A stretch of DNA of 64,000 nucleotides from Coraliomargarita sp. (GTDB taxonomy: Bacteria; Verrucomicrobiota; Verrucomicrobiia; Opitutales; Coraliomargaritaceae): contig OZ244160.1 of the NCBI GenBank assembly GCA_965216325.1, positions 416,001 to 480,000 on the forward strand, given 5' to 3'. Position 1 is the first letter of the stretch. Each line of letters opens with the position of its first letter. A program made the translations under genes and the position numbers. The notes under the pieces were generated by a model that was not told where the DNA came from, did not search any database, and saw only the letters and a program-made list of their open reading frames with translations. Positions 1 through 64,000 of this stretch are shown here, piece after piece.

Positions 1-942
1 CGTGATATCACGACAGCTCGATCGACATCGAAGCGAGAGAGTCCACGCGACAAGGCATTCAACGATATGTTGGACAAGTTTCAGGCTGCCTCTGGAATCA
101 CAATCGAGGAGCAGTCGGCTGACGAGATGAACGGGAGGCAGATCAGCTACAGGATTATGCCGGATCCCGATAAAGTAAATAACAAGCAGGGGCCGAATCG
201 TTTTGTCGCAGTGGAACGGGGCGTCGGAATCGTCTGTACCAATGAGACTGATAAGCCACTTGCGCTTGTTCATGGCAACGGCAACAGCCTGCCATCCTAT
301 CGAGTCAAGACCGACATTACCAAGGCTGGAGGATTGGGGCTGGTGGTTACTGGTGACGGCAGCGGCGCAATTCTTGTGGTGCGCATTGGCGGGCAGGGGA
401 CGCGTGATTATGTCGTCCATCTTGATTTTAAAGGGAGGCGGTACATTGAAATTCCCAGTCCACAAGTGTCATGGGCGGATGCACGTTGGCCATTCTTTAA
501 CGCGTATAAGCGCTGGAGAGGGAATGGCATTCGTACCATTTCGCTCGGAATCGACAGGGTAAAACCCAATAGCCAAGCGTCGGTACTGCTTGAAGACCTC
601 AGGTTTCTGCCGGAGAAACCCTCCGCTTTGAACAATCCTCGTATTAATGTTGGCGAAGGCAGCCTTTCGATCCACGGGAGGATCCCTTCCGGGCACTACC
701 TCTGGTATCAAGGAGGTGATCAAGTTGGCGTCTACGACTTAAACTGGAATAAGCTCACAGATTTGCCTGTAACGCTTCATGGCGCGACTGCGGCATCGGG
801 CGACACTGCCATTTCTGTGACGAATTTTAATCCAGAGGGTGATCCATGGCTTGAAGTGCAGTTCTTTGCCAAGGATACGCCTTTGCCGGTGGCATCATAT
901 TCAGGGGCAAAGACGAAACAGCAGCCTCTGACCACATTATAG
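1..942 (+). CDS. C-terminal part of an uncharacterised secreted protein (5' end outside window); paralog of the N-terminal region of 29697..37835
   Basis: Frame open from base 1 (RDITTARS...). Shares GLGxVVTGDGS, GTRDY, SPQVSW, KRWRGN, YLWYQGG and DPWLEVQFFA with roughly residues 720-970 of the 2712-aa protein. Confidence 0.85.
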   Translation, partial: RDITTARSTSKRESPRDKAFNDMLDKFQAASGITIEEQSADEMNGRQISYRIMPDPDKVNNKQGPNRFVAVERGVGIVCTNETDKPLALVHGNGNSLPSYRVKTDITKAGGLGLVVTGDGSGAILVVRIGGQGTRDYVVHLDFKGRRYIEIPSPQVSWADARWPFFNAYKRWRGNGIRTISLGIDRVKPNSQASVLLEDLRFLPEKPSALNNPRINVGEGSLSIHGRIPSGHYLWYQGGDQVGVYDLNWNKLTDLPVTLHGATAASGDTAISVTNFNPEGDPWLEVQFFAKDTPLPVASYSGAKTKQQPLTTL

Positions 943-991
943 ACAATTGATACATGACCAAAATCTAACGTTTTTCGAAAAGTTTCTAAAA

Positions 992-3900
992 ATGAACAGC
1001 CACTTACAACAGATTCCCTTACAGTACGACGAGACTCGCCGTGGATTCGCATTGGTTGTGTCTCTTAGTTTAATGGCGTTAGTGATGGTGATTGTTTTGG
1101 CCATGTCGAGTTTGGTCACTGTCGAGCTAAGAAGTTCGACAAATGAGATGACGATGAACGCTGCCCGCGCGAATGCCCGCATGGGCCTGATGCTGGCGCT
1201 TGGCGAGCTACAGCAGAATGCTGGTCCGGATACCCGTGTCACCGCGCCTGGCGATATTGTAGCTGGAGGTGATGGTAGCCATCGAGCCACTGGTGCGTGG
1301 AGGTCTTGGGAGGGGCTGGATCATGATGAGACCATCGGTCTTCCGGGTTATGACGCCAGCCTGGATGACCCTGGCACGCCAGAGCAAGAGGGCTCCATTG
1401 CTCCAGACTATTCGATCAAAACCGTCGACTATGATGCTGATAACCCGAAACAGGGCCGTTTCCTTGGGTGGTTGGTTTCCGAGCAGGGCAGCTGGAGCGC
1501 CACCACTGCCCCGCAGCTTGACGAGCGTGCCGACAGCGTGCCTCTGCTCGCAAGCGGCACTCTTGGAAATAACACGGAGTTTATTGATAGCGAGGGTGAA
1601 ACCATTTCCAATGAGATTCATGTCATCCCCACCCCGATCAATGCCAACGAGGGCAGTTTTGCTTGGTGGGTCAGCGGGGAAAATCAGAAAGCCAATCTCA
1701 GCGCCCCCGCAACCACCCCGAATAGTAACGAAGCGTGGGATCAACACCTCACTTCCGCAGGACAGCCGGATGCCACGTTTTTTGGCTTGTCCACCCCTGA
1801 CGAACTTAGTCACGCAGTCTCCAACGATAGCCTCGACCTGCTGTCAAAAGCGGCAGAGGCCCCAGGGAAGCTGGGAGGCGAAAACTTCCACCACCTAACG
1901 GTGCATTCCAAGGGCTTGCTGACCAACACCGCTACCGGAGGCTGGCGGAGGGATCTTTCGCTAATGACAGAACAGTGGGATGTCCTGCCTGACACCGGAC
2001 TACCGTTCTACACCATTAAACCAGGGGTGGAAAGCTCGGCCGTCAAAGCGGTTCAGGATTATACCACCAGAAATCATCTGATTTACCCTTGGGCCGAAAT
2101 GGTGACAAACTATAGGAGCGCTGGCGACTTCCAATCACGAAAATCGGATGCCGTGACCTCATGGAGTGGTCTGCGGGATTTTTGCGTGCAATATAAGAGC
2201 ATCACCAGTGGTGATGCCAATGGCCAAGTCGTGATGCCCGCCAACAGAGGTGGAAAGCCGCGTCAGAATAGATGGATTGCGAGTTATGATATTTACGAGA
2301 TCCGTGATCAGAGTGATCGCTTCCCGGTGTTGGCGCGCATGCACTGGGTGTTTTCCTACTCATCCAAGAGAAATCCGAATCAGCCGGATGCGACCGCAGA
2401 CAATGCCTACATTGCCTGTATCGTGGCGACTCCTGTTATTACGATGTGGAATCCATACAACGTAACCTTGGAAGCTCACGATATGTCTATCGCTGACAGG
2501 CAGATGTCGCCCCTTTCGATTAAGGTTCAGGTTGGTGGCACGTCTTATCCCGAATACCCGATTTCTACCTATTGTGCGATGGCCTCTGGGGGTAATATAA
2601 GATATGGTAGAGTGGACACTTCCCTAGAGGATGAAAGCGGGAATAAGACCATTGTCTTTAAGCCGGGGGAAACACATATATTTACGCCTTATCAAGGGCT
2701 GGATGACCAAACAGGGGGCGGTGGCATCGGGCTGACACTCAGAAGTGGCTATCGCACCCAGCAGGGCTATCGTTTTGAGCTGTCAAATCCGGATACCGAG
2801 CAGCTCATCACAGGTAGTGCCGGAGATACGTTCAAAGTAGAAGTGACTGCTCAGGGAAGGCTTTGGAGGGATAATACTAATAGAGATCGGCCCAGTCTTG
2901 ATGGGTGGCGTTTGGGTGCCGATATTGAGTTCTGGGCGAGGGCAACACCTGGCGGCAACAAACGGATCGCCGCGTGGTACCATTGCATAACCAGCAGTGG
3001 AGCTGCCAAGACCTACTGGCCGGATAAAGACTTGGAGCTGCGAAACAATGATGAAACATTAGGGAATCTCGTGGGGAGATCGGATGCTTTTGCCGCATCG
3101 CTCTTCGGCTACAGGCTCTCGAATAACCCCAACATTCCATCAAAAGGCGTGCTCCAATGCAACCCTGTGGCCAACCGCAGCTCAGGTGATTGGTACACTG
3201 GCGGTGGCAATAATACGTCTTCTGGCCATGGTAGCGGGCACCCCGTCAATTGGCCCTATGATTTTAAATTTGTGATGCTGAATGGCTGGAACGATCCGGG
3301 CTGCCCCTCTGGCATTACGGATGAAACAACGGGGTATATTGGCCCGTCTCATCAAGCCGGCGTTGCCTTGGACCGTCTGGTGATGGCGCATGCCCCCCTG
3401 CGTCCGATCCAGTCACTTGCCCAGCTACAGCATTTAAATCTCCACCAGGGCAATCCCGTTGGCCCATACCCGTACAACATCATTGGCAACAGTCATGCGC
3501 AACCTCTATTTGATCCTGATGCAACCTTGCCCCATCGTGTTAGCCAAGGGAGCAATGCGGTAAAATTGTCTTTCTATCACCAATACGATGACAGCTACAT
3601 CGCAAACCACCTGTTGTTTGATGACTGGTTTGTTTCTTCGATTGCTCCGGATACCCTCGCATATTCTGCTACAGAAGATCGAACTTTAACCCAGGTTTAT
3701 ACCGATCACCTCACCGGTGTCGCGGCCTTGCCCAATCACCGCTACTTGCCAGCCAATCCGCAGGCAGATGCTGCTATACAGGCTGCGGAGGACTTGACCA
3801 CTACCACTGATTGGAAGCCCTGGTATCACATCGCCTCCAAGCTGGAGGTGCACGGCATGTTTAACATAAATTCCACTTCAGTAGAGGCTTGGACAGCTCT

Positions 3901-4684
3901 TCTTCGCCATCTCAAGGATGCAAAAGCTCCCATCCTTGACCGTGAAGGATCCATCAGTCTGGATGGTGGAGATGGATATCCCATTGGGCGTGATGCCCTT
4001 GCGGGGGAAGCGGTTGCGGGAGGCGGTACCAACAATTCAGGATTCACTGAGGCCACGGAATACACCGGATACCGACGATTCACGGATGAACAGATAACTG
4101 CATTAGCAGAGCAAATCGTAGAGGAAATCAAGGCTCGGGGGCCTTTTCTCAGTCTGTCCGAGTTTATCAACCGGCGCTTAACTGCCGACCCGGGGGAAGA
4201 AAACTTGGCACGCGCCGGCGTTATTGAAGCCGCCTTGCTTCATTTGTCCGAGCAGGGGGCAAGCTCAGACAACCCTTATCGGGAATTGCAAATGCTAGCA
4301 GATGAAATTACCACCCTCCCACCTGGCGATCCTGGTTATAGATTCCCATATGCAGCTTTGGGCTCCACCGCCTACGGATTCCCGGGCTGGACTCGTCAAG
4401 CGGATGTGCTGCGCCCTCTGGCTCCCGTTCTTTCTGCCCGAGACGACACCTTTACCATCCGCGCTTATGGCGATGTTAAGGATTTAAATGGTAAGGTGGT
4501 CGCAAAGGCGTGGTGTGAAGCGATCGTGAAGCGAAGCGCGGATTACGTTGACTCCACAGATGCAAGCACAGATCTGCCGGGAGCCGTAGGAGCTGATGAT
4601 AAATCCGTAAACTCGGTGAATCAAGCATTTGGACGTCGTTTTGAGGTCGTGTCTTTCCGCTGGTTGTCGGAGGATGAAGTCTAA
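992..4684 (+). CDS. Large Verrucomicrobia-type PilX-like / prepilin-leader protein
   Basis: RRGFALVVSLSLMAL prepilin-like leader, ARANARMGLMLALGELQ...GPDTRVTA, C-terminal GPFLSLSEFINRRL, RDDTFTIRAYG and FGRRFEVVSFRWL. Start could be 947 or 992. Confidence 0.75.
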   Translation: MNSHLQQIPLQYDETRRGFALVVSLSLMALVMVIVLAMSSLVTVELRSSTNEMTMNAARANARMGLMLALGELQQNAGPDTRVTAPGDIVAGGDGSHRATGAWRSWEGLDHDETIGLPGYDASLDDPGTPEQEGSIAPDYSIKTVDYDADNPKQGRFLGWLVSEQGSWSATTAPQLDERADSVPLLASGTLGNNTEFIDSEGETISNEIHVIPTPINANEGSFAWWVSGENQKANLSAPATTPNSNEAWDQHLTSAGQPDATFFGLSTPDELSHAVSNDSLDLLSKAAEAPGKLGGENFHHLTVHSKGLLTNTATGGWRRDLSLMTEQWDVLPDTGLPFYTIKPGVESSAVKAVQDYTTRNHLIYPWAEMVTNYRSAGDFQSRKSDAVTSWSGLRDFCVQYKSITSGDANGQVVMPANRGGKPRQNRWIASYDIYEIRDQSDRFPVLARMHWVFSYSSKRNPNQPDATADNAYIACIVATPVITMWNPYNVTLEAHDMSIADRQMSPLSIKVQVGGTSYPEYPISTYCAMASGGNIRYGRVDTSLEDESGNKTIVFKPGETHIFTPYQGLDDQTGGGGIGLTLRSGYRTQQGYRFELSNPDTEQLITGSAGDTFKVEVTAQGRLWRDNTNRDRPSLDGWRLGADIEFWARATPGGNKRIAAWYHCITSSGAAKTYWPDKDLELRNNDETLGNLVGRSDAFAASLFGYRLSNNPNIPSKGVLQCNPVANRSSGDWYTGGGNNTSSGHGSGHPVNWPYDFKFVMLNGWNDPGCPSGITDETTGYIGPSHQAGVALDRLVMAHAPLRPIQSLAQLQHLNLHQGNPVGPYPYNIIGNSHAQPLFDPDATLPHRVSQGSNAVKLSFYHQYDDSYIANHLLFDDWFVSSIAPDTLAYSATEDRTLTQVYTDHLTGVAALPNHRYLPANPQADAAIQAAEDLTTTTDWKPWYHIASKLEVHGMFNINSTSVEAWTALLRHLKDAKAPILDREGSISLDGGDGYPIGRDALAGEAVAGGGTNNSGFTEATEYTGYRRFTDEQITALAEQIVEEIKARGPFLSLSEFINRRLTADPGEENLARAGVIEAALLHLSEQGASSDNPYRELQMLADEITTLPPGDPGYRFPYAALGSTAYGFPGWTRQADVLRPLAPVLSARDDTFTIRAYGDVKDLNGKVVAKAWCEAIVKRSADYVDSTDASTDLPGAVGADDKSVNSVNQAFGRRFEVVSFRWLSEDEV

Positions 4685-4703
4685 CCTTATACTGTTCTAT
4701 ATT

Positions 4704-5405
4704 ATGTTACGTTTATTTATTGTTCTGATCATTAGCGGCTGGGTGACCTTTGGTGCGCTGCATGCGGATCGTACGATTCGAGTGCTCCATTACGGAGCTC
4801 CGAAAGATTCTCAATTAAAAGAGGCCTACCTCTACGGAGGGGGGGGGGCGCCTATTCACGTAGAGCTAAATCGCCATAATTTCTCATCCCAGATCGCCAT
4901 CGACCAAGCAACGGTCACCCTCAGAGTCCTGCCTGAGTTGCTCGCGGAAGACCAAGCCTTTCCGCAAGATGCCCCCAGCGTCGATATCCCACCCGATTGG
5001 CAAGACACGCTGCTCATTTTCTTTCACCGACCAGATCAGCCTCTGATGCCGATCAAGATCCACAAAATCAACGCGAGTGCCGGGGTATTCAATCCAGGCG
5101 AATTTTACTGGATTAACATGAGCGATGTCTATGTCGGCGGCATCGTCGGCGGTCAGAAACTGAGAATTGGACCATGGGATTCCGCAGTGATGAAGTGCCC
5201 CGAGGGCGAAATTGAGTGTACCGTCAAACTAGATTATTTGGTCAAGGGGGAAACCAAAACACGGGGGCTGATTCGCCAGATGTGGGCGGTTGATAAAGAA
5301 ACGCGGCAAGTGGTCTTCATCCTCAAACGCCCACCCCCGCGATATGCATCCTACTACGTGTTGCCCTTCCGTGATCCGCCCAAACCAGCAGCAGCGGAAC
5401 AGTAA
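4704..5405 (+). CDS. Secreted hypothetical protein, probable partner of the PilX-like gene
   Basis: Signal peptide MLRLFIVLIISGWVTFGALHA; lies directly after the upstream stop. Confidence 0.7.
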   Translation: MLRLFIVLIISGWVTFGALHADRTIRVLHYGAPKDSQLKEAYLYGGGGAPIHVELNRHNFSSQIAIDQATVTLRVLPELLAEDQAFPQDAPSVDIPPDWQDTLLIFFHRPDQPLMPIKIHKINASAGVFNPGEFYWINMSDVYVGGIVGGQKLRIGPWDSAVMKCPEGEIECTVKLDYLVKGETKTRGLIRQMWAVDKETRQVVFILKRPPPRYASYYVLPFRDPPKPAAAEQ

Positions 5406-5511
5406 GCGCACGACACCATTTTCTTCCTTCAATCTTTTCAGATTTCTTCTGTTGCGATCACCGATACGGCCAATCCCATAAAAAGAAGGACTGATACTTA
5501 AGTATGACCTT

Positions 5512-6930
5512 ATGAATAACGAAATTATGAATAATAAACCAATCAATAAAAACTCAATACAAACAAGTCGTCGTTCCTTTATGAAGAAGAGTGCCGCCAT
5601 CGGCGCCGGTGCTTTTATACTCCCTCGCTTTAGCATTGGCACGCCTGGGCAGTCGGCAAACAGCAAGGTCAACATTGCCATGATTGGGGCAGGGGGCATC
5701 GCCTCATTAGCCTACCAAGGATCTAAAGGTGAAAACATTGTAGCGCTTTGTGATGTCGACTCACGGGCACTCAATCGGAATAAAGCGAAAGAGGCGCCCG
5801 GTGCCCAGACCTTTAAAGACTTTCGTGTGATGCTCGACAAAATGGGTGATGAGATCGACATGGTCTGTGTCAACACCCCGGACCACACCCACTTTGCCGC
5901 TACCATCGCTGCGATGGAGCGGGGTATCCACGCGTTTACGCAAAAGCCGCTTACGCATAACATCTGGCAGGCACGCACGCTGAAAAAGGCCAAAGACCAC
6001 TACAAGGTGCACACCAACATGGGCAACCAGGGGCATACCGGGGCGGGCATTCGCGGGATGCGCGAATGGGTCGAGGCGGATGTTTTCGGGCAGATCACCG
6101 AGGTGCATTCATTCATCGATGGACCGAACTGGAATGGTTCTTACTTCAGACGTCCCAAACTCCCCCTCGAAGCGTCACCCGTGCCGGACTATCTGGATTA
6201 TGATTTATGGTTAGGTCAGAATGAGTTCGTGCCATACCACAAGCTCTATCACCCCGAGAAGTGGCGCGGCTTCAACCGTTTCGGCACTGGCACATTGGGG
6301 GACTGGTTCTGCCACGTAGCAGACGCGCCGGTGTGGGCCCTCGGCCTTTACGATCCGGTCTCTGTCGAAGCAATTGAGGTGAACGGAGGCTCGGACCTGC
6401 TGGTGGCCGATGGCATGACACTACGCTATGTGTTTCAAAAACGGGGCTCGAAAGAAGCCTGCGTGTTCTATTGGCACAATGGAATCACGAGCTTGATGCC
6501 CAGAGATGCGGCCGATTGGGATTGGGATGTTTCCAATAGTTTTCCAGAGAAAGGAACGCTCTATCGCGGGGAGAAGATGAACGGATATACGAATCATCGC
6601 TCCAATGACCCGCGAATCACGAATCGGGAAAAGATGATGGAATTTAAAAAGGCCGGCTATCCTGCACAGAAATACCCACGGGTTTCGGGCGGACCGATTC
6701 GTGAGCTGATCAATGTCGTGAAAGGAGATCTTAAGCAAGCCGGTGCCAACTTTGACTACGCCGCTCCGTTCACCGAGGTGATGCTGCTCGGACTGATTGC
6801 CTCACAGCATGGTGGCAAGATCGAGTGGGATGCCGCGAATATGCGTATCACCAACCGCCCGGAGTTGAACGTCTACCTAAAGGAACCGGTGCGAAAGGGC
6901 TGGGAGTATGGCGAAAGTCTCTGGATCTAA
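5512..6930 (+). CDS. Tat-exported Gfo/Idh/MocA family oxidoreductase
   Basis: SRRSFMK Tat motif; IGAGG Rossmann motif; TPDHTH, QKPLTH, NMGNQG, DLWLG. Confidence 0.92.
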   Translation: MNNEIMNNKPINKNSIQTSRRSFMKKSAAIGAGAFILPRFSIGTPGQSANSKVNIAMIGAGGIASLAYQGSKGENIVALCDVDSRALNRNKAKEAPGAQTFKDFRVMLDKMGDEIDMVCVNTPDHTHFAATIAAMERGIHAFTQKPLTHNIWQARTLKKAKDHYKVHTNMGNQGHTGAGIRGMREWVEADVFGQITEVHSFIDGPNWNGSYFRRPKLPLEASPVPDYLDYDLWLGQNEFVPYHKLYHPEKWRGFNRFGTGTLGDWFCHVADAPVWALGLYDPVSVEAIEVNGGSDLLVADGMTLRYVFQKRGSKEACVFYWHNGITSLMPRDAADWDWDVSNSFPEKGTLYRGEKMNGYTNHRSNDPRITNREKMMEFKKAGYPAQKYPRVSGGPIRELINVVKGDLKQAGANFDYAAPFTEVMLLGLIASQHGGKIEWDAANMRITNRPELNVYLKEPVRKGWEYGESLWI

Positions 6931-6975
6931 GATAAAAAGTTGTAAAACTTTGGACTGTTTTCTTAAGGGGACTTC

Positions 6976-7024
6976 TGAAAAACGCCTTTTGGTCGCCGGA
7001 GGCGACTCAAAAGGCGCTTTTCAG
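6976..7024. repeat. Long imperfect hairpin (REP-like or terminator)
   Basis: CTGAAAAACGCCTTTTGGTCGCC...GCGACTCAAAAGGCGCTTTTTCAG, downstream of the oxidoreductase. Confidence 0.55.
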
Positions 7025-7140
7025 ATTTAATGTTGGTTCGAGAGTTCGATGGTGGTTGCTGAGAAGTGATTTTTTCGAGTCATTCGAAGTTAATGGGTGA
7101 GATCTGGCCGTTCTGAGCGGCCAGATCGCCTATCATCTAC

Positions 7141-7300
7141 AGGGAAGGTGGATCCCGACTTGTCCGCCGTAGCTCGAAGAGCGAAGGAGGAAGCGATATG
7201 GAAGGATTCTCTGAACGAGCCTAGGCAGATTTTTGCTCCGGCTGGCTCAAATAACAGTAAAAACCCCTCCGTCCCCGCAGACGGGACCACCTCCCCTTCG
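7141..7300. repeat. Dispersed palindromic REP/MITE-like repeat, second copy at about 50741-50976
   Basis: Near-identical GGGAAGGTGGATC...CGAGCCTAGGCAGATTTTTGCTCCGGCTGGCTCAAATAACAGTAAAAACCCCTCCGTCCCCGCAGACGGG at both loci. Confidence 0.75.
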
Positions 7301-7304
7301 TAGC

Positions 7305-7938
7305 ATATCCTTCTACATAAGTCAGAGAGAACATCTATTGGCCCCTCACCAATTTCGGGCGCATCGCATTGGCCGTGTCCAAGTGCTCATGCTCTGCATT
7401 TCCAGCATAGCTGGACGGAGCGCGAAAGCGCGTAGATGGCGAACCGCCCCGAAGGGGTGATGAACCGGGTGCCCTTTGGGCAGGTGAAGAACAGACCGCT
7501 TATTTCCGCTGATTTTACGCTTATGATGGGGAACCTGTATTCTGGTTCATCGTCAATTACCGAGAAAGAGGTGCATAATGCCACTGATTCATCTTGGAGG
7601 CACCACCGGAGCCCTTCGTGAACGCGGTTCGTCGTGAACGAAAATTTCCCAGTAATCTTAGGCTCAGCATTCTTTAACCACAGATAAATATTCTTCTTAT
7701 ATACGTCGTGCTGTTCCGAGGAGTCTTCGACGACATGACCGGATGCGAAGCAAACCGGACCATAAGCGTTCAATAAGCCGAAATAAGCGGTTCCCAGCTA
7801 TGCTGGGTTTGGGCTGAGCGGTTTCCGCGCAAAAGGCAAAAGTCGACCACTCCTCTGAATTGGAGAAACGTATTAAAAATGCCTTTAATTGATCTAACGA
7901 GCGTAAATTAACAAATACAAAGATATGTAGAAGGATAT
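7305..7938. mobile_element. Non-autonomous IS4/IS50(Tn5)-like element
   Basis: Perfect 15-bp terminal IR ATATCCTTCTACATA (7305-7319 and 7924-7938); flanking direct repeat CCTTCG(T/C)AGC; ends resemble the IS50 19-bp ends. Confidence 0.7.
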
Positions 7939-8082
7939 CCTTCGCAGCCGTCTTCGCTCTAACCGAGCTACGCCGAGCCAAGGGGGAGGAGCTTTAAATA
8001 GTCGATTAATTACGTTGATTTGATAATCTAAAATGTAAGGGAATATGTCTGGGTGTAGGGGGGGCGTAAATAAAAAGATTAA

Positions 8083-8130
8083 ACACGGTCGATTGGCCGT
8101 ATTGACCGGGCTGTTCGTACTCTCTATAAT
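8083..8130 (+). promoter_or_regulatory. Palindromic operator 1 plus sigma70-like promoter
   Basis: ACACGGTCGATTGGCCGTAT at 8083-8102; -35 TTGACC 8102-8107, 17-bp spacer, -10 TATAAT 8125-8130. Confidence 0.85.
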
Positions 8131-8187
8131 GCAGCGAGTAGTCAAGCATTCGAAAGTTGAGGCAACCTAACCGAGATTAATAATTTA

Positions 8188-8976
8188 GTGATTAAAAGTA
8201 CGAGGCAATCGAACCTGCGCCGACAATGCGGTCTTTTTAGAGCTGCCCTGATGCTTAAGAAATACGGGATTCTGTCCGCCTGTTTCTGCCTGCTACAAAC
8301 CGGTCAAGCGATGGAGATGCCCCCCAAAGTCTTGACCCCAGATGGCAAAGCACCGAGCGATGCGACCGTGGTCTTTTCCGGCGGCAGCAAGGAGGCTCTC
8401 GTCAATGGAGCTGGGGAGCGCCTGGGCTGGCCGGTTCAGGACGATGCACTGATCGTCAATGGTGAGATCGGTGCCTATACCAAACTCCATTTTTCGGATG
8501 CGCAAATCCATGTCGAGTTTGCTTGTCCGAACGACGGCAAGCAAGGTGAAAGTGCCGGTAATAGTGGACTGTACATTCACGGGCTCTACGAGCTTCAAAT
8601 TTACAACTCCTACGACCAGAAGATCAAACCCTCGGCGATGCTTGGTGCGATCTACGGACAGTACATCCCGCCAGTTAATGTGGCTCGGCCCGCCGAACAG
8701 TGGCAGGTGTATGATATCATTTTTCACGCCCCGCGGCGCAACGAAGCGGGGCAGGTGAGTGAGCCGGGACGTTTGACGGCCTTTCTCAATGGTGTGCTGC
8801 TGTACGATAACGTGGAAATCAAAGAGCCCACAGTATATGGCCCACTCCATCACCAACCGACGCCATATTCCAAGGAATTATATGACAAGATCAAGAAGAC
8901 CGGGTGTGGGCCGCTATTCTTTCAGGATCACCATAGCCCGGTTCGCTTTCGGAATATTTGGATCCGAACTTTGTAA
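8188..8976 (+). CDS. DUF1080 (3-keto-disaccharide hydrolase-like) protein
   Basis: APSDATVVFSG, QIHVEF, GNSGLY, YELQI, WQVYDIIF, FQDHHSPVRFRNIW. True start may be 8251. Confidence 0.88.
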   Translation: MIKSTRQSNLRRQCGLFRAALMLKKYGILSACFCLLQTGQAMEMPPKVLTPDGKAPSDATVVFSGGSKEALVNGAGERLGWPVQDDALIVNGEIGAYTKLHFSDAQIHVEFACPNDGKQGESAGNSGLYIHGLYELQIYNSYDQKIKPSAMLGAIYGQYIPPVNVARPAEQWQVYDIIFHAPRRNEAGQVSEPGRLTAFLNGVLLYDNVEIKEPTVYGPLHHQPTPYSKELYDKIKKTGCGPLFFQDHHSPVRFRNIWIRTL

Positions 8977-9119
8977 TGAGGCGCTTCGCGGTGCTTACAG
9001 AACAGACGCGCGAGCCTCTGGAGGCATGGATGAAACAACAGGGGGACGACGGTGCATCGACTAACAATAAGGGTAGTAAAGCCCATTAATTAAACATACA
9101 TTTACTGCAACCATACACG

Positions 9120-11852
9120 ATGAATATGAAAACGAAAACTGTAATGATGGCGCTTATGTCCGTGCTATTGTGCGGCCTCGCCCAAGCTGAGAATAAACCC
9201 AATGATCAGGAACTGAAGCTATGGTATGACAAGCCCGCGGTGAAATGGGAACAAGAGGCCTTGCCATTGGGCAATGGTCGTATTGGTGTCATGTTTTTTG
9301 GAGGGGTAGAAAGCGAACAATTCACCATGAATGAAAAGAGTCTCTGGTCGGGCGGCCCGGGATCCATGGAAAATTATCATTACGGCAATACTGCGGGCCC
9401 CGGGGGGCATGTTGCCAGTCTTGAAGCGGTGCGCAAAAAAATAAACGCCAAAGACTGGAATGGTGCCAAGCATGGTATGCGCGCACTGCGAGGAACCGAA
9501 CAAAATATGGGTGCGTACCAGACCCTGGGAAACTTTTACCTCGATTTTGGAGGGAGAAGAGGGACTACGCAAGTGACCACCAGTTCCGAAAATGCTCCAA
9601 GGGAGACTGGCGCCATGTTGTTGGATAAGAATGCAAATACAAAATGGTTTACCGGAGCTGAGAACAACGCCCCTTTTTGGGTGCAGGTTAGTTTGACTGA
9701 GGCCCGAGCCTTGCCGGAGTATTCGTTTACATCCGCGAACGACTCGCCAGACCGGGATCCAGCGAACTGGACAGTAAAAGCATCGAATGATGGCAAGAGC
9801 TGGACTGTTATTGATACCAGGTCTGGAATCGATTTTCCTCGCAGGAAGCAGAAGCTGTCATTCACGACCTCGAGTAAGAAAGCTTATGTGCACTATCGGT
9901 TTGAGATGGAGAATAACAAAGGCACTGAGATGCAGTTGGCTGATATTGGTGGCTTTAAATCGGATGATAGCAGTAAAGATGGGATAAGTCATTACCGCAG
10001 AGAACTTGATATTGCAGAAGGTACAGGTCATGTGACCTATACTAAGAACGGCATCAACTACAGCCGTGAATATTTTGTCAGCTATCCTGACAATGTTTTC
10101 GTGATCCATTTGAAAGCGGATAAGCCTGGCTCTATTTCCTTTAAAACCCGTTTTGACTTTGCTCACAAGGTAAGCTCTTCAGTCAACGAGGGTGTGGTCA
10201 CATCTTCAGGCTCCTTAAAGAACAAGCTCCAGCATGAGACTCAATATAAAGTGATTGCCAACGGAGGTACAACGAAGGATCACGGCGCGGGTATTGAGGT
10301 CTCAGGAGCTGATTCTGCAACAATTATTCTGACCGCAGGGACCTCTTACGTTGATGTCTACCCAGATTATCAGGGGGAGCATCCACATGATAGAGTGACA
10401 AAGACTCTAGCCGCTGCCACAGCAAAAGGTCGCCAATTGCTCAAAGCAACGCACCAGAAAGACTACAAGGCATTGTTTGATCGCGTTCGTCTGAATCTCG
10501 ATCAAAAACCCCAATCCAAACCAACGAATGAGCAGAGAGCATCCTATAATGGGGATAATCGCGCCCTTGAAAGGTTGTTCTTCCAGTACGGTCGATACCT
10601 GCTGATCAGCTCATCCCGTAAAGGGACGCTGCCTGCCAATTTGCAGGGTATCTGGAACAATAGTAACAATCCCCCTTGGACTTCAGGCTACTGGTACAAC
10701 ATCAACCTTCAGATGAATTATTGGCCAGCTGAGATGACGAACTTAGGTGAATGTCATCTGCCGCTTTTTGATTTCATGAACGCTCAACTGGTACCTGGCA
10801 GAAAAACAGCGGCTCAGTTTGGTGCCAGAGGATTTATCGCGGGGCATGGACAGAGTGTTTGGGGTAAGACAGGGCTGAGTGATTATTTTAATGCCTTCTG
10901 GGCACCTGCAGGCGCGGCGTGGAATTGTCAGCATATCTGGCAGCATTACACCTTCAACCAAGACAAGAAATTCCTGAAGGAGCTAGGCTATCCGATCATG
11001 AAAGAGGCCTGCCTTTTCTGGGTCGATTTTCTGGTCACCGATCCGCGGGATGGCAAACTCGTTTCCTCGCCTTCATTTTCACCTGAACACGGTAGGCACA
11101 GCGCCGGGGCCAGTATGGACCAGCAAATTGTATTGGAACTGTTTGAAAACACCATTGCAGCAACCGAGGTGTTAGGGGTGGATGCCGCCTTTCGGGATAC
11201 TCTGAAAGCGAAGCTGGCTAAACTGGATCCCGGACTGCGGATCGGCCATTGGGGGCAATTGCAGGAGTGGAAAGAAGATTGGGATGGCCGAGGTAATAAA
11301 CATAGACACGTTTCGCATTTATTCGCATTACATCCTGGCAGACAGATTTCTCCAGCGCTGACACCTAAATATGCAGAGGCGGCAAGAATATCTCTCAACG
11401 CTCGTGGAGATGGCGGAACAGGCTGGAGTAAAGCTTGGAAAATTAATTTCTGGGCCCGCTTGGCCGATGGCGACAGGTCACACAGGCTCCTCTCAGAACT
11501 GATGAAGCATAGTGTGATGGCCAATTTGTTTGACACACACCCGCCATTTCAAATTGACGGAAACTTCGGTGCGACCTCAGGCATAACAGAAATGCTTCTC
11601 CAATCACACATGGGTGAGGTGCACATGCTTCCAGCTTTACCTTCCAAATGGTCCAAAGGCAGTGTGAAGGGCTTGAAAGCTCAGGGCAATTTTGAAGTGG
11701 ATATAGCATGGGATGAGGGGAAGTTGACTTCTGCGACGGTAAGATCTCTTTCCGGTCTGAAACCCTTGCTGCGAATTTCTGGTACTGCCGTTGCCCTTGA
11801 TGACCCAAGGTTAACTGTTACTGGGATCACAAAGGATTTCAGTACCAATTGA
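9120..11852 (+). CDS. GH95 alpha-L-fucosidase with an inserted F5/8 type C (CBM32-like) domain
   Basis: [60 protein letters not shown]; insert NTKWF...[13 protein letters not shown]. Confidence 0.93.
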
Positions 11853-11878
11853 GAAAAATTCAAAAAAGGTGATACTCC

Positions 11879-12175
11879 ATGATTACCCAAAAAAGAAAAA
11901 CCATTCTAACGTTAGCTGCCCTGGCCTTTGCCGGTCAATTGTCAGCCGCGGAAACTGCCGGCACTTCTCCTAACGTTATCGTCATTTTCACCGATGATAT
12001 GGGCTATGCCGATGCGGGTTGCTACGGCGCGCAAGATATCAATCCCCCCAACTTCGACGGCCGCGTCAGCTGGATCAAAGATTTAAACAGGGAAGTGAGT
12101 GCTTTCCCGACTTCAACACTCGACTGGAACGGACTCGATCGCGCCTGGCGTAAACTCAAAGAACTGGAGAACTGA
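11879..12175 (+). pseudogene. Truncated sulfatase N-terminus fused to an unrelated tail
   Basis: Signal peptide plus [15 protein letters not shown]...INPPNFD, then unrelated sequence; no CxPxR motif. Confidence 0.75.
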
Positions 12176-12176
12176 A

Positions 12177-14951
12177 ATGAATAAAATCTTTAGCCTCATC
12201 CTTCTGCTGGCAATGCCTCTCACTGCCGCAGACTACTATGTCTCACCGCAGGGCAGCGACAGCGGCACCGGCAGTGCCGAAAACCCCTTCAAAAGTATTG
12301 CCAAAGCCAAGGAAGCCGCGCGCGGCGGCGGAGCCGATACGATCATCCTCAAAGGCGGCATACACTATCTGCCAGAAACCCTGGTTCTCGAAAGTGCCGA
12401 TTCCAATCTTCACATCAAGGCCGCCGACGGCGAAGAGCCCGTTATCAGCGGCGGACTCAGCCTGGATCTGACATGGCAGCCGTGGAAAGACGGAATTTTC
12501 ATGGCAAACACTCCGGCAGGCCTCGATATCGATCAGTTTTTCTGCAACGGCAAGCGCCAGCACATGGCCCGCTACCCCGATTACGATGCCAATGCCTTCC
12601 CCTATAACGGGGCCGCGGCCGATGCCTTCAGTCCGCAGCGGGCGGCTCGCTGGAAATCTCCGGCCGGCGGCTTCATCCACGCCATGCACCGGGCCCGCTG
12701 GGGCGGCTACCACTACCGCATCACAGGTAAAGACAGTCAGCACAAAGTCAAATATGAAGGCGGCTGGCAGAACAACCGCCAGATGGGCATGCACGGGGCG
12801 CATCGTTTTGTCGAAAACATCTTTGAAGAGCTCAATGCCCCCGGCGAGTGGTTTCACGACAAGACCGCCGCCAAGATCTATTTCAAGCCGCCGGCCGGGA
12901 CTGATCTCAACAGTGCCACATTTGAAATTGCCCGTCTGGCTCACCTCGTTGAATTGCGCGGCACCCAGCAGCTGCCGGTCAAGAATATCACTTTCAGCGG
13001 CATCACTTTCCGCCACGCCGCCCGTACCTTCATGGACTCCAAAGAGCCTTTACTGCGCAGCGACTGGACAATTTACCGAGGCGGCGCCTTTTTTCTCACG
13101 GGGACGGAGGACTGTCTGATTGACAAGTGCGAATTCGATCAGCTCGGCGGCAATGTCATCTTCGCCAGCAACTACAACCGCCGCCTCACTATCCGCGGCT
13201 GCCACATCCACGGCGCCGGCGCCAGCGCCATCTGCTTTGTCGGCGACCCAGCCGCCGTCCGCAATCCGCTTTTCGAGTATCACCAGAGGCAGGAATACAG
13301 CGATATCGATCGGACTCCCGGCCCCAAAACCGACAACTACCCGGCTGACTCACTGGTGCAAGATTGCCTGATTCACGACATCGGCATTGTTGAAAAGCAG
13401 GCCGCCGGAGTCCAGGTCTCGATGGCGGCACGGATCACCATCCGCCACTGTTCAATCTACGATGTCGGCCGCGCCGGCATCAACTTCAGTGAAGGGACCT
13501 TCGGCGGTCACATCATCGAATTCTGTGATGTTTTCGACACAGTTCGCGAGACCCATGACCACGGCAGCTTCAACAGCTGGGGGCGCGACCGTTTCTGGCA
13601 CCTCAAGGGGGCTCCGGCAGAGGAGCTGCCGCAACTGGCACTGCTCGACTGCGAAAAAAATATCATCCGCAACAGCCGCTGGCGCTGTGATCACGGCTGG
13701 GATGTCGATCTCGACGACGGCTCCTCAAATTATGACATCTACAACAACCTCTTTCTCAAGGGTGGCCTAAAATTGCGCGAAGGATTCAAGCGCCGCGTCT
13801 GGAACAACATCGCCCTCAATAATACCCTGCACCCGCACGTCTGGTACAAAAACTCCGGAGACATCATCGAGAAAAACATCTGGATGCGCCCCTACGCCTC
13901 AATCCAAGCCACCATGACGCCGTTGGTCGATAAGAACTTCTTCACCAGTGAGAGTGACATGAAAAAATTTCAACATCAGGGTGCGGACCGGAATTCCGCC
14001 TTCGGCGATCCGCTGTTCATCGACCCGGCCAATGGCGACTTCCGCGTCAGAGAAAACTCCCCGGCCTTGAAAACCGGCTTCAAAAACTTCCCGATGGATC
14101 AGTTCGGCGTCAGCAGCCCCCGCCTCAAAGCTCTGGCGCGCACTCCGGAAATCCCCCCGCTCAATCTCAGTGCAGACAAAACAGACAAAGCGCCCCTCCG
14201 AAAAATGCCCTTTTACTGGCAGGGTGCCCGACTCGAAGAACTCAAGGGCGAAGCCTACTCGGCCTTCGGCGTTAGTAAAGAGGCGGGCGGTCTACAAATC
14301 ATCGCTCTCAGCGAACACTCTCCCGCCGCTGCAGCCGGCCTTAAAGAAGGCGACCTCATTCTCAAAATCAATGAGCAAAATATCAAAAAGCTGACAGACC
14401 TGCGCCAGGTCATCGGCGCTCAATTTCAAATCGCTTACGTCCGCGATCAGGCGAACCACAAACTTGAGTTCAAAGGGATGAGCATCAGCGTTGCAACCGA
14501 CGATCAGGCTCCTGTACTCAATAGCCGCAGCGAAATTGCCGCTTTCACAGCTGTTCCGGCAACATCGAATCAGCCGCTGAGTTCACTCAAAGACGGAAAA
14601 ATTCAAGAAAATTACGGCCCGATTTTTGCCAATGGCGTCAACAACGGCCTCTACATCGCCTCCTTCAAAGAGGAAAAGAGCATCCGCCGGATAAGCAGCA
14701 GCTCATTCAACATGGGAGGCAGTCGCGGGGCTCAGTTTTACACACTTTACGCAGCTGCCGGTCCGGAAAAACCGCGGTCGCTGAAAAACCTCATCGCGCT
14801 CTGCACTGTCGACAGCCGTGCTCAAAACGGCAAATTCACGCAGACTGTTGTTGAGTTAGCGACGGCAGTCAAAGCCCGTCATCTCGTCTGGGCCGTTCAT
14901 GCTCCCAACGGCCACGAGAATAGTGCTTATCAGGAATTCAGCGCCGAGTGA
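12177..14951 (+). CDS. GH141-like right-handed beta-helix glycoside hydrolase with PDZ and C-terminal beta-sandwich module
   Basis: YYVSPQGSDS...ENPFKSI, NGKRQHMARYP, FVENIFEELNAPGEWF, DLDDGSSN; PDZ-like SPAAAAGLKEGDLILKIN; signal peptide from ATG 12177. Confidence 0.8.
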   Translation: MNKIFSLILLLAMPLTAADYYVSPQGSDSGTGSAENPFKSIAKAKEAARGGGADTIILKGGIHYLPETLVLESADSNLHIKAADGEEPVISGGLSLDLTWQPWKDGIFMANTPAGLDIDQFFCNGKRQHMARYPDYDANAFPYNGAAADAFSPQRAARWKSPAGGFIHAMHRARWGGYHYRITGKDSQHKVKYEGGWQNNRQMGMHGAHRFVENIFEELNAPGEWFHDKTAAKIYFKPPAGTDLNSATFEIARLAHLVELRGTQQLPVKNITFSGITFRHAARTFMDSKEPLLRSDWTIYRGGAFFLTGTEDCLIDKCEFDQLGGNVIFASNYNRRLTIRGCHIHGAGASAICFVGDPAAVRNPLFEYHQRQEYSDIDRTPGPKTDNYPADSLVQDCLIHDIGIVEKQAAGVQVSMAARITIRHCSIYDVGRAGINFSEGTFGGHIIEFCDVFDTVRETHDHGSFNSWGRDRFWHLKGAPAEELPQLALLDCEKNIIRNSRWRCDHGWDVDLDDGSSNYDIYNNLFLKGGLKLREGFKRRVWNNIALNNTLHPHVWYKNSGDIIEKNIWMRPYASIQATMTPLVDKNFFTSESDMKKFQHQGADRNSAFGDPLFIDPANGDFRVRENSPALKTGFKNFPMDQFGVSSPRLKALARTPEIPPLNLSADKTDKAPLRKMPFYWQGARLEELKGEAYSAFGVSKEAGGLQIIALSEHSPAAAAGLKEGDLILKINEQNIKKLTDLRQVIGAQFQIAYVRDQANHKLEFKGMSISVATDDQAPVLNSRSEIAAFTAVPATSNQPLSSLKDGKIQENYGPIFANGVNNGLYIASFKEEKSIRRISSSSFNMGGSRGAQFYTLYAAAGPEKPRSLKNLIALCTVDSRAQNGKFTQTVVELATAVKARHLVWAVHAPNGHENSAYQEFSAE

Positions 14952-15102
14952 CAGCAGTCACCCTGAATCTTTACAATCCCACATCCTTTGATGCTGAGGT
15001 AAAGGTTCTGGTTGAATCGGATCGCATTGCGAAAGATCCCATTGCGATTGCAGTCAGCGCAAATGACCAAATTTTTGTTAAACAAACAACAGGGAACACA
15101 AA

Positions 15103-17142
15103 ATGATAAAAACACTCATATTCACAGTAATTGCCCTGACCATGACAGGTTAGTTGTCAGCCGCCGAAACAGCTACCAAAAAAACAAACGTGATGTTCAT
15201 CTTTGCCGATGATCAGACCTATGAGTCGATCGGTGCGTACGGAGAATTGAATATAAAAACTCCGAATCTTGACCGTTTGGTGAAACGTGGGGTGTCGTTT
15301 ACCCATACCTATAATATGGGGTCTTGGAAAGGAGCAGTATGTGTTGCCAGCCGGGCCATGCTCAACTCGGGCCGCTTTGTTAACCGGGCCGAGAAAGGTG
15401 TCAAACAGTACCCGCACTGGTCTCAAATCATGAATAGCGCCGGCTATACCACGTACATGACAGGTAAATGGCACGTACACGCTAACCCGCGTTTTGACGT
15501 AAAGAAGGATGTACGTGGTGGTATGCCGAACCAGACACCTGCACGCTACAAGCGTACCTTTAAGCCGGAGCTCTATGAGAGCGAGTGGTTGCCCTGGGAC
15601 AAAAGACAGCAAGGGTTTTGGAGAGGGGGGACCCACTGGACTCAGGTGGTGGCCGATAATACCCTTACGTTCTTTGACAAGGTCAAGAATGATGACAAGC
15701 CCTTCTTCATGTACCTGGCCTTCAATGCTCCGCACGACCCGCGTCAGGCGCCAAAAGAGTATGTGGATATGTACCCGCTTGATTCTATCAAAATCCCGGA
15801 GAACTATATGCCTGAGTACCCGTATGCAGCAGAGATTTGCGGAAAAAAACTACGAGACGAAGTTCTGGCCCCCTATCCTCGAACGGAGTATGCGGTAAAG
15901 CGCAACCGTCAGGAGTACTATGCATCAATCACCTATATGGATCACCATATCGGGCGCATGCTGGATGCTTTGGAAGCGAGTGGAAAAGCGGACAACACCT
16001 ACATTATCTTTACTGCGGACCACGGTCTGGCGGTAGGCCATCACGGTTTGATGGGCAAACAGAGTATGTATGAACACTCGATGCGTCCTCCCTTTATTAT
16101 TGTCGGACCGGGAATCAAGCCAAATTCCAAAATTGATACGCCAATCTACCTTCAGGATGCGATGGCTACAGCAATTGAGATTGCTGGTGTCGAAAAACCG
16201 GACCATGTGGAGTTCAAAAGTTTGATGCCCTTGATCAGGGGAGAGAAGACGGTTCAGTACGACCGTATTTACGGCAAGTATATGGATACACAGCGTATGA
16301 TTCTGAAGGATAACTGGAAACTGATCTTCTATCCGAATGCGGCAAAAAAAATGCGCCTGTTCAACATTAAGAACGATCCGGCAGAGATGAATGATTTAAT
16401 CGATAATCCTGAGTACGCCACAAAGATTAATGAGTTAAAGAGAGAATTTGTTGAACTTCAGAAAGAGATGGGAGATCCACTCGATGTTGATAAGCCCGGT
16501 AAACTGGTTACTTGGGAGTCACAAAACAAAGGATCCGCTGACAAATTGACGAGCCATTGGGCTGCAAATAAAGGGCATCATGGTCCGGCTAGTCACCCAA
16601 AGGTAAAGCCTTTCATCATCGAAGGAGCCTCGATAAGCATCGAAGCATCGTCAAAAAGAGACGGATTTAAGAAAATCTCAGCCCCAAGGGCATCTGAATA
16701 TCAGGTGCACTCAAATCAGCCAACGAACAATGACCCCGTTGCGACTTTGACCGATGGTAAGCTTAGTGATGTCTTCGGTCCCATTTTTGGCAATGGCATC
16801 CACAATGGAGCTTACAAAATGGATCTTGGCACGGTTAAAGAAGTGTCTGCTATTACGAGTTGGTCGGCGAATAAAAAGAATGTTCGCGGCGCACAAAAAT
16901 TAGTGATCTATGCGAGTCGCTCGGAGACCGACCCCGGTTGGGATCTAAGCAAGTACAGCATATTGGGAACCATCGATACAGGTAAGGCGAAAGAGAACTT
17001 CGTCGCTGCATCTTTGCGGGCATCCGCTAAGCAATCTCTCGGAAGCTACCGCTGGATTGTGTGGGCCGTATCCCCTGTCACCACAGCGGGTGGCGGTGAA
17101 AATACCGCGTTTCAAGAATTCTCGGTTGAAACCGTAAAATAA
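15103..17142 (+). CDS. S1 sulfatase (choline-sulfatase-like) with C-terminal module; in-frame TAG in the signal peptide at 15151-15153
   Basis: NVMFIFADD, CVASR, GKWH, APHDP, ADHG. ATG 15103 is in frame: MIKTLIFTVIALTMTG*LSAAETA. Confidence 0.85.
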
Positions 17143-17428
17143 GCGGCAGCCTACTACAGTTCACCGACTCGAGTGATTCACTGCTATTTTTGGCAACTTT
17201 CACGCTCGCACCCCCGCCTGAACACGGCCGATTGGCCGTATTGCCAGTCTGTTTCTGGTCCTTTAAACTGCATGCAGTTTCAGCTAATAGTCTCTGATTT
17301 AACAGGCTCAGCACCACCACTTGTTGCACCTAAATTATCATAATAATGAAAAGAATATCCAAATTATTTCCGGTCGTTGCCCTTTTTACCGGCCTTAGCC
17401 TCTGCACGACGCATGCCGTCGATGTGAT
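16592..17428 (+). repeat. Direct repeat, copy 1 (C-terminal module, intergenic region, operator/promoter, signal peptide); copy 2 at 18982-19806
   Basis: Near-identical DNA from GTCACCCAAAGGTAAAG to GCCGTCGATGTGAT; 12-bp indel near 17311. Confidence 0.95.
17222..17269 (+). promoter_or_regulatory. Palindromic operator 2 plus promoter
   Basis: ACACGGCCGATTGGCCGTAT at 17222-17241; -35 TTGCCA, 17 bp, -10 TAAACT. Confidence 0.8.
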
Positions 17429-19532
17429 CGTTCAATCGAAAGTGGCCGAATCGGTAACGCCGGAGAATGCCTTGCCCGTGTACGACGGCAGTTGGGAAGC
17501 ACTGCAAGAGATGCCGGTTCCCGCGTGGTTTGATGACGGTAAGATCGGGATCTTCATTCACTGGGGGCCTTATAGTGTGATTGGCTACCACAAGAACGGA
17601 CGCGGCTATGCCGAACATATACCCAAGATGATTTACAGGGATAAGCATAATTACTACGGCTATATGAAAAAGCGCTGGGGCAGTAAGCCTCCAGAATTCG
17701 GATACAAGGACATTATTCCCGAGTTCAAGGCCGAAAAATGGGATCCCGACGCGTGGGCTAAACTGTTCAAGGATGTCGGCGCTAAATATGTGGTACTGAC
17801 GGCAGAGCACCATGACGGCTGGGCCAACTGGGATTCCGACCTTACCCCGTGGAATGCCGTCGATAGAGGTCCGAAACGGGACATTGTCGGCGACCTGGGC
17901 GAAGCGGTGAAAAAACTGGGACTCAAATATGCGCCTTCTTATCACCGTGAGCGGCACCAGACTTTCTTTGCGAAGAAATCTTATATGGTGCATGCGGAGC
18001 CTGATCCGGATATTGCGGAGGAAATAAGGCGCGTGCCAGAAGCAGCCTCCCTCTATGGCCCTTTTGGCGTAACGAAAGCGTTTGTCGATGACTACGTGGC
18101 GCGTTGGAAGGAAATTCAGGAGAAATACCATCCCGACTTTCTGTGGATGGATGACTTCCCGATCTATACCCGTGATGGCAACAATGTGCGAGCAGGAGTC
18201 GCTAGACCGGAGGTCAAATATTTCGACGACCAGGTCCGAGGCATGATCACCGACTTTATGAACCACGGCGCTGCGCGCGGACAGGCGGTCTACGTAAATA
18301 ACAAGGGTGCCAACCGCAACTGGCCAGATGGGGTCGGGTGTCTCGAGAAGGACAACCTGAAGCTCAGGGTGATCGGTCCAAAGTGGCAAAGCTGCACCAC
18401 CTTCGGCACCTCTTTTGGCTACCTCGAAAATGATCACTATAAATCTATCGAAAACATTATCCACGAGATGATCGAGGTCATCAGTCGCAACGGAAACTTC
18501 CTGGTCAACATCGGGCCGAAAGCCGATGGGACGATTCCGGAGCCGCAGATGGAGCGTTTGCGCGCCATGGGCGAGTGGTTAAAAATCAATGCAGCTGCTA
18601 TTTATGGTAGTCGTTACTGGAAAGTCAGTGGTCAGAAGCGTGAGCATATCGCCTTCACCACCAACGGAAAGAAGCTCTACGCCATCAAGATGGCCCGGCC
18701 GACGACGCCCTTTGTGATTCAGGCCACCGCCGGTTGGGAAGCTGGCAAGATTGATTCGGTGAAGCTGCTGGGCTCCGACGCGGACATACCTTGGGAGATG
18801 ACCGCGGCCGGGCTGAAGATCACGCCGCCCGCAGACTTGGGCACGAGCATGTACGCATGGTCTTTTGAGATCATGACTGACGAGGAGCAGCACACGCCCA
18901 ACGTGATCGTCAAGAACGCTGCGATAGCCCTGAAGGGAACGAAGCAGGTCGACCTTGACGGGTATCATCATGGCCCGATTCGTCACCCAAAGGTAAAGCC
19001 TTTCATCATCGAAGGAGCCTCGATAAGTATCGAAGCATCGTCAAAAAGAGATGGATTTAAGACAATATCAGCCCCAAAGGCATCTGACTATCAGGTGTAC
19101 TCAAATCAGCCAACGAACAATGACCCCGTTGCGACTTTGACTGATGGTAAGCTTAGTGATGCCTTCGGTCCCATTTTTGGCAATGGCATCCACAATGGAG
19201 CATACAAAATGGATCTTGGCACGGTTAAAGAAGTGTCTGCTATTACGAGTTGGTCGGCGAATAAAAAGAATGTTCGCGGCGCACAAAAATTAGTGATCTA
19301 TGCGAGTCGCTCGGAGACCGACCCCGGTTGGGATCTAAGCAAATACACCGTATTGGGAACCATCGATACAGGTAAGGCGAAAGAGAACTTCGTCGCTGCA
19401 TCCTTGCGGGCATCCGCTAAGCAATCTCTCGGAAGCTACCGCTGGATTGTGTGGGCCGTATCCCCTGTCACCACAGCGGGTGGCGGAGAAAATACCGCGT
19501 TTCAAGAATTCTCGGTTGAAACCGTAAAATAA
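17346..19532 (+). CDS. GH29 alpha-L-fucosidase with the shared C-terminal module
   Basis: PAWFDDGKIGIFIHWG, TAEHHDG, PDFLWMD, NGNFLVNIGPKADGTIP. Confidence 0.92.
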   Translation: MKRISKLFPVVALFTGLSLCTTHAVDVIVQSKVAESVTPENALPVYDGSWEALQEMPVPAWFDDGKIGIFIHWGPYSVIGYHKNGRGYAEHIPKMIYRDKHNYYGYMKKRWGSKPPEFGYKDIIPEFKAEKWDPDAWAKLFKDVGAKYVVLTAEHHDGWANWDSDLTPWNAVDRGPKRDIVGDLGEAVKKLGLKYAPSYHRERHQTFFAKKSYMVHAEPDPDIAEEIRRVPEAASLYGPFGVTKAFVDDYVARWKEIQEKYHPDFLWMDDFPIYTRDGNNVRAGVARPEVKYFDDQVRGMITDFMNHGAARGQAVYVNNKGANRNWPDGVGCLEKDNLKLRVIGPKWQSCTTFGTSFGYLENDHYKSIENIIHEMIEVISRNGNFLVNIGPKADGTIPEPQMERLRAMGEWLKINAAAIYGSRYWKVSGQKREHIAFTTNGKKLYAIKMARPTTPFVIQATAGWEAGKIDSVKLLGSDADIPWEMTAAGLKITPPADLGTSMYAWSFEIMTDEEQHTPNVIVKNAAIALKGTKQVDLDGYHHGPIRHPKVKPFIIEGASISIEASSKRDGFKTISAPKASDYQVYSNQPTNNDPVATLTDGKLSDAFGPIFGNGIHNGAYKMDLGTVKEVSAITSWSANKKNVRGAQKLVIYASRSETDPGWDLSKYTVLGTIDTGKAKENFVAASLRASAKQSLGSYRWIVWAVSPVTTAGGGENTAFQEFSVETVK

Positions 19533-19611
19533 GCGGCAGCCTACTACAGTTCACCGACTCGAGTGATTCACTGCTATTTTTGGCAACTTTAGCGCTCGCA
19601 CCCCCGCCTGA

Positions 19612-19659
19612 ACACGGCCGATTGGCCGTGTTGCCAGACTGTTTCTGGTCCTTTATACT
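19612..19659 (+). promoter_or_regulatory. Palindromic operator 3 plus promoter
   Basis: ACACGGCCGATTGGCCGTGT at 19612-19631; -35 TTGCCA, 17 bp, -10 TATACT. Confidence 0.82.
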
Positions 19660-19723
19660 GCAGGCAGTTTCAGCTAATTGCCTCTGATTTAACAGGCTCA
19701 GTTGCACCTAAATTATCATAATA

Positions 19724-21484
19724 ATGAAAAGAATATCCAAATTATTTCCGGTCGTTGCCCTTTTTACCGGCCTTAGCCTCTGCACGACGCATGCCGTCGA
19801 TGTGATTCCCGAAACCGATGCGGCCTATCAAGAGCGGATGCAATGGTTCGACGATGCGAAGTTCGGTCTGTTTATCCATTTTGGCGTCTATTCGACACTG
19901 GGAGGGAAGTGGAACGGCAAATCCGTTCAAGGGTATGCCGAATGGATTCAGGCCTCAGGTCAGATCACACCGGAAGAATATATTCCACTGGCGGCGAACT
20001 TTATCCCCGATGCTTTCGATGCCGATCAGTGGGTTTCCGATGCAAAAAAAGCGGGTATGAAGTATGTGGTCATCACCACCAAGCACCATGACGGCTTCTG
20101 TCTGTGGGACAGCGAGTTCACTGAATACGATACCGGTGAGGCCACGACCTTTGATCGTGATATCCTGGCCGAACTGAGTGCGGCCTGTAAAAAGCACGGC
20201 CTGAAGTTTGGTACCTACTATTCACACATCGATTGGCACCATCCCTCCCAGCGTGCACAACGCTCGATACAGTTCACGAAAATCAAAAGCGAGGAACACA
20301 AAGCTGAGTATGTAGCCTATATGAAAGCCCAGCTGAAAGAACTGATCACCAAGTATGATACAGATATGATGTGGTTCGATGCAGAATGGGTACACTGGTG
20401 GAGCATGGAGGACGGAATCGATCTGTATAACTATCTGCGTGAGCTTAAGCCAGATATGATTATCAATAACCGCGTCGCCAAGCGGAAGCGTTTCAAAAAG
20501 GATTTCGGCACACCGGAAAACAGCACGCCGGGTGCCGCGCTCGATCATCGCTGGGAAGCCTGCTGGACCATCAATCACTCGTGGGGCTATAAAATCAGCG
20601 ACAAACGATGGAAATCCACCAAGCAATTGATCCAGAAGCAGATCGATATCAACGCCAAGGGTGGCAATCTTCTGCTCAATGTCGGACCAAAACCTGACGG
20701 AACCTGGCCCGAGGCATGTATTCAGCGACTTCACGATATGGGCAAGTGGAACGATGCGCATCAAGAAGCGGTGTACGGATCCCGATTCTTTGATGCCTAC
20801 ATGCAGGACTGGGGCCGCATTGTTCAGGCCAACGATAGCACAGAAACAGAGGGGACCCTGTTTGCCTCAGTATTTGACTGGCCTGATAACAATCAGATCG
20901 AGATCCAGGGCGTGCGGTTTCACTCAGCCAACTGCGAGACCTTTGCAGGTCAGCCGCTCGAAAGTTCGATTGTGAAAGGTAAGCTTGTCATCAAACTGCC
21001 CTCAACTCCATTGGATGAGAACGCCAGTGTCATCCGCGTTCACTATAAAGACGGAAACAAAATCTTACCACATGTGGATGGTCTTGAATTAAACGGTGAT
21101 GAAATCATCCTGCAGGCAAAGCAAGCCAAGCTGCCATCAGGCACGTTCAAGCTGATGAAAAATTCGTATATCGGATACTGGACCAACCCGAAGGATAAAG
21201 CCGGGTGGGAGATCAATGTTCCCGCGCCAGGTAATTACAAGGTGTCGCTGCTGTATTCCTGTGATAAAGCTTATAGCGGCAGTGATGTGGTATTCGCGAT
21301 TAACGGCCAGACTCTGACGCAACAGGTGCAACCAACGAGCGGTTGGGAGAAATTCTCGATCATGGAACTTGGTACCCTTACGATCAACAAAGTTGGCAAT
21401 ACTACCTGCAGCATCGGATTTGGCGAAAAGAAGGGCAAGGCACTCATGAACCTGAAAACCATTGTCCTGGCCCCTTCCGAATGA
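19724..21484 (+). CDS. GH29 alpha-L-fucosidase with a C-terminal CBM6/35-like domain
   Basis: WFDDAKFGLFIHFG, TTKHHDGF, WFDAEW, GGNLLLNVGP; C-terminal IGYWTNPKDKAGW...PTSGWEKF. Confidence 0.92.
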   Translation: MKRISKLFPVVALFTGLSLCTTHAVDVIPETDAAYQERMQWFDDAKFGLFIHFGVYSTLGGKWNGKSVQGYAEWIQASGQITPEEYIPLAANFIPDAFDADQWVSDAKKAGMKYVVITTKHHDGFCLWDSEFTEYDTGEATTFDRDILAELSAACKKHGLKFGTYYSHIDWHHPSQRAQRSIQFTKIKSEEHKAEYVAYMKAQLKELITKYDTDMMWFDAEWVHWWSMEDGIDLYNYLRELKPDMIINNRVAKRKRFKKDFGTPENSTPGAALDHRWEACWTINHSWGYKISDKRWKSTKQLIQKQIDINAKGGNLLLNVGPKPDGTWPEACIQRLHDMGKWNDAHQEAVYGSRFFDAYMQDWGRIVQANDSTETEGTLFASVFDWPDNNQIEIQGVRFHSANCETFAGQPLESSIVKGKLVIKLPSTPLDENASVIRVHYKDGNKILPHVDGLELNGDEIILQAKQAKLPSGTFKLMKNSYIGYWTNPKDKAGWEINVPAPGNYKVSLLYSCDKAYSGSDVVFAINGQTLTQQVQPTSGWEKFSIMELGTLTINKVGNTTCSIGFGEKKGKALMNLKTIVLAPSE

Positions 21485-21614
21485 TCCGAAACGATGCCCC
21501 CAGAGAAACGATGACTGATTTGACTGGGTACTAAATACATTAATAAGGGAACACTATGCGTAGACGACTAAAAATTTCAGGGTCTTCGTCGTTTACTGGG
21601 AAGTGGGTGCATAG

Positions 21615-21692
21615 AACCACTGATGCAGTTCCATGGCACAAGCGATCCCATGACGTGCGTGCTTGTTATTCTGCCCTTGGGTGCGGATGAAC
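21615..21692. mobile_element. Degenerate IS-related fragment also present at about 58835-58915
   Basis: GAACCACTGAT..TTCCATGGCACAAGCGA...GTGCTTGTTAT...CCTTGGGTGCGGATG occurs at both loci; the second copy abuts a transposase remnant. Confidence 0.45.
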
Positions 21693-21885
21693 CTAAAGCT
21701 TCCAGCAATCTCAGGTTGTGTTCTGTGCGGTGGATGAGCCTCGGGTTTCCGCGTCGTAGCAAAGCCGCATGAGACGAAATCTTTTACGCGGTGTGAGAAT
21801 GGCGTCGTGCCGGTCTTTGTGTCTGGTTATTGAGCAAACATCCGTAGAGGAAGGGCGATAGATGTCATCCATGGCATGCAAGCAG

Positions 21886-21933
21886 GCACGGTTGATTGAC
21901 CGTGTATGCAGGAATGTTTTCTTTTGTTAGCAT
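21886..21933 (+). promoter_or_regulatory. Palindromic operator 4 plus promoter
   Basis: GCACGGTTGATTGACCGTGT at 21886-21905; -35 TATGCA, 17 bp, TGn-TAGCAT. Confidence 0.78.
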
Positions 21934-22060
21934 GGGTAAGCTGAGTGGGGATAAATCATGGTGCTTTGGGTGGTTGCTAAGGTGCGCCTCATCCGTTGAG
22001 CTTACCGAGGTATTCCACTTTCAACTGACTGATATGAGATTTAATTCAAATGCGATCACT

Positions 22061-24268
22061 ATGATTCATCAAAGAAAATTCGTTACACTCCTAGCATCGA
22101 TTGGGGTTTGTATGCAGTGTGCTGTTTTTGCAGGTGAGGCAGCCAAGCCGCTTCCCAATATCGTTCACATTATGATAGATGATCTTGGCTGGCAGGATGT
22201 CGCGTCACACAAAATAGATGGCAAGCCTGTGTATGAAACGCCTCATATGGATGCGCTCACTACAGAGGGATTACGTTTTACACAAGCATACTCACCTGCA
22301 CCTACCTGTGCTCCATCGCGCACGGCATTCTTGCGTGGTCAGTATCCCGCGAATACGGGTATCTATCACGTGAGTGGGGGTAACATTCCTAGGGCGAACA
22401 GCAATGCAGACAAACTGCACTCGCCGTTTTATAACTATGGGCTGAACAAAGATGTGCCAACCATTGCCCGGACCCTGAAGCAGGCGGGTTACACCACCGC
22501 TCATATTGGAAAATGGCACGCAACAGGAAAGTCAGAAGGCTACCCTTATCCCACATTTATCGGATTTGATTTCAGCTTTGCAGAAAGCAAACAATCGCTC
22601 AATAAATTCTATAATGACCCAGATCTGTGGGACTGGAAAAATAAGAAGGATTTCTTCTTTGGTTCATGGGCAAGAATTCATCCGGATCGTCTTTCTGATT
22701 TTGCGACTGCGGATCCGAATGACAAGTTTCAGCTCGATGAGGACGGGCGTCCATTTGATAAACCGCTGGACCTGGCACTCGGCTTTATGGACAAGCATAA
22801 AGATCAACCGTTCTTTCTCAACTACGCGACCTATTATGTGCATGGGCCGATTGGTACCAGAGACAAAAAGCGTTTGAATCTTTACCTGAACAAAATGGGC
22901 TATGACTTCCCTACAGATCCGGGTGTTATTAATGCAGGTAAGGATGGCCAATCCAATCCCTATTACGCGAGTATGGTTGATACTGTGGACTGGATGATCG
23001 GGGAGGTCGTTGAGTACCTTAAGGTAACGGATGATCCACGCAATCCAGGGCATGCATTGATTGACAATACCTATATCGTGATCGATTCAGATAATGGTGG
23101 TTGGATCGGTAGTCCAAACGAAGCGATTACTGACAACGCACCGTTAAGGGAGGGGAAGTCTACAACCTATGAAGGTGGCCTCCGTATTCCATTTATCGTT
23201 GTTGGACCCGGCGTGCCACAGGGAGCGATCTGTGACGTGCCCATCAACCTGATTGACCTCTACCCAACATTTATGGCGATGGCTGGCATGCGGCCGGATC
23301 CCTCACTCAAACTGGATGGTTGTAATATTTTGCCGCTCTTTGAGGGGAGGGCAGAGAAGGCCTACTTTGCAGATGGCACCGCCCGTGATACAATTTTCTG
23401 GTACTACCCAGCGGAGAGTCACATGTCCGCTGTCATCCGCAAAGGCGGATGGAAGTTGATTAAAAACTTTGGTGTTGGGATGGGCAACCGAACGGATACC
23501 GAGCTGTTCAAGCTCTACAATGAAGACGGCAGTGTGAACGATCTGAGCGAGGCGAATAATCTTGCGAAGAAAGACCCTGAGCGTACCCAGGCGATGCTTG
23601 CAGAGCTCAACGCTTTTTTGGAAACGGCTGATGTGGAGCTTCCGTACCGTAATCTGCCTGCAGCGAGCACGGCTGATAAAGAAAAAGCACCCAAGGTTCA
23701 AGCGATCGGCAGTGACGCGGATACAGTCTGGGCCGAGTTTGACACAGAGGGCAAGAATGAACTCGTTGATGCACTCTTCCTGTATACTCTGAATCCAAAA
23801 CTGCTCGATGCGACGAAGGGGCAGCGTGAGGAATGGTTCTCCATTCCTGTTGAAATCGTCGACGGTCGCGTGGAGGCGGCCATGCCGCCAGGTGCCACAC
23901 ACGGTACTTTTGTGCTGAGAGATTCAGAAAACTTTATGATCCGCTCTGAGCCAATGCCGACCTACCGAGAGAAGGGTGGCCAGTTCAAGGGCAGCACCCT
24001 TCTGGCGAATGGCTATGCGTATAAACCGGGCCTGTTCGCACTGATCCAATATGGTAAAAAAGCTGCGACCTCAGCAGGAGAGGGAAAGTCAAAGAATCTA
24101 AACGACACGCTTAAACAGGCAGAGAAGCTTTACGCGATGGAAAAAGCATCCGATGAAGAATACTGCGATGTGATTCGCCAGCTGCGCCGTCAGATTATCG
24201 ATCTCGGTGTTGAGGAGTCAAAAGCCGAAGTACTCGACCGCTTTGCCACCGACAGCAAATTCAACTAG
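22061..24268 (+). CDS. S1 sulfatase with a long C-terminal extension
   Basis: PNIVHIMIDDLGWQD, CAPSR, GKWH, SDNGG, GKSTTYEGGLRIP; signal peptide from ATG 22061. Confidence 0.92.
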   Translation: MIHQRKFVTLLASIGVCMQCAVFAGEAAKPLPNIVHIMIDDLGWQDVASHKIDGKPVYETPHMDALTTEGLRFTQAYSPAPTCAPSRTAFLRGQYPANTGIYHVSGGNIPRANSNADKLHSPFYNYGLNKDVPTIARTLKQAGYTTAHIGKWHATGKSEGYPYPTFIGFDFSFAESKQSLNKFYNDPDLWDWKNKKDFFFGSWARIHPDRLSDFATADPNDKFQLDEDGRPFDKPLDLALGFMDKHKDQPFFLNYATYYVHGPIGTRDKKRLNLYLNKMGYDFPTDPGVINAGKDGQSNPYYASMVDTVDWMIGEVVEYLKVTDDPRNPGHALIDNTYIVIDSDNGGWIGSPNEAITDNAPLREGKSTTYEGGLRIPFIVVGPGVPQGAICDVPINLIDLYPTFMAMAGMRPDPSLKLDGCNILPLFEGRAEKAYFADGTARDTIFWYYPAESHMSAVIRKGGWKLIKNFGVGMGNRTDTELFKLYNEDGSVNDLSEANNLAKKDPERTQAMLAELNAFLETADVELPYRNLPAASTADKEKAPKVQAIGSDADTVWAEFDTEGKNELVDALFLYTLNPKLLDATKGQREEWFSIPVEIVDGRVEAAMPPGATHGTFVLRDSENFMIRSEPMPTYREKGGQFKGSTLLANGYAYKPGLFALIQYGKKAATSAGEGKSKNLNDTLKQAEKLYAMEKASDEEYCDVIRQLRRQIIDLGVEESKAEVLDRFATDSKFN

Positions 24269-24289
24269 GTTGAAAAATAAGATTATAAA

Positions 24290-24580
24290 ATGATTAAAAC
24301 AAAAACTGTACTGGCTCAGGCGGCAATAGTGTCCGCGGGTGTAATGGTCTCCATGTCTGCGGCAGAACTGAGCACAGCCGAAAACTCGAAACCGAACATT
24401 GTTTTGATCATGGCCAGATGATCTGGGCTATGAGTGTATCAGTGCAAACGGTTGTGAAGACTACAAAACGCCCCACATCGATAAACTGGCAGCAGAGGGT
24501 GTTCGCTTTGAGCAGTGCTTTGCCAACCCGCTGTGTACACCGTCGCGAGTCAAGATCATGACCGGCCAGTACAATGTTAG
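24290..24580 (+). pseudogene. Frameshifted, truncated sulfatase
   Basis: Signal peptide plus KPNIVLIMA, +1 frameshift, then DDLGYEC...[19 protein letters not shown]; cut off at the GGGACAGG repeat at 24581. Confidence 0.88.
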
Positions 24581-24693
24581 GGCTGTTTTTAGGGACAGGC
24601 TATAATAAGGCTGTTTTTAGGGACAGGCTATAATAAGAGTCCAGCGGAGCTGGAGACCGCTAGGCTGTTTTCAGGGACAGGCTATAAAAAGAG
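24581..24693 (+). repeat. Three copies of the TTTT(T/C)AGGGACAGGCTATAAWAAG junction motif
   Basis: Copies at about 24581, 24610 and 24663. Confidence 0.9.
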
Positions 24694-24789
24694 GCCTGCG
24701 GGGATGCTGGATGCAGAACGTATAATTACAAGATGACTCAGCTGACCTCTTTTTTGGGTTTGTTTGATTTTGCGTGCCAATGTAATCAA

Positions 24790-24836
24790 ACACGGTCGAT
24801 TGGCCGTGTTGTCGGCTGCCCTTTATCTGCTATTAT
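24790..24836 (+). promoter_or_regulatory. Palindromic operator 5 plus promoter
   Basis: ACACGGTCGATTGGCCGTGT at 24790-24809; -35 TTGTCG, 16 bp, TGn-TATTAT. Confidence 0.8.
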
Positions 24837-24847
24837 AAGCCACCTAT

Positions 24848-25014
24848 GGGAACCTCCCCTGAACTGTTGAATTTTTTCATGTATAACCTTTGTAGCGTTT
24901 GATAGCATCTATTGTTTAAACATGAAATACCGTAATCCCAAGAAAGATAATGACCTGTTCAGCATGATTGATCACCCGCAGGAGGTGATGCGCACAGTCA
25001 AGGGCATCAATAAA
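24848..25014 (+). mobile_element. IS5-like remnant (left end plus transposase N-terminus)
   Basis: GGGAACCTCCC end-like sequence followed by MKYRNPKKDNDLFSMIDHPQEVMRTVKGINK from 24922. Confidence 0.5.
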
Positions 25015-25078
25015 ATCTAAAAATCAGACACTCCAACCATTCGAAAACCGAATCCAACCGAACCAGGCTCAATTTAGT

Positions 25079-26500
25079 ATGAAAAATACGAAACAACCTA
25101 ACCCGCGCCGTCAAAACGGTCTTTTCAGAGGTGCTTCCATACAACGTAGAAACTTCCTTAAAACCGCAGCAGCCGCCAGTGCGGGTGCCTTTGTATTGCC
25201 ACGCTTCTCTATTGGCCAGCCTGGCCCGTCGGCGAATAGCAAACTGAACATCGCGCATATCGGTGCCGGTAACATCGCTAATATGGCGTATGGCTGTACT
25301 CGTGTCGAGAATGTCGTGGCGCTGTGCGATATTGATAGTCGTATGTTTCCCGATTGGGCTGCCTCCAATAACATACCTACGTTTGCCGACTACCGTGAGA
25401 TGCTCGACAAGCTCGGCAAAGAGATTGACGGCGTCTGCATCAACACTCCCGATCATACTCACTTTAATGCGACACTGGCTTGCATGGAACGCGGTATCCA
25501 CGTCTGCACGCAAAAGCCGTTGACGCATAACGTCTGGCAAGCGCGCACGCTGCGTAAGGCTAAGGATAAATATAAGGTGGTCACCAATATGGCCAATCAA
25601 GGCCACACCTTCGATGGCATTCGCAAGATGCGCGAGATGTATGAAGCAGATTGCTTCGGGCAGGTTCGAGAAGTGCACCTCGGTTTTAACGGACCCGATT
25701 GGAACTCTAGATTCTTCAAGAAACAGAAGTCTATGCCTTTAAGCGGCGAACCAGTTCCAGCTGAGGTGAACTGGGATCTATGGCTGGGCCCAGCTCAAGA
25801 ACATCCTTATAATCGCGATTTGCATCCCCTGAGCTGGCGTGGCTTTTACGATTTTGGCACCGGGCAATTTGGTGACTGGTTTTGTCATATCGGAGATGGC
25901 GCTGTCTGGGTGCTTGATTTGTATGAGCCCACGGTGATCGAATGCGTTGAGCGTGGGCCTGCGATGGAGGGAATGATTCCGGATTACAGTATCGTGCGCT
26001 TTGATTTCCCTGCGCGTGGCAACAAGGCTGCGTGCTCAATGACTTGGTATGATGGTACGAACAACGGTGGCACGCCGATCAAATCACCGGATGATTGGGG
26101 ATGGGGCAGGGTGCCGAATAAGGGCTCTTTCTGGTATGCTGACAAAGGCAATGCCTTCCTGGATCAATACTCCAACAATCCTCGATTTGCTGTTAAAGAG
26201 CAGATGGTTGCCTTTAAAGAGAGCGGCGGTGTCGCAGAGAAATATGCCCGCGTCAAAGGCGGCCCACACAGAGAGTGGATGCGCGCGATTAAGGGAGATA
26301 TTTCTGAATGTGGATCGAACTTTGATTACGCCGCTCCGATGACGGAGGTTGCTTTGCTGGGTGTGCTCGCGCAGCGCTTCGGCGGCCGGATTGAGTGGGA
26401 TAGCAAAAACATGCGTATCACCAATCGCCCCGAGCTGAATGTATTTATTAAGGAGCCTGTTCGCGCAGGCTGGGAGGCCGGTCAAGATCTTTGGTCTTAA
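25079..26500 (+). CDS. Tat-exported Gfo/Idh/MocA family oxidoreductase (paralog of 5512..6930)
   Basis: QRRNFLK Tat motif; TPDHTHF, QKPLTHNVWQAR, DLWLGPA. Confidence 0.92.
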   Translation: MKNTKQPNPRRQNGLFRGASIQRRNFLKTAAAASAGAFVLPRFSIGQPGPSANSKLNIAHIGAGNIANMAYGCTRVENVVALCDIDSRMFPDWAASNNIPTFADYREMLDKLGKEIDGVCINTPDHTHFNATLACMERGIHVCTQKPLTHNVWQARTLRKAKDKYKVVTNMANQGHTFDGIRKMREMYEADCFGQVREVHLGFNGPDWNSRFFKKQKSMPLSGEPVPAEVNWDLWLGPAQEHPYNRDLHPLSWRGFYDFGTGQFGDWFCHIGDGAVWVLDLYEPTVIECVERGPAMEGMIPDYSIVRFDFPARGNKAACSMTWYDGTNNGGTPIKSPDDWGWGRVPNKGSFWYADKGNAFLDQYSNNPRFAVKEQMVAFKESGGVAEKYARVKGGPHREWMRAIKGDISECGSNFDYAAPMTEVALLGVLAQRFGGRIEWDSKNMRITNRPELNVFIKEPVRAGWEAGQDLWS

Positions 26501-26519
26501 TTTGTGGTCTGTAATACGT

Positions 26520-27689
26520 ATGAAAAAATACCTCATTCTTCTTTCCGTAGTCTGGATTGGTCTATCCTCACATACTGTCTTTGCTGATGGCGCATTTTTT
26601 GGCGATCCACCAGACGCGCATCATCCCTGGGCGGTGCACGATGAGAATCGTCCGCAACCGCCGCGTGTGGAGCCTGCGGCAACAGTGGGCGGTGCACCTT
26701 CGGATGCAGTCGTGCTTTTTGATGGCTCTGAACGTTCATTTAAAAGCAATTGGCGACATGCAAGTCCGAGCGACGAACGTAAGGCCGATTGGGCGGTGTG
26801 TGATGGCTATATGCTCGCTGTTCGCGGCGCAGGTTATATCGAGACGCAGGCACAGTTCGGAGATTGCCAGGTGCACATCGAGTGGTCGCACGAAAAGCGG
26901 CTTCCCGGCTCGGGGCAGGGACGCGGTAATAGCGGCGTGTTCTTACCTGGTGGGATCGAAGTGCAGGTGCTGGATAATTATAACAACCGCAGCTACGCGG
27001 ACGGCTCCGCGGGGGCGGTTTACGGTGTGATGCCACCTGCGGTGAATGCACTGCACGCTCCGGGGCAGTGGCAGAGCTACGATATTATTTTCCGTCGCCC
27101 GATCGTGCGCGACGGCGTATTAATTGATGAAGGCTCGATGACGGTGATGGTCAATGGAGTCGTGGTGCAAGACAGCACCCCGCTGGATGGCGGAGGCGGT
27201 CATAAAAAGCGCAAGGCGCTGAATCATGCATATCCGGATGCGGGGCCGTTGCGCTTACAGGATCATGGCGACCCGGTGCGCTTCCGTAATATCTGGGTGC
27301 GTGCCTTGCGTCCACGGCCTGCCGATGGAGGCACCGATGGGCGACTTTCAGCTGAGGCCACTACGGCGAAACGTGCTGAAATCGCCGAGGATGTGCGCAG
27401 GAGTGCGGCGGATTTGCAGGGCTATGATCGGGTGCTGCGCCTGTTGGAAGCTTATATGTATGATAACAATCCTGAAGCGTGGACTGAGTGCGATGCATTG
27501 GTCACTGCCTCTGTGGTAGGTTTGAAAGATCTGTCCGCGGCTGATTTGGAGCAGCAGCGCCGAGCGTTGACTAAGTTACGCAATGCGCTCAACTTCTTAC
27601 AGCGCTTTGCGATGATTCCAAATGATTATGCGCCTGAACAAGAACTGAAGCGTATCGCAGTCGCGCAGGGGTGGTTGAAGAAGCGCTAG
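26520..27689 (+). CDS. DUF1080 protein with a C-terminal helical extension
   Basis: APSDAVVLFDG, GQGRGNSGVF, EVQVLD, LQDHGDPVRFRNIW; signal peptide from ATG 26520. Confidence 0.9.
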   Translation: MKKYLILLSVVWIGLSSHTVFADGAFFGDPPDAHHPWAVHDENRPQPPRVEPAATVGGAPSDAVVLFDGSERSFKSNWRHASPSDERKADWAVCDGYMLAVRGAGYIETQAQFGDCQVHIEWSHEKRLPGSGQGRGNSGVFLPGGIEVQVLDNYNNRSYADGSAGAVYGVMPPAVNALHAPGQWQSYDIIFRRPIVRDGVLIDEGSMTVMVNGVVVQDSTPLDGGGGHKKRKALNHAYPDAGPLRLQDHGDPVRFRNIWVRALRPRPADGGTDGRLSAEATTAKRAEIAEDVRRSAADLQGYDRVLRLLEAYMYDNNPEAWTECDALVTASVVGLKDLSAADLEQQRRALTKLRNALNFLQRFAMIPNDYAPEQELKRIAVAQGWLKKR

Positions 27690-27931
27690 TTTGTTCGTAT
27701 TTCAGTTTTCTTTGTGCGTGGCTTTACCAGAACCTGGCAAATGGATTGTCAGCGCAAGCTCCCTCCAAAAGTGACTGCGATGCGCGGTCACTTTTGGGAC
27801 GGTTTGTCTGTGATCAAGGGGCTACGTCGGGATGTCTTATAGTGAGTATATAGATAGCTTGCTCTGCCTAACGCCTAAATAGTCCGCATTCGCCTACCAT
27901 TTACAAAAAAATCCTAGCAATCTAGCTATCC

Positions 27932-29018
27932 ATGAAAAAAATCACTGCTCGTATGGGGCATCTGTCTCGTCCTGCTCTTACCAATTACCACTTCCGCAGC
28001 CACCTACCATGTGGATGCGGAGGGCGGCAACGACACTAACAGCGGAACATCACCTGCGGCCGCTTGGCACTCGCTCGCGCATGCCAGTGCGCAGACCTTT
28101 GCGCCGGGCGATCAGATTCTGCTGCAGCGTGGCGATACCTTTCTCGGCACACTAATACTGGACAACGAGAGCGGCACGCAAGCTGAACCCATTATCGTGG
28201 GAGCTTACGGCACAGGCGATCTGCCCGTGATTGATGCCGCCGGTTACCTGGCGGGAGTGAATATCCGTGATGTCGAATACATTGAGGTGCAGGATCTCGA
28301 AATTACATCCAATGGTGGCCCCGTGTTGGATGGCTCCGCAGGCCTCGCCGAAAAGGACGAGTGGAACGCCGATAAAGCACGCTACGGCGTCTACGTCAAT
28401 GGCATCACGGGCACTGCGGTGGGACATGTGACGCTGCGCAACCTCTACATCCATGACATCTTCCCCACTAGCGATCGGGCCACCGAAGGTGCCAACCCGA
28501 CGACCTCCTACACCGTTTCGGGACTCGACCTGAGTCGTTACGGTGGCGCATTCGGCGAAACACTTGTATTTGACGTTACATATACTCAAACTGGCGGAAC
28601 CGAAGTTGTATTCAACTCAACTGGGCGTGTCGGAGTCGCCAATATTACTGGTCTAGATAGCCAGATAGATGAGAATGAAGCACTGACGGCTGCTGTTGAC
28701 TTCAATGAGGGTGCCTCAACATTCAGCGGAGATTTTGCTAACCTTTCGATTGGCTTCACCAGAGTAGCTCCGGGTGGGGTAAATGACGGCGAAACATGGG
28801 AGGTGACTCACGGTTCAGCGCCGACCACCATCAGTCGAGCCTACAGCAGCCGGATTGCCACGTTTGCAAGCTCTGACTATTTCACTATTAGTAACGTTTC
28901 TGGTGCAATGAACCTAGGGGCGGTGGATGTTGAAATTGTTGACATCCCCGAGCCTTCCTTCTGCGCCGCGCTTCTCGGTCTTGGCTGTCTCACGCTGATC
29001 CTCCGCCGTCGTCAATAA
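27932..29018 (+). CDS. Chimeric PEP-CTERM protein (beta-helix enzyme N-terminus plus PEP-CTERM domain), frameshifted in an A7 run after the start codon
   Basis: Removing one A from 27935-27941 gives MKKSLLVWGICLVLLLPITTSAATYHVDAEGGND..., in frame with ORF 28011..29018, which ends IPEPSFCAALLGLGCLTLILRRRQ. Confidence 0.8.
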
Positions 29019-29047
29019 GGCTAGGATGGCTATCTATCACTAAGACC

Positions 29048-29179
29048 TACAAAGCCATCCGGTATACTCTGAATCATTGGGTGAAACTATGTCGATATGT
29101 CTATTACAGCGATGCAGGTATTGACAATAATGCCGCTGAAAGGGCCGTGCGCCCGACTAAGCTTGGCATGAAGAATTGC
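29048..29179 (+). mobile_element. IS66 family transposase (TnpC) remnant
   Basis: Translates YKAIRYTLNHWVKLCRY...IDNNAAERAVRPTKLGMKN, the IS66 IDNNxAERxxR motif. Confidence 0.8.
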
Positions 29180-29453
29180 CGCTTACCCACTGAAGACTTA
29201 TTTTAAATCGCTAGGTTTTAACTTGGAACTTCAGGCGGAAGACAGTGATGAAGGTTTTCGTGCAGTCCATGATGACAAGGATTACCTTTCCAATCTGGAA
29301 TACGACGAGGAGGACGCTAGTGACCTAAAATGAAAATACATAAGTCCAGGTAAGGGGATGAGTTCTCCCAGTCAGCGCTCTATAGTCTTCAATTGACAGA
29401 CAAAAAACAACTTATCTCGAAGAACCATAATAGTATTCATTCTAGACTGAGAG

Positions 29454-29500
29454 ACACGGTCGATTGACCGTGTTTACATGATGATTTTTTTAGATATAGT
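29454..29500 (+). promoter_or_regulatory. Palindromic operator 6 plus promoter
   Basis: ACACGGTCGATTGACCGTGT at 29454-29473; -35 TTTACA, 16 bp, -10 TATAGT. Confidence 0.82.
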
Positions 29501-29696
29501 TTCAATAGTCTCAAAATAGCCCCTACATTTCCTGCCCCTTTCTTTTTGCCTAAGCTAACCTGATCGTACGTAATACAGAGGTAGTTGCTAGTGGCTTGTT
29601 TGAAAGATGTTACTCGGGGAATTAATAAATATCCTAACGTCATCTAGCTGTCAGGGGCGATGCCTGACTGTGTAATCCAACTCTGAATCGATCAAG

Positions 29697-32600
29697 ATGA
29701 AATTGTTGAAATCTGATTTAAAAAACATACTAATTGCCTACGTTTTATTTTGTATATCGATGCTAGGCAACACTCTTGTCGCGCAAGAGTACTCGTTTGG
29801 TAATGAGCGTTTAACTCTGACCATAGGCGCCGATGGCTTGCTGAAGAATGCAAGCTCTTATGGAACTAATTTGTCCGGAGATTTCAGTGAACTTGGTTCG
29901 CTTTTTCGAGTTGAACTATTGGAGAACGTTTACGGTCTTGAGGATGGAACACGCAGAACACTCGACCTACGGCCGATTGCGGAAGACAATGGGGTGATCA
30001 CTCTCGTACCCGAGACGGAGAGTTTGCCGCAGTTTACGTTCACAACCATCGATAAGGGGGCCTATTTTGTGCTGGAGCTTACCTCCATGCAGAATCCCAC
30101 GCAGGAGCATGCAATCGAACTGACCATGGTGGATATTGACGGTACCTATTGGCTGCCTCTTGACAGCGTAACTAAGAAGACCACCAGACGGGGAAACAAT
30201 CCCACTTTCATGGGTGTCCTGCAAAGAAGTCCACAGAACCCACTGGGCAGCATTGCGATGTGGACTCCAGGTGAGGATTGGGATGACGTTCTTTATCAAA
30301 TCTGGACGACAGAAGACATCCCGCATCCGAAAGTTGATGGAGAATGGACCATTGAACGGGCACAAGAGTGGATTGCTGAATATATAAGCGTCATACGCGG
30401 GGAGTCTGCCAACGAGTCAGCTTCTCAAGGCAATGTCGGTTATCACAACCAGATGATCATCGGACCTAAAGCACCCGAAGATCTCCAGCCGCTTGTTGAT
30501 GTAGCTACAGCATTTGGTATGAATTATATATATATGCATCTGAACTCCTGGGCGGGTAGATATTGGCCCAGTGACAGGGATAACTGGGATGTGAATCTGG
30601 ATGTTTTCTCCGGAGGTCAACAGGATATGTTCAACTTTGCAGACAGTCTTCAAAGTGAGGGTAAACGGCTCACGTACAGGACACTCAGTTACGGACTGGG
30701 CCTAGAACACCCGGAATACCTGGCGAAGGATAATATCAACACGAACCTGGCTTCCTGGTGGCAGGGTACTTTGGCCGGGGATATAGACACCAGTGCGACG
30801 GAAATTACGGTGGCACAGGGCAACGAACACTTCACGCATTATGATGCGGACCGCCGTTGGTCGGAAATTTTCAACATGAAGCTCATGCAGATTGGCAATG
30901 AACTTGTTACTTTTCAATCGTACGTGAATAATGGGGACGGGACGTGGACACTGCATGGGTGTGTGCGTGGAATTGGTAGAACAGAGGCGGTCGCCCACAC
31001 GGGTGGTGAGGTCGCGAAAGGACTCTATCGAATCTACGGTCAGGCACTTGCTCCGGATCCCGACAGCATCTTGCTGGAGGAGATGGCCCAGCGTCATGCT
31101 CAATTCCTGAATGACACCAAAGCAGCTGAGGCGAGTTTTGATGGCGTGGAAGTGCACGAAATGATGTATTATTATGGGGACACGAAGTATACAGGAGAAG
31201 TATACAGCCGCCTGGACCACCCGGTTTTAGGCTCCACTTCCGGAGCTCAGTTAACCTGGGGGTTCTACGAGACCTTATTCAATGCCGTCAGAGATGTGGA
31301 TAACACCGGCGGTCTTGAGATTCCCATAGGAATACCATACGCCGCAGACATGAAGATCGGTCTGCATCAAAGCCACTGGAATGCGAGTAGCCCGTATGCT
31401 TATGCATGGGCAATTCCTGCAAATGCCGCCGCAGGTAATGCAATTCAACTCTCCGGACAGGATGGTTTTCAAAACGTAACCATGGAGATGATCAATAACC
31501 ATGGGCTTGTTGACCATTATGCACAAGTATGTAATCAGTGGAGCAGGTGGGGTTCAGACCTTCCAACAGAGATCAAGGAACGGATATTCTCATCATGGCG
31601 TGCGTTACCTGGCCAGAGATATAGCTTGGTTGACGAAACATTCCGTTTTGAAGGGGAAGAGGACAACCTCTATATCGTTCCATTCAGGATGTTGATGCAG
31701 ACGAACGGACTCGATAAAACCTGGACCTATTTTCAGGAGCACGGAACCGTTTACCCCTATCAATATTTCCGCCCGGGGCAGAGTGAGACCATGGTCGTCC
31801 ATAATCCCTATCACTGTCAGAACCCCGAGTTTATTATACGGGTGATGTCGGACTTTGACCGGGAGATCACTGAAGGCAGTAGTCATCTGATTACCCCTGA
31901 TCCGTCGGCAATTGTAAACAAGGGGATCCACTCCTTTGACCCGGATGGAGCCGGAGTCAGGATTTCGGTGACGAATGATGCAAGCGAAGTTTTGACGGTG
32001 AATCAGAGCGAAGCTCTCCCTGGTTACAGTGTCAACACCGGCATCACAGGTGCTGGAGGCCTGGGAGTTGTCGTTACGGGCGACGGCAGCAATGCTCTGC
32101 TCGTCATCCGCGTCAGCGGAGAAGGTACTCGAGACTATATTGTACCTCTGGATTTTACAGGACAACGCTATGTTGAGATTGCGTCACCGCAGGTGTCATG
32201 GACTAATTCCCGTTGGGGTTTTGTCGATGCCCACAAACGCTGGAGAGGTAATTGGATACGGAATGTCAACATATGGCTGGACCAGGTTCCTGCCAATACG
32301 ACCTCATCGATCGTAGTCGAGGATATACGCTTTCTACCGGAACAGGCATCGGCTCTAGTGAACCCCTCTATTGCGTTCGGTGACGGTTCTTTAGAGATAG
32401 ATGGGACAATCCCCTCCGACCGTTATCTGTGGTATCAAGGCGGAAGTACGGTTGGTGTGTATGATTTGAACTGGAATAAGCTTGAAGATCTGAGAGTAAA
32501 AGGAACGAATTCCCGAAGTTCGGTTGGGGATATAGATATATCGATCACCAATAATAATGGAGGTAATGATCCATGGCTTGAGGTTCAGTTCTTTGCCCAG

Positions 32601-35600
32601 GACCGACCGATGTCTGTATTGGGAAATGGAACCTTGGCTGCAGCCGACATACAGGTTACGGGCAACGGTCTTCAGATTGATGCCGGGGACTTTCCGGAGA
32701 TTGCCCTGGGAACAGATTTTGGACAAGTCACGTCTCCAGTCTCGCAGCTGTTCACGATTACAAACCAGTCCAGCTCAACGACCCTCAATCTCACAGGCTC
32801 ACCATACGTAACCCTCACCAGTGGTAGCGGCTTCACCCTAACCCAGGATGCCTCGATCGGGGCGATCCCACCACTCGGGTCGACCACCTTTGAAATTACC
32901 TATGATGCCGGTGTGGGCTTGCACACCGCGCAGGTATCGATTGCCAGCTCGGATCCTAACCTTCCGGCTTATACCTTTGATATCCAGGGATTCAGTTTTG
33001 GCGAGCCTGTCGTGGTCAACCAGGGAGCAACTGTCGGTGACGTCAGCGCAACCCTGGAAGGGCAACTGACTCAGGGAGCTCGAGCCGATGCCATTATTTA
33101 CTGGGGGACCAGCGATGGAGGTACGACTCCCGGGAACTGGGAGCATGCAGAAACGATCGGTTCGGTCAATGAAGGTGAAATCTTCTCCAGTGAGCTGACG
33201 GGGTTGGTATCTGGCCGCCAGTATTACTACCGATGCTATACGTCCAACGCCAAGGGCGAGGCCTGGGCAACATCAACGACTCCGTTCCAGACAGCGATTC
33301 CCACTGCACTGCCGGTAACCATGGTGCGTTGGGGCGCTCCCGGTGGGGAAGATATCCTGACTGCCGATGTAGGAGTTAACTCAACAAGCACGTATGATCC
33401 TGTCACTCCGCGAAGCCCCGCCTTGGGTAGCAATGGATATTATATAACCGACATGTCCAACCGTACGCCGGTTATTTACGGAGCACATCAGGCAAATCTT
33501 GAGTTCGTGAACTCCGGGACGACGGATTCGGCACGGCTGGCAAAGTATATGGCCATAGGTGAAACATTCAAAGCGATGCTCGTTTGGAAGAAGGAAGACT
33601 TCAAGGCGGACCTTCCCGTAACCGTGACCAATTTGAAGCTGAATATCTCGGGACCGACAGACTTGAGCTATGAGAACCGCTGGGTGGTTGAAAAGGCTGG
33701 CCAGTTCTATATCAGCGATCAAACCTTCGCGACCGGTGACTTGGATGTGGATGCTTCCACGCTGACGTGGAGCGAATATACGCCGTTAAACGGTGGAGTC
33801 GATAGTATTGGGGCTGCTGCTTCGATCACACTGTATGACCTTGATTCAATCGGCTTCTATATTACTGCAGAACGCACAGCGTTTACGGAAGGCAACTGGA
33901 TGCGTCCGTCTTTTAATTACTTTGCTGTTGATGGTGACGAAGATCCCGACTTGAGCGCGACCGTCTACTACGTCAACTACGTGGCTGGCCCGAACGGAAG
34001 CATCTCCGGCGAGGCGACACAGGAAGTGCTCTATAACGGCAGTACAACGGCAGTGACCGCCATACCGGATGCCAACTATGAATTTACGGGCTGGAGTGAC
34101 GGCAGTACAGCCACCCCACGGTCAGATGACAACGTAACAACCAGCCAGACCTATACGGCCCAATTTGCAGTGATACCTCCGGTTGTGGTAAATGTCGGGG
34201 CGACCGGTAGTCAAGGCGGTGCCACCTTGGAGGGACAACTGACTCAGGGGGGCAGTGCTGATGCCTGGATCTATTGGGGCGCCAGCGACGGCGGCACCAC
34301 TGCCGGAAACTGGGATAACGCAGAATCAATCGGTTCGGTCACCGCAGGTGAAACCTTCTCCAAGGTGCTGAGCGACCTGGTGGTTGGTCGCCAGTATTAC
34401 TACCGTTGCTACGTATCCGATTCCAACGGTAACTATGACTGGGCAGAATCAACGGGTCAGTTCACGACCGAAGCCCCTGTTGCGCAGTCCGTGACCATGG
34501 TGCGTTGGGGAGCACCCGGCGGAGAGGATATTGTAACCGCCAACACCAGTAAGAACTCAACGGGCACCTATGATCCAGCCACTCCACGAAGTCCAGAACT
34601 TGGCGGTGCCGAGGGGTATTATGTTACCGACATGACTAACCGCACGCCGGTTATTTATGGAGCGCACCAGGCGCTTCTTGAAATCCGGAACAACGGGACG
34701 GCGGATTATGCATGGCTGGCAAAATACATGAGTGTCGGAAACACCATGAAGAATATGATCATATGGAAGAAGGAAGACTTCAAGTCGACCCTTGCCGTAA
34801 CCGTTACCAATTTGAAGCTGAATCTTTCCGGTCCAACTGACTTGGTCTACCAGAACCGCTGGGTGGTGGAGAAGTCTGGCCAGTTCTATATCAGCGATCA
34901 AACCTTTACGACCGGCGACTTGGATGTGGATGTTTCCACGCTGACGTGGAGCGAGTATACGCCGCTGAACGGTGGGGTCGATAGTATTGGAGCTGCTGCT
35001 GCGATCACATTATACGACCTTGATTCAGTCGGGTTTTATATAAACGCAGAACGCACTGCGTTTACAGAAGGCAACTGGATGCGACCGTCATTCAACTACT
35101 TTGCGGTGGAAGGTCTTGAAGACCCCGACTTGAGCGCGACCGTCAACTACGTCAACTACGTAGCCGGCCCGAACGGAAGCATCTCCGGCGAGGCGACACA
35201 GGAAGTACTCTATGACGGCAGCACAACAGCGGTAAGCGCCATACCGGATGCCAACTATGAATTTACGGGCTGGAGTGACGGCAGCACAGCCAATCCCCGG
35301 TCGGATGCCAACGTAACAAGTACCCAGACCTATACGGCAAACTTTGCAGTGATACCTCCAGCTGTGACAAATATCGGGGCGACCGGAACCCAGGGTGGTG
35401 CTACCCTGGAAGGACAACTGACTCAGGGAGTCAGTGCTGATGCAATTATTTACTGGGGCGCCAGTGATGGAGGCACAACTCCCGCTGACTGGGATAACGC
35501 TGAATCACTCGGTTCGGTCACCGAGGGAGTCACCTTCACCAAGGGGCTTACTGGCCTGGTAAGTGGACGACAGTACTACTATCGCTGCTACGTGTCCAAT

Positions 35601-37835
35601 GCCAACGGCAGCGACTGGGCAGAAACAACTGGCCTATTCAAGGCCGCAAAACCCGAAGCGCAGCCGGTTACCATGGTGCGTTGGGGTGCTTCAGGAGGGG
35701 AAGATATTCTTAATGCGAACGTAGTAATAAACTCAACGGGCACTTATGACCCAGCCGTGCCGCGAAGCCCCGCCTTGGGTGCCGGTGGGTATTATATTAC
35801 AGACATGAGCAATCGAACACCGGTCATCTACGGTGCGCACCAGTGCAATCTGGAGTTCCGTAACAATGGAACTGCGGATTATACTTGGCTGGCAAAATAC
35901 ATGGCCCTTGGAGATACATTCAAGGCGATGCTTGTGTGGAAAAAACAGGACTTCCTGGCGGAGCGGAGCGTCACGGTCACCCGTTTAAAATTGAATTTCT
36001 CCGGTCCTGCTGACCTAGGTTATACAAACCGTTGGATCGTTGAAAAATCCGGGCAATTCTACATCAGCGATCAAACCTTCACGACCGGTGATTTGGATGT
36101 CGATGCTACCACGCTGACGTGGAGCGAGTATACGCCGCTGAACGGTGGGGTCGATAGTATTGGAGCTGCTGCTGCGATCACATTATACGACCTTGATTCA
36201 GTCGGGTTCTATGTAAACGTTGAACGTACTGCGTTCACGCAAGGCAACTGGATGCGACCGTCATTCAACCACTTTACGGTGGAAGGTCTTGAAGACCCCG
36301 ACTTGAGCGCGACCGTCAACTACGTCCACTATGCGGCTGGCCCGAACGGGAGTATTACGGGTACTACAACCCAGGAGGTGTCCTATGGAGGTAGCACTAC
36401 ATCTGTTGCAGCTACACCAAATGCCGGCTATGAGTTTGTTGACTGGAGTGATGGCAGTACGGCCAACCCGCGTTCCGATACCAATGTGACGAGCAGCCAG
36501 ACCTATACGGCTAACTTTGCACCGATAGCGCCCGTAGTGGTCTACGTGGCCGGCCCGAACGGGAGTATTATCGGCGCGCCGCCCATCACTGTCAGCTACA
36601 CGGACCAGGAGACCGACATTGTCAACACGGGTGTGGGCAACTTAGTACAGGCTCAGAATTTTGGTGGCACGGGCTCCGTGACCATCAATGGCATTCTTCA
36701 CGCCAATAATAATAGCGCGTTAACCCCGGCTTCTTTCCCTGGGCCTTGGGGTAATCCCGATTCCGGCACCTTTACCGGAGACATGTTCAAGCTCCTTGAT
36801 GGGATAGCGGGCAGCGATACAGCAGCAGCGTCCACGGTCACCATTTCCGGACTGACCCCCGGTGAGACCTATCTCTTCCAAGCCTACTGGCTGGTGAATG
36901 ACAATTTCGGCACTCGCACGATGAACGTTAACCTCGAGGGGGAGACGCTCACTAACATCAGTGCCAATACAGCAGCGAACGAGTTCGTGCTGATTTCCTA
37001 CACCTACACAGCCACTGATGACACCTTCGTAGGTACCTTTGAGGATTTTGGCGGCAACGAATGGTTGCAAGGATTTTCGCTGCAGGTCGCGCCTGAGCCA
37101 GCTTCGATAACAACCCAGGAGGTGCCCTATGGAGGTAGCACTACCCCGGTGACAGCCACGCCAGACGCCGGCTATGAGTTTGTTGACTGGAGTGATGGCA
37201 GCACCGCCAACCCACGTTCCGATACCAATGTGACGAGCAGCCAGACCTATACGGCCAATTTTGCGCTTGTTACTTTAAATCAGACGTCAATGGTTTCCAT
37301 AAGCTCAGAGAGCACAGTCGAAAGTACCGGTGATCCGCAATTGACACCTTCATTCAGCACAGTGGATGAGTTGATTAATTCCGGTTATATCTATACCATA
37401 ACCCGTTTGGATGCAACAGAGGAAGAGGTTCAGATTGAACCAGTGATGTCAGAGGTGTTCGAAGATGTTTACATATATCAAGAGAATGATGCTGGTTACA
37501 TGGTCGGTTATGTAATCTCCAACGACACAACCATCGGTATGATCATCGATCCAGATGACAACTACTGGTTCACTGCCACGTTGGGCGGTACAATCAGCAC
37601 AGCAGAATCAATAAACAATGACAACCTGATCGTCGGTTCAGCCACTGATGTAGACGAAAACAGCAGAGCTGTGATCTGGGATTTAAACAACACCGTAATC
37701 GATCTGAACAGTCTGCTCAGCGAAGAAGATGCACAGATATGGATGCTCGAGTACGCAGTTGATATCAGTGATGATGGGGTAATCATCGGTGTTGGTACCG
37801 TCTCAGGAGAAAGAGCGGTGTTTGAACTGAAATAA
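29697..37835 (+). CDS. Giant modular secreted protein: unknown ~970-aa N-terminal region, choice-of-anchor D-like domain, three ~390-aa repeats (FN3-like, unknown, InlB-B/Flg_new-like), an inserted PEP-CTERM-type domain, and a HAF-like C-terminus
   Basis: Signal peptide; GTDFGQV...FTITN; repeats start near 33003, 34175 and 35355 (LEGQLTQG..YWG.SDGGT, MVRWGA, AGPNGSI...GYEF..WSDG); C-terminal IDLNSLL...AVDISDDGVIIGVG. Confidence 0.85.
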   Translation: MKLLKSDLKNILIAYVLFCISMLGNTLVAQEYSFGNERLTLTIGADGLLKNASSYGTNLSGDFSELGSLFRVELLENVYGLEDGTRRTLDLRPIAEDNGVITLVPETESLPQFTFTTIDKGAYFVLELTSMQNPTQEHAIELTMVDIDGTYWLPLDSVTKKTTRRGNNPTFMGVLQRSPQNPLGSIAMWTPGEDWDDVLYQIWTTEDIPHPKVDGEWTIERAQEWIAEYISVIRGESANESASQGNVGYHNQMIIGPKAPEDLQPLVDVATAFGMNYIYMHLNSWAGRYWPSDRDNWDVNLDVFSGGQQDMFNFADSLQSEGKRLTYRTLSYGLGLEHPEYLAKDNINTNLASWWQGTLAGDIDTSATEITVAQGNEHFTHYDADRRWSEIFNMKLMQIGNELVTFQSYVNNGDGTWTLHGCVRGIGRTEAVAHTGGEVAKGLYRIYGQALAPDPDSILLEEMAQRHAQFLNDTKAAEASFDGVEVHEMMYYYGDTKYTGEVYSRLDHPVLGSTSGAQLTWGFYETLFNAVRDVDNTGGLEIPIGIPYAADMKIGLHQSHWNASSPYAYAWAIPANAAAGNAIQLSGQDGFQNVTMEMINNHGLVDHYAQVCNQWSRWGSDLPTEIKERIFSSWRALPGQRYSLVDETFRFEGEEDNLYIVPFRMLMQTNGLDKTWTYFQEHGTVYPYQYFRPGQSETMVVHNPYHCQNPEFIIRVMSDFDREITEGSSHLITPDPSAIVNKGIHSFDPDGAGVRISVTNDASEVLTVNQSEALPGYSVNTGITGAGGLGVVVTGDGSNALLVIRVSGEGTRDYIVPLDFTGQRYVEIASPQVSWTNSRWGFVDAHKRWRGNWIRNVNIWLDQVPANTTSSIVVEDIRFLPEQASALVNPSIAFGDGSLEIDGTIPSDRYLWYQGGSTVGVYDLNWNKLEDLRVKGTNSRSSVGDIDISITNNNGGNDPWLEVQFFAQDRPMSVLGNGTLAAADIQVTGNGLQIDAGDFPEIALGTDFGQVTSPVSQLFTITNQSSSTTLNLTGSPYVTLTSGSGFTLTQDASIGAIPPLGSTTFEITYDAGVGLHTAQVSIASSDPNLPAYTFDIQGFSFGEPVVVNQGATVGDVSATLEGQLTQGARADAIIYWGTSDGGTTPGNWEHAETIGSVNEGEIFSSELTGLVSGRQYYYRCYTSNAKGEAWATSTTPFQTAIPTALPVTMVRWGAPGGEDILTADVGVNSTSTYDPVTPRSPALGSNGYYITDMSNRTPVIYGAHQANLEFVNSGTTDSARLAKYMAIGETFKAMLVWKKEDFKADLPVTVTNLKLNISGPTDLSYENRWVVEKAGQFYISDQTFATGDLDVDASTLTWSEYTPLNGGVDSIGAAASITLYDLDSIGFYITAERTAFTEGNWMRPSFNYFAVDGDEDPDLSATVYYVNYVAGPNGSISGEATQEVLYNGSTTAVTAIPDANYEFTGWSDGSTATPRSDDNVTTSQTYTAQFAVIPPVVVNVGATGSQGGATLEGQLTQGGSADAWIYWGASDGGTTAGNWDNAESIGSVTAGETFSKVLSDLVVGRQYYYRCYVSDSNGNYDWAESTGQFTTEAPVAQSVTMVRWGAPGGEDIVTANTSKNSTGTYDPATPRSPELGGAEGYYVTDMTNRTPVIYGAHQALLEIRNNGTADYAWLAKYMSVGNTMKNMIIWKKEDFKSTLAVTVTNLKLNLSGPTDLVYQNRWVVEKSGQFYISDQTFTTGDLDVDVSTLTWSEYTPLNGGVDSIGAAAAITLYDLDSVGFYINAERTAFTEGNWMRPSFNYFAVEGLEDPDLSATVNYVNYVAGPNGSISGEATQEVLYDGSTTAVSAIPDANYEFTGWSDGSTANPRSDANVTSTQTYTANFAVIPPAVTNIGATGTQGGATLEGQLTQGVSADAIIYWGASDGGTTPADWDNAESLGSVTEGVTFTKGLTGLVSGRQYYYRCYVSNANGSDWAETTGLFKAAKPEAQPVTMVRWGASGGEDILNANVVINSTGTYDPAVPRSPALGAGGYYITDMSNRTPVIYGAHQCNLEFRNNGTADYTWLAKYMALGDTFKAMLVWKKQDFLAERSVTVTRLKLNFSGPADLGYTNRWIVEKSGQFYISDQTFTTGDLDVDATTLTWSEYTPLNGGVDSIGAAAAITLYDLDSVGFYVNVERTAFTQGNWMRPSFNHFTVEGLEDPDLSATVNYVHYAAGPNGSITGTTTQEVSYGGSTTSVAATPNAGYEFVDWSDGSTANPRSDTNVTSSQTYTANFAPIAPVVVYVAGPNGSIIGAPPITVSYTDQETDIVNTGVGNLVQAQNFGGTGSVTINGILHANNNSALTPASFPGPWGNPDSGTFTGDMFKLLDGIAGSDTAAASTVTISGLTPGETYLFQAYWLVNDNFGTRTMNVNLEGETLTNISANTAANEFVLISYTYTATDDTFVGTFEDFGGNEWLQGFSLQVAPEPASITTQEVPYGGSTTPVTATPDAGYEFVDWSDGSTANPRSDTNVTSSQTYTANFALVTLNQTSMVSISSESTVESTGDPQLTPSFSTVDELINSGYIYTITRLDATEEEVQIEPVMSEVFEDVYIYQENDAGYMVGYVISNDTTIGMIIDPDDNYWFTATLGGTISTAESINNDNLIVGSATDVDENSRAVIWDLNNTVIDLNSLLSEEDAQIWMLEYAVDISDDGVIIGVGTVSGERAVFELK

Positions 37836-37846
37836 TACCACTTTAC

Positions 37847-38059
37847 AAAAATTCTGAGCCTATAGCGAGAGTTGAGAGTTGTTCTGGCAAGGCGGGTGCC
37901 TCCAGTTGGGGCAAGACCCCGAGCTTGCTGAGGGGCTGGAGGCGACCAACGCAGCCAACGCTAGTTGCTCTCCTGTCGCTTTGCGATGCGCCGCTTTGAG
38001 CCTTCCGCTGCGTTAGCCCAGCAGGCTCAAAGCCGCTGCACCATAGGCTCAAGAATTTT
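37847..38059. repeat. MITE/REP-like element between convergent genes
   Basis: Terminal IR AAAATTCTGAGCCTAT / ATAGGCTCAAGAATTTT with internal hairpins. Confidence 0.55.
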
Positions 38060-38215
38060 TCAAAGTGGTATTATGTCTTATGAAAAAGGGTCGCGCTGCA
38101 CCCTCTGGGGGCGCATCCGGACACTACCAATGGATTGTTGCGAAGGTACGCTCGGCCTGAGGACAGGCCTGCGCTACCCTACAATAACGGAATTTCGCAT
38201 TAATTAGACACCCTC

Positions 38216-38863
38216 TTAGATCATACCCTTGCGAATGCCGGCCGCGACAGCCGCTGCGACGTTGGGGACTTGTAGCTTTTTATAGATGCTTTCGGTGTAT
38301 TGCGATATCGTTCGATAACTGACATCCATGCGTTCGGCGACTTCTTTTTTAACATAGCCCATCGCCAATAACTCGAGCACTTGTAGTTCTCGCTTGGTGA
38401 GGACATTTTCATCATCGACTTCAGTGTTGCCACTGAGTGCCTTCAACACAATTTTTGAAAGCTGCGGGTCAATGATGCAGTGACCTTGGTGAAGCTCGGC
38501 GATGGCCTCGCGGATCGATGCGATGGGCGAGTCCTTAAGTAGATAGCCAGCGACTCCCAGCCGGATGGCTTCAATGGTGGTGTGGTAGTTATTGTTCTGA
38601 GTGAGTATCAGGATATTCGCCTCCGGCAGCTCCTTGCGTATGATCGGGACTAACTGAAGGCCGCTTTTTTCCGGTAGGTTCAGGTCTAAAAGGACGATGT
38701 CGATGACTTGGTTACAATTATCATTGAGGGTCTCCAGGAAGTCTTCTGCGCTGTTATAGCTCGCAACAAATTCCATTTGCTCGGAGACTGAAATCATCGT
38801 TTGCAATGACTGGGTGTATTGAGGGTTATCCTCGATGATTAATATTTTGATGGTTTCTGACAT
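38216..38863 (-). CDS. NarL/FixJ family response regulator (REC plus LuxR HTH)
   Basis: ILIIEDN, VLLDLNLP, GYLLKDS, LTKRELQVLELLAMG...IYKKLQV. Confidence 0.95.
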   Translation of the reverse strand: MSETIKILIIEDNPQYTQSLQTMISVSEQMEFVASYNSAEDFLETLNDNCNQVIDIVLLDLNLPEKSGLQLVPIIRKELPEANILILTQNNNYHTTIEAIRLGVAGYLLKDSPIASIREAIAELHQGHCIIDPQLSKIVLKALSGNTEVDDENVLTKRELQVLELLAMGYVKKEVAERMDVSYRTISQYTESIYKKLQVPNVAAAVAAGIRKGMI

Positions 38864-38866
38864 GAT

Positions 38867-40834
38867 TTATTTTTTGAGCTTTAGTCGGATGCGGGTGCCT
38901 TGCTCTGGTCGTGATTCGAAGTTGAGTTGGGCACCTAGGCGCTTTGCGCGGATATCTAAGTGGCGTGGGGGGATGTCGCTCCCCGAAATGCCTTTCCCGT
39001 CGTCACAAATACTGAGCTCGATGCATCCGGCGTTCCGTCGAGTCTGGATTTCAACATGGCTGGCCTGAGCATGCTTGCAGATGTTATTAAGTGCTTCCTT
39101 GATGAACATTAATAGATCCCATTGCTTGGCAGGACTTAGTCTTTTTGAAGGCCCTAAGACTTCAAGCTTACAGCTATAATCAATCCCAGACAACAGCTGT
39201 TGCGCCATTTTACGAATCTGGGAATTGACATCAAAATTAGCCTTCTTGGATTCGAGGAATTGCACGAAGTTTCGAGTCTCCCGCGACGTGAGGCGTGCGG
39301 TATGAATGGTATCTTCGAGCATTTTATGTTGAATGCTCGTCGGGTGCGGAATGGTTTCTTTAATGAGTTCCGTCATGTGCACCAAGCTACTGGTATTGGC
39401 TCCGATTTCATCATGCAGATCACAGGCGATGCGATCTCGGATGAGGAGCCAACGCCGGTTCGCGAGCAGCTTAATCAGCAACATTAAGATCACTAAGGTG
39501 ATGATGACTCCAAATGCGGTGACGCTGATAAATTGTGACCGCTGACGTGCTTGGCTTTCGGCAAACAGTAAGCGCTCCCGTTCCTGCCTTTGGGCGAGCA
39601 GTAAATCCTGTTCCAAACTCGTCAACGTTCGATCCAATTCGGCTCGGCGTGTGATGGTGATGATCCATTCGCGCAGGGGGATGATTACGCCTTCAGCTGT
39701 GAGCCCATTGGAGAGTTGGCTCACATCCGAGCTTTCATGCGCACGCGGAAGCGTGAATTTTGTTGTGACAAGTTCTCCCTTCTCAAGGACTTCGATCTCG
39801 CTTAGGTCTAATTTCCTAAATCTTTCACCTCGAAATTCGGGGACAGGCTTGCTGAGATGCAGACGAAAGTAGCGCCCTTCGTTTTGCTTAATCCGCAGCA
39901 TCAATGGGCTTGATCCCGGCCTTGGCATACGATCGCCACTTGCATAGATGAGTGTGCCGGCGGTGTCGTCTGCTGCGTTCAGCTTTTCCAGGCGAATCTG
40001 TGTCGGAAATCCGATGCCGCTGGAGACTGGAAAATGGTGCTGAGCTGAGTGCACTACGGGCCAGAGGCGCAATTCATCAAATTGGCGTATCTCGCCCAAA
40101 TCAAGTAGAAGTGTGAGTGTCTCATGCCAGGAATAAAAGTTAGCATACGGAGTCTTCAGATTTCTATGGATAGGCGACAACAGGCTAAAGCCATCGGTCA
40201 GACATTTCTGATGCCAAACATAACCGTAGTTACTCGTCTGAGGGGCACGGACCTTGGCACCCAAGGCGACATTCCAAGGACCTGAGAATGCGTAGATTTC
40301 GCTGAGAGCAGTGATGTAGTCGCCGTGCCACCAAGTCGGGTTGTCGGCTTGCTGCAATACCGTCAGTCGTAGCCCTGCAGCGTAAACAGGGGTCTCTAAT
40401 GGGAATAGTTGCGGCTCAATGCCGCTCACCAAGTAATCACGCTCGCTGTAATCGACGATGATCTCGCCGGATCCATCCGCGAGCAAACGCTCGATAATGA
40501 AACGCTCTGGAAACCCAAAGACTTCGACCTGATCGGCGTTTGTTCGGTAGTTACAGGGCATTAAGGCAATCAGATCGATTGTGGCCGGTGTCACAAAGTG
40601 CAGGTCGATGTCTATTCGGTGATCTTTGGGCTGACCCATACTTAAACGATACCCCAGTGTCCATGGAGTCGGGTTGGGCATGAGTTCGGGTAACGATTGC
40701 GCCTCAGCGTGTAATGCATCAATTTCCTGCTGAATTGAATTTATGCTGCGGAATTCCTGCGCCGTAATTTTTGCATAGGCCCCCATCATCACAAGGTAAA
40801 GGATGCTGCAGATTGGGGGAATTTTGAGGCTCAT
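38867..40834 (-). CDS. HisKA_3-type sensor histidine kinase with a large extracytoplasmic discoidin-like sensor region
   Basis: RIACDLHDEIG, KEALNNICKHA, ICDDGKG, GTRI; one TM helix; N-terminal LSEI...NVALGAKV...LTDG motifs. Confidence 0.9.
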   Translation of the reverse strand: MSLKIPPICSILYLVMMGAYAKITAQEFRSINSIQQEIDALHAEAQSLPELMPNPTPWTLGYRLSMGQPKDHRIDIDLHFVTPATIDLIALMPCNYRTNADQVEVFGFPERFIIERLLADGSGEIIVDYSERDYLVSGIEPQLFPLETPVYAAGLRLTVLQQADNPTWWHGDYITALSEIYAFSGPWNVALGAKVRAPQTSNYGYVWHQKCLTDGFSLLSPIHRNLKTPYANFYSWHETLTLLLDLGEIRQFDELRLWPVVHSAQHHFPVSSGIGFPTQIRLEKLNAADDTAGTLIYASGDRMPRPGSSPLMLRIKQNEGRYFRLHLSKPVPEFRGERFRKLDLSEIEVLEKGELVTTKFTLPRAHESSDVSQLSNGLTAEGVIIPLREWIITITRRAELDRTLTSLEQDLLLAQRQERERLLFAESQARQRSQFISVTAFGVIITLVILMLLIKLLANRRWLLIRDRIACDLHDEIGANTSSLVHMTELIKETIPHPTSIQHKMLEDTIHTARLTSRETRNFVQFLESKKANFDVNSQIRKMAQQLLSGIDYSCKLEVLGPSKRLSPAKQWDLLMFIKEALNNICKHAQASHVEIQTRRNAGCIELSICDDGKGISGSDIPPRHLDIRAKRLGAQLNFESRPEQGTRIRLKLKK

Positions 40835-41114
40835 TTGCTTCGGGTGTAATGAGATTAAAACGTATAATAGTCTGTTTATAAGATGCCTCGTTCACTGCAA
40901 GGGGGGAAGCATTAATTTACCCGGATCACCCGTGAGAGTGGGGGCCGGCGCTACAGGCCTGTTGTTAGTACTGTTCGTCCAGCGTACGTCTGATGGTAGT
41001 TTGATGTGCAGTGATTGGTGTATTTGGCTTGCACCAAGGAAACCTTGCGTTGGGAAGTCGAGACCGCTGGAGAGAGGAGGCAACTGAGTGAGGGCTCTGC
41101 AGTCATCCAACCAG

Positions 41115-41162
41115 ACACGGTTGATTGACCGTGTTTACAGGAAGGATGCTTTTCGGCATTAT
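41115..41162 (+). promoter_or_regulatory. Palindromic operator 7 plus promoter, in the divergent TCS/sulfatase intergenic region
   Basis: ACACGGTTGATTGACCGTGT at 41115-41134; -35 TTTACA, 17 bp, -10 CATTAT. Confidence 0.8.
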
Positions 41163-41293
41163 CACATACGCCAGATTTGGAGCTAAATAATGAAGCTGAA
41201 ATCTTCTGGCACCGGCGCGACTCAGCTCATCCGCTCACTGAGCAATCGAACTCCAAGTCGGTTGATCTCCTATTGAATTTAAATGACAAAACC

Positions 41294-43525
41294 ATGATTA
41301 AGAAAAAAAGACTCGTGACACTACTGGCAACGGCAGCCCTGATGGGCGCAGGCTTTGTTATGGGGGCTCCGACACCTAATATAGTTCATATATTTACAGA
41401 TGACCTTGGGCAGCAGGATGTGGAGTGCTATCGCGGCGGTCGCGGATCGCTCTACGAAACCCCCAATATGAATAAGCTGGCGGCGAACGGCATGCGTTTT
41501 ACCCATGCTTATTCGCCCTCTCCGACTTGTGCGCCCTCAAGGTCTGCATTCATGACGGGGCAGTATGGCCCCCGCAATGGGATTTTACATGTCATGGGTG
41601 GCCTGTTGCCACGGCCCTTGGCTCCGCACTACAATCACATCGCCCCGTTTTACTCATGCCGTATCCCGGTCGATGCCAATACCATTGCGCGCACGCTGAG
41701 TCAGGCTGGCTACATCACAGGCCACATCAAGAAAATGCATGTTGGAGGCCGCGGAGGAGGCTATCCCTATCCGCTAACCTACGGTTTTGATTTCAGTTGG
41801 GGAGCGCACCGGGACTACAACGACCCGGAGTTGTGGGATCCAAAAATGAAGAACAAGTTAGAGTATGAAAATGGCTTGTGGCTTCCGATGCGCCCGAATC
41901 GCCTGCACGGCTTTGCGACTTCGGAGCCCGACGATCCCTTCCGTACGGATCCGAATGATGATGACCGTCCTTTCGACGGCACCGTCGACTTGTCCCTGCG
42001 TTGGATGGAAAAGGTGCGGCATGGGGATCAACCCTTTTTCCTGAACTACTGCACGTCTCTGGTGCATGGCCCAGTCAGTGCCCGCGACCGCAAACGCTTC
42101 GAACACTATTGCAAAAAACTGGGGATCCCGGTGCCCACCAAGCTGGGGTCGATGAACAAAACGAATTCCGGCCAGCTGAACCCGTACTACGCCACCATGG
42201 TCGATACAACCGACTGGATTGTGGGGAAACTGGTCGGCTATTTGGAAGAGACGGACGATCCACGTAACCCGGGACACAAACTCATTGAGAACACCTATGT
42301 CATCCTGAGCACGGATAACGGGGGCTGTACCGCGATACCTGCGAAGACGGAGTCCGGCGGGGTTGAACACGAACAAATTACAGATAATGCCCCCCTGCGC
42401 GAAGGGAAACAAACCCTGTACGAGGGGGGGGTGCGCATCCCGTTCATCGTCCGTGGTCCCAACATCAAGAACGGCTCCGTCTCCAGTGCCATCGTGTCGC
42501 TTATCGATCTCTATCCCACTTTTATGTCCATCGCTGGAATCGATCCGGATCCTGCGCTTGAGTTGGATGGCTGTGACATCCTGCCCGTGCTCCACGGTGC
42601 GGACAAAGCACCTCGTTTTACTGACGGTACGCCTAGAAAATCACTTTATTTCCACTACCCGGTCGAAACTCCCATGGCGAGTGCCATCCGTAAGGAAAAC
42701 TGGAAGCTTTATCTCAACATCGGCCCGGGGGTGAATCACAATCCGAAAATAGAGCTGTTCAAACTGACCAATGAAGATGGCTCCGACTGCGACGTGAGCG
42801 AAAAGAATAACCTGGCGGACACAGAATCCGCCAAAGCGGCAGAGCTCCTTGGCGATCTTGAAGCTTGGTTGACCGAACAGGATGCGGCCATGCCCTATAA
42901 AAATCCTGAATACAATGGCGCATTGGAAGGCAAAGATCAGGTCGCAACGGTCGCATCGCGTGGAAGTGATGGAGCAACAGTCTATGTGACGGTAGACACC
43001 GAAGGTGGCAAGGCGCCGATCGAAAGCGCAATCCTCCTGTATACAACGAATGGGAGTGATTTTCTTCGCTCGAACTCCGGATCCGAAGAGTGGTTTCAGG
43101 CACCTGCCGTAGTCAAGGGCAACCGCATCGAAGCCAAAGCCCCTCCGGGAATGACGCATGGAGTCTTTTACCTGCGTGATACCAACAGTTTCCTAATCAC
43201 TTCAGAGCCACTTCCACCAGTGAGTGAGGTGAATTACAGCCACAAGGACTCGACGTATCTTAAGCACGCCTATTTCTATCAACCTGGCTTGATCTCGATG
43301 ATCCAGTGCGGGGAGTCGGCTTTAGCCAATGCCACGAAGCAAGCATTGGAGGTCACTGCCCTAACAGCCGCGCTGCAACATGCTAAGCAGATCGCAGACA
43401 CTCCTGTGAGTGAAGAACCCTATGCCAAGGCGATACGGCAGGTGCGCAAAGAAATCCGAGCATTAAAGGGCATCCCCGAGGCTGAACTAGAAGTTCTGAA
43501 TTATTTCCCTGTCACCGATTGGTAG
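41294..43525 (+). CDS. S1 sulfatase with a long C-terminal extension (paralog of 22061..24268)
   Basis: PNIVHIFTDDLG, CAPSR, TDNGG, GKQTLYEGGVRIP; signal peptide from ATG 41294. Confidence 0.92.
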   Translation: MIKKKRLVTLLATAALMGAGFVMGAPTPNIVHIFTDDLGQQDVECYRGGRGSLYETPNMNKLAANGMRFTHAYSPSPTCAPSRSAFMTGQYGPRNGILHVMGGLLPRPLAPHYNHIAPFYSCRIPVDANTIARTLSQAGYITGHIKKMHVGGRGGGYPYPLTYGFDFSWGAHRDYNDPELWDPKMKNKLEYENGLWLPMRPNRLHGFATSEPDDPFRTDPNDDDRPFDGTVDLSLRWMEKVRHGDQPFFLNYCTSLVHGPVSARDRKRFEHYCKKLGIPVPTKLGSMNKTNSGQLNPYYATMVDTTDWIVGKLVGYLEETDDPRNPGHKLIENTYVILSTDNGGCTAIPAKTESGGVEHEQITDNAPLREGKQTLYEGGVRIPFIVRGPNIKNGSVSSAIVSLIDLYPTFMSIAGIDPDPALELDGCDILPVLHGADKAPRFTDGTPRKSLYFHYPVETPMASAIRKENWKLYLNIGPGVNHNPKIELFKLTNEDGSDCDVSEKNNLADTESAKAAELLGDLEAWLTEQDAAMPYKNPEYNGALEGKDQVATVASRGSDGATVYVTVDTEGGKAPIESAILLYTTNGSDFLRSNSGSEEWFQAPAVVKGNRIEAKAPPGMTHGVFYLRDTNSFLITSEPLPPVSEVNYSHKDSTYLKHAYFYQPGLISMIQCGESALANATKQALEVTALTAALQHAKQIADTPVSEEPYAKAIRQVRKEIRALKGIPEAELEVLNYFPVTDW

Positions 43526-43577
43526 GTCACTATTTACTATTAAAAATATAATTAGCAAATTTATTAAAAAACACACA

Positions 43578-45803
43578 ATGAAGACGTACTTAAAAACTCT
43601 CTTATCGGCAGTGTGCATCGCTGCAGCTTCGCAATGCGCGAATGCCGATCAGAATTTCACCCAGTTTACAGGGCCAGGTCTGGACTACACTACTTGGAAC
43701 GGAGCCTTGCTCATCGGTCCAGGTCACTCGCTATGGGGCATGCGAGTCGGTTATTTGAAGGGCGATAAGCTCGTGACTGGTCAGGAAATTACAAACGAAG
43801 TCGCCAGAGCCGGAGCGTACGATTCGAATCGCTCCTATGCCGATCTCGATCTAACCAACTACACGATTCGCTGGGCGAAGCATGGTCCTAATACGATGCT
43901 AGCTGAAGTGACCGCAGAAAAAGACCTTGCGCTTGTCGCCGAAGTCTATCCCGCTCACCAGAATATGGCGAACGTGGAAGTGCCTTGGCCGATTCATAAC
44001 CCCGCTCAAATGCAAGTCAGCCCTGAGGGCATCATCACCGGCACTAGCCGGCATATTGATACCGTTGCAGGCCATACCCGTATTACGGGGGGCAATGCCG
44101 AGTTTGACAATCGTTCGGTTAGCATTGCTCCGGTAGAGAAAGGGCTCGATCACTTGCGCATGGAAACATTTCCCAAGCCTGCTGAATCCTTGGATTCCGA
44201 GGCGTGCAAGGCAAGGGGCTTTAGCCATGACGGGCGTAACCGTTCCTGCGCGATCATCCATGCCAAGAAAGGTCAGAAGGTCTATCTCGCGGTATCTGTC
44301 TCGGACGGCGTGGTCGAGCCCCTGAACCTCGATGAGGCTGCGATCAAGAAGGCGATCGACGCCGCACAAGCAAACTACCTGAGCAGCAGAATGCATGGCA
44401 CTGGTAATTTGGGGCTCTGCGCAGAGCCGATGATCAATGAAATCCTGTGGACCTCCACCTACAACCCCTTTGAAAAGAAAGTGTTCATTCCCGCAGGGCG
44501 CCCATGGATGGGGGACGGCCGTTATAACCTCTGGGGCTGGGACGAGAGCTTCTGTGCGGCAGTAGTATCACTGGCGTCGGATGAGATCGCCGAGATCAAT
44601 GTGGTGCTCGCCAATGCGGACGACCGGATCGGCCCCTACGCGGGTTGGTATGTTTATAGCAAACACGGCAACCTCGACGTGTTGAAGAATAATTACCCCG
44701 TCTACAAGGGCATGTACCCGCCCGACAATGCCGAGCTGGTGAAATGTGGCAATGACTGGAATGCCGAAGTCGGACGCGGCATGGATGACACACCCATGCG
44801 TGAGCACTGGCTGAAGCTCGGCGTGATGTATTCACTGGATATGTCCTCCATGAAAGCGTGGAACCTGGAACTACTCGCCAAGATGGCCAAAGAGCTTGGA
44901 AAGGACGAAGAGGCCAAGCAATATCAGGCCAGCTACCAAGCGCTCGCTCAAAAAATCAATGACACCTTTTGGAATGAAGAGGCCGGGATTTACCGGAACC
45001 GCTATGTGTCAGGCAAGTGGCCGGTCACCGAAAGCCCGACTTCATTCTACCCATGGCTGGCGGGCGTGGTCGATGCCGAGCGCTCAGAAAGGTTGCTGGC
45101 CACCCTGATGGATGAATCCAAATTCTGGGGCGAATATGTGATCCCCTCGCTCGCCAAGGATGACCCTCAATATGGGAAAGTGGCGGAGCATAAACATGAC
45201 AACAGAATATTTCCTGCCTTCTGTTACTGGCGCGGCAATATCTGGCCACCGTCCAATTACCTGGTCTACGAAGGCCTCAAGCGGGCAGGGCACGACATGG
45301 CGGCCGCTGCCTATGCCGAGAAATCCGTCAAAATGTGGCATGACAACTGGCTGGTCACCGGCGGCTTCCCTGAGAACTATCACCCGGAAACCGGCAAGCG
45401 CTCGGAAATGGCGCACAAACATCAGACCTGGACTACCTTGTTCACCATGGTGGGAGTCAAGGAGCTGATTGATGTTGAGATCTGGTCCGATCCAAATGCG
45501 CTGCGTTTTGGCACCATGTCCAAAGGCGATAATGCGATCTACAACTACCATCACCGCGGCCACCGCTACGACTTGGAAATCAGCGCCGACGGCTTGACCG
45601 TCAAAAAAGATGGCAAGCCATTGCTGACCACCTCCTCCGATCAGTGCGTGATTCGCGACTTCATCTGCGCCGACGGCCAAGTCTCCTGCGTGGTTGAAAG
45701 CGTGAAAGCGCAGGACATCAAATTCTACGGTGCACCAAACACCAAGCCACTGAATTTCAAAGCCGCTGCCGGAACCACTCAAGTATCGCTAAGCTGGGAC
45801 TGA
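43578..45803 (+). CDS. Secreted (alpha/alpha)6-barrel glycoside hydrolase, GH63/MGH1/trehalase-like
   Basis: LWGWDESF, GMDDTP, INDTFWNEEAG, YWRGNIWPPSNYLVYEGL, FPENY. Confidence 0.8.
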   Translation: MKTYLKTLLSAVCIAAASQCANADQNFTQFTGPGLDYTTWNGALLIGPGHSLWGMRVGYLKGDKLVTGQEITNEVARAGAYDSNRSYADLDLTNYTIRWAKHGPNTMLAEVTAEKDLALVAEVYPAHQNMANVEVPWPIHNPAQMQVSPEGIITGTSRHIDTVAGHTRITGGNAEFDNRSVSIAPVEKGLDHLRMETFPKPAESLDSEACKARGFSHDGRNRSCAIIHAKKGQKVYLAVSVSDGVVEPLNLDEAAIKKAIDAAQANYLSSRMHGTGNLGLCAEPMINEILWTSTYNPFEKKVFIPAGRPWMGDGRYNLWGWDESFCAAVVSLASDEIAEINVVLANADDRIGPYAGWYVYSKHGNLDVLKNNYPVYKGMYPPDNAELVKCGNDWNAEVGRGMDDTPMREHWLKLGVMYSLDMSSMKAWNLELLAKMAKELGKDEEAKQYQASYQALAQKINDTFWNEEAGIYRNRYVSGKWPVTESPTSFYPWLAGVVDAERSERLLATLMDESKFWGEYVIPSLAKDDPQYGKVAEHKHDNRIFPAFCYWRGNIWPPSNYLVYEGLKRAGHDMAAAAYAEKSVKMWHDNWLVTGGFPENYHPETGKRSEMAHKHQTWTTLFTMVGVKELIDVEIWSDPNALRFGTMSKGDNAIYNYHHRGHRYDLEISADGLTVKKDGKPLLTTSSDQCVIRDFICADGQVSCVVESVKAQDIKFYGAPNTKPLNFKAAAGTTQVSLSWD

Positions 45804-45814
45804 CAATCTGGTCA

Positions 45815-45863
45815 ACACGGTCAATTGACCGTGTTGACGGCATTGTTTTTTTTTTGCTAGACT
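45815..45863 (+). promoter_or_regulatory. Palindromic operator 8 (perfect 28-bp palindrome at 45811-45838) plus promoter with a T10 spacer tract
   Basis: GTCAACACGGTCAATTGACCGTGTTGAC; -35 TTGACG, 18 bp, TGn-TAGACT. Confidence 0.85.
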
Positions 45864-45939
45864 GTTATCTACTGTTATCTACAGTTGCGAAGATGAATTG
45901 AATCTTCGGCCTTGTAAATCAAACCCCTGAAAACAAAAT

Positions 45940-46689
45940 ATGCCTACTAAACATCTAATTACACTCTCTCTCGCAACTATCGGCCTCGCCACGGTTTCGA
46001 ATGCGGCAAGTATCGGGTTGAATTTCGTCGACGGACGTAGCGGACTAGATCCCCAGTCGATCGGTGCAGCCGAAAGCGCCGGTGTCGTTTCGCAAGTGAA
46101 CTGGAACAATACCAACGCGGAGGGTGCTGACGTATCCGCAGGATTTACCAGAACCACGTTGGATATCGCCAGCCCGATCGCCGACACACTTGTCGATAAT
46201 ACAGGCGTCGATAGCGGAGCGACGGTATCGTGGTTTGCATCGAGCACATGGTCGCCAGTCTCCGCAGGGACAGACGGCGACGGTGCTTTGATGTCGGATT
46301 TCCTGCAACCCGCTAACGGAACAGCGTCAGTGACCTTTAGCGACCTTACTTACGATACCTACGACGTGTATCTGTATTTTGGTCGTGGACAATATGCTAA
46401 TATTAATGGCGACACAACAGCCGACATCTCGATCGGCGCGACCACCAAGACCGTTACGATGTCCGGCGAGGGCACTGGTTTTGCGGGATTCGTCGAAGAT
46501 GTAAACTACGTCCGCTTTTCCGGCGTGACCGGTTCCAGCTTTACTGCATCGTTTGATCATATCAGTGGTAGCTTCACAGCGGGCATCAAGGGCATTCAGG
46601 TCGTCGCCGTCCCCGAGCCCTCTACTGCAGCGCTCCTTGCTGGTTGCCTCGGGCTAGGCCACGTAATGATGCGTCGTCGCCGCCGATAA
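45940..46689 (+). CDS. PEP-CTERM sorting domain protein
   Basis: Signal peptide; C-terminal VPEPSTAALLAGCLGLGHVMMRRRRR. Confidence 0.92.
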   Translation: MPTKHLITLSLATIGLATVSNAASIGLNFVDGRSGLDPQSIGAAESAGVVSQVNWNNTNAEGADVSAGFTRTTLDIASPIADTLVDNTGVDSGATVSWFASSTWSPVSAGTDGDGALMSDFLQPANGTASVTFSDLTYDTYDVYLYFGRGQYANINGDTTADISIGATTKTVTMSGEGTGFAGFVEDVNYVRFSGVTGSSFTASFDHISGSFTAGIKGIQVVAVPEPSTAALLAGCLGLGHVMMRRRRR

Positions 46690-46732
46690 TTTTTCATATT
46701 AAGGGATAATATATAATAGGGATATATAGGGT

Positions 46733-46769
46733 AAAGCCCCTCGCAGTTCAGCTGTGAGGGGCTTTTTTT
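46733..46769 (+). terminator. Rho-independent terminator (identical copy at 48187-48223)
   Basis: AAAGCCCCTCGCAG-loop-CTGTGAGGGGCTTTTTTT. Confidence 0.85.
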
Positions 46770-47157
46770 GTGGTATGCGATTAAGCGCAAAGCGTCTTGA
46801 GCCCGATTTATGCAATAGGATGAGCAAGTTGCGCGGCAAGTGCAGCCGAGGGAACGTATAAACCTGGTGTGAATGGCACTCGTTTAAGGCCATGTATCGT
46901 ATGGGGCAGGCGATCTCCGTGCCTTGTAAGTTCTGCACGGGTAACCGGAATCGATAAGAGGGGCGCTGAAAAGGAGGAGTTGAACCGTTAATGGACGTTA
47001 ATGAACGTTAATTTTTCATGTGGATGGGCTTGATTTGAATGAGTGCAATAAATCAACAGCATTGATACGTCATTCGGAATCTCTCACCAGAATGACGAGT
47101 CCTCTGATTAACGTTCATTCACGTTCATTGACGGTTAAAAAAAGCAGAGTGTTTTTA

Positions 47158-47211
47158 GTGTTTTTAGGGACAGGCTATAAAAGTGTTTTTAGGGACAGGC
47201 TATAAAAAGAG
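47158..47211 (+). repeat. Two copies of the GGGACAGG junction motif
   Basis: GTGTTTTTAGGGACAGGCTATAA x2, directly before a duplicated segment. Confidence 0.9.
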
Positions 47212-47213
47212 CC

Positions 47214-47524
47214 CCGACGGCCAGGTCTCCTGCGTGGTTGAAAGCGTGAAAGCGCAGGACATCAAATTCTACGGTGCACCAAACACCAAGCCACTGAATT
47301 TTAAAGCCGCTGCCGGAACCACTCAAGTATCGCTAAGCTGGGACTGACCCTCGGGGCAACACGGTCAATTGACCGTGTTGACGGCATTGTTTTTTTTTTT
47401 GCTAGACTGTTATCTACAGTTGCGAAGATGAATCGAATCTTCGGCCTTATAAATCAAACCCCTGAAAACAAAATATGCCTACTAAGCATCTAATTACACT
47501 CTCTCTCGCAACTATCGGCCTCGC
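47214..47524 (+). repeat. Copy of 45670-45989 (3' end of the GH63-like gene, operator/promoter, first 17 codons)
   Basis: Near-identical DNA. Confidence 0.92.
47359..47408 (+). promoter_or_regulatory. Palindromic operator 9 plus promoter with a T11 spacer tract
   Basis: ACACGGTCAATTGACCGTGT at 47359-47378; -35 TTGACG, 19 bp, TGn-TAGACT. Confidence 0.82.
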
Positions 47525-48143
47525 TGCCGGTGAGGCTAACGCTGCGACCATCACCTGGCAAACGCCCGTGAGCGTATCCGGTGACGGGACCGCCGACATC
47601 GACAACACAGGGACACTCGAGTACGCCTATCAGTACGGGGCGTTCAGCGGTGCGCTGACCATTGACGGCGTAACCTTCGCCGATGTCAGCGATACAACTG
47701 CATCTGGAGGAACAAACTTTACGACCGCAGTTGACGCGGGGCAGCAAGGCGACATCGGCGAGGTCGCCGGCACCACAGGCGACTACCAAACACTACTCAG
47801 GCAAAACACATATGAAGCAAACAATCAAACCCCCTGGACATTGCAGGGGCTGACAAATGGCCAGGACTACCTTGTACAGTTCTGGGTCGCCGATATTCGC
47901 TACGACGATACTCAGGTTCAAACCATTGCCGGTGGCGCGAATACAACCGAGGACATCTCCATTAAGACCGGCCAATATGTGATCGGCACGTTCACTGCCG
48001 ATGCCACGACGCAGCAGGTCTCTTTCAGCGGCGACATCCTCAACGCTATGCAGCTGCGGTCGGTCCCCGAGCCCTCTACTGCAGCGCTCCTTGCTGGTTG
48101 CCTCGGGCTAGGCCACGTAATGATGCGTCGTCGCCGCCGATAA
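47475..48143 (+). CDS. PEP-CTERM sorting domain protein
   Basis: Same leader and same VPEPSTAALLAG...RRRRR tail as 45940..46689, different core. Confidence 0.92.
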   Translation: MPTKHLITLSLATIGLAAGEANAATITWQTPVSVSGDGTADIDNTGTLEYAYQYGAFSGALTIDGVTFADVSDTTASGGTNFTTAVDAGQQGDIGEVAGTTGDYQTLLRQNTYEANNQTPWTLQGLTNGQDYLVQFWVADIRYDDTQVQTIAGGANTTEDISIKTGQYVIGTFTADATTQQVSFSGDILNAMQLRSVPEPSTAALLAGCLGLGHVMMRRRRR

Positions 48144-48634
48144 TTTTTCATATTAAGGGATAATATATAATAGGGATATATAGGGTAAAGCCCCTCGCAG
48201 TTCAGCTGTGAGGGGCTTTTTTTGTGGTATGCGATTAAGCGCAAAGCGTCTTGAGCCCGATTTATGCAATAGGATGAGCAAGTTGCGCGGCAAGTGCAGC
48301 CGAGGGAACGTATAAACCTGGTGTGAATGGCACTCGTTTAAGGCCATGTATCGTATGGGGCAGGCGATCTCCGTGCCTTGTAAGTTCTGCACGGGTAACC
48401 GGAATCGATAAGAGGGGCGCTGAAAAGGAGGAGTTGAACCGTTAATGGACGTTAATGAACGTTAATTTTTCATGTGGATGGGCTTGATTTGAATGAGTGC
48501 AATAAATCAACAGCATTGATACGTCATTCGGAATCTCTCACCAGAATGACGAGTCCTCTGATTAACGTTCATTCACGTTCATTGACGGTTAAAAAAAGCA
48601 GAGTGTTTTTAGTGTTTTTAGGGACAGGCTATAA
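48063..48634 (+). repeat. Copy of 46609-47180 (PEP-CTERM tail, terminator, downstream DNA)
   Basis: Essentially identical DNA at offset 1454. Confidence 0.93.
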
Positions 48635-49110
48635 TAATACCGATAATAATACCGATTCGCAAAGGTTTGACCTGATAGGCACCACCCCGTCTCGCTTTGC
48701 GATCCACCCCTCCTCGTCAAGGAGGGGAGCTAAAGAAGCTCCTCCCCTGCGAAGGGGAGGTCATCCCGCTAGCGGGATGGGAGGGGTATTTTAGCCCAGG
48801 AGTGTTTTTAGGGACAGGAGTGTTTTTAGGGACAAAGTGTTTTTAGGGACAGGCTATAATAATACCGATAATAATACCGATTCGCAAAGGTTTGACCTGA
48901 TAGGCACCACCCCGTCTCGCTTTGCGATCCACCCCTCCTCGTCAAGGAGGGGAGCTAAAGAAGCTCCTCCCCTGCGAAGGGGAGGTCATCCCGCTAGCGG
49001 GATGGGAGGGGTATTTTAGCCCAGGAGTGTTTTTAGGGACAGGAGTGTTTTTAGGGACAGGAGTGTTTTTAGGGACAGAGTGTTTTTAGGGACAGGCTAT
49101 AAAAAGAGTC
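48612..49110 (+). repeat. Tandem ~225-bp units of a REP-like hairpin pair bracketed by 8 GGGACAG motif copies; partial third copy at 52247-52421
   Basis: Units at 48612-48836 and 48837-49061, followed by short motif repeats. Confidence 0.9.
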
Positions 49111-49296
49111 CGGCCTTTTTTGGTTCTTCGTCAATTCATCGAGCATCTTCAACATTTCACCGTGCGGATAATTGCCGACCGAGGTGTAAGCTCCATGGCC
49201 CTTTAAGGATGGCAAAGACGTCAAACGGTCCAACACTTCATATCCGAACTTAGATTCCACCATCTCAAGGAATTCTGTGAACACCAAACCTTTCAT
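49110..49296 (-). pseudogene. Truncated heme-NO-binding (HNOB/H-NOX) domain gene
   Basis: MKGLVFTEFLEMVESKFG...AYTSVGNYPHGEM; truncated after about 55 aa near the repeat. Confidence 0.8.
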
Positions 49297-49662
49297 GAGG
49301 ACTGAGGCTATTGTAGTTTTTACAGGTTGAAGCGCGTCGGATGCTGTAATTTTTACACAAACACGATGGAGAACCGCTAGATAGAATTAGATAAAAAAAC
49401 CTCATATGCCTGCATATCAGCTACTTGGGTGATAATAAAACAAAATTGGCATGGCGCATGATATAAGTCTAGCATGGCCAAAACTACTCCTACCCCGATC
49501 TCTGCGATTCCGCATATTGTCCAAGCGTCGGCATCATTGATGGTGACTCCACAGCAGCCGCATTAATGCGATTCGTTCCTCCTTGTTGCTAATATATTGT
49601 AAATTGCAACGTAATTGTCAGGTCTACGACCTGAAAATACAAAACACGACACTACACCCCCA

Positions 49663-50457
49663 ATGCCCAAAAAAATGAAATCAAACTATAAAATCAACCT
49701 GACCGCCGCCACTCTGATCGCGCTAGGTTCCTTCGCATCCGTTCGTGCTGCTGTTGTCACTTGGGACGGCGATGCAGCGGACGGACAATGGGGCACCGCC
49801 ACGAACTGGGACAGTGATGCTGCACCCGCGGCTGGCGACGACGTGAACATTGCGAACGGGGATGCCGTCAATATTACCGGAAACATTCTGGCAAGTGGTC
49901 TCAACATCACCCTCAGCGGTGGCTCGAATTTATCGTATACAGGTATTAGTGGTGCTTTTCAGTTTAACTTGAATGGTGCCACGATTGCAGTCGGCTCAGG
50001 CTCTACCCTTAACGGCGGGACTACTAGAATGTGGGGCACTTCCAAACTGGTCTTCGATGACGGGGCAGATTTTAACGGCACTATGGAGTTCAGGGACTTT
50101 AGTGATGATGGCCCTGACTTACAGTTTAATCTCGGAGCAACCGGCTTCACGACCGTTGAAGCTGGTGGCTTGGGGTTCTGGTCTGGCGATAACTTATCAA
50201 TTGTGGACTTCACCGTCGACCTTACGAACTACTCCGGCGGAGCGGATACGATCACCCTGATCGACTGGAATGGTAGCGGTAGCGCGAGTCAAGCCTTGCT
50301 CGATGCTGCCACTCAAACCTTCATCGGGGGATCTGCTAATCTTTTATGGGATGATGCTAACAATGCCATCCAGCTGAGTATCGTCCCCGAGCCCGGCACC
50401 TATGCGCTGCTGGCTGGCCTGACAGGCCTCGTCTTCGTAATGATACGTCGCCGCTAG
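49663..50457 (+). CDS. PEP-CTERM sorting domain protein (TWDG...W-type core)
   Basis: Signal peptide; VTWDGDAADGQWGTATNW; tail VPEPGTYALLAGLTGLVFVMIRRR. Start is 49663 or 49675. Confidence 0.9.
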   Translation: MPKKMKSNYKINLTAATLIALGSFASVRAAVVTWDGDAADGQWGTATNWDSDAAPAAGDDVNIANGDAVNITGNILASGLNITLSGGSNLSYTGISGAFQFNLNGATIAVGSGSTLNGGTTRMWGTSKLVFDDGADFNGTMEFRDFSDDGPDLQFNLGATGFTTVEAGGLGFWSGDNLSIVDFTVDLTNYSGGADTITLIDWNGSGSASQALLDAATQTFIGGSANLLWDDANNAIQLSIVPEPGTYALLAGLTGLVFVMIRRR

Positions 50458-50544
50458 GTTCTGAGCTTATTTTCGAATGCTAGTCGATTCGAAGGGCTGC
50501 AAGGTGACGGAATGATTTTTTCATATAGGGTTACCTATTAGGGT

Positions 50545-50577
50545 AAAGGCCGCGCTTGGGGAGCGCGGCCTTTTTTT
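50545..50577 (+). terminator. Rho-independent terminator (copy at 51889-51921)
   Basis: AAAGGCCGCGCT-TGGGG-AGCGCGGCCTTTTTTT. Confidence 0.85.
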
Positions 50578-51079
50578 GGTTCTTCGTCAATTATCGTGAA
50601 AGGGATAGCAAGGAAGCGGGATTGAAGTTCATAGAGCTTCTTCGAGATTTTCAGTGGATGCGTGCACTGTTAGGCGTTGAAGGCCTTCTGAGGGCACAGA
50701 GCACCCAAGGGGGTGGGTGGTTTAAATAACTCCTTCCCGGCAGGGAAGGTGGATCGTGACTTGTCCGCCGTAGCTCGACACGTCCGCCGTAGCTTCTGAG
50801 CGAAGGAGGAAGAGCGAAGGAGGAAGCGAGACGGCATGCGCGCCGTAGCCTTGGCGTAGGAGTGAAGGGTTCTCTGACCGAGCCTAGGCAGATTTTTGCT
50901 CCGGCTGGCTCAAATAACAGTAAAAACCCCTCCGTCCCCGCAGACGGGGCCACCTCCCCTTCGCAGGGGAGGAGCTATTAATTGCCCAATAATCACGTAA
51001 AATGGAAGATTCAAAGATGTGTGTTTTTAGGGGCAGGCTATAAAAAGAGTCGCTAAGCTGGGACTGACCCCTCGGGGCG

Positions 51080-51126
51080 ACACGGTCAATTGACCGTGTT
51101 GACGGAATTCCTTTTTCTGCTACTAT
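51080..51126 (+). promoter_or_regulatory. Palindromic operator 10 plus promoter
   Basis: ACACGGTCAATTGACCGTGT at 51080-51099; -35 TTGACG, 16 bp, TGn-TACTAT. Confidence 0.83.
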
Positions 51127-51194
51127 GAATGAGATTTTAGATTAATAAGGTTGTTATCGCCCTAAAATACAAAACCCGATAAATATATTAAAAT

Positions 51195-51800
51195 ATGAAA
51201 AAATTACACACCCTTACAGTAATCGCAGCCTTCGGCCTCAGCGCCCTCTCGGCCCAAGCGTCCATCGTCCTGCCTGACGCTGGAAACTCAGTTACTTTTG
51301 AGGCAGAAGCCTATGATGCGGAATCGGGCACTGTAATTGTAGCCGATGCTACTAATGCATCAGGTGGCTTTTATGTCGACAGCCTTGCTGCCTCGGCGGC
51401 TGGTGGTGGTAATGGTGACTTTATCAGCTTTAACATCAGTAACCTAGACACCGCGCTGACTTATGAAATTACTTTTAATTACCGTAATAACTCCAACGTC
51501 GGAGATAAGTCTACGGAGTGGGAATTTTATGGAGTGACGGGTGGCTCCACTTACACATTGCTAACGTCGATCGTTGCTCCATCTACCGGTGCTTGGAGTG
51601 GTCCTTTTTTCGAAGCGCCCACATCTACTGGCTTCAATATCGCTGCAGGCACGACCGCCATTCAGGTGGAAAACCTTACTGCTGGTAACTTTTCTCACCT
51701 TGACTCTTTCACGATTTCGGCGATCCCCGAGCCCGGCACCTATGCGCTGCTGGCTGGCCTGACAGGCCTCGTCTTCGTAATGATACGTCGCCGCCGCTAG
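51195..51800 (+). CDS. PEP-CTERM protein with a CBM6/35-like core
   Basis: VTFEAEAY...ASGGFYV; tail DNA near-identical to that of 49663..50457 (50384-50683 vs 51724-52027). Confidence 0.9.
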   Translation: MKKLHTLTVIAAFGLSALSAQASIVLPDAGNSVTFEAEAYDAESGTVIVADATNASGGFYVDSLAASAAGGGNGDFISFNISNLDTALTYEITFNYRNNSNVGDKSTEWEFYGVTGGSTYTLLTSIVAPSTGAWSGPFFEAPTSTGFNIAAGTTAIQVENLTAGNFSHLDSFTISAIPEPGTYALLAGLTGLVFVMIRRRR

Positions 51801-52943
51801 GTTCTGAGCTTATTTTCGAATGCTTGTCGATTCGACGGGCTGCAAGGTGACGGAATGATTTTTTTCATATAGGGTCACCTATTAGGGTAAAGGCCGCGCT
51901 TGGGGAGCGCGGCCTTTTTTTGGTTCTTCGTCAATTATCGTGAAAGGGATAGCAAGGAAGCGGGATTGAAGTTCATAGAGGTTCTTCGAGATTTTCAGTG
52001 GATGCTTGCACTGTTAGGCGTTCAAGGCACTTCAGCTTTGGTTACGTGGCTTTTAACCACCGATGACTCCGATGACCACCGATTGCTTTGCTTCAGTCGC
52101 ACTCGTCTCTGTGCGCATCGGTGTGATCGGTGGTTCGTCAATGCACTTCTGCGTCGGTGGCTTCCTTTAGGCCGCCACCCCGTAGGTCAGGGGGGGGGGG
52201 GGGTAGACAGTGGGAGTCTGGTACCCAGGTGCCCAAGCTGTTTTTAGTGTTTTCAGGGACAGGCTATAATAATACCGATTCGCAAAGGTTTGACCTGATA
52301 GGCACCACCCCGTCTCGCTTCGCGATCCACCCCTCCTCGTCAAGGAGGGGAGCTAAAGAAGCTCCTCCCCTGCGAAGGGGAGGTCATCCCGCTAGCGGGA
52401 TGGGAGGGGTATTTTAGCCCAGACCTTTATTGAACTGGTATAAGAATCCAGCGGAGCTGGAGACCGCTTATTCCCGCTTATGGACGCTTATTTTTAAGAT
52501 TTAAATTCTGAGGCACGTCGTGCTGGATAAGCGTAAATTAGCGTTCATAAGCGGTTAAAAAAATCTGGGTTCATTTCTTCTGCAGGCTGTTTTTAGTGTT
52601 TTTAGGGACAGGCTATAATAAGAGTCTTCTTAATTCCGTTTTTTGTTCACAACCGCTACGCTAGCACCCAAGGGCATAATAAAGGGCCCTTCCTCCTTCG
52701 CTATGCAAGCTACGGCGGACATGCCGGGCGAGGATGGGGAGTATACATTGCTGTGGCATTCTTTTCCTAAACTCCTTCCCTTGCGCAAGCGGTTGTAAAA
52801 AATTACGTAGCCTCAGTCAAAGAAGCTTAGTGCGAAGCCCGCTAAATCAGTGGTTCTATGCACCCACTCCCCAGTAAATGACGATGAACCTAAAAAGAGC
52901 CCGGAACATCTCGAAGAACCACGTGGGACTGATACGACAAGGG

Positions 52944-52990
52944 GCACGGTCGATTGACCGTGTTTACAGTATTTTGTTTTCTGCTAATGT
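52944..52990 (+). promoter_or_regulatory. Palindromic operator 11 plus promoter
   Basis: GCACGGTCGATTGACCGTGT at 52944-52963; -35 TTTACA, 16 bp, TGn-TAATGT. Confidence 0.8.
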
Positions 52991-53064
52991 GAGGTGCGCT
53001 GGTATGAAGAGGCGGTCTTCGACCTGAGGATACAAAACACGACGCTCCCCCTGAAAGCTAAAAG

Positions 53065-53907
53065 ATGAGATCTAAATTAGAAATATACATGCAAGCCGCC
53101 GCCACTCTGATCGTGGCAGGAGCATTCGCATCCGTTCATGCTGTTACAGTCACTTGGGATGGCAGTGAAGGCGACCGCGAATGGGGCACCGCCGCGAACT
53201 GGGATCCTGCAGCGCCCGGGAATGGCGACGACGTGATCATTGGGAATGGGGACACCGTCAACATTACCGGAAAAATTCTGACGAGTAATCTCAACATCAT
53301 CCTCAGCGGTGGCTCAGATTTAACCTATACGGGCGCAAAGGGTGCTGCTCAGTTTGACATGGAAAGCGCCTCAATTGCTTTCGGCGCAGGCTCAGACCTA
53401 TCATTGGCTGGAACCATCAGGATCTCGAACAGTGCCAGTCTGGCGTTTGACGATGGGGCTACGCTCGGTGGGGCTGTGGATATGGAGTTCCGAGAGAGCA
53501 GTGCTGGCCTACAGTTTAATCTCGGAGCCACTGGCTTCACGACCATTACACCTGGTGGTTTGAACTTCTGGAATGACTCTGATGAATTCTGGAATTTATC
53601 AAACATAAACTTCACCGTCGACTTTGCGAATTATACCGGCGAATCGGGGACGATCACCTTGATCGACTGGGACACTGACATGAAAGACGCCAATACCACA
53701 CAAGCCCTGCTGGATGCGGCCACCCAAAATTTTATTAATGCCGCCGGCTACGAAAACATTGTTCTCACCTGGGATGAGGACGCGACTGCCATCAACCTGA
53801 GCTTCGACACCGACGACACCGTCGACATTCCCGAGCCATCCTATCTCGCTGCGCTCCTTGGACTGCTTGGGGCTTTTGCTGTGATCCTGCGCAGGCAGCG
53901 TAGCTAG
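53065..53907 (+). CDS. PEP-CTERM protein, paralog of the 49663..50457 core with a different tail
   Basis: VTWDG...WGTAANW, LQFNLGATGFTT, QALLDAATQ; tail IPEPSYLAALLGLLGAFAVILRRQRS. Confidence 0.9.
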   Translation: MRSKLEIYMQAAATLIVAGAFASVHAVTVTWDGSEGDREWGTAANWDPAAPGNGDDVIIGNGDTVNITGKILTSNLNIILSGGSDLTYTGAKGAAQFDMESASIAFGAGSDLSLAGTIRISNSASLAFDDGATLGGAVDMEFRESSAGLQFNLGATGFTTITPGGLNFWNDSDEFWNLSNINFTVDFANYTGESGTITLIDWDTDMKDANTTQALLDAATQNFINAAGYENIVLTWDEDATAINLSFDTDDTVDIPEPSYLAALLGLLGAFAVILRRQRS

Positions 53908-54224
53908 AACAGCTGGAAGGGCCGCCTTGCGGCTATTCCTGGCTCTACCGAATATATATTACGGCCTAGCAGCCCGTCGGACTGGAGTGTCCTTCCTGCA
54001 ATCGTCGTTTTTTACCTCTTCTCCAGAATCTGAGGGTATGACTCAGTAGAATCGCCATCTATGCCAGTGCGCTAGAGCGGGGGAGATTGGGAGGGAGGCT
54101 TTGTTCATCCTAAAAAGATGAGTCATGGAACCTATTAATGGCTTCGCCATTTTGGTGGATAAGTGTGCTCTTTGCTTTCACTGAACTACCTTAACTCATT
54201 TTTTAGGTTGAATGGGCTGCCACC

Positions 54225-54443
54225 TCATCCAGCTTGAACGCCAAACGTGAGGCTGAGATCAATGGTTCCTGCTGCACCCGTGTTGTCGATGAAGTTGCTG
54301 ATGGAGTTGCCTCCTGCGCTGGTCATGTTGTTCCAGTTGCCAGAAGTTGTGCCCGCGACGTCAGAGAAGTCGATCAACGACGTGGCTGCACTTGCAAAGC
54401 CGGCCGTCGCGATGAAGGTGGCGATTGTAATCGTTTTGTATAA
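54225..54443 (-). pseudogene. Start-less remnant of a secreted (PEP-CTERM-like) gene
   Basis: Minus strand reads LYKTITIATFIATAGFASAATSLIDFSDVAGTTSGNWNN...GVQAG*; no ATG; directly downstream of operator 12. Confidence 0.65.
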
Positions 54444-54462
54444 TACCCCCCCAGAAACCTCA

Positions 54463-54482
54463 ACACGGTCATTTGACCGTGT
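54463..54482 (-). promoter_or_regulatory. Palindromic operator 12 (30-bp near-perfect palindrome at 54458-54487)
   Basis: CCTCAACACGGTCATTTGACCGTGTTGAGG; no properly spaced -10 on either side. Confidence 0.75.
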
Positions 54483-54507
54483 TGAGGGGTGTTTTTCTGC
54501 GAGCGTG

Positions 54508-55383
54508 TTACTTTTGAATTTGCCACTCCGGCTGGGCTAACGCATCGGTCTCTCCTTGGAGATCGCCGGCGGCAAATTGGATCCCATTCAGCCATAATTG
54601 AAGCATGTCTGGATCCCAGCACAGGTGATCATTATGGCCAAAGGCCGAGATGAACACATGACCTTGGCCGAACTTTTTCACCCAGGTCAGGGCGTGGTCA
54701 TTGTCCCGGCGTTGGTTGTTTGCTGGCGAGACCCGCGTATCCACAGTCATCAAGACTCTTTGCTTCTGACGATCGTATTCTTTGTATTTATACAATTCGT
54801 CTGAAATCTTAAAGGTGGTTTGCGGGTAGTGATCGACACAGCAGTGCTGCGGGTCGTCGATACTGATTCCATAGGTTCCTTTTTGATTCCATGGGTGACC
54901 ATCAAAGACGCCACCCACGAGTTCGACATATTCCGGCCATTCTGGATGCCCCGCATCGGTGGCACCATGGATGGCGACAAAGCCTCCACCATTTTTAATG
55001 AAATCAAGAATGGCATTACGGGATTCCGGTGTTTGAAAGGCCTTCTGAAGCTTTGTGGTATTATTAAAAATCAGCAGGTCATAGTTTTTCAGCTTCTCTG
55101 CGGTGAAGTCTTCGGCCTGATCGGAAAAGTCTGCGGTAAATGCCCCTGTTTCCTTGCCCATGATGTCTAAGCATACATTTATGGTTGGAATAGACCCGTG
55201 GCGATAACCTGAAGCTTTGTAATAGACCAGCGCCTTGCGGGGCGTCTCTAACTGGACCTTGGCTTGGATGTCCATGGCCTGCGTGATTTGTTCACGATGC
55301 TTGTCGTTGAAGGGTCCTTGAGCTGCATATCCAGTCGTGATCGACAGGGAAATTAGTAGTGCGATGATTTTAATTTTCTTCAT
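54508..55383 (-). CDS. ThuA-like domain protein
   Basis: GYRHGSIP, YDLLIFNNTT, GGGFVAIHGA, GGVFDGHPW, DELY, GHVFISAFGH. Confidence 0.88.
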   Translation of the reverse strand: MKKIKIIALLISLSITTGYAAQGPFNDKHREQITQAMDIQAKVQLETPRKALVYYKASGYRHGSIPTINVCLDIMGKETGAFTADFSDQAEDFTAEKLKNYDLLIFNNTTKLQKAFQTPESRNAILDFIKNGGGFVAIHGATDAGHPEWPEYVELVGGVFDGHPWNQKGTYGISIDDPQHCCVDHYPQTTFKISDELYKYKEYDRQKQRVLMTVDTRVSPANNQRRDNDHALTWVKKFGQGHVFISAFGHNDHLCWDPDMLQLWLNGIQFAAGDLQGETDALAQPEWQIQK

Positions 55384-55414
55384 ATTGGTTCTTTTGTTAT
55401 ATTTCTGAGTGATC

Positions 55415-57406
55415 TTAAAAGTCGCCCTTTGGGAATAGCGTGGTCCGCAGTAAGGTGGCGCCTGAGGGTTCGAGTGTGAGTTCTACTTGCGCACTCTCCA
55501 CTTCGAGTGTGGTGGGGAAATCCGTGGCAATCGCACCTGGATTCAGTCCCCATGCTTGATCGCCTTGACCGAGCGCCCAGTTGGTCACTTTTCGGGCGGG
55601 CACGTTGATCTGAATGGGGGATTGCCCGGCATCCCATGGATACCCCTGTGTCGGTGATTGGATGACTGTTATGTCGTCTGGGGTGAGCGTTGAGGAAAGC
55701 GCATAGGCCCAACCCACAGGATTCACCGGTAGGTATTGATAGGCCGGAAACTGAGGGCTTGCTTTACCCGCTGGAGAGTCCGTGGTGACGATCTGCTTGG
55801 CAGGTACGGGATAGGAGAAAACCAGAGGGCCATAATTGATCGCCTGACCACGGCCAATGCGGTCGATGACGGGTGCTGCCTCAAACGCGATTGCCACTTG
55901 ATCGCCGGCTTTGAAGACTCGCTTCAGTTCCGCAAAAAAGCTGCTTTCTTTGCCGCTAAGGATCGTTTTGCCGTTTAGGTTGATACTGTAGGATTCTGCC
56001 CAGCCGGGAACTCTGAGTGCCAGGGTGATCTCATTGGCTGGCGCATGATCGATTGCGATATTCACCGTGTGCTCAAAAGGATAATTGGTTTTCTGAGTGA
56101 GGGTCAGTTTGCCTTGTGGCATCGGTAGCTCGACCGTGCTTGGCAGGTAGAGTGCGACACTGGCACGATCGCCTTCGACCAGGCACATACGGTTGAGGAA
56201 GGTGGGGAACATACGGTGCACATTCCCGGTGCAGCACTCGGTATCATGGCCGGGGCGGTAACACATGCGACCTTGCCCCAGCTTGCCCCAACCGGAGTCA
56301 TTATTATAGAAACTGGAGTCGTTTCTGCTGATGGGGACATTGGGGGTGCCGTAGTATTGGTGCGCCTTAAAATCGCTGGTGATGGAGCCAAATCCGGCGT
56401 TGTAGAGCACCTTCTCCATTTTATCCGCATACTTGGCATCTCCAGTCGCGAGCAAGGCATAGCCGGCACTCCAGTTGAAGTCGATGGCATTGCAGAGTTC
56501 GTGTGCTTGAATGGGGCTTTTGCCGCTTAATTCCTCAGTTGCGCTCGATAAGCCACATGCCAATTCATGTTGTTCGCTGAGCATCTCGAACGCGCGCTCG
56601 AATCCTTTGCGGTAGATCTCTTTGCCTGTAGCAGTGTAGAGAATCGCGGGAAGCTTTAGGAATTCGTGGTAGGTAACCGCGTGTCCTTCCGGATCGACAC
56701 CCTCCGCCATGCCCTGAGCCATCACCGTCGCGAGAGCGGGGCCTGCTGTTTGGTAAAGACGTTCTGCTGCGTCGGTGTAAAACCTGTCCTTGGTGATTTC
56801 AGCCAAGGCACACAGGTGCTCAACATGGAGCAAAGAACGGGCCTTGAAACTGAGTCGATCGATCTGGGGAAAACTGGCGTCACGACTGTAAACGGCGCGA
56901 TAGTGTTTTTGGATGGCAGCAAGCAGTTCCGCATCTTGGGTGTTTGCATACTCCTCAAATAAGATGCGCATAAAGACCACCATCGGCCACCAGTCATTCT
57001 CGATTTTATCGGCTCTGAGGGTTCCGTCCGCATCGGCATGATCCAGCACATAACGGATATTTTTTCGGACTCTTTCGAGCATCTCTGGCGACTGATTGAT
57101 ATAGCCGCAGCGCAGTGCGCCATCGAGATAATAACCGGTCTGCTCATAGGGCCACCATCCTGATCCATATTGGCCGAACTCGCGGTCTGCGACGTCCATG
57201 GGGCCGGTCCACATGCCGGTGTTGAACGGATAGCCACTCTGCTCCGGGTGACCGGTGAGGCCGTCCTCCTGACGCTTTATAAATTCCTTGGCCCAACCGT
57301 GAAGTCGAATGGAGCTGCTGGCTAGGTCATGCCGTTTGATCACCATCGGTTTATTCGCGGTATCGGAGTCATTGGCCACAGCATTGTCACCTATAATGAG
57401 GCACAT
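55415..57406 (-). CDS. GH127/GH146-like (beta-L-arabinofuranosidase-domain) glycoside hydrolase
   Basis: WWPYEQTGYYLDG, GHAVTY, HELCNAID, EKVLYNA, ECCTGN, QKTNYPF, LRVPGWA, YGPLVF. 5' end possibly frameshifted from ATG 57483. Confidence 0.85.
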   Translation of the reverse strand: MCLIIGDNAVANDSDTANKPMVIKRHDLASSSIRLHGWAKEFIKRQEDGLTGHPEQSGYPFNTGMWTGPMDVADREFGQYGSGWWPYEQTGYYLDGALRCGYINQSPEMLERVRKNIRYVLDHADADGTLRADKIENDWWPMVVFMRILFEEYANTQDAELLAAIQKHYRAVYSRDASFPQIDRLSFKARSLLHVEHLCALAEITKDRFYTDAAERLYQTAGPALATVMAQGMAEGVDPEGHAVTYHEFLKLPAILYTATGKEIYRKGFERAFEMLSEQHELACGLSSATEELSGKSPIQAHELCNAIDFNWSAGYALLATGDAKYADKMEKVLYNAGFGSITSDFKAHQYYGTPNVPISRNDSSFYNNDSGWGKLGQGRMCYRPGHDTECCTGNVHRMFPTFLNRMCLVEGDRASVALYLPSTVELPMPQGKLTLTQKTNYPFEHTVNIAIDHAPANEITLALRVPGWAESYSINLNGKTILSGKESSFFAELKRVFKAGDQVAIAFEAAPVIDRIGRGQAINYGPLVFSYPVPAKQIVTTDSPAGKASPQFPAYQYLPVNPVGWAYALSSTLTPDDITVIQSPTQGYPWDAGQSPIQINVPARKVTNWALGQGDQAWGLNPGAIATDFPTTLEVESAQVELTLEPSGATLLRTTLFPKGDF

Positions 57407-57618
57407 GTGGTGGGCAGGATGGAGGCGAGTGTCGCACTTGGCCTGAGGAAGCGACGGTGGGGGGATTGGCGTGATGAATGCATGGGGCAGTGGATGAGTG
57501 GTGATGTCAATAGAAGAGAGTAATAATTGGGAGGGGAGGGGGGCTTAGGTAGCTGAGCTGAAGATGGGAGCGTATGGAGGTCTATCTCGAGATCGAAATT
57601 CAGCTCACAGGCGGACAC

Positions 57619-57665
57619 ACAGTAATGAACATTTCAATTCTGTAAACACGGCCAATCGACCGTGT
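57619..57665 (-). promoter_or_regulatory. Palindromic operator 13 plus promoter (minus strand, toward the GH127-like gene)
   Basis: Minus strand ACACGGTCGATTGGCCGTGT at 57665-57646; -35 TTTACA, 16 bp, -10 TACTGT. Confidence 0.8.
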
Positions 57666-57891
57666 ATCGTCATTTTCAGCCCCAAATTGGGGGGGGATTA
57701 TACCACTTGGTGAAACAAACGAGACGAATGACTTGGTAGAACATTTTTTGATACCGCTCATCCCGAACACTCGATGTAGACCGTCTTGGCCAGCGGTGGC
57801 TTCTGGTCGCTGTCAGTCATTAGGGGCAAAAAAAATGGATGGGGCGGTAAGCGGGAAAAGGGGCAAGGATAAGATAACATGGGGCAAAGAG

Positions 57892-57939
57892 ACACGGTCA
57901 TTTGACCGTGTTGTCAGATTTTTTTTTTTATGGTAGTGT
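57892..57939 (+). promoter_or_regulatory. Palindromic operator 14 plus promoter with a T11 spacer tract
   Basis: ACACGGTCATTTGACCGTGT at 57892-57911; -35 TTGTCA, 17 bp, TGn-TAGTGT. Confidence 0.82.
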
Positions 57940-58027
57940 GTATAGACGTTGCACTTTCAATCGTGAATGAACCCTCGTGTGGACCCTGCAGGGTGCTCCT
58001 AAAGTTAAACCAAACACTCGCTAAGGC

Positions 58028-58714
58028 ATGAATAAACTCAATCCAACATCGACAGTCCTTCTGCGCTCGGTCGCGGCGATGGCCGGCATCGTCCTGACCG
58101 CGACCTCGGCCCAAGCGGCGACTATTACATCAGTCGCATTCAACGGCGGCAACGACCAGTCCCAGATCGTCAACACAGGAGGCACCCTCGTGTCAGCCGC
58201 GAACTTTGGCGAAGCGGCGGTCACCATTAATGGGATCGCCCACGCTGCGGGGTCCCTCAATGGAGCCAATCTGACCCTTAACGAAGACTATGAGGGCGCC
58301 TACCGAAACCTTGATTCCGAAGCAGGTGCCACTGGAGCGGGGGCTACTGATGAAATGTTCACTTTGCTCAGCAGCATGGCGGGGTTTAACACCTCGCCCC
58401 TAACTCTGGACATTAGCGGCCTCACTATAGGGCAAGACTACCTTTTCCAGGCGTATTGGGAGGCTAACGCCGGAGAGACACTTTCGGTGAACTTCGAGGG
58501 CGTTACTGCAGACATCGACGATGATATAAAGGGCGTTCTGATCTCGTACACGTTCACCGCAGGCGACGACACGTTTAACGCGACATTTGAAAATGACACT
58601 TCTGGGAATTGGGTACAAGGCTACTCGCTACAAGCCATCCCCGAGCCATCCTCCGCCGCGGCTCTCTTTGGAGTTGTTGGACTTTGTGCTGTGGCCCTGC
58701 GCCGTAGGAAGTAA
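58028..58714 (+). CDS. PEP-CTERM sorting domain protein
   Basis: Signal peptide; tail IPEPSSAAALFGVVGLCAVALRRRK. Confidence 0.92.
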   Translation: MNKLNPTSTVLLRSVAAMAGIVLTATSAQAATITSVAFNGGNDQSQIVNTGGTLVSAANFGEAAVTINGIAHAAGSLNGANLTLNEDYEGAYRNLDSEAGATGAGATDEMFTLLSSMAGFNTSPLTLDISGLTIGQDYLFQAYWEANAGETLSVNFEGVTADIDDDIKGVLISYTFTAGDDTFNATFENDTSGNWVQGYSLQAIPEPSSAAALFGVVGLCAVALRRRK

Positions 58715-58929
58715 GTATCGATCTTAACCAGGGCTCCGGGCAATGATTGTTCGGGCTCACTAAAAGACTTGTAGGCAATCGCACTACAAGTCTTTTTTAT
58801 TGGTGGCATCCTGACCCCATGTCTTGACCGAAGAGAACCACTGATTCAATTCCATGGCACAAGCGAATTCCATGGTGAACGTGCTTGTTATATGATATCC
58901 TTGGGTGCGGATGTCGTTGATGTTTGTGC

Positions 58930-59180
58930 GCGCACCGGCCTGGGAATTCTCCTTGGCGATTCGAAGCACGAGATTCTCTATTTCTTCAGGCTTTTTCTGG
59001 CGTCCGGGGTATTTCCGTTTCTTCGAGCCATCGAATTTACGGGCAATCAGCCTGCGGTGCCACCTGTAGAGCGTGTCGGGTGTCACAATCGTGGCATACC
59101 GCTCAATCGCTTTGCCCAGTTTCTTCGCTTTTTCGGCCAGCTTTATGCGTTGAGCGTCAGTGAAGCGGATGCGCTTTTTG
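58930..59180 (-). mobile_element. Integrase-core (rve-type) transposase remnant
   Basis: KRIRFTDAQRIKLA...IVTPDTLYRWHRRLIARKFDGSKKR..PGR...LVLRIAKEN. Confidence 0.75.
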
Positions 59181-59284
59181 ATTTTGGATTAATTTTTGGC
59201 CATTATGGGGAAGGTGCGGGGATTGGTTGTTAGTGTTTATTAAAATTGACAATATGGCCATTTTTGTAGTTTTTTATAGGCATT

Positions 59285-59608
59285 ATGAAGCGGTCAGTGA
59301 ATTTACTCCCGCGTCAACGCCGTCAATTCACTCAACTCGGTGAACGGTTGAAGTTGGCACGTTTACGTCGCCGCCTCTCGGCTACGCTGGTGGCGGAGCG
59401 AGCTGGTATCAGTAGGGCGACGTTGCACAAGATCGAATTGGGGGATCCCCATGTGGCAATGGGGAGTTACTTTCAAGTTCTCCGAGTTTTAGGTTTGGAG
59501 GCTGATTTTGGACTGTTGGCTTTGGATGATCAAATGGGGCGTAAGCTTCAGGATTTGGATTTGGTTACAAAGAAACGGGCTCCCAGACGAAAGGCTATAA
59601 ATGGCTGA
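59285..59608 (+). CDS. hipB: XRE-family HTH antitoxin (HipB-like)
   Basis: LGERLKLARLRRRLS...VAERAGISRATLHKIELG; overlaps the hipA start. Confidence 0.8.
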   Translation: MKRSVNLLPRQRRQFTQLGERLKLARLRRRLSATLVAERAGISRATLHKIELGDPHVAMGSYFQVLRVLGLEADFGLLALDDQMGRKLQDLDLVTKKRAPRRKAING

Positions 59609-60842
59609 GCGATCTCCGATCTATGTCTATGCGGATTGGCAGGGTCTTGCGGAGCCTGCTTTGATGGGGGTGGTGCATCGTTCCGTAGTACGCGGGGAGG
59701 AAGTGCTTGCGTTTGAGTATGAGCAAGAATGGTTGAAACAGGCAGAAGCCTTGCTGCTTGATCCCCGTCTGCAGCTGGTTCAGGGGCGTCAATACCCCGA
59801 TGCGTCCGGTGTATTGGGTCTTCTGACTGACTCTGCTCCGGATCGCTGGGGGCGGTTGTTGATTCAGCGTCGAGCGGCCTTAGAGAGAGAGCCAACGAGC
59901 TTGCATGAGTCCGACTATGTACTCGCAGTTGCGGATACTTGCCGAATGGGCGGTTTGCGCTTCAAGTTGGATTCGGATGGTGCTTTTCTCGCCGAAGATG
60001 AAGCACTTTCAGTGCCTCCAATGCATATGCTTCGAGAGTTGGAACAGGCGTCTCTTCACTTTGAAGCGGCAGATTCGGAAGACCCGCATTATGTGCAATG
60101 GCTGCAAATGTTGCTCGCTCCGGGTACTTCTCTCGGAGGCGCGCGACCTAAAGCCAGTGTGCTGGATCCCGATGGCAATCTGTGGGTGGCAAAGTTCCCT
60201 AGCCGCAACGACGAATACGATGTCGGAGCATGGGAGGGTGTGGTCACGCAGCTTGCACAGCAGGCTGGACTCAATATCGTGTCTGCCAGAGTGGAAAAAT
60301 TCTCAGGTGCCGGTCGCACTTTTCTGAGTCAGCGCTTTGATCGGCGGGGGCAAAGACGAGTGCATTTCGCTTCGGCAATGTGCCTGTTGGGCTATCAGGA
60401 TGGGGACGGCGCGAAAACCGGAGCCAGCTATCTGGATTTGGTTGATTTAATCGAGCGCTACGGTGCCGATGTGGAAACAGATCTTGCAGAATTGTGGAAG
60501 AGAATCGTGTTCAACATTTGGATACACAACACGGATGATCATTTGCGAAACCATGGTTTTCTGCTCGGGGAATCTGGCTGGAGGCTATCGCCTGCCTATG
60601 ACTTAAACCCTCATCCTTGGGCAGGGGGACTTGCTTTAAATGTGGATGATGTCAGTAATGCATGTGATCTGGATTTAGCCCGGTCGGTCGGGCGCTATTT
60701 TCGACTCTCAGATCGGCAGCAGGCGGCTTATATCAATGAAGTCCGAGAGGCGGTTGCCGGCTGGAATTCTATCGCAGAGAGCATGGGAATCAGTCGTGGA
60801 GAGATCGAGCGAATGCGTGTGGCGTTTGAAACCGGAGGCTGA
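59601..60842 (+). CDS. hipA: HipA family serine/threonine kinase toxin
   Basis: DSAPDRWGR, GTSLGGARPKA, AKFP, RFDR, NTDDHLRNHGF, LSPAYDLNP. Confidence 0.93.
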   Translation: MAERSPIYVYADWQGLAEPALMGVVHRSVVRGEEVLAFEYEQEWLKQAEALLLDPRLQLVQGRQYPDASGVLGLLTDSAPDRWGRLLIQRRAALEREPTSLHESDYVLAVADTCRMGGLRFKLDSDGAFLAEDEALSVPPMHMLRELEQASLHFEAADSEDPHYVQWLQMLLAPGTSLGGARPKASVLDPDGNLWVAKFPSRNDEYDVGAWEGVVTQLAQQAGLNIVSARVEKFSGAGRTFLSQRFDRRGQRRVHFASAMCLLGYQDGDGAKTGASYLDLVDLIERYGADVETDLAELWKRIVFNIWIHNTDDHLRNHGFLLGESGWRLSPAYDLNPHPWAGGLALNVDDVSNACDLDLARSVGRYFRLSDRQQAAYINEVREAVAGWNSIAESMGISRGEIERMRVAFETGG

Positions 60843-61139
60843 ATGCTTTGATGTTCACGGATCCAGGCATGTTTCGCACAGGCCAATCATAGCACGGCGA
60901 ATACTTGCGGTGCCCGTTATCTGAAAATTTAACGCGATGAGTAACTGTTATTGCTACGCCATCTCCGGCAAGCCTACGTCTGCGCTTTGCTGGCAGATGT
61001 GTCGTCGCTATCACTCCTCGGTACTGGGCTATGAACCCAAAAAAAAGGGGGGGCAACCATAAGTCAGGGGCCGCAACACCTGCGATCTCTCTCAAGGAGT
61101 GTTGATTTTAGTCTGTCAAAGGATGGTAGGGGCAGGCGG

Positions 61140-61187
61140 ATACGGTCGATTGACCGTGTTTTCAAGCTGCCCTTTTTCTGCTATCGT
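61140..61187 (+). promoter_or_regulatory. Palindromic operator 15 plus promoter
   Basis: ATACGGTCGATTGACCGTGT at 61140-61159; -35 TTTTCA, 17 bp, TGn-TATCGT. Confidence 0.8.
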
Positions 61188-61263
61188 GCAGGATGTATCG
61201 GAGCGTCGCCGCTGCTTAAATAAACCCCCATACGGCTACCATTTACAAAAAAAAGACACCCCT

Positions 61264-64000
61264 ATGAAAAGATTTTTGCTCACACTCTTGTTCGCCCTCG
61301 CAACGCTAGGGCTCAGCCACGCGGACACCACCAAGGTACTCATTATTGGCTCGGATTACGACCTCGGCGATAAGTATGGATCCGACTCTGCTGCGTTTTC
61401 ACCCACTGCCATTGCAAGCGAACTCGATGAAATACTTACCAAAAACGGCCCCGGCAATGCCACGGTCACGGTGGAGGAACGCTATAATCATTATAATCCA
61501 ACTGGGTTTGTATATAATGGCCATACATTTGGGTCGAGATCTTACAACTTGACTGGATGGTTCCACTATCCGCTCCCAGCCGGTGCGGAAGAAGCTCGCT
61601 GGGCGAACCTGCGTGGAGAAGGCGGCACTGTCTGGGATTATGTCGTGATTATTGGCGACCCCTATACCATTGAAAAGACTCCCGGTATGTACGCCCAGGG
61701 GGTGGCAAAAGTAGCCGAAGAAGTTGCCAAGGGAGCCGATCCTGCGGAAGTCATCCTATTGATGAACTGGCCGGCATCCGCATCTTCATCCAGCGTGGCT
61801 CACTACAAGGAGGTTGTTTACCGCACCGGTCGCTCTGGCGGCTACAAGGTGGCACCTGCTGCCCTGGCATGGGAGGCAGCCGGTTCTCCAAGCGGTGGCA
61901 GTCACCCGAATGCGGACGGCGCCTATATCGCCGCAGCTTCCATCTACAGCCGTATCTACAATCAAAGCGCCTCGAATTCGGGTTACACCTATGACGACAC
62001 TTTGGCTGATACCGTGCAAACGACGGTTGCAGCCAACGTTGGTCAGCCTCAATACTCCGGTGATTTTAACTTTATCAATCCCTATCTTATGCTTGGCGAC
62101 AAGCGTCGGGATGTGCATTTCAGTGAAAATGGCACTAGTACAGAAGAGGATTTCAAGAACGCTGCCAAATCCGCAATGGACCGAATTGGGGTTACCTATA
62201 ACACAATCGATTACTGCCCAAACGGCAGTTCTTCATCGGCCACTTACAACAGCAATACCCCGGAGGACGACGGCCTGGGCTGGCCTGTCGGCAATGAGAT
62301 GCCTATTGCTTGGAATCATGGACGATCCTACCCAGACGGCAGAATCAAGCTGAATCCAGATTACTGGCAGCTGGGTCTTGGCTTTGAATATCAATGGAAT
62401 ACCACCGCCTATTCCACTGAAATCGCCAACGATCACTACATCGCCATGATGGATTATTACGATACCAACCGGGCAAATGACAGGCTCGCAGATGCCGCGA
62501 TAGGGGCACGTTGGATGCCTACCCGCATGCTCTGGGCTCAATTTCATAAAGAATATCCGGACAGTAACCCAATGCGGGATAGCAACCACCTCAACTGGGA
62601 CCAGACCCATGCGATCGGCACCTACATGTACACGCTCTACTCCGGACGTTGCCCGCTGGATCCGGAGCCCTCACCCATGACCTCGGGCTGGATGGCACAA
62701 AAGATCGGTTATGAGACAGCCTGGCGTATGGGGCGTTGCCAGACCCGTGCTCCGGGATTCAAGGTGATGCCATCTGCAGCATCGGCAAAAACGGTCACGC
62801 CAACCAGCTCGGACACCATGTCCGTTCAGTTCATCATGGCGCCGACCCATGACGTCACCGTCAACATCGCCTCGAGCGACGTTCTAAAAGGCAAAGTCAG
62901 CCCAAGCCAGCTTACCTTCACACCAGAGAACTACAATGTACCACAGACGGTCACTGTCATTGGAGAAACCGGAGTTGCCGGCTCCTTCGAATTTGATGCT
63001 CAGTTCAGCACCACATCAACCGATCCGGTTTACGATGGCCTCTCCGACACCTGGACCTACACCAACAACCGTACCCAAGGTCTAAGTCAGGTTTTAGGCA
63101 ATGATGTCGTTATAGAAACCGGCGACACGACCCCGGATCTTACGGACGGCACCGACTTCGGTTATGTGGATGCCTCGCTCACCAAGGTGTTCACCATTTT
63201 TAACCAGTCCGCTACCGATACCGTTAATCTCACAGATTCACCTCGTGTCACCCTCTCCGACGCATCCGGTAACTTCACACTGACGCAAGATGCCGCTTCC
63301 GGGGCGATTGCGCCGCTTGGATCGACCACTTTTAGCATCACCTATGATGCCACTGCCGATTTAAGCGGAGGCCTGCACACAGCTACAGTCTCTATCTCCA
63401 GCTCAGACCCACTTCTCCCAACATACACCTTTACCGTTCAGGCCCTTAGTCCCGGACAACCTACGGTGATTAATGCAGGGAGCACCCCTGGCCAGCTCAG
63501 CGCCACACTTGAGGGACAGCTGAGTGTCGGTAGCATGGCCGATGTCATTATTTACTGGGGCACTACTGATGGTGGCACCACTCCCGAAAACTGGGAGAAT
63601 GCGCAATCATTCACTGCAGTAACTGAGGGGAATAACTTTTCAGCAGAGCTGACCGGCCTGGTTGCTGGACGACAATACTACTACCGTGTTTTTGCCAGCA
63701 ATTCCAAGGGCGAAGCATGGTCCGAATCCACTGAACTGTTCATGACTGAGGCGCCTGTAGCACTGCCGAGCACCCCGGTTCGCTGGGGAGCTCCAATAAT
63801 GTATTGGAGTATTGAGGAACTTAGTCCAGCTCTCTGGCTTGACGCTTCAGACGCCTCGACGATCACCCAAAGCGGTGGTGCGGTTTCTCAGTGGGCAGAC
63901 AAGAGTGCAAATAATAATCACGCATACCAGGGCACAGCAGAACGCCAGCCCACCTTGAATGGTGATCAGATAGACTTTGATGGTGGTGATATATTGTCTG
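61264..64000 (+). CDS. Large modular secreted protein, runs off the window and is absent from the ORF track: SGNH-like N-terminus, choice-of-anchor D-like, FN3-like and LamG-like domains
   Basis: ATG 61264 MKRFLLTLLFALATLGLSHA; frame open in every segment read up to 64000; HPNADGAYIAAASIY, GTDFG..FTIFN, LEGQL...YWGTTDGGT, PALWLDASD...VSQWADKS. Confidence 0.85.
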   Translation, partial: MKRFLLTLLFALATLGLSHADTTKVLIIGSDYDLGDKYGSDSAAFSPTAIASELDEILTKNGPGNATVTVEERYNHYNPTGFVYNGHTFGSRSYNLTGWFHYPLPAGAEEARWANLRGEGGTVWDYVVIIGDPYTIEKTPGMYAQGVAKVAEEVAKGADPAEVILLMNWPASASSSSVAHYKEVVYRTGRSGGYKVAPAALAWEAAGSPSGGSHPNADGAYIAAASIYSRIYNQSASNSGYTYDDTLADTVQTTVAANVGQPQYSGDFNFINPYLMLGDKRRDVHFSENGTSTEEDFKNAAKSAMDRIGVTYNTIDYCPNGSSSSATYNSNTPEDDGLGWPVGNEMPIAWNHGRSYPDGRIKLNPDYWQLGLGFEYQWNTTAYSTEIANDHYIAMMDYYDTNRANDRLADAAIGARWMPTRMLWAQFHKEYPDSNPMRDSNHLNWDQTHAIGTYMYTLYSGRCPLDPEPSPMTSGWMAQKIGYETAWRMGRCQTRAPGFKVMPSAASAKTVTPTSSDTMSVQFIMAPTHDVTVNIASSDVLKGKVSPSQLTFTPENYNVPQTVTVIGETGVAGSFEFDAQFSTTSTDPVYDGLSDTWTYTNNRTQGLSQVLGNDVVIETGDTTPDLTDGTDFGYVDASLTKVFTIFNQSATDTVNLTDSPRVTLSDASGNFTLTQDAASGAIAPLGSTTFSITYDATADLSGGLHTATVSISSSDPLLPTYTFTVQALSPGQPTVINAGSTPGQLSATLEGQLSVGSMADVIIYWGTTDGGTTPENWENAQSFTAVTEGNNFSAELTGLVAGRQYYYRVFASNSKGEAWSESTELFMTEAPVALPSTPVRWGAPIMYWSIEELSPALWLDASDASTITQSGGAVSQWADKSANNNHAYQGTAERQPTLNGDQIDFDGGDILS

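Follow-up and report, generated by a model that had tools for sequence, protein, structure and literature searches.

A palindromic box abutting the -35 element of glycan-degradation and surface-protein genes in a Coraliomargarita island, and its candidate two-component regulator

Gene content of the locus

The window, that is, the whole stretch of 64,000 nucleotides that was analysed, belongs to Coraliomargarita sp. (assembly GCA_965216325.1, contig OZ244160.1, positions 416,001 to 480,000). Positions below are those of the window unless they are given as genome positions. The window carries 15 copies of a palindromic box, most of them next to genes for glycan degradation or for secreted proteins, and one pair of genes for a sensor kinase and a response regulator (Table 1). 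Pfam scans of the genes adjacent to the boxes agree with the targets named in the original prediction: GH95, GH29, sulfatase, GFO-oxidoreductase/DUF1080, giant secreted-protein and PEP-CTERM genes. Together they most likely form a set that degrades a sulfated, fucose-containing polymer. One more PEP-CTERM gene (49615-50457) has a promoter-like site and no box.

Table 1. Boxes of the window with the predicted promoter elements that follow them (-35, spacing in bp, -10), and the genes of the regulatory pair
Feature	Position	Strand	Promoter elements	Targets or domains
box ACACGGTCGATTGGCCGTAT	8083..8102	+	TTGACC-17-TATAAT	DUF1080 (3-keto-disaccharide hydrolase), GH95, beta-helix/PDZ protein, sulfatase
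box	17222..17241	+	TTGCCA-17-TAAACT	728-aa GH29 fucosidase
box (duplicate of 17222 unit)	19612..19631	+	TTGCCA-17-TATACT	586-aa GH29 fucosidase
box	21886..21905	+	TATGCA (weak)-17-TG-TAGCAT	sulfatase, likely start ~22061
box	24790..24809	+	TTGTCG-16-TG-TATTAT	TAT-signal GFO/IDH/MocA oxidoreductase, DUF1080 protein, 335-aa protein
perfect box	29454..29473	+	TTTACA-16-TATAGT	2712-aa secreted repeat protein
response regulator, 215 aa	38216..38863	-		receiver domain, GerE/LuxR-type HTH; NarL family; candidate box-binding protein
sensor histidine kinase, 655 aa	38867..40834	-		signal/TM, periplasmic sensor, second TM, HisKA_3, HATPase_c
box	41115..41134	+	TTTACA-17-CATTAT	sulfatase, GH63/MGH1-like hydrolase
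perfect box	45815..45834	+	TTGACG-18-TG-TAGACT	249-aa PEP-CTERM protein
perfect box	47359..47378	+	TTGACG-19-TG-TAGACT	222-aa PEP-CTERM protein
perfect box	51080..51099	+	TTGACG-16-TG-TACTAT	201-aa PEP-CTERM protein
box	52944..52963	+	TTTACA-16-TG-TAATGT	280-aa protein, sub-threshold PEP-CTERM family match only
orphan box	54463..54482	.	no usable -10	between convergent gene ends
box	57646..57665	-	TTTACA-16-TACTGT	GH127-like gene, ThuA
perfect box	57892..57911	+	TTGTCA-17-TG-TAGTGT	228-aa PEP-CTERM protein
box	61140..61159	+	TTTTCA-17-TG-TATCGT	2064-aa secreted repeat protein, likely start ~61264

Distribution of the box

The core of the box is an 18-bp palindrome, CACGGTC-N4-GACCGTG (7-4-7); the earlier description gives it as 20 bp. 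A search of the window with the pattern ACACGGTCRWTTGACCGTGT and up to three mismatches gave 29 strand-matches where 0.02 were expected (none of 100 shuffles reached 29), and it returned exactly the 15 positions that had been predicted and no others. With 15 sites in the window against 0.02 expected by chance, the non-random placement that had been claimed is evident. At the same threshold the whole genome contains 22 matches, 20 of which fall between genome positions 402415 and 496399, an island of 94 kb in a chromosome of 3.06 Mb. The copies reported in the window are thus real, but the window is not the limit of the regulon, since five further boxes lie outside it. All 20 island boxes are intergenic, although intergenic DNA makes up 15.5% of the island. 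For the 15 copies of the window this had been predicted, and it holds for all of them given the likely true gene starts: for the long ORFs that seem to overlap the boxes at 21886, 41115 and 61140, ATG starts with a signal-peptide-like sequence lie further downstream. Altogether, the 20 boxes tag about 20-21 transcription units, roughly 45 genes.

Some box units are duplicated (17222/19612, 45815/47359, 61140/genome 483517 and genome 402415/405456). Removing the duplicates leaves about 15-16 independent promoter units, with up to 2 bits per column in the box and only about 31% identity in the flanks. The dissimilarity of these flanks argues that the box itself is under selection. Its seventh arm position varies between T and C, often without a compensating change in the other arm.

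Register of the box with the predicted promoters

The original prediction placed the first base of a -35 hexamer at base 20 of the box. Such a hexamer does start there, on the gene-facing side, in 14 of the 15 window copies, matching TTGACA at five of six positions in 10 copies, at four in three and at three in one (21886, TATGCA). A TAnnnT-type -10 element 16-19 bp downstream had been claimed for 14 copies; it is present in 13 of the 15 and fails at 41115 (CATTAT) and 54463 (none). An extended TG precedes the -10 in eight of the 15, in line with the "often" of that prediction. The promoters face the adjacent gene, as expected, including that of the minus-strand GH127-like gene, except for the orphan box at 54463, which faces no gene. 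When a -35 with at least four of six matches at box base 20 was required together with TAnnnT after 16-19 bp, 17 of the 22 gene-facing units of the island passed, compared with 51 of 7429 (0.7%) control T positions taken from intergenic DNA of the island. Judged from the predicted -35 and -10 elements of these 17 units, the box centre would lie at about -44.5.

The sides of the boxes that do not face a gene mostly score three of six or less for the -35. Three boxes have a -35 on both sides, at genome positions 402415, 405456 (its duplicate) and 496399, and genes flank the box on both sides at 402415 and 496399; boxes of this kind would serve divergent promoters. No -35-like hexamer was seen on the kinase-facing side of the box at 41115, so that autoregulation of the kinase is not evident.

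The two-component system of the island

The regulator matches the receiver domain (PF00072, 1.6e-21) and the GerE-type HTH (PF00196, 5.6e-15) above the Pfam cut-offs, and aligns over its full length with NarL (1a04, E 3.6e-23); VraR, DesR and DevR structures are also matched. In the HMMER alignment its D60 (LLDLN) falls on the Asp of NarL's LLDLN, which we take to be the phosphorylation site of NarL, E11-D12 on DD and K110 on K. The gene directly upstream encodes the HisKA_3 and HATPase_c kinase. With a receiver, a GerE HTH, a phospho-acceptor Asp and an adjacent HisKA_3 kinase, the protein is, by sequence, a member of the NarL/FixJ family. No autoinducer-binding domain is found among its Pfam matches, and together with the receiver domain this rules out a quorum-sensing LuxR. 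The PEP-CTERM-associated PrsR is a sigma-54-dependent enhancer-binding response regulator; the GerE HTH and the lack of a sigma-54 activation domain exclude a system of the PrsK/PrsR type. The original prediction named no regulator. Apart from this pair, which is encoded in mid-island, and a HipB-type antitoxin, none was revealed in the island when 34 + 28 called genes and 65 further small ORFs were scanned with Pfam. Only five GerE-HTH proteins are present in the whole genome.

The periplasmic sensor of the kinase (residues ~25-430) is predicted to consist of tandem CBM32/discoidin-like domains (AlphaFold2 model, pLDDT 89.7). Foldseek returned 48 matches with E ≤0.001 for this model, the best being tandem CBM32 modules, the CBM32 of Akkermansia fucosidase/sialidase entries, F-lectin and the discoidin pairs of neuropilin and factor VIII. 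The probability was 1.00 for 7jnb, 8ayr, 2j1e (TM 0.60 on the target) and 4lpl (rmsd 2.9 over 129 columns); these matches are at the level of domains, and TM-scores over the whole model are low (0.2-0.38). In the model, then, the sensor takes the CBM32/F5-8 type C (discoidin) beta-sandwich fold, with putative sugar binding.

Related pairs in this and other genomes

The genome encodes only one other kinase of the same family. It is 25% identical to the island kinase, shows a weak match to PF22633 and adjoins a regulator 36% identical to that of the island, inside a second glycan cluster. This cluster has a 7-4-7 palindrome of its own, ATCGCAC-N4-GTGCGAT, whose six genome matches with at most one mismatch all lie within genome positions 2387333-2419057. 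Two more sites with two mismatches are found in the cluster, and all eight are intergenic. On the sides examined, TAnnnT follows 21-22 nt downstream, and these promoters combine poor -35 hexamers with the same geometry as the island boxes.

In other genomes, a NarL-type regulator lies directly downstream of the kinase homologue at 17 of 19 loci. Several of these loci bear private palindromes. In G319, GTCACCT-N4-AGGTGAC has four perfect sites, none of them further than 28 kb from the kinase, and another look-alike repeat turned out to be a true terminator. In G154, the three perfect copies of CCCGCAC-ATTT-GTGCGGG all lie on a 32-kb contig that bears two kinases; TTTACA or TTGTGC directly follows each copy, and TAnnnT then follows in two of the three. 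In G135, where the regulator is 56% identical to that of the island and the recognition helix nearly the same, a single box, AGACGGCC-AAAC-GTCCGTCT, closely precedes the kinase gene and faces an operon with GH127, sulfatase, GFO, DUF1080 and GH2 genes. In G006, the closest kinase homologue is preceded by the box TTTTGGTCAATTGACCATAT and then TTGGCA-17-TG-TAGTAT, and no convincing box was found for its second kinase homologue (contig C11).

Clustered copies of the island box itself were not found in the 40 relatives searched, among them three from the same genus, of which two are just 76-80% complete. Two metagenome contigs, L165 and L166, carry close relatives of the island genes (identities of 81-82% for the kinase, 82-83% for the regulator, 76-84% for the sulfatase and 89% for the GH63-like protein). 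Both keep the box and the -35 at the place orthologous to 41115, and L165 also keeps the box at that of 45815. Beyond the box and the -35, the spacers around these orthologous boxes have diverged (mean column identity 57%).

Proposed function of the box

We consider it probable that the box is the site of the island's NarL-family regulator and that a glycan-sensing two-component system activates a private regulon in a class II-type manner. The two periplasmic CBM32/discoidin-like modules of the kinase would probably recognise a degradation product of a sulfated, fucose-containing glycan, and the kinase would phosphorylate the regulator at Asp60. The phosphorylated regulator would then dimerise on the boxes, where the bound dimer could touch RNA polymerase and switch the promoter on. 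A contact of the class II kind is suggested because each box ends exactly where the -35 begins. We infer the binding of the regulator to the box, the activation, the transcription start sites and the ligand; for the first of these, the regulator is the most likely candidate by its proximity to the boxes, which is repeated in paralogues and homologues.

Alternatively, the island regulator could bind the box as a repressor or a dual regulator, blocking the docking of polymerase or alpha-CTD at intrinsically strong promoters until a glycan signal lifts the block, e.g. by making the kinase act as a phosphatase. A poor -35 is typical of classical activator-dependent promoters, and it is unusual for such promoters that most box units match the -35 consensus at five of six positions and that many have a TG-extended -10; with these near-consensus elements, the box promoters of the island look strong by themselves. 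Nevertheless, we hold repression to be unlikely: it would not need a -35 register exact to a single base, yet this register is kept in 17 of the 22 units and in other family members; the box does not cover the core promoter but precedes it; and the paralogous ATCGCAC-N4-GTGCGAT promoters have the poor -35 of activator-dependent promoters in the same geometry.

Another possibility is that the box is the operator of a factor encoded outside the island, or of an unrecognised island protein, and that the island two-component system controls something else. The link between the regulator and the box is indirect, and several island proteins have no Pfam match. We find this improbable, since 20 of the 22 genome matches with at most three mismatches cluster in the island, where no DNA-binding domain is detectable beyond that of the regulator, save the HipB antitoxin. 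Moreover, at the second locus of the genome and in other genomes, members of this kinase/regulator family are again accompanied by a local palindrome of their own, and the box and the regulator pair stay together in L165 and L166.

Finally, it is very improbable that the palindrome acts as an RNA hairpin that terminates, stabilises or processes read-through, or that it is a spreading repeat or promoter cassette without a dedicated factor: although the boxes would fold as RNA at -7 to -20 kcal/mol, a lenient scan flags three of the nine boxes within 41000-60999 as terminator-like (including the orphan at 54463, with palindrome arms extended to 13 bp each and a T-rich tail) and the G319 look-alike is a true terminator, most stems are followed by the -35 hexamer and not by a T-run (which discards the box as an intrinsic, Rho-independent terminator), the island's PEP-CTERM genes end in canonical terminators of other sequence, the T/C arm variants are often uncompensated, the boxes between divergent genes (genome 402415 and 496399) have nothing to terminate, and the flanks are too unrelated for a copied cassette.

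Comparison with known systems

The proposed activation by the NarL-family regulator has close precedents. The operators of NarL/FixJ regulators include the 20-bp Dos boxes of DevR/DosR in Mycobacterium tuberculosis, the ComA box of Bacillus subtilis and the 7-2-7 sites of NarL. The island system shares with these a receiver and GerE HTH, a HisKA_3-type partner kinase, an 18-20-bp inverted repeat set against the -35 and a single regulator for many promoters, and mechanistically it is an ordinary NarL-type system. It differs in the sequence of the box, its 7-4-7 spacing and A/T-rich centre, and in its targets, which are glycan-degrading and surface proteins gathered in one 94-kb island of a marine Verrucomicrobium. 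Its sensor is periplasmic with tandem CBM32/discoidin-like domains, whereas those of these systems are four-helix bundles, GAF domains or membrane-only.

The lux and tra boxes of LuxR and TraR are 18-20-bp palindromes that abut the -35, are centred at about -42 to -45 and are bound by a dimer with a GerE-type HTH. The island palindrome resembles them in length and in its position against the -35, and the lux-box-like geometry that had been noted is apt because the DNA-binding domain of the candidate regulator is of the same kind as LuxR's. TraR uses a single box common to divergent promoters, and the boxes at genome 402415 and 496399 recall this arrangement. Unlike LuxR and TraR, the island regulator has a phospho-receiver, and its proposed signal would come through a kinase and not from a diffusible acyl-homoserine lactone.

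In Bacteroidota, polysaccharide utilisation loci are regulated by hybrid two-component systems, SusR or ECF-sigma/anti-sigma pairs. The likeness lies in a periplasmic glycan-sensing domain (putative here) coupled to adjacent CAZyme and sulfatase genes, and in one regulator per locus with many paralogues per genome. In contrast, the island encodes its kinase and regulator as two proteins, the regulator has an HTH of the GerE type instead of the AraC type, and the sensor is CBM32-like where that of the Bacteroidota hybrid systems is a beta-propeller. The island is not a Bacteroidota-type polysaccharide utilisation locus, as neither a SusC-like TonB-dependent transporter nor a SusD-like protein is among the Pfam matches of the 34 + 28 genes called in the island and at its borders.

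Implications

The literature searched yielded no published description of the box, and none of how Verrucomicrobia and their relatives control their large enzyme sets for sulfated algal glycans. One paper on fucoidan mentions regulators, in its available passages, only as a criterion by which loci are recognised (PMC11685898), and another does not contain the words two-component, histidine kinase, regulator, promoter or transcription factor (PMC13668718). The available passages of a paper on Pontiella only note that HisKA_3 kinases and response regulators are encoded close to glycoside hydrolases and sulfatases (PMC10880615). The utilisation loci of these bacteria are hard to delimit because they have no SusC/D marker. 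The box provides a sequence-based definition of one regulon of about 21 transcription units, together with a named candidate regulator and a soluble sensor domain for oligosaccharide screening, and through the common predicted control it links PEP-CTERM and giant surface proteins with the degradation of glycans.

More tentatively, with the chances slightly against it, the pair may belong to a large, previously undescribed family of Verrucomicrobiota and Kiritimatiellota with a role like that of the hybrid two-component systems and SusR in Bacteroidota, each paralogue sensing one glycan through tandem CBM32-like periplasmic modules and having a 7-4-7 palindrome of its own, fused to the -35 of every target promoter. 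If so, the extent and gene content of "PULs" that are otherwise not recognisable in these phyla could be read directly from DNA, 94-kb regulons would join CAZymes, oxidative GFO/DUF1080 glycoside-cleavage genes, PEP-CTERM proteins and giant surface proteins, and the code between recognition helix and box might be deciphered from the paralogues.

Boxes and promoter register

The box system is a real, well-delimited cis-regulatory system. Its box (motif 1) is a 20-bp palindrome with the 18-bp core CACGGTC-N4-GACCGTG. A pattern scan of the 64-kb window with ACACGGTCRWTTGACCGTGT, allowing up to three mismatches, recovered exactly 15 sites, which are all the positions listed in the original prediction and no others. 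This number is far above chance, the mean being 0.02 in 100 dinucleotide-preserving shuffles, none of which came near the observed count. When both sides of each box were scored, a -35-like hexamer was found to begin at box base 20, on the side of the adjacent gene, in 14 of the 15 copies, just as had been proposed; the hexamers are TTGACC, TTGCCA, TTTACA, TTGACG, TTGTCA, TTGTCG, TTTTCA and, once, TATGCA. The expected TAnnnT -10 hexamer follows the -35 after 16-19 bp in 13 boxes but not in the other two, and the extended TG, said to be frequent, directly precedes the -10 in eight of the 15. The promoter faces the adjacent gene, as claimed, except at 54463, a box which faces no gene. Three ORFs apparently overlap boxes and have signal-peptide-like starts farther downstream; since these are their likely starts, all the window copies are intergenic, as originally stated.

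The source is a single contig of 3,064,510 bp, of which the window is bases 416001-480000. A scan of the genome with the 16 specified positions of motif 1 (up to three mismatches) gave 22 matches, and 20 of them lie between 402415 and 496399, in a 94-kb glycan-degradation region (the island). The regulon had been given the extent 8083..61187; all the window copies stand, but five more boxes lie beyond the window (see table). The two outliers, at 88983 and 1922990, each have three mismatches; neither has an A/T-rich centre or the promoter arrangement, which was also absent from all the degenerate boxes (four or five mismatches) sought island-wide. At genome positions 402415 and 496399, -35 hexamers occur on both box sides and genes lie on both sides, so that one box serves two divergent promoters. 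The box unit at 405456 is a duplicate of that at 402415, promoter region included.

When ORFs of at least 150 aa are taken as genes, the intergenic share of the island is 15.5%, yet all 20 boxes are intergenic. A strict promoter test (a -35 matching at least 4/6 from box base 20, then TAnnnT after 16-19 bp) was passed by 17 of the 22 gene-facing units, whereas among T positions of the island's intergenic DNA, used as controls, only 51 of 7429 did so. About 15-16 box units are independent, the remaining ones being recent duplicates; the flanks of the independent units are only about 31% identical, with box columns reaching up to 2 bits. A generic promoter scan of window 41000-60999 found 16 sites where 17.5 were expected, which means that consensus matches by themselves carry no information here and that what counts is their fixed register relative to the box.

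Metagenome sequences provide a phylogenetic footprint. A protein search identified metagenome kinases 81-83% identical to the island kinase, and two JGI contigs were compared. One of them (L165) keeps the order sulfatase (76%), GH63-like protein (89%), kinase (82%) and regulator (83%); on the other (L166) are a kinase (81%), a regulator (82%) and part of a sulfatase (84%). The orthologous counterparts of window 41115 (in both contigs) and 45815 (in L165) also hold boxes, with 0-2 mismatches. When the kinase-sulfatase spacers of the three sequences are aligned, the box plus TTTACA is the longest conserved block, the rest being largely diverged or gapped (mean column identity 57%). At the second site (45815), the box, TTGACGG, a T-run and TGCTA are conserved.

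Target genes and island borders

Judging from gene order only, some 45 genes in about 21 transcription units would come under the boxes. Their targets include one GH95 and two GH29 enzymes, two GH127-like genes, of which one has ThuA behind it, and two GH63/MGH1-like hydrolases, of which one forms a fusion with a sulfatase. Also among the targets are sulfatases, five GFO/IDH/MocA oxidoreductases (a TAT signal is present on some), four DUF1080/3-keto-disaccharide hydrolases, a xylose-isomerase-like TIM barrel, an aldose epimerase, a beta-helix/PDZ protein and a G8-domain protein. The giant secreted repeat proteins number three (2712, 2064 and 1819 aa) and the clear PEP-CTERM proteins four, besides a 280-aa protein whose family match is weak; several further targets match no family. 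The oxidoreductases are recurrently paired with the DUF1080 proteins, and this gene set suggests an oxidative (3-keto) glycoside cleavage that would be under common control with the hydrolases. The two GH127-like genes share identical chance sub-matches and appear to be close duplicates. Behind PEP-CTERM genes lie two pairs of canonical intrinsic terminators, each pair consisting of identical copies with 13-15-bp stems and then TTTT, so that these units were duplicated together with their terminators.

The island starts after an ISL3 transposase on its left side and is bordered on its right side by housekeeping genes (T2SS F protein, L25, peptidyl-tRNA hydrolase, DnaB and BamA). A truncated sulfatase ORF lies beside the left-border integrase and transposase, a setting which fits an accessory or mobile island. 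Clusters of motif 1 were sought in 40 representative relatives, three of the same genus included, and none was found; the island thus appears to be accessory.

Coordinates of the features in the island and elsewhere in the genome
Feature	Coordinates	Remarks
Sensor kinase	window 38867-40834 (-)
Response regulator	window 38216-38863 (-)
Boxes outside the window	genome 402415, 405456, 483517, 489321, 496399	whole-genome scan
rve-type integrase and ISL3 transposase (L001, L002)	genome 388852-389772 and 398953-400191	left border of the island
GH127-like genes	genome 400308-402377; window 55415-57406	a box on the minus side is predicted to drive each
GFO/DUF1080 gene set	window 5512-6930, 8188-8976, 25079-27689, 54508-55383; genome 402495-404671, 496470-498837	ThuA and xylose-isomerase-like TIM barrel also present
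1245-aa protein	window 947-4684	within the long operon beginning at the box at genome 405456; N-terminus with weak, below cut-off matches to Verru_Chthon cassette protein A and GspK pseudopilin
PEP-CTERM gene with a promoter-like site and no box	window 49615-50457
PEP-CTERM terminators, pair 1	window 46733-46765 / 48187-48219
PEP-CTERM terminators, pair 2	window 50545-50573 / 51889-51917
Hairpin CCTCCCCTTCGCAGGGGAGG, three copies	window 48741-48760, 48966-48985, 52364-52383 (minus strand)	in PEP-CTERM intergene spacers
Repeat of about 225 bp	window 48621/48846
75-aa ORF	window 49069-49296 (minus strand)	match to positions 1-59 of the haem-NO-binding (HNOB) domain (E 9.6e-09); probably a gene fragment
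HipB-type HTH antitoxin (107 aa) and HipA-like kinase toxin (413 aa)	window 59285-60842	inserted between boxed units
Second private regulon (L045-L047)	genome 2382962-2423178	outside the window; eight motif 2 copies
Paralogous kinase	genome 2405503-2407494	adjoined by a NarL-type regulator at genome 2404813-2405499
Motif 2 matches (up to one mismatch)	genome 2387333-2419057	6/6 genome matches

A candidate regulator and its sensor

The middle of the island encodes, on the minus strand, a 655-aa kinase with HisKA_3 and HATPase_c domains and, starting 3 bp downstream of it, a 215-aa response regulator made up of a receiver domain and a GerE/LuxR-type HTH. The domains and sequence of this regulator place it in the NarL/FixJ family: it aligns over its full length with the NarL, VraR, DesR and DevR structures, and its D60 is aligned to the Asp of the LLDLN motif of NarL. 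Dimeric GerE-type HTHs read inverted repeats of 18-20 bp. Only five GerE-HTH proteins are present in the whole genome, and the only other DNA-binding domain detectable in the island is that of the HipB-type antitoxin beside HipA. Hidden regulators were sought in 65 further small or unannotated island ORFs, which yielded, besides the HipB-type HTH, only a sub-threshold HTH_32 fragment.

A model of kinase residues 25-445, built from a 19-sequence alignment (mean pLDDT 89.7, pTM 0.87), predicts two beta-sandwich domains, then a long helix running into the membrane. Foldseek matched this sensor model to 48 PDB chains at E ≤0.001. At the top are an Akkermansia fucosidase/sialidase entry that bears CBM32 (8ayr) and, from ZmpB, tandem CBM32 modules (7jfs, 7jnb). 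The model also matches CBM32 modules occurring singly (2j1e, 4lpl), an F-lectin (3cqo) and the paired discoidin domains found in neuropilin and factor VIII. The matches are good at the domain level but have low whole-model TM-scores, since the two domains are arranged differently with respect to each other. From the modelled fold, we infer that the kinase would sense a carbohydrate.

Related systems in this and other genomes

The genome encodes only one other kinase of this family, which has a weak Pfam match to the F5/8-type-C domain and whose adjoining regulator is 36% identical to that of the island. Its cluster encodes a sulfatase, GDSL/SASA esterases, a GH63-like enzyme, an acetyl-xylan-esterase-like protein, a GFO oxidoreductase, a melibiase and two giant proteins (3247 and 2126 aa). 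A blind search for recurrent palindromes around this kinase recovered ATCGCAC-N4-GTGCGAT (motif 2), and every genome match with up to one mismatch falls within this cluster, together with two sites with two mismatches. All eight copies are intergenic; read by eye, they have a TAnnnT 21-22 nt beyond the 18-bp box and poor -35 hexamers.

Full-length kinase homologues were found in 22 of the 301 phylum genomes sampled (the genome under study counted), often in several copies per genome, and a NarL-type regulator directly follows the kinase homologue in 17 of 19 loci. Some of these loci have boxes of their own. In one genome (G319), no perfect GTCACCT-N4-AGGTGAC site, of four in all, is farther than 28 kb from one kinase homologue, and TAnnnT comes 21-23 nt after the box. 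In another (G154), all three perfect boxes are on a 32-kb contig bearing two kinase homologues, and each box is immediately followed by TTTACA or TTGTGC; TAnnnT comes 16-17 nt later in two of the three, whereas the -10 of the other is weak (GAACAT). Considered as an 18-bp core, the window motif has the same layout, with the -35 directly after the core.

Single boxes, both found post hoc, are present in two more genomes. The G135 regulator is 56% identical to that of the island and the recognition-helix residues SYRT..QYTE are common to both. Just upstream of its kinase gene is a single box, AGACGGCC-AAAC-GTCCGTCT, facing an operon of GH127, sulfatases, GFO, DUF1080 and GH2; with about 50 sites of equal quality in the 4.4 Mb, a given 300-bp spacer would contain one with a probability of about 0.003, uncorrected for the few loci examined. 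In G006, TTTTGGTCAATTGACCATAT followed by TTGGCA-17-TG-TAGTAT lies upstream of the closest kinase homologue. Motif 1 itself, with up to three mismatches, had overall fewer matches than a reversed control in G135, G006 and G012, and a de novo search for recurrent palindromes in seven kinase-homologue loci found none for two G006 and two G135 loci. Two candidates were rejected: a G319 repeat, CTCGGATC-N4-GATCCGAG, looked locus-specific but proved to be a canonical terminator, having a stem extended by GCC and, behind plus-strand genes, a T-run, which shows that local recurrence alone is insufficient, and the G135 palindrome CGGRAAT-N4-ATTYCCG is unspecific (247 matches vs 55 for the reversed control). 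Palindrome density upstream of the 19 kinase homologues is 1.32 per kb vs 0.47 per kb elsewhere in the loci, which is no more than suggestive, since intergenic DNA differs in composition. A kinase-based pattern search of genome contigs produced 145 matches, none of them confirmed. An exact box-pattern scan of genome contigs returned at least 117 loci from unrelated taxa, with one site each, and is uninformative since several hundred chance matches are expected in 596 Gb.

Mechanism and significance

The most economical reading of these sequences is that the kinase would bind a glycan fragment in the periplasm and phosphorylate the regulator, a dimer of which would sit on the boxes and activate the adjoining promoters through contact with the polymerase. 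The predicted box centre is near -44.5, given a 17-bp spacer, and the single-base register, which holds from one independent promoter to the next, on either side of shared boxes and among other family members, speaks for protein-protein contact. Nevertheless, the motif 1 promoters look strong unaided, matching the -35 consensus at 5/6 positions and having an extended -10, so that it is a live alternative that the same regulator represses from the box or exerts dual control. That the box is read by a factor encoded elsewhere in the genome is less likely, the kinase/regulator pair and the boxes being repeatedly co-located. An RNA hairpin is unlikely to be the general function of the box: most stems are not followed by a T-run, arm variants are often uncompensated, the canonical terminators of the island have a different sequence and three boxes lie between divergent genes. 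The orphan at 54463, with its 13-bp arms and T-rich tail, may act as a terminator.

The island boxes would act in the manner of those of DevR/DosR, ComA and LuxR/TraR, which also lie beside the -35. The island regulator differs from quorum-sensing LuxR in lacking an autoinducer domain, and the island from Bacteroidota-type PULs in lacking a hybrid kinase, an AraC HTH and, among its called genes, SusC/D; the system is also different from the PEP-CTERM-associated sigma-54 PrsK/PrsR system.

The motif had been considered undescribed, and neither it, the island regulon nor a CBM32-type sensor kinase is described in the literature searched, which consists mostly of non-subscription journals. In a Pontiella study, HisKA_3 kinases and response regulators are noted only as being near GH and sulfatase genes (PMC10880615). 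By word search, one fucoidan paper has regulators only as a criterion for spotting loci (PMC11685898), and another has none of the terms two-component, histidine kinase, regulator, promoter and transcription factor (PMC13668718). The regulation of such loci being undescribed for the phylum in the literature searched, the value of the box system lies in naming a candidate regulator and sensor for a large glycan-degradation regulon, together with a sequence by which it is tagged.

Follow-up and report, generated by a model that had tools for sequence, protein, structure and literature searches.

Organization of the locus

A short motif recurs through part of a 64,000-nucleotide stretch of Coraliomargarita sp. 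DNA (GCA_965216325.1 OZ244160.1:416001-480000; hereafter the window), where it parts an array of five cassette open reading frames (ORFs) on the + strand at 45940..53907 (45940-46689, 47475-48143, 49615-50457, 51195-51800 and 53065-53907). Four of the five cassette ORFs carry a PEP-CTERM anchor, scored at or above the Pfam PEP-CTERM cut-off. Motif sequences span positions 24582 to 52626 and occur on the + strand only. Segmentation of the window yields 15 units of the form [AG][GC]TGTTTT[TC]AGGG on the + strand and none on the − strand; together with a copy at 51021 (TGTGTTTTTAGGGG) these make up the 16 same-strand copies of the original prediction, grouped as 3, 2, 8, 1, 1 and 1. A 31-nt pattern allowing at most 3 mismatches has 6 matches in the window, all on the + strand, a number reached by 0 of 100 shuffles, and the 14-nt core GGGACAGGCTATAA allowing at most 2 mismatches has 11, again all +, against a chance mean of 0.34. 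The segmented units have a common start point and range in length from 9 to 340 nt; four consist of the 9-nt prefix only (47148, 48602, 52237 and 52586).

The first cluster (24582..24695, +) comprises units of 28 nt and 54 nt and a terminal copy, each beginning GCTGTTTT(T/C)AGGGACAGGCTATAA. It adjoins a sulfatase pseudogene (24290..24580, +), which retains only an N-terminal fragment, is frameshifted near 24416 and matches Pfam Sulfatase with 33.9 bits at 24417-24578. The fragment matches a paralogue at 90.7%, and this homology stops at 24580, just before the first motif unit, in agreement with the claim that the motif cuts the gene. A predicted match between 24640 and 52447 is also present (24633-24661 versus 52440-52468, 96.6%).

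The second cluster (47148..47213, +) has units of 9 nt and 25 nt and a terminal copy ending AAGAGCC, which is joined to a copy of the sequence from 45670 onward; 45667-45989 and 47211-47524 match at 93.5% over 324 nt, bearing out the predicted 47214/45670 junction. Directly 3′ of the motif begins a copy (47214..47345, +) of the last ∼134 nt of a GH63-like gene (43578-45803, assigned by Pfam match). The predicted duplication of 46609-47180 as 48063-48634 is exact (100% over 572 bp) and ends inside the motif.

That exact duplicate ends in the first part of the third cluster (48602..48634, +), where a 9-nt unit is followed by a unit broken after GGCTATAA by a hairpin-rich, MITE-like repeat (48635..48800, +) that sits inside the motif at TATAA. 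Further copies of this repeat lie in the window at 48860-49025 and about 52270-52438, and the genome holds about 40 partial matches on both strands. Segmentation of the second part (48801..48859, +) gives units of 18 nt and 17 nt and then 24 nt up to the second MITE-like insert. In the third part (49026..49110, +), units of 18, 18 and 17 nt lead up to a full copy with the end AAGAGTC, which runs into a copied terminator tail; read directly, the sequence that begins at 49111 (CGGCCTTTTTTGGTTCTTCGTCAATT) agrees with the tails at 50566 and 51910 apart from a single T gained or lost, as predicted. Beside this junction lies a truncated N-terminal fragment of an H-NOX gene (49069..49296, −; Pfam HNOB, 35.8 bits) that matches a paralogue outside the window at 92% over 456 nt.

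Three single copies follow on the + strand. The first (51021..51051), of the GGGGCAGG variant, is joined to a copy of the sequence from 47330 onward, which holds the end of the GH63 gene and a palindrome; the foreseen 51050/47330 match extends over 47330-47395 and 51050-51116 at 92.5%. The second (52237..52269) is a 9-nt unit plus a motif copy broken after GGCTATAA by the MITE-like insert, and its 3′ part (TATAAGAATCC) resumes near 52439-52449. The third (52586..52626), identified by pattern match and segmentation, pairs a 9-nt unit with a full copy whose end is AAGAGTC. Direct reading reveals microhomology at the junctions (GAGTCCGGCC versus GAGCGCGGCC; GAGTCGCTAAGC versus AGTATCGCTAAGC).

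Transposase units elsewhere in the genome

The core TAGGGACAGGCTA is identical to the conserved 5′ terminus of a repeated unit of ∼1.09 kb, four intact copies of which lie at 28, 177, 589 and 606 kb, all outside the window. Each encodes, in an intact ORF, a HUH/Y1 tyrosine transposase of 326-340 amino acids (Pfam Y1_Tnp); the 340-residue ORF at genome positions 588815-589834, for example, scores 52 bits against Y1_Tnp (PF01797; cut-off 23). A Pfam profile search returns 16 Y1_Tnp matches genome-wide, all of them outside the window, as expected from the claims that the window holds no cognate recombinase and that the motif is an element end whose enzyme is encoded elsewhere. The metal-binding HUH motif NHFH and the tyrosine motif YIDLNP, to which homology assigns probable catalytic roles, are invariant or nearly so in an alignment of 37 copies from 14 genomes.

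A search of the whole genome for the 14-nt core, allowing at most 1 mismatch, returns 16 matches: 11 lie in the window stretch, and 5 coincide exactly with the left edge of a repeated unit (at 28, 589 and 606 kb). Likewise, 17 of the 19 matches to the 9-mer TAGGGACAG are in the window stretch or at unit left boundaries. Adjacency to Y1 genes, a check proposed with the prediction, was thus found, but a spread through the genome was not: outside the four unit ends, the motif occurs only in a 28-kb stretch. Intact copies read GGCTAAA(A/T) where the window motif has GGCTATAA, and no full copy of the window variant was found in this genome.

In each unit the end is followed by a probable −35 box and then by the 326-340-residue gene. 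Nothing is conserved past the stop codon, and searches for a clean empty site or a target duplication found neither, so the unit ends are defined by the stop in homology alone. No hairpin was detectable at the unit ends (DNA fold z from −2.1 to +2.2 in 22 ends of 80 nt); to our knowledge, hairpin recognition is common to all Y1 enzymes that have been studied. Identity is about 87-88% among copies A, B and C and about 74% for copy D, which suggests that the copies are old rather than freshly active.

The top strand of the Y1 copies is the G-rich strand in 16 of 20 cases in six other genomes and in 4 of 4 in this one, compared with 58% of long ORFs (one-sided p = 0.036 and 0.0086, from copies that are not independent and with local GC skew only approximating replication direction). 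Selection acting on gene orientation would push the same way, and the bias is modest in size.

Conservation of the unit end in relatives

Of 61 related genomes, 28 contain Y1 homologues, and a single genome can give as many as 40 matches. Among the 37 full copies (14 genomes), 22 have the core upstream in forward orientation, 19 of them at 54-65 nt from the ATG, and a core at fixed distance also precedes homologous Y1 genes in other genera. Three subfamilies carry the core in inverted orientation at 53-54 nt. Two relatives share sequence with the window motif itself: 23 identical nucleotides in G003, from the same genus, and 17 nt in G002. All seven matches to GGGACAGGCTAWAW in five relatives adjoin a Y1 gene or gene fragment.

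A genome of another genus (G005) holds 37 exact core sites as solo copies dispersed on both strands. Only a block of ∼24 nt is conserved among 28 aligned sites, the flanks being unrelated, and only 1-2 Y1 genes were found there. The dispersal of this short end to so many sites suggests that it can spread on its own. The solo repeat, the identity of the core to the four unit ends and the fixed-distance core before homologous genes all support the earlier assignment of the motif to a HUH/Y1 enzyme of the RAYT-like branch.

Tandem partial copies at unit ends

Direct repeats of at least 10 nt within 220 nt were found upstream in 15 of the 37 copies and downstream in 5 (Fisher p = 0.017, a value that overstates significance because related copies are not independent). 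The tandem partial copies at unit ends start 8-15 nt, typically about 10, before the core and vary in length. We infer that they fit a process of nicking, short extension and rejoining, as in the published model in which TnpA-REP amplifies BIMEs in tandem through a nick, extension of the 3′-OH and rejoining (Ton-Hoang et al. 2012, PMC3333891).

Three features of the window sit less simply with such a process. The 17-18-nt units could come from plain slippage, since they are flanked by CAG microhomology. The 190-nt units at 48611 and 48836 are, by segmentation, not prefixes of the copy immediately downstream, so a nick-and-extend model needs additional recombination. Finally, the recurrent 3′ joints after AAGAGTC go beyond what simple nicking and resealing on the 5′ side predicts.

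Comparison with known Y1 systems

The encoded protein is RAYT-like, and its closest counterparts are probably TnpA-Y1 subclass 2.3 and the TIRYT group. Subclass 2.3 is described as having a median length of 325 amino acids, the motifs NHYH and YVDLNP (the class-2 form of Y---NP), an insertion in the core domain, about 4 copies per genome and no REP sequences, and as occurring mainly in Chromatiales and Alteromonadales; neither a DNA end nor a substrate is given for it (Quentin et al. 2018, PMC6006769). Judged by these printed signatures only, the units here look similar, with 326-340 residues, NHFH, YIDLNP, 4 copies and no hairpins flanking the gene, and the Pfam match is split at residues 75-123, in keeping with the large core-domain insertion of the subclass. 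However, the host here is a member of a marine Verrucomicrobium family, and a conserved terminal sequence, its stuttered copies and solo copies are defined here.

TIRtrons, as described, carry a repeat (TIR; consensus GGGGWSAS) inverted on both sides of the gene, and TIR repeats can form families of moderate abundance whose members stand singly, as dimers or in groups (Di Nocera, De Gregorio and Rocco 2013, PMC3733652). The present units resemble them in that a RAYT-like tyrosine transposase gene is flanked by a non-REP repeat, and the copies in G005 and the window are likewise single, dimeric or grouped. AGGGACAG fits 7 of the 8 positions of GGGGWSAS as printed in the text of that paper; the 51029 copy reads GGGGCAGG. 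An inverted core within 220 nt downstream is present in 6 of 37 units at scattered distances, similar to background classes (6-7 of 37), which indicates that the Y1 units have one recognisable end, unlike a TIRtron with its two-sided inverted repeats.

As proposed here, a Y1 enzyme of the E. coli REP/BIME system works in trans on short repeats, and the system is described as showing loose cleavage near a bound site and strand transfer able to assemble tandem copies (PMC3333891). REPs, in the same description, are GTAG-tagged hairpins in alternating orientation, whereas the motif here is non-palindromic and confined to one strand. The NCBIfam model REP_Tyr_transpos (NF047646) is the best NCBIfam hit, at 68.3 bits, below its cut-off of 80. 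A strict RAYT/TnpA-REP assignment, for which a single gene per genome flanked by abundant REP hairpins would be expected, is disfavored by this score, by the lack of REP hairpin flanks and by the multicopy state of the gene (four copies here and up to 40 matches per genome in relatives).

Two element families named in the original prediction fit less well. IS200/IS605 elements such as IS608 and ISDra2 encode a small transposase (∼150 amino acids) with a Y---Q motif and have subterminal hairpins with guide sequences. The units here share with them a Y1 HUH transposase, and strand-specific ends without terminal inverted repeats, and perhaps also the replication-linked orientation bias described for that family (PMC3333891), in which the top strand would lie preferentially on the lagging-strand template. 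An end of this type is nevertheless contradicted by the left end, which has no subterminal hairpin, and by the protein, which has Y---NP in place of Y---Q and scores 21.3 bits against NCBIfam transpos_IS200 (cut-off 55). The IS91-like option finds no support in the one enzyme tied to the motif, a Y1 protein and not the two-tyrosine Rep to be expected. IS91 and ISCR elements have such a Rep, oriIS and terIS ends, and one-ended rolling-circle transposition in which replication begun at one end would copy adjacent sequence; they resemble the present case in having a single origin-like end beside variable captured DNA, but differ in enzyme and ends.

Origin of the motif copies

The explanation we favor, and consider probable, is that each motif copy is a solo left-end stub of a RAYT-like HUH/Y1 unit, on which a Y1 enzyme acting in trans drives the nested duplications and joints. 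The stub consists of a T-rich prefix of ∼10 nt followed by GGGACAGGCTAWA. An ancestral copy of the variant still present in same-genus relatives would have left just its first ∼30 nt here. Y1 enzymes would bind the core in trans, and the top strand would be nicked about 10 nt upstream. The identity and conservation of the motif, the nested duplications anchored at its start and the junctions are shown by the sequences; the nick position, the involvement of the enzyme and the direction of events we infer. Host polymerase would then extend the 3′-OH over a variable distance, after which the 5′-tyrosine-linked end would be rejoined or the polymerase would switch template at microhomology. Each cycle would thereby yield a tandem copy whose start is the nick and whose length is arbitrary, anything between 9 nt and a whole cassette, and some cycles would produce an illegitimate joint just beyond the stub. 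Homologous recombination among the new repeats, and also among the conserved ends of the PEP-CTERM genes, would complete the rearrangement.

A second account, to which we give perhaps one chance in a few, is that one old insertion of a Y1 unit decayed to a ∼30-nt stub, and that the 16 copies and their junctions arose through replication slippage, template switching at microhomology and unequal recombination among PEP-CTERM paralogues, the transposase having no part. A common prefix ((A/G)(G/C)TGTTTTT) and tail (AAGAG) in all window copies suggest descent from one ancestor. CAG and AGG microhomology is found at most unit joints, 5′ and 3′ ends are conserved between cassettes (93.5% over 324 nt, 100% over 572 nt), the motif is not dispersed in this genome, and the 74-88% likeness of the intact copies suggests little recent activity. 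However, the same kind of end-anchored partial duplication is seen at intact unit ends across many genomes, where the flanks are unrelated (the 15 versus 5 of 37 noted above), their start about 10 nt before the core is not predicted by slippage alone, and the ∼24-nt end has reached 37 sites in G005.

Less plausible by a wide measure is a regulatory site, in which GGGACAGGCTA would serve as an operator or a UP-like element directly before the Y1 −35 box and the window copies are putative present or former binding sites that regulate the PEP-CTERM cassettes. In intact units the core does precede a conserved TTGAC by a fixed ∼19-20 nt and the ATG by 54-65 nt, its inversion at equal distance (53-54 nt) in three subfamilies suits a protein-binding site, and on direct reading four motifs lie 100-320 nt upstream of the palindrome preceding a cassette gene. 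Yet TTGAC is lost from the window stubs, and a sigma-70 consensus scan misses the motif, its sole hits there being GGGACA-18-AATAAT at 48621 and 48846, positions at which the motif runs into the MITE-like insert. A binding site would also leave unexplained the unit homology boundary, the truncated genes at the motif and the 37 sites dispersed through G005. Even so, one role does not exclude the other.

That the repeats and joints are assembly mis-joins is scarcely credible: the stretch is rich in repeats, short-read contigs break there and none of those listed spans it whole, but the source genome is a single 3.06-Mb contig, the joints 51051|51052 and 52626|52627 are bridged with 0 differences by short-read contigs from 4 runs (2 samples, 1 study), depth on the contig over the duplicated piece 46609-47156 is about double that of its neighbours in X1 and X3, and several motif copies differ by point changes unexpected for collapsed or mis-joined reads.

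With the window motifs read as solo left-end stubs, the end-anchored tandem duplications and junction microhomology suggest, as one possible reading, the earlier proposal that adjacent DNA is copied by a Y1 enzyme and the PEP-CTERM array thereby shuffled; ordinary slippage and homologous recombination are another possible source of the array changes. The motif marks sites of duplication and patching in a cell-surface (PEP-CTERM) gene cluster.

Y1-transposase units carry the motif at their left ends

A genome-wide search with the 14-nt core of the 31-nt repeated motif (at most one mismatch) yields 16 matches, 11 of which fall in the window stretch. The other five, at 28028, 28132, 588754, 605814 and 605880, all read GGGACAGGCTAAAA and coincide exactly with the starts of repeated units; in this genome the motif is not distributed genome-wide. 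Three of these units, at genome positions 28127-29169 (copy A), 588749-589838 (copy B) and 605869-606920 (copy C), are joined by a fourth at 177542-178523 (copy D), which is 74% identical and has an end that reads TAGGGACAGGCTAAAT. Every unit is ∼1.09 kb long and holds a single intact ORF of 326-340 aa, and between-copy homology ends at the stop codon. The encoded protein scores 52 bits against Pfam Y1_Tnp (cut-off 23) and 68.3 bits against the NCBIfam model of REP-associated tyrosine transposases, under its cut-off of 80, while a PDB sequence search gave no match at E ≤0.01. With identities of 74-88%, the intact copies in this genome are old.

The asymmetric, non-hairpin sequence is a conserved terminus of a Y1-transposase unit, and sequence comparison makes it very probable that the window motif is this end. 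The original prediction had proposed the end of an element served in trans by an HUH/Y1 enzyme, and the core is indeed located at the left ends of Y1_Tnp units. None of the 16 genomic Y1_Tnp matches lies inside the window, as anticipated when a resident recombinase was said to be lacking.

Several alternative identities were discarded. An attC site was dismissed because the motif has no inverted core pair. Target-site duplications form no consistent pattern, with one 6-mer (ATCAGT, copy A) on both sides. A tiny insertion with contiguous flanks was rejected because in no paralogue do the sequences on either side of copies 47182 and 51021 adjoin. The sequence GTGTTTTTAG was considered as a right end abutting the left end, yet the unit ends read CAGGTGTTTGGNTAG and CAGGTTTTTAGCTAA and are alike over only 8-10 nt; moreover, the motif is not preceded by the 3′ end of the Y1 gene, as a joint between right and left ends would have it.

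The surroundings of the intact units have features of their own. A second sulfatase gene (genome 27302-28036) is cut at the left end of copy A, with its 3′ half absent beyond, which is the same situation as that of the window fragment at 24290-24580. Beside copy B, 208 nt of the right-hand gene (590024-590231) are repeated directly to the left (588519-588726) with 96.6% identity, another duplication of neighboring DNA bounded by a left end. The fourth unit is preceded, at a distance of ∼140 nt, by another PEP-CTERM gene with its terminator (176179-176775 and 176908-178523), and ∼700 nt downstream of the unit is a short RAYT-like ORF of 164 aa (...VRNNPVRHGLV..., 179224-179715).

Motif copies and joints in the window

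All matches in the window are on the plus strand: six to the 31-nt motif (at most three mismatches; chance expectation 0.00) and 11 to the 14-nt core (at most two mismatches; chance expectation 0.34). When the motif clusters are segmented at every (A/G)(G/C)TGTTTT(T/C), 15 units run on into AGGG on the plus strand and none on the minus strand, and the copy at 51021 brings the number to 16, in agreement with the number, strand and grouping originally described. Four prefix-only units of 9 nt are also present. Rfam at gathering thresholds returned no family in the window, and ARAGORN no tRNA or tmRNA.

In the window the motif borders a sulfatase fragment, an H-NOX fragment, two copies of a GH63 3′ end and the cassettes of the PEP-CTERM surface-protein array (45940-53907). 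The frameshifted sulfatase fragment stops at 24580, where the motif was said to cut it, and the duplicate 46609-47180/48063-48634, which is exact over 572 bp, ends within the motif. The copied sequences reported after the motif's 3′ end were likewise recovered: that at 47214 copies 45670 onward, that at 51052 copies 47330 onward, that at 24640 copies 52447 onward, and that at 49111 is a copy of a terminator tail, as read from the sequence.

The further claim that breakpoints fall after AAGAGTC stands for 47213, 49110 and 51051 but not for several other sites. If the units are read as nested tandem copies, those breakpoints are only apparent: the same CCAGCGGAGCTGGAGACCGCT continuation follows the stub (a motif copy without a transposase gene) both at 24642 and at 52450. 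At the latter site the stub is split at TATAA by a ∼170-nt MITE-like repeat with TATAA on either side, and the third unit of the first cluster is followed, at 24696, by a diverged version of CCAGCGGAGCTGGAGACCGCT. The genuine illegitimate joints are 47213/47214, 49110/49111 and 51051/51052. On reading the sequence, microhomology is seen at the second and third of these (GAGTCCGGCC versus GAGCGCGGCC and GAGTCGCTAAGC versus AGTATCGCTAAGC are the pairs) and none is visible at 47213/47214.

The genome assembly consists of a single 3.06-Mb contig, 24 kb of it masked. Read evidence was drawn from Logan short-read contigs, built from four runs on two samples of one study, and read-contig joints with sides shorter than 35 nt, which fall in dispersed repeats, were excluded from interpretation. 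Contigs of all four runs bridge joints 51051/51052 and 52626/52627 with no differences, and the piece 46609-47156 has ∼2x the neighboring depth in runs X1 and X3. Stretches that no contig bridges count neither for nor against the assembly. Since this evidence consists of short-read contigs, it is the deposited assembly that gives the order of the repeats.

Nested tandem copies share a fixed start

Partial copies of the unit itself precede the left ends of intact units, and these tandem copies (here called stutters) have the same start and varied length. They measure 13 nt at copy B, 16 and 66 nt at copy C, 104 nt at copy A, and 130 and 433 nt at copy D, while in the same-genus relative G002 an entire 1052-nt unit is repeated head to tail. 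The pattern recurs in a second same-genus relative (G003) and in related genomes G014, G020, G013 and G009, and also in a subfamily of G034 with a different core. In a blind count among 37 full-length copies, direct repeats of at least 10 nt within 220 nt were found upstream of 15 and downstream of 5 (Fisher p 0.017, related copies being non-independent).

The common start lies 8-15 nt before the core, typically ∼10-11 nt. This prefix travels with the unit: although the outer flanks of copies B and C are unrelated, their prefixes are alike at 10 of 11 positions. In the window, the units all start AGTGTTTTT or GCTGTTTTT and have lengths of 9, 17, 18, 25, 28, 54, 190 and 340 nt. The motif tends to undergo tandem duplication from one fixed point, and it is able to occur solo.

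The end is conserved among relatives

The 340-aa protein matches 28 of 61 related genomes, the genome studied here (G000) included (E ≤1e-20), with up to 31 or 40 matches in some relatives. Element ends were surveyed in 37 distinct full-length copies from 14 genomes, with 220 nt taken on either side. A forward core GGG(A/G)CA(G/A/T) is present upstream in 22 of these, located 54-65 nt before the ATG in 19, and TTGAC, likely a −35 box, follows ∼8-9 nt after the core. Forward cores downstream and inverted cores on either side occur in 6-7 of the 37, at scattered positions; three copies have an inverted upstream core at 53-54 nt. Partial gene matches in relatives were considered as truncated non-autonomous elements and set aside, because 18 of the 20 fetched run to a contig end and so represent assembly breaks.

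The end reads GGGACAGGCTATAAAAA in G002 and TTTTTAGGGACAGGCTATAAAAA in G003, and 23 nt of the latter are identical to window 49083-49105; the window stub therefore derives from a variant still intact in sister species and without a full copy in the genome studied here. In five relatives, all seven matches of GGGACAGGCTAWAW adjoin a Y1 gene or gene fragment. A counterpart of window 41000-56000 was sought in three same-genus genomes and none was found; apart from a single 200-nt match to the H-NOX fragment, all that matches is short dispersed repeats.

The exception is a member of another genus of the family (G005), in which 37 exact matches to WAGGGACAGGCTA are spread over both strands. Among the 28 with enough flank, conservation is limited to a ∼24-nt block, TTTTTAGGGACAGGCTAAGAAAA, between unrelated flanks. 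This genome has only one match to the Y1 protein and one Pfam Y1_Tnp match; because some of its ends coincide with contig ends, full units may have escaped assembly. These sites show that a ∼24-nt end can exist and multiply without the gene, much as REPs do relative to RAYTs. Among the dispersed 24-nt ends of G005 (loci L128 and L135; C26, C56), inverted pairs spaced 60-80 nt and direct pairs spaced 30-110 nt occur, an arrangement that resembles REP dimers.

Other repeats in the neighborhood

Every PEP-CTERM cassette ORF is preceded, at 100-130 nt, by a palindrome of the form ACACGGTCAATTGACCGTGTT, which likewise precedes the ORF at 25079 (window 45811-45838, 47357-47390, ∼51075-51100, 52942-52965, 24792-24833 and near 54463-54487). 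The palindrome overlaps promoter-like TTGACG hexamers and looks like a common operator or promoter element of this cassette gene family. A family of CGTTAAT-unit repeats (GAACCGTTAATNNACGTTAATGAACGTTAATTTTT) is found at window 46965-47140 and 48419-48594 and at genome 571884, 641028, 808391, 1944180, 2017845, 2037674, 31699 and 2155366. Some copies form long imperfect hairpins, several lie within ∼10 nt of an opposite-strand start codon, and two adjoin CCTCTGT heptamer microsatellites (genome 2017930-2017990 and 2037750-2037780). A sister repeat of CGCTTAT units is present at window 52460-52560, and in the window GGTTAAAAAAA comes after both repeats, with the motif next.

The hairpin-rich MITE-like repeat of ∼170 nt occurs at window 48635-48800, 48860-49025 and ∼52270-52438, with ∼40 partial matches genome-wide on both strands; the copy at 52270 sits inside the motif as if TATAA had been duplicated on insertion. 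The H-NOX (HNOB) fragment (49069-49296, minus strand) and its upstream region (49136-49570) are 92% identical to a copy ∼83 kb downstream. A run of ∼14 G, likely a slippage-prone tract, separates a terminator region from a motif cluster (∼52192-52205). Cumulative GC skew rises from 0 to ∼1.1 Mb, falls until ∼1.8 Mb and then climbs once more as far as the genome end, which implies either a large inversion of recent date or very unequal replichores (∼2.4 and 0.7 Mb).

Relation to known transposase systems

Bacterial genomes commonly carry long, multi-copy tyrosine transposases of the RAYT-like kind (TIRYT, subclasses 2.1 and 2.3). The IS91 family, one of the candidates first put forward, appears unlikely because the motif-linked enzyme is a Y1 protein. 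Membership of IS200/IS605 fails, given the lack of hairpins, the Y---NP motif and a score of 21.3 bits against a cut-off of 55. A canonical RAYT differs as well, since the protein here scores under the NCBIfam cut-off, exists in several copies and lacks GTAG hairpins.

Judged by the signatures printed in Table 1 of PMC6006769 alone, the nearest group is TnpA-Y1 subclass 2.3, whose proteins are described there as ∼325 aa long, with NHYH and YVDLNP motifs and a large insertion in the core; REP-like flanks are absent, and a genome holds ∼4 copies. The TIRYT/TIRtron units of Di Nocera et al. are the counterpart of subclass 2.1 with its offshoots, according to the available text of PMC3733652 and PMC6006769. 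The TIRtron TIR consensus GGGGWSAS (PMC3733652, as far as available) fits the motif sequence AGGGACAG at seven of eight positions, but the right-hand inverted repeat that defines TIRtrons is absent from the Y1 units here. The accessible parts of these two papers define no DNA substrate, element ends or activity for TIRYT or subclasses 2.1 and 2.3, and end-anchored stutters or solo ends were not found described for this branch in the portions of the literature available to us.

A model for end-anchored duplication

The stutters could arise if the Y1 enzyme, once bound to the core, nicked the top strand ∼10 nt upstream of GGGACAGG. The 3′-OH would then be extended with strand displacement, and rejoining of the tyrosine-linked 5′ end would duplicate the first n nucleotides. 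An occasional switch of the polymerase to a nearby template at microhomology would fuse a stub to a copy of neighboring DNA. This series of nicking, extension and rejoining is inferred from sequence arrangement, and we rate duplication driven by the enzyme at slightly below an even chance. In the available text of PMC3333891, Ton-Hoang et al. draw the same amplification model for BIMEs and TnpA-REP, and TnpA-REP is described as cleaving loosely around its bound site.

For 16 of 20 copies in six other genomes and for all four in G000, the coding (top) strand is the G-rich one, compared with 58% of long ORFs in the same regions, and the window stubs likewise are on the G-rich strand. Such an orientation gives weak support to a single-strand mechanism. 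Against the model, however, a hairpin is not detectable at the ends, no 190-nt unit is a prefix of its downstream neighbor, and the intact copies, at 74-88% identity, are old. Slippage is a competing explanation for the shortest units: with CAG microhomology available, it could yield those of 17-18 nt.

A broader reading, which we regard as unlikely, would make the long Y1 enzymes one-ended, origin-like nickases rather than cut-and-paste transposases. They would recognize an asymmetric, non-hairpin site of ∼24 nt, nick ∼10 nt upstream and prime host synthesis, and on rejoining or template switch duplicate downstream DNA ranging from 9 nt to a whole cassette. The solo ends would then be the working engine that built and still reshuffles the PEP-CTERM array. 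Stutters, on this same improbable premise, would offer a natural map of cleavage sites for the class.

Implications

The units described here supply a conserved terminal sequence for long RAYT-like tyrosine transposases, and their nested tandem copies point to a likely cleavage position. An otherwise uncharacterized class of Y1 enzymes is thereby made testable with a few oligonucleotides and one purified protein. The ∼24-nt end occurs without its gene, in 16 local copies here and in 37 dispersed copies in another genus. At this locus such ends mark the very joints of a duplicated array of surface-protein genes. Taken together, these features suggest how a selfish DNA end could feed the expansion of a gene family.
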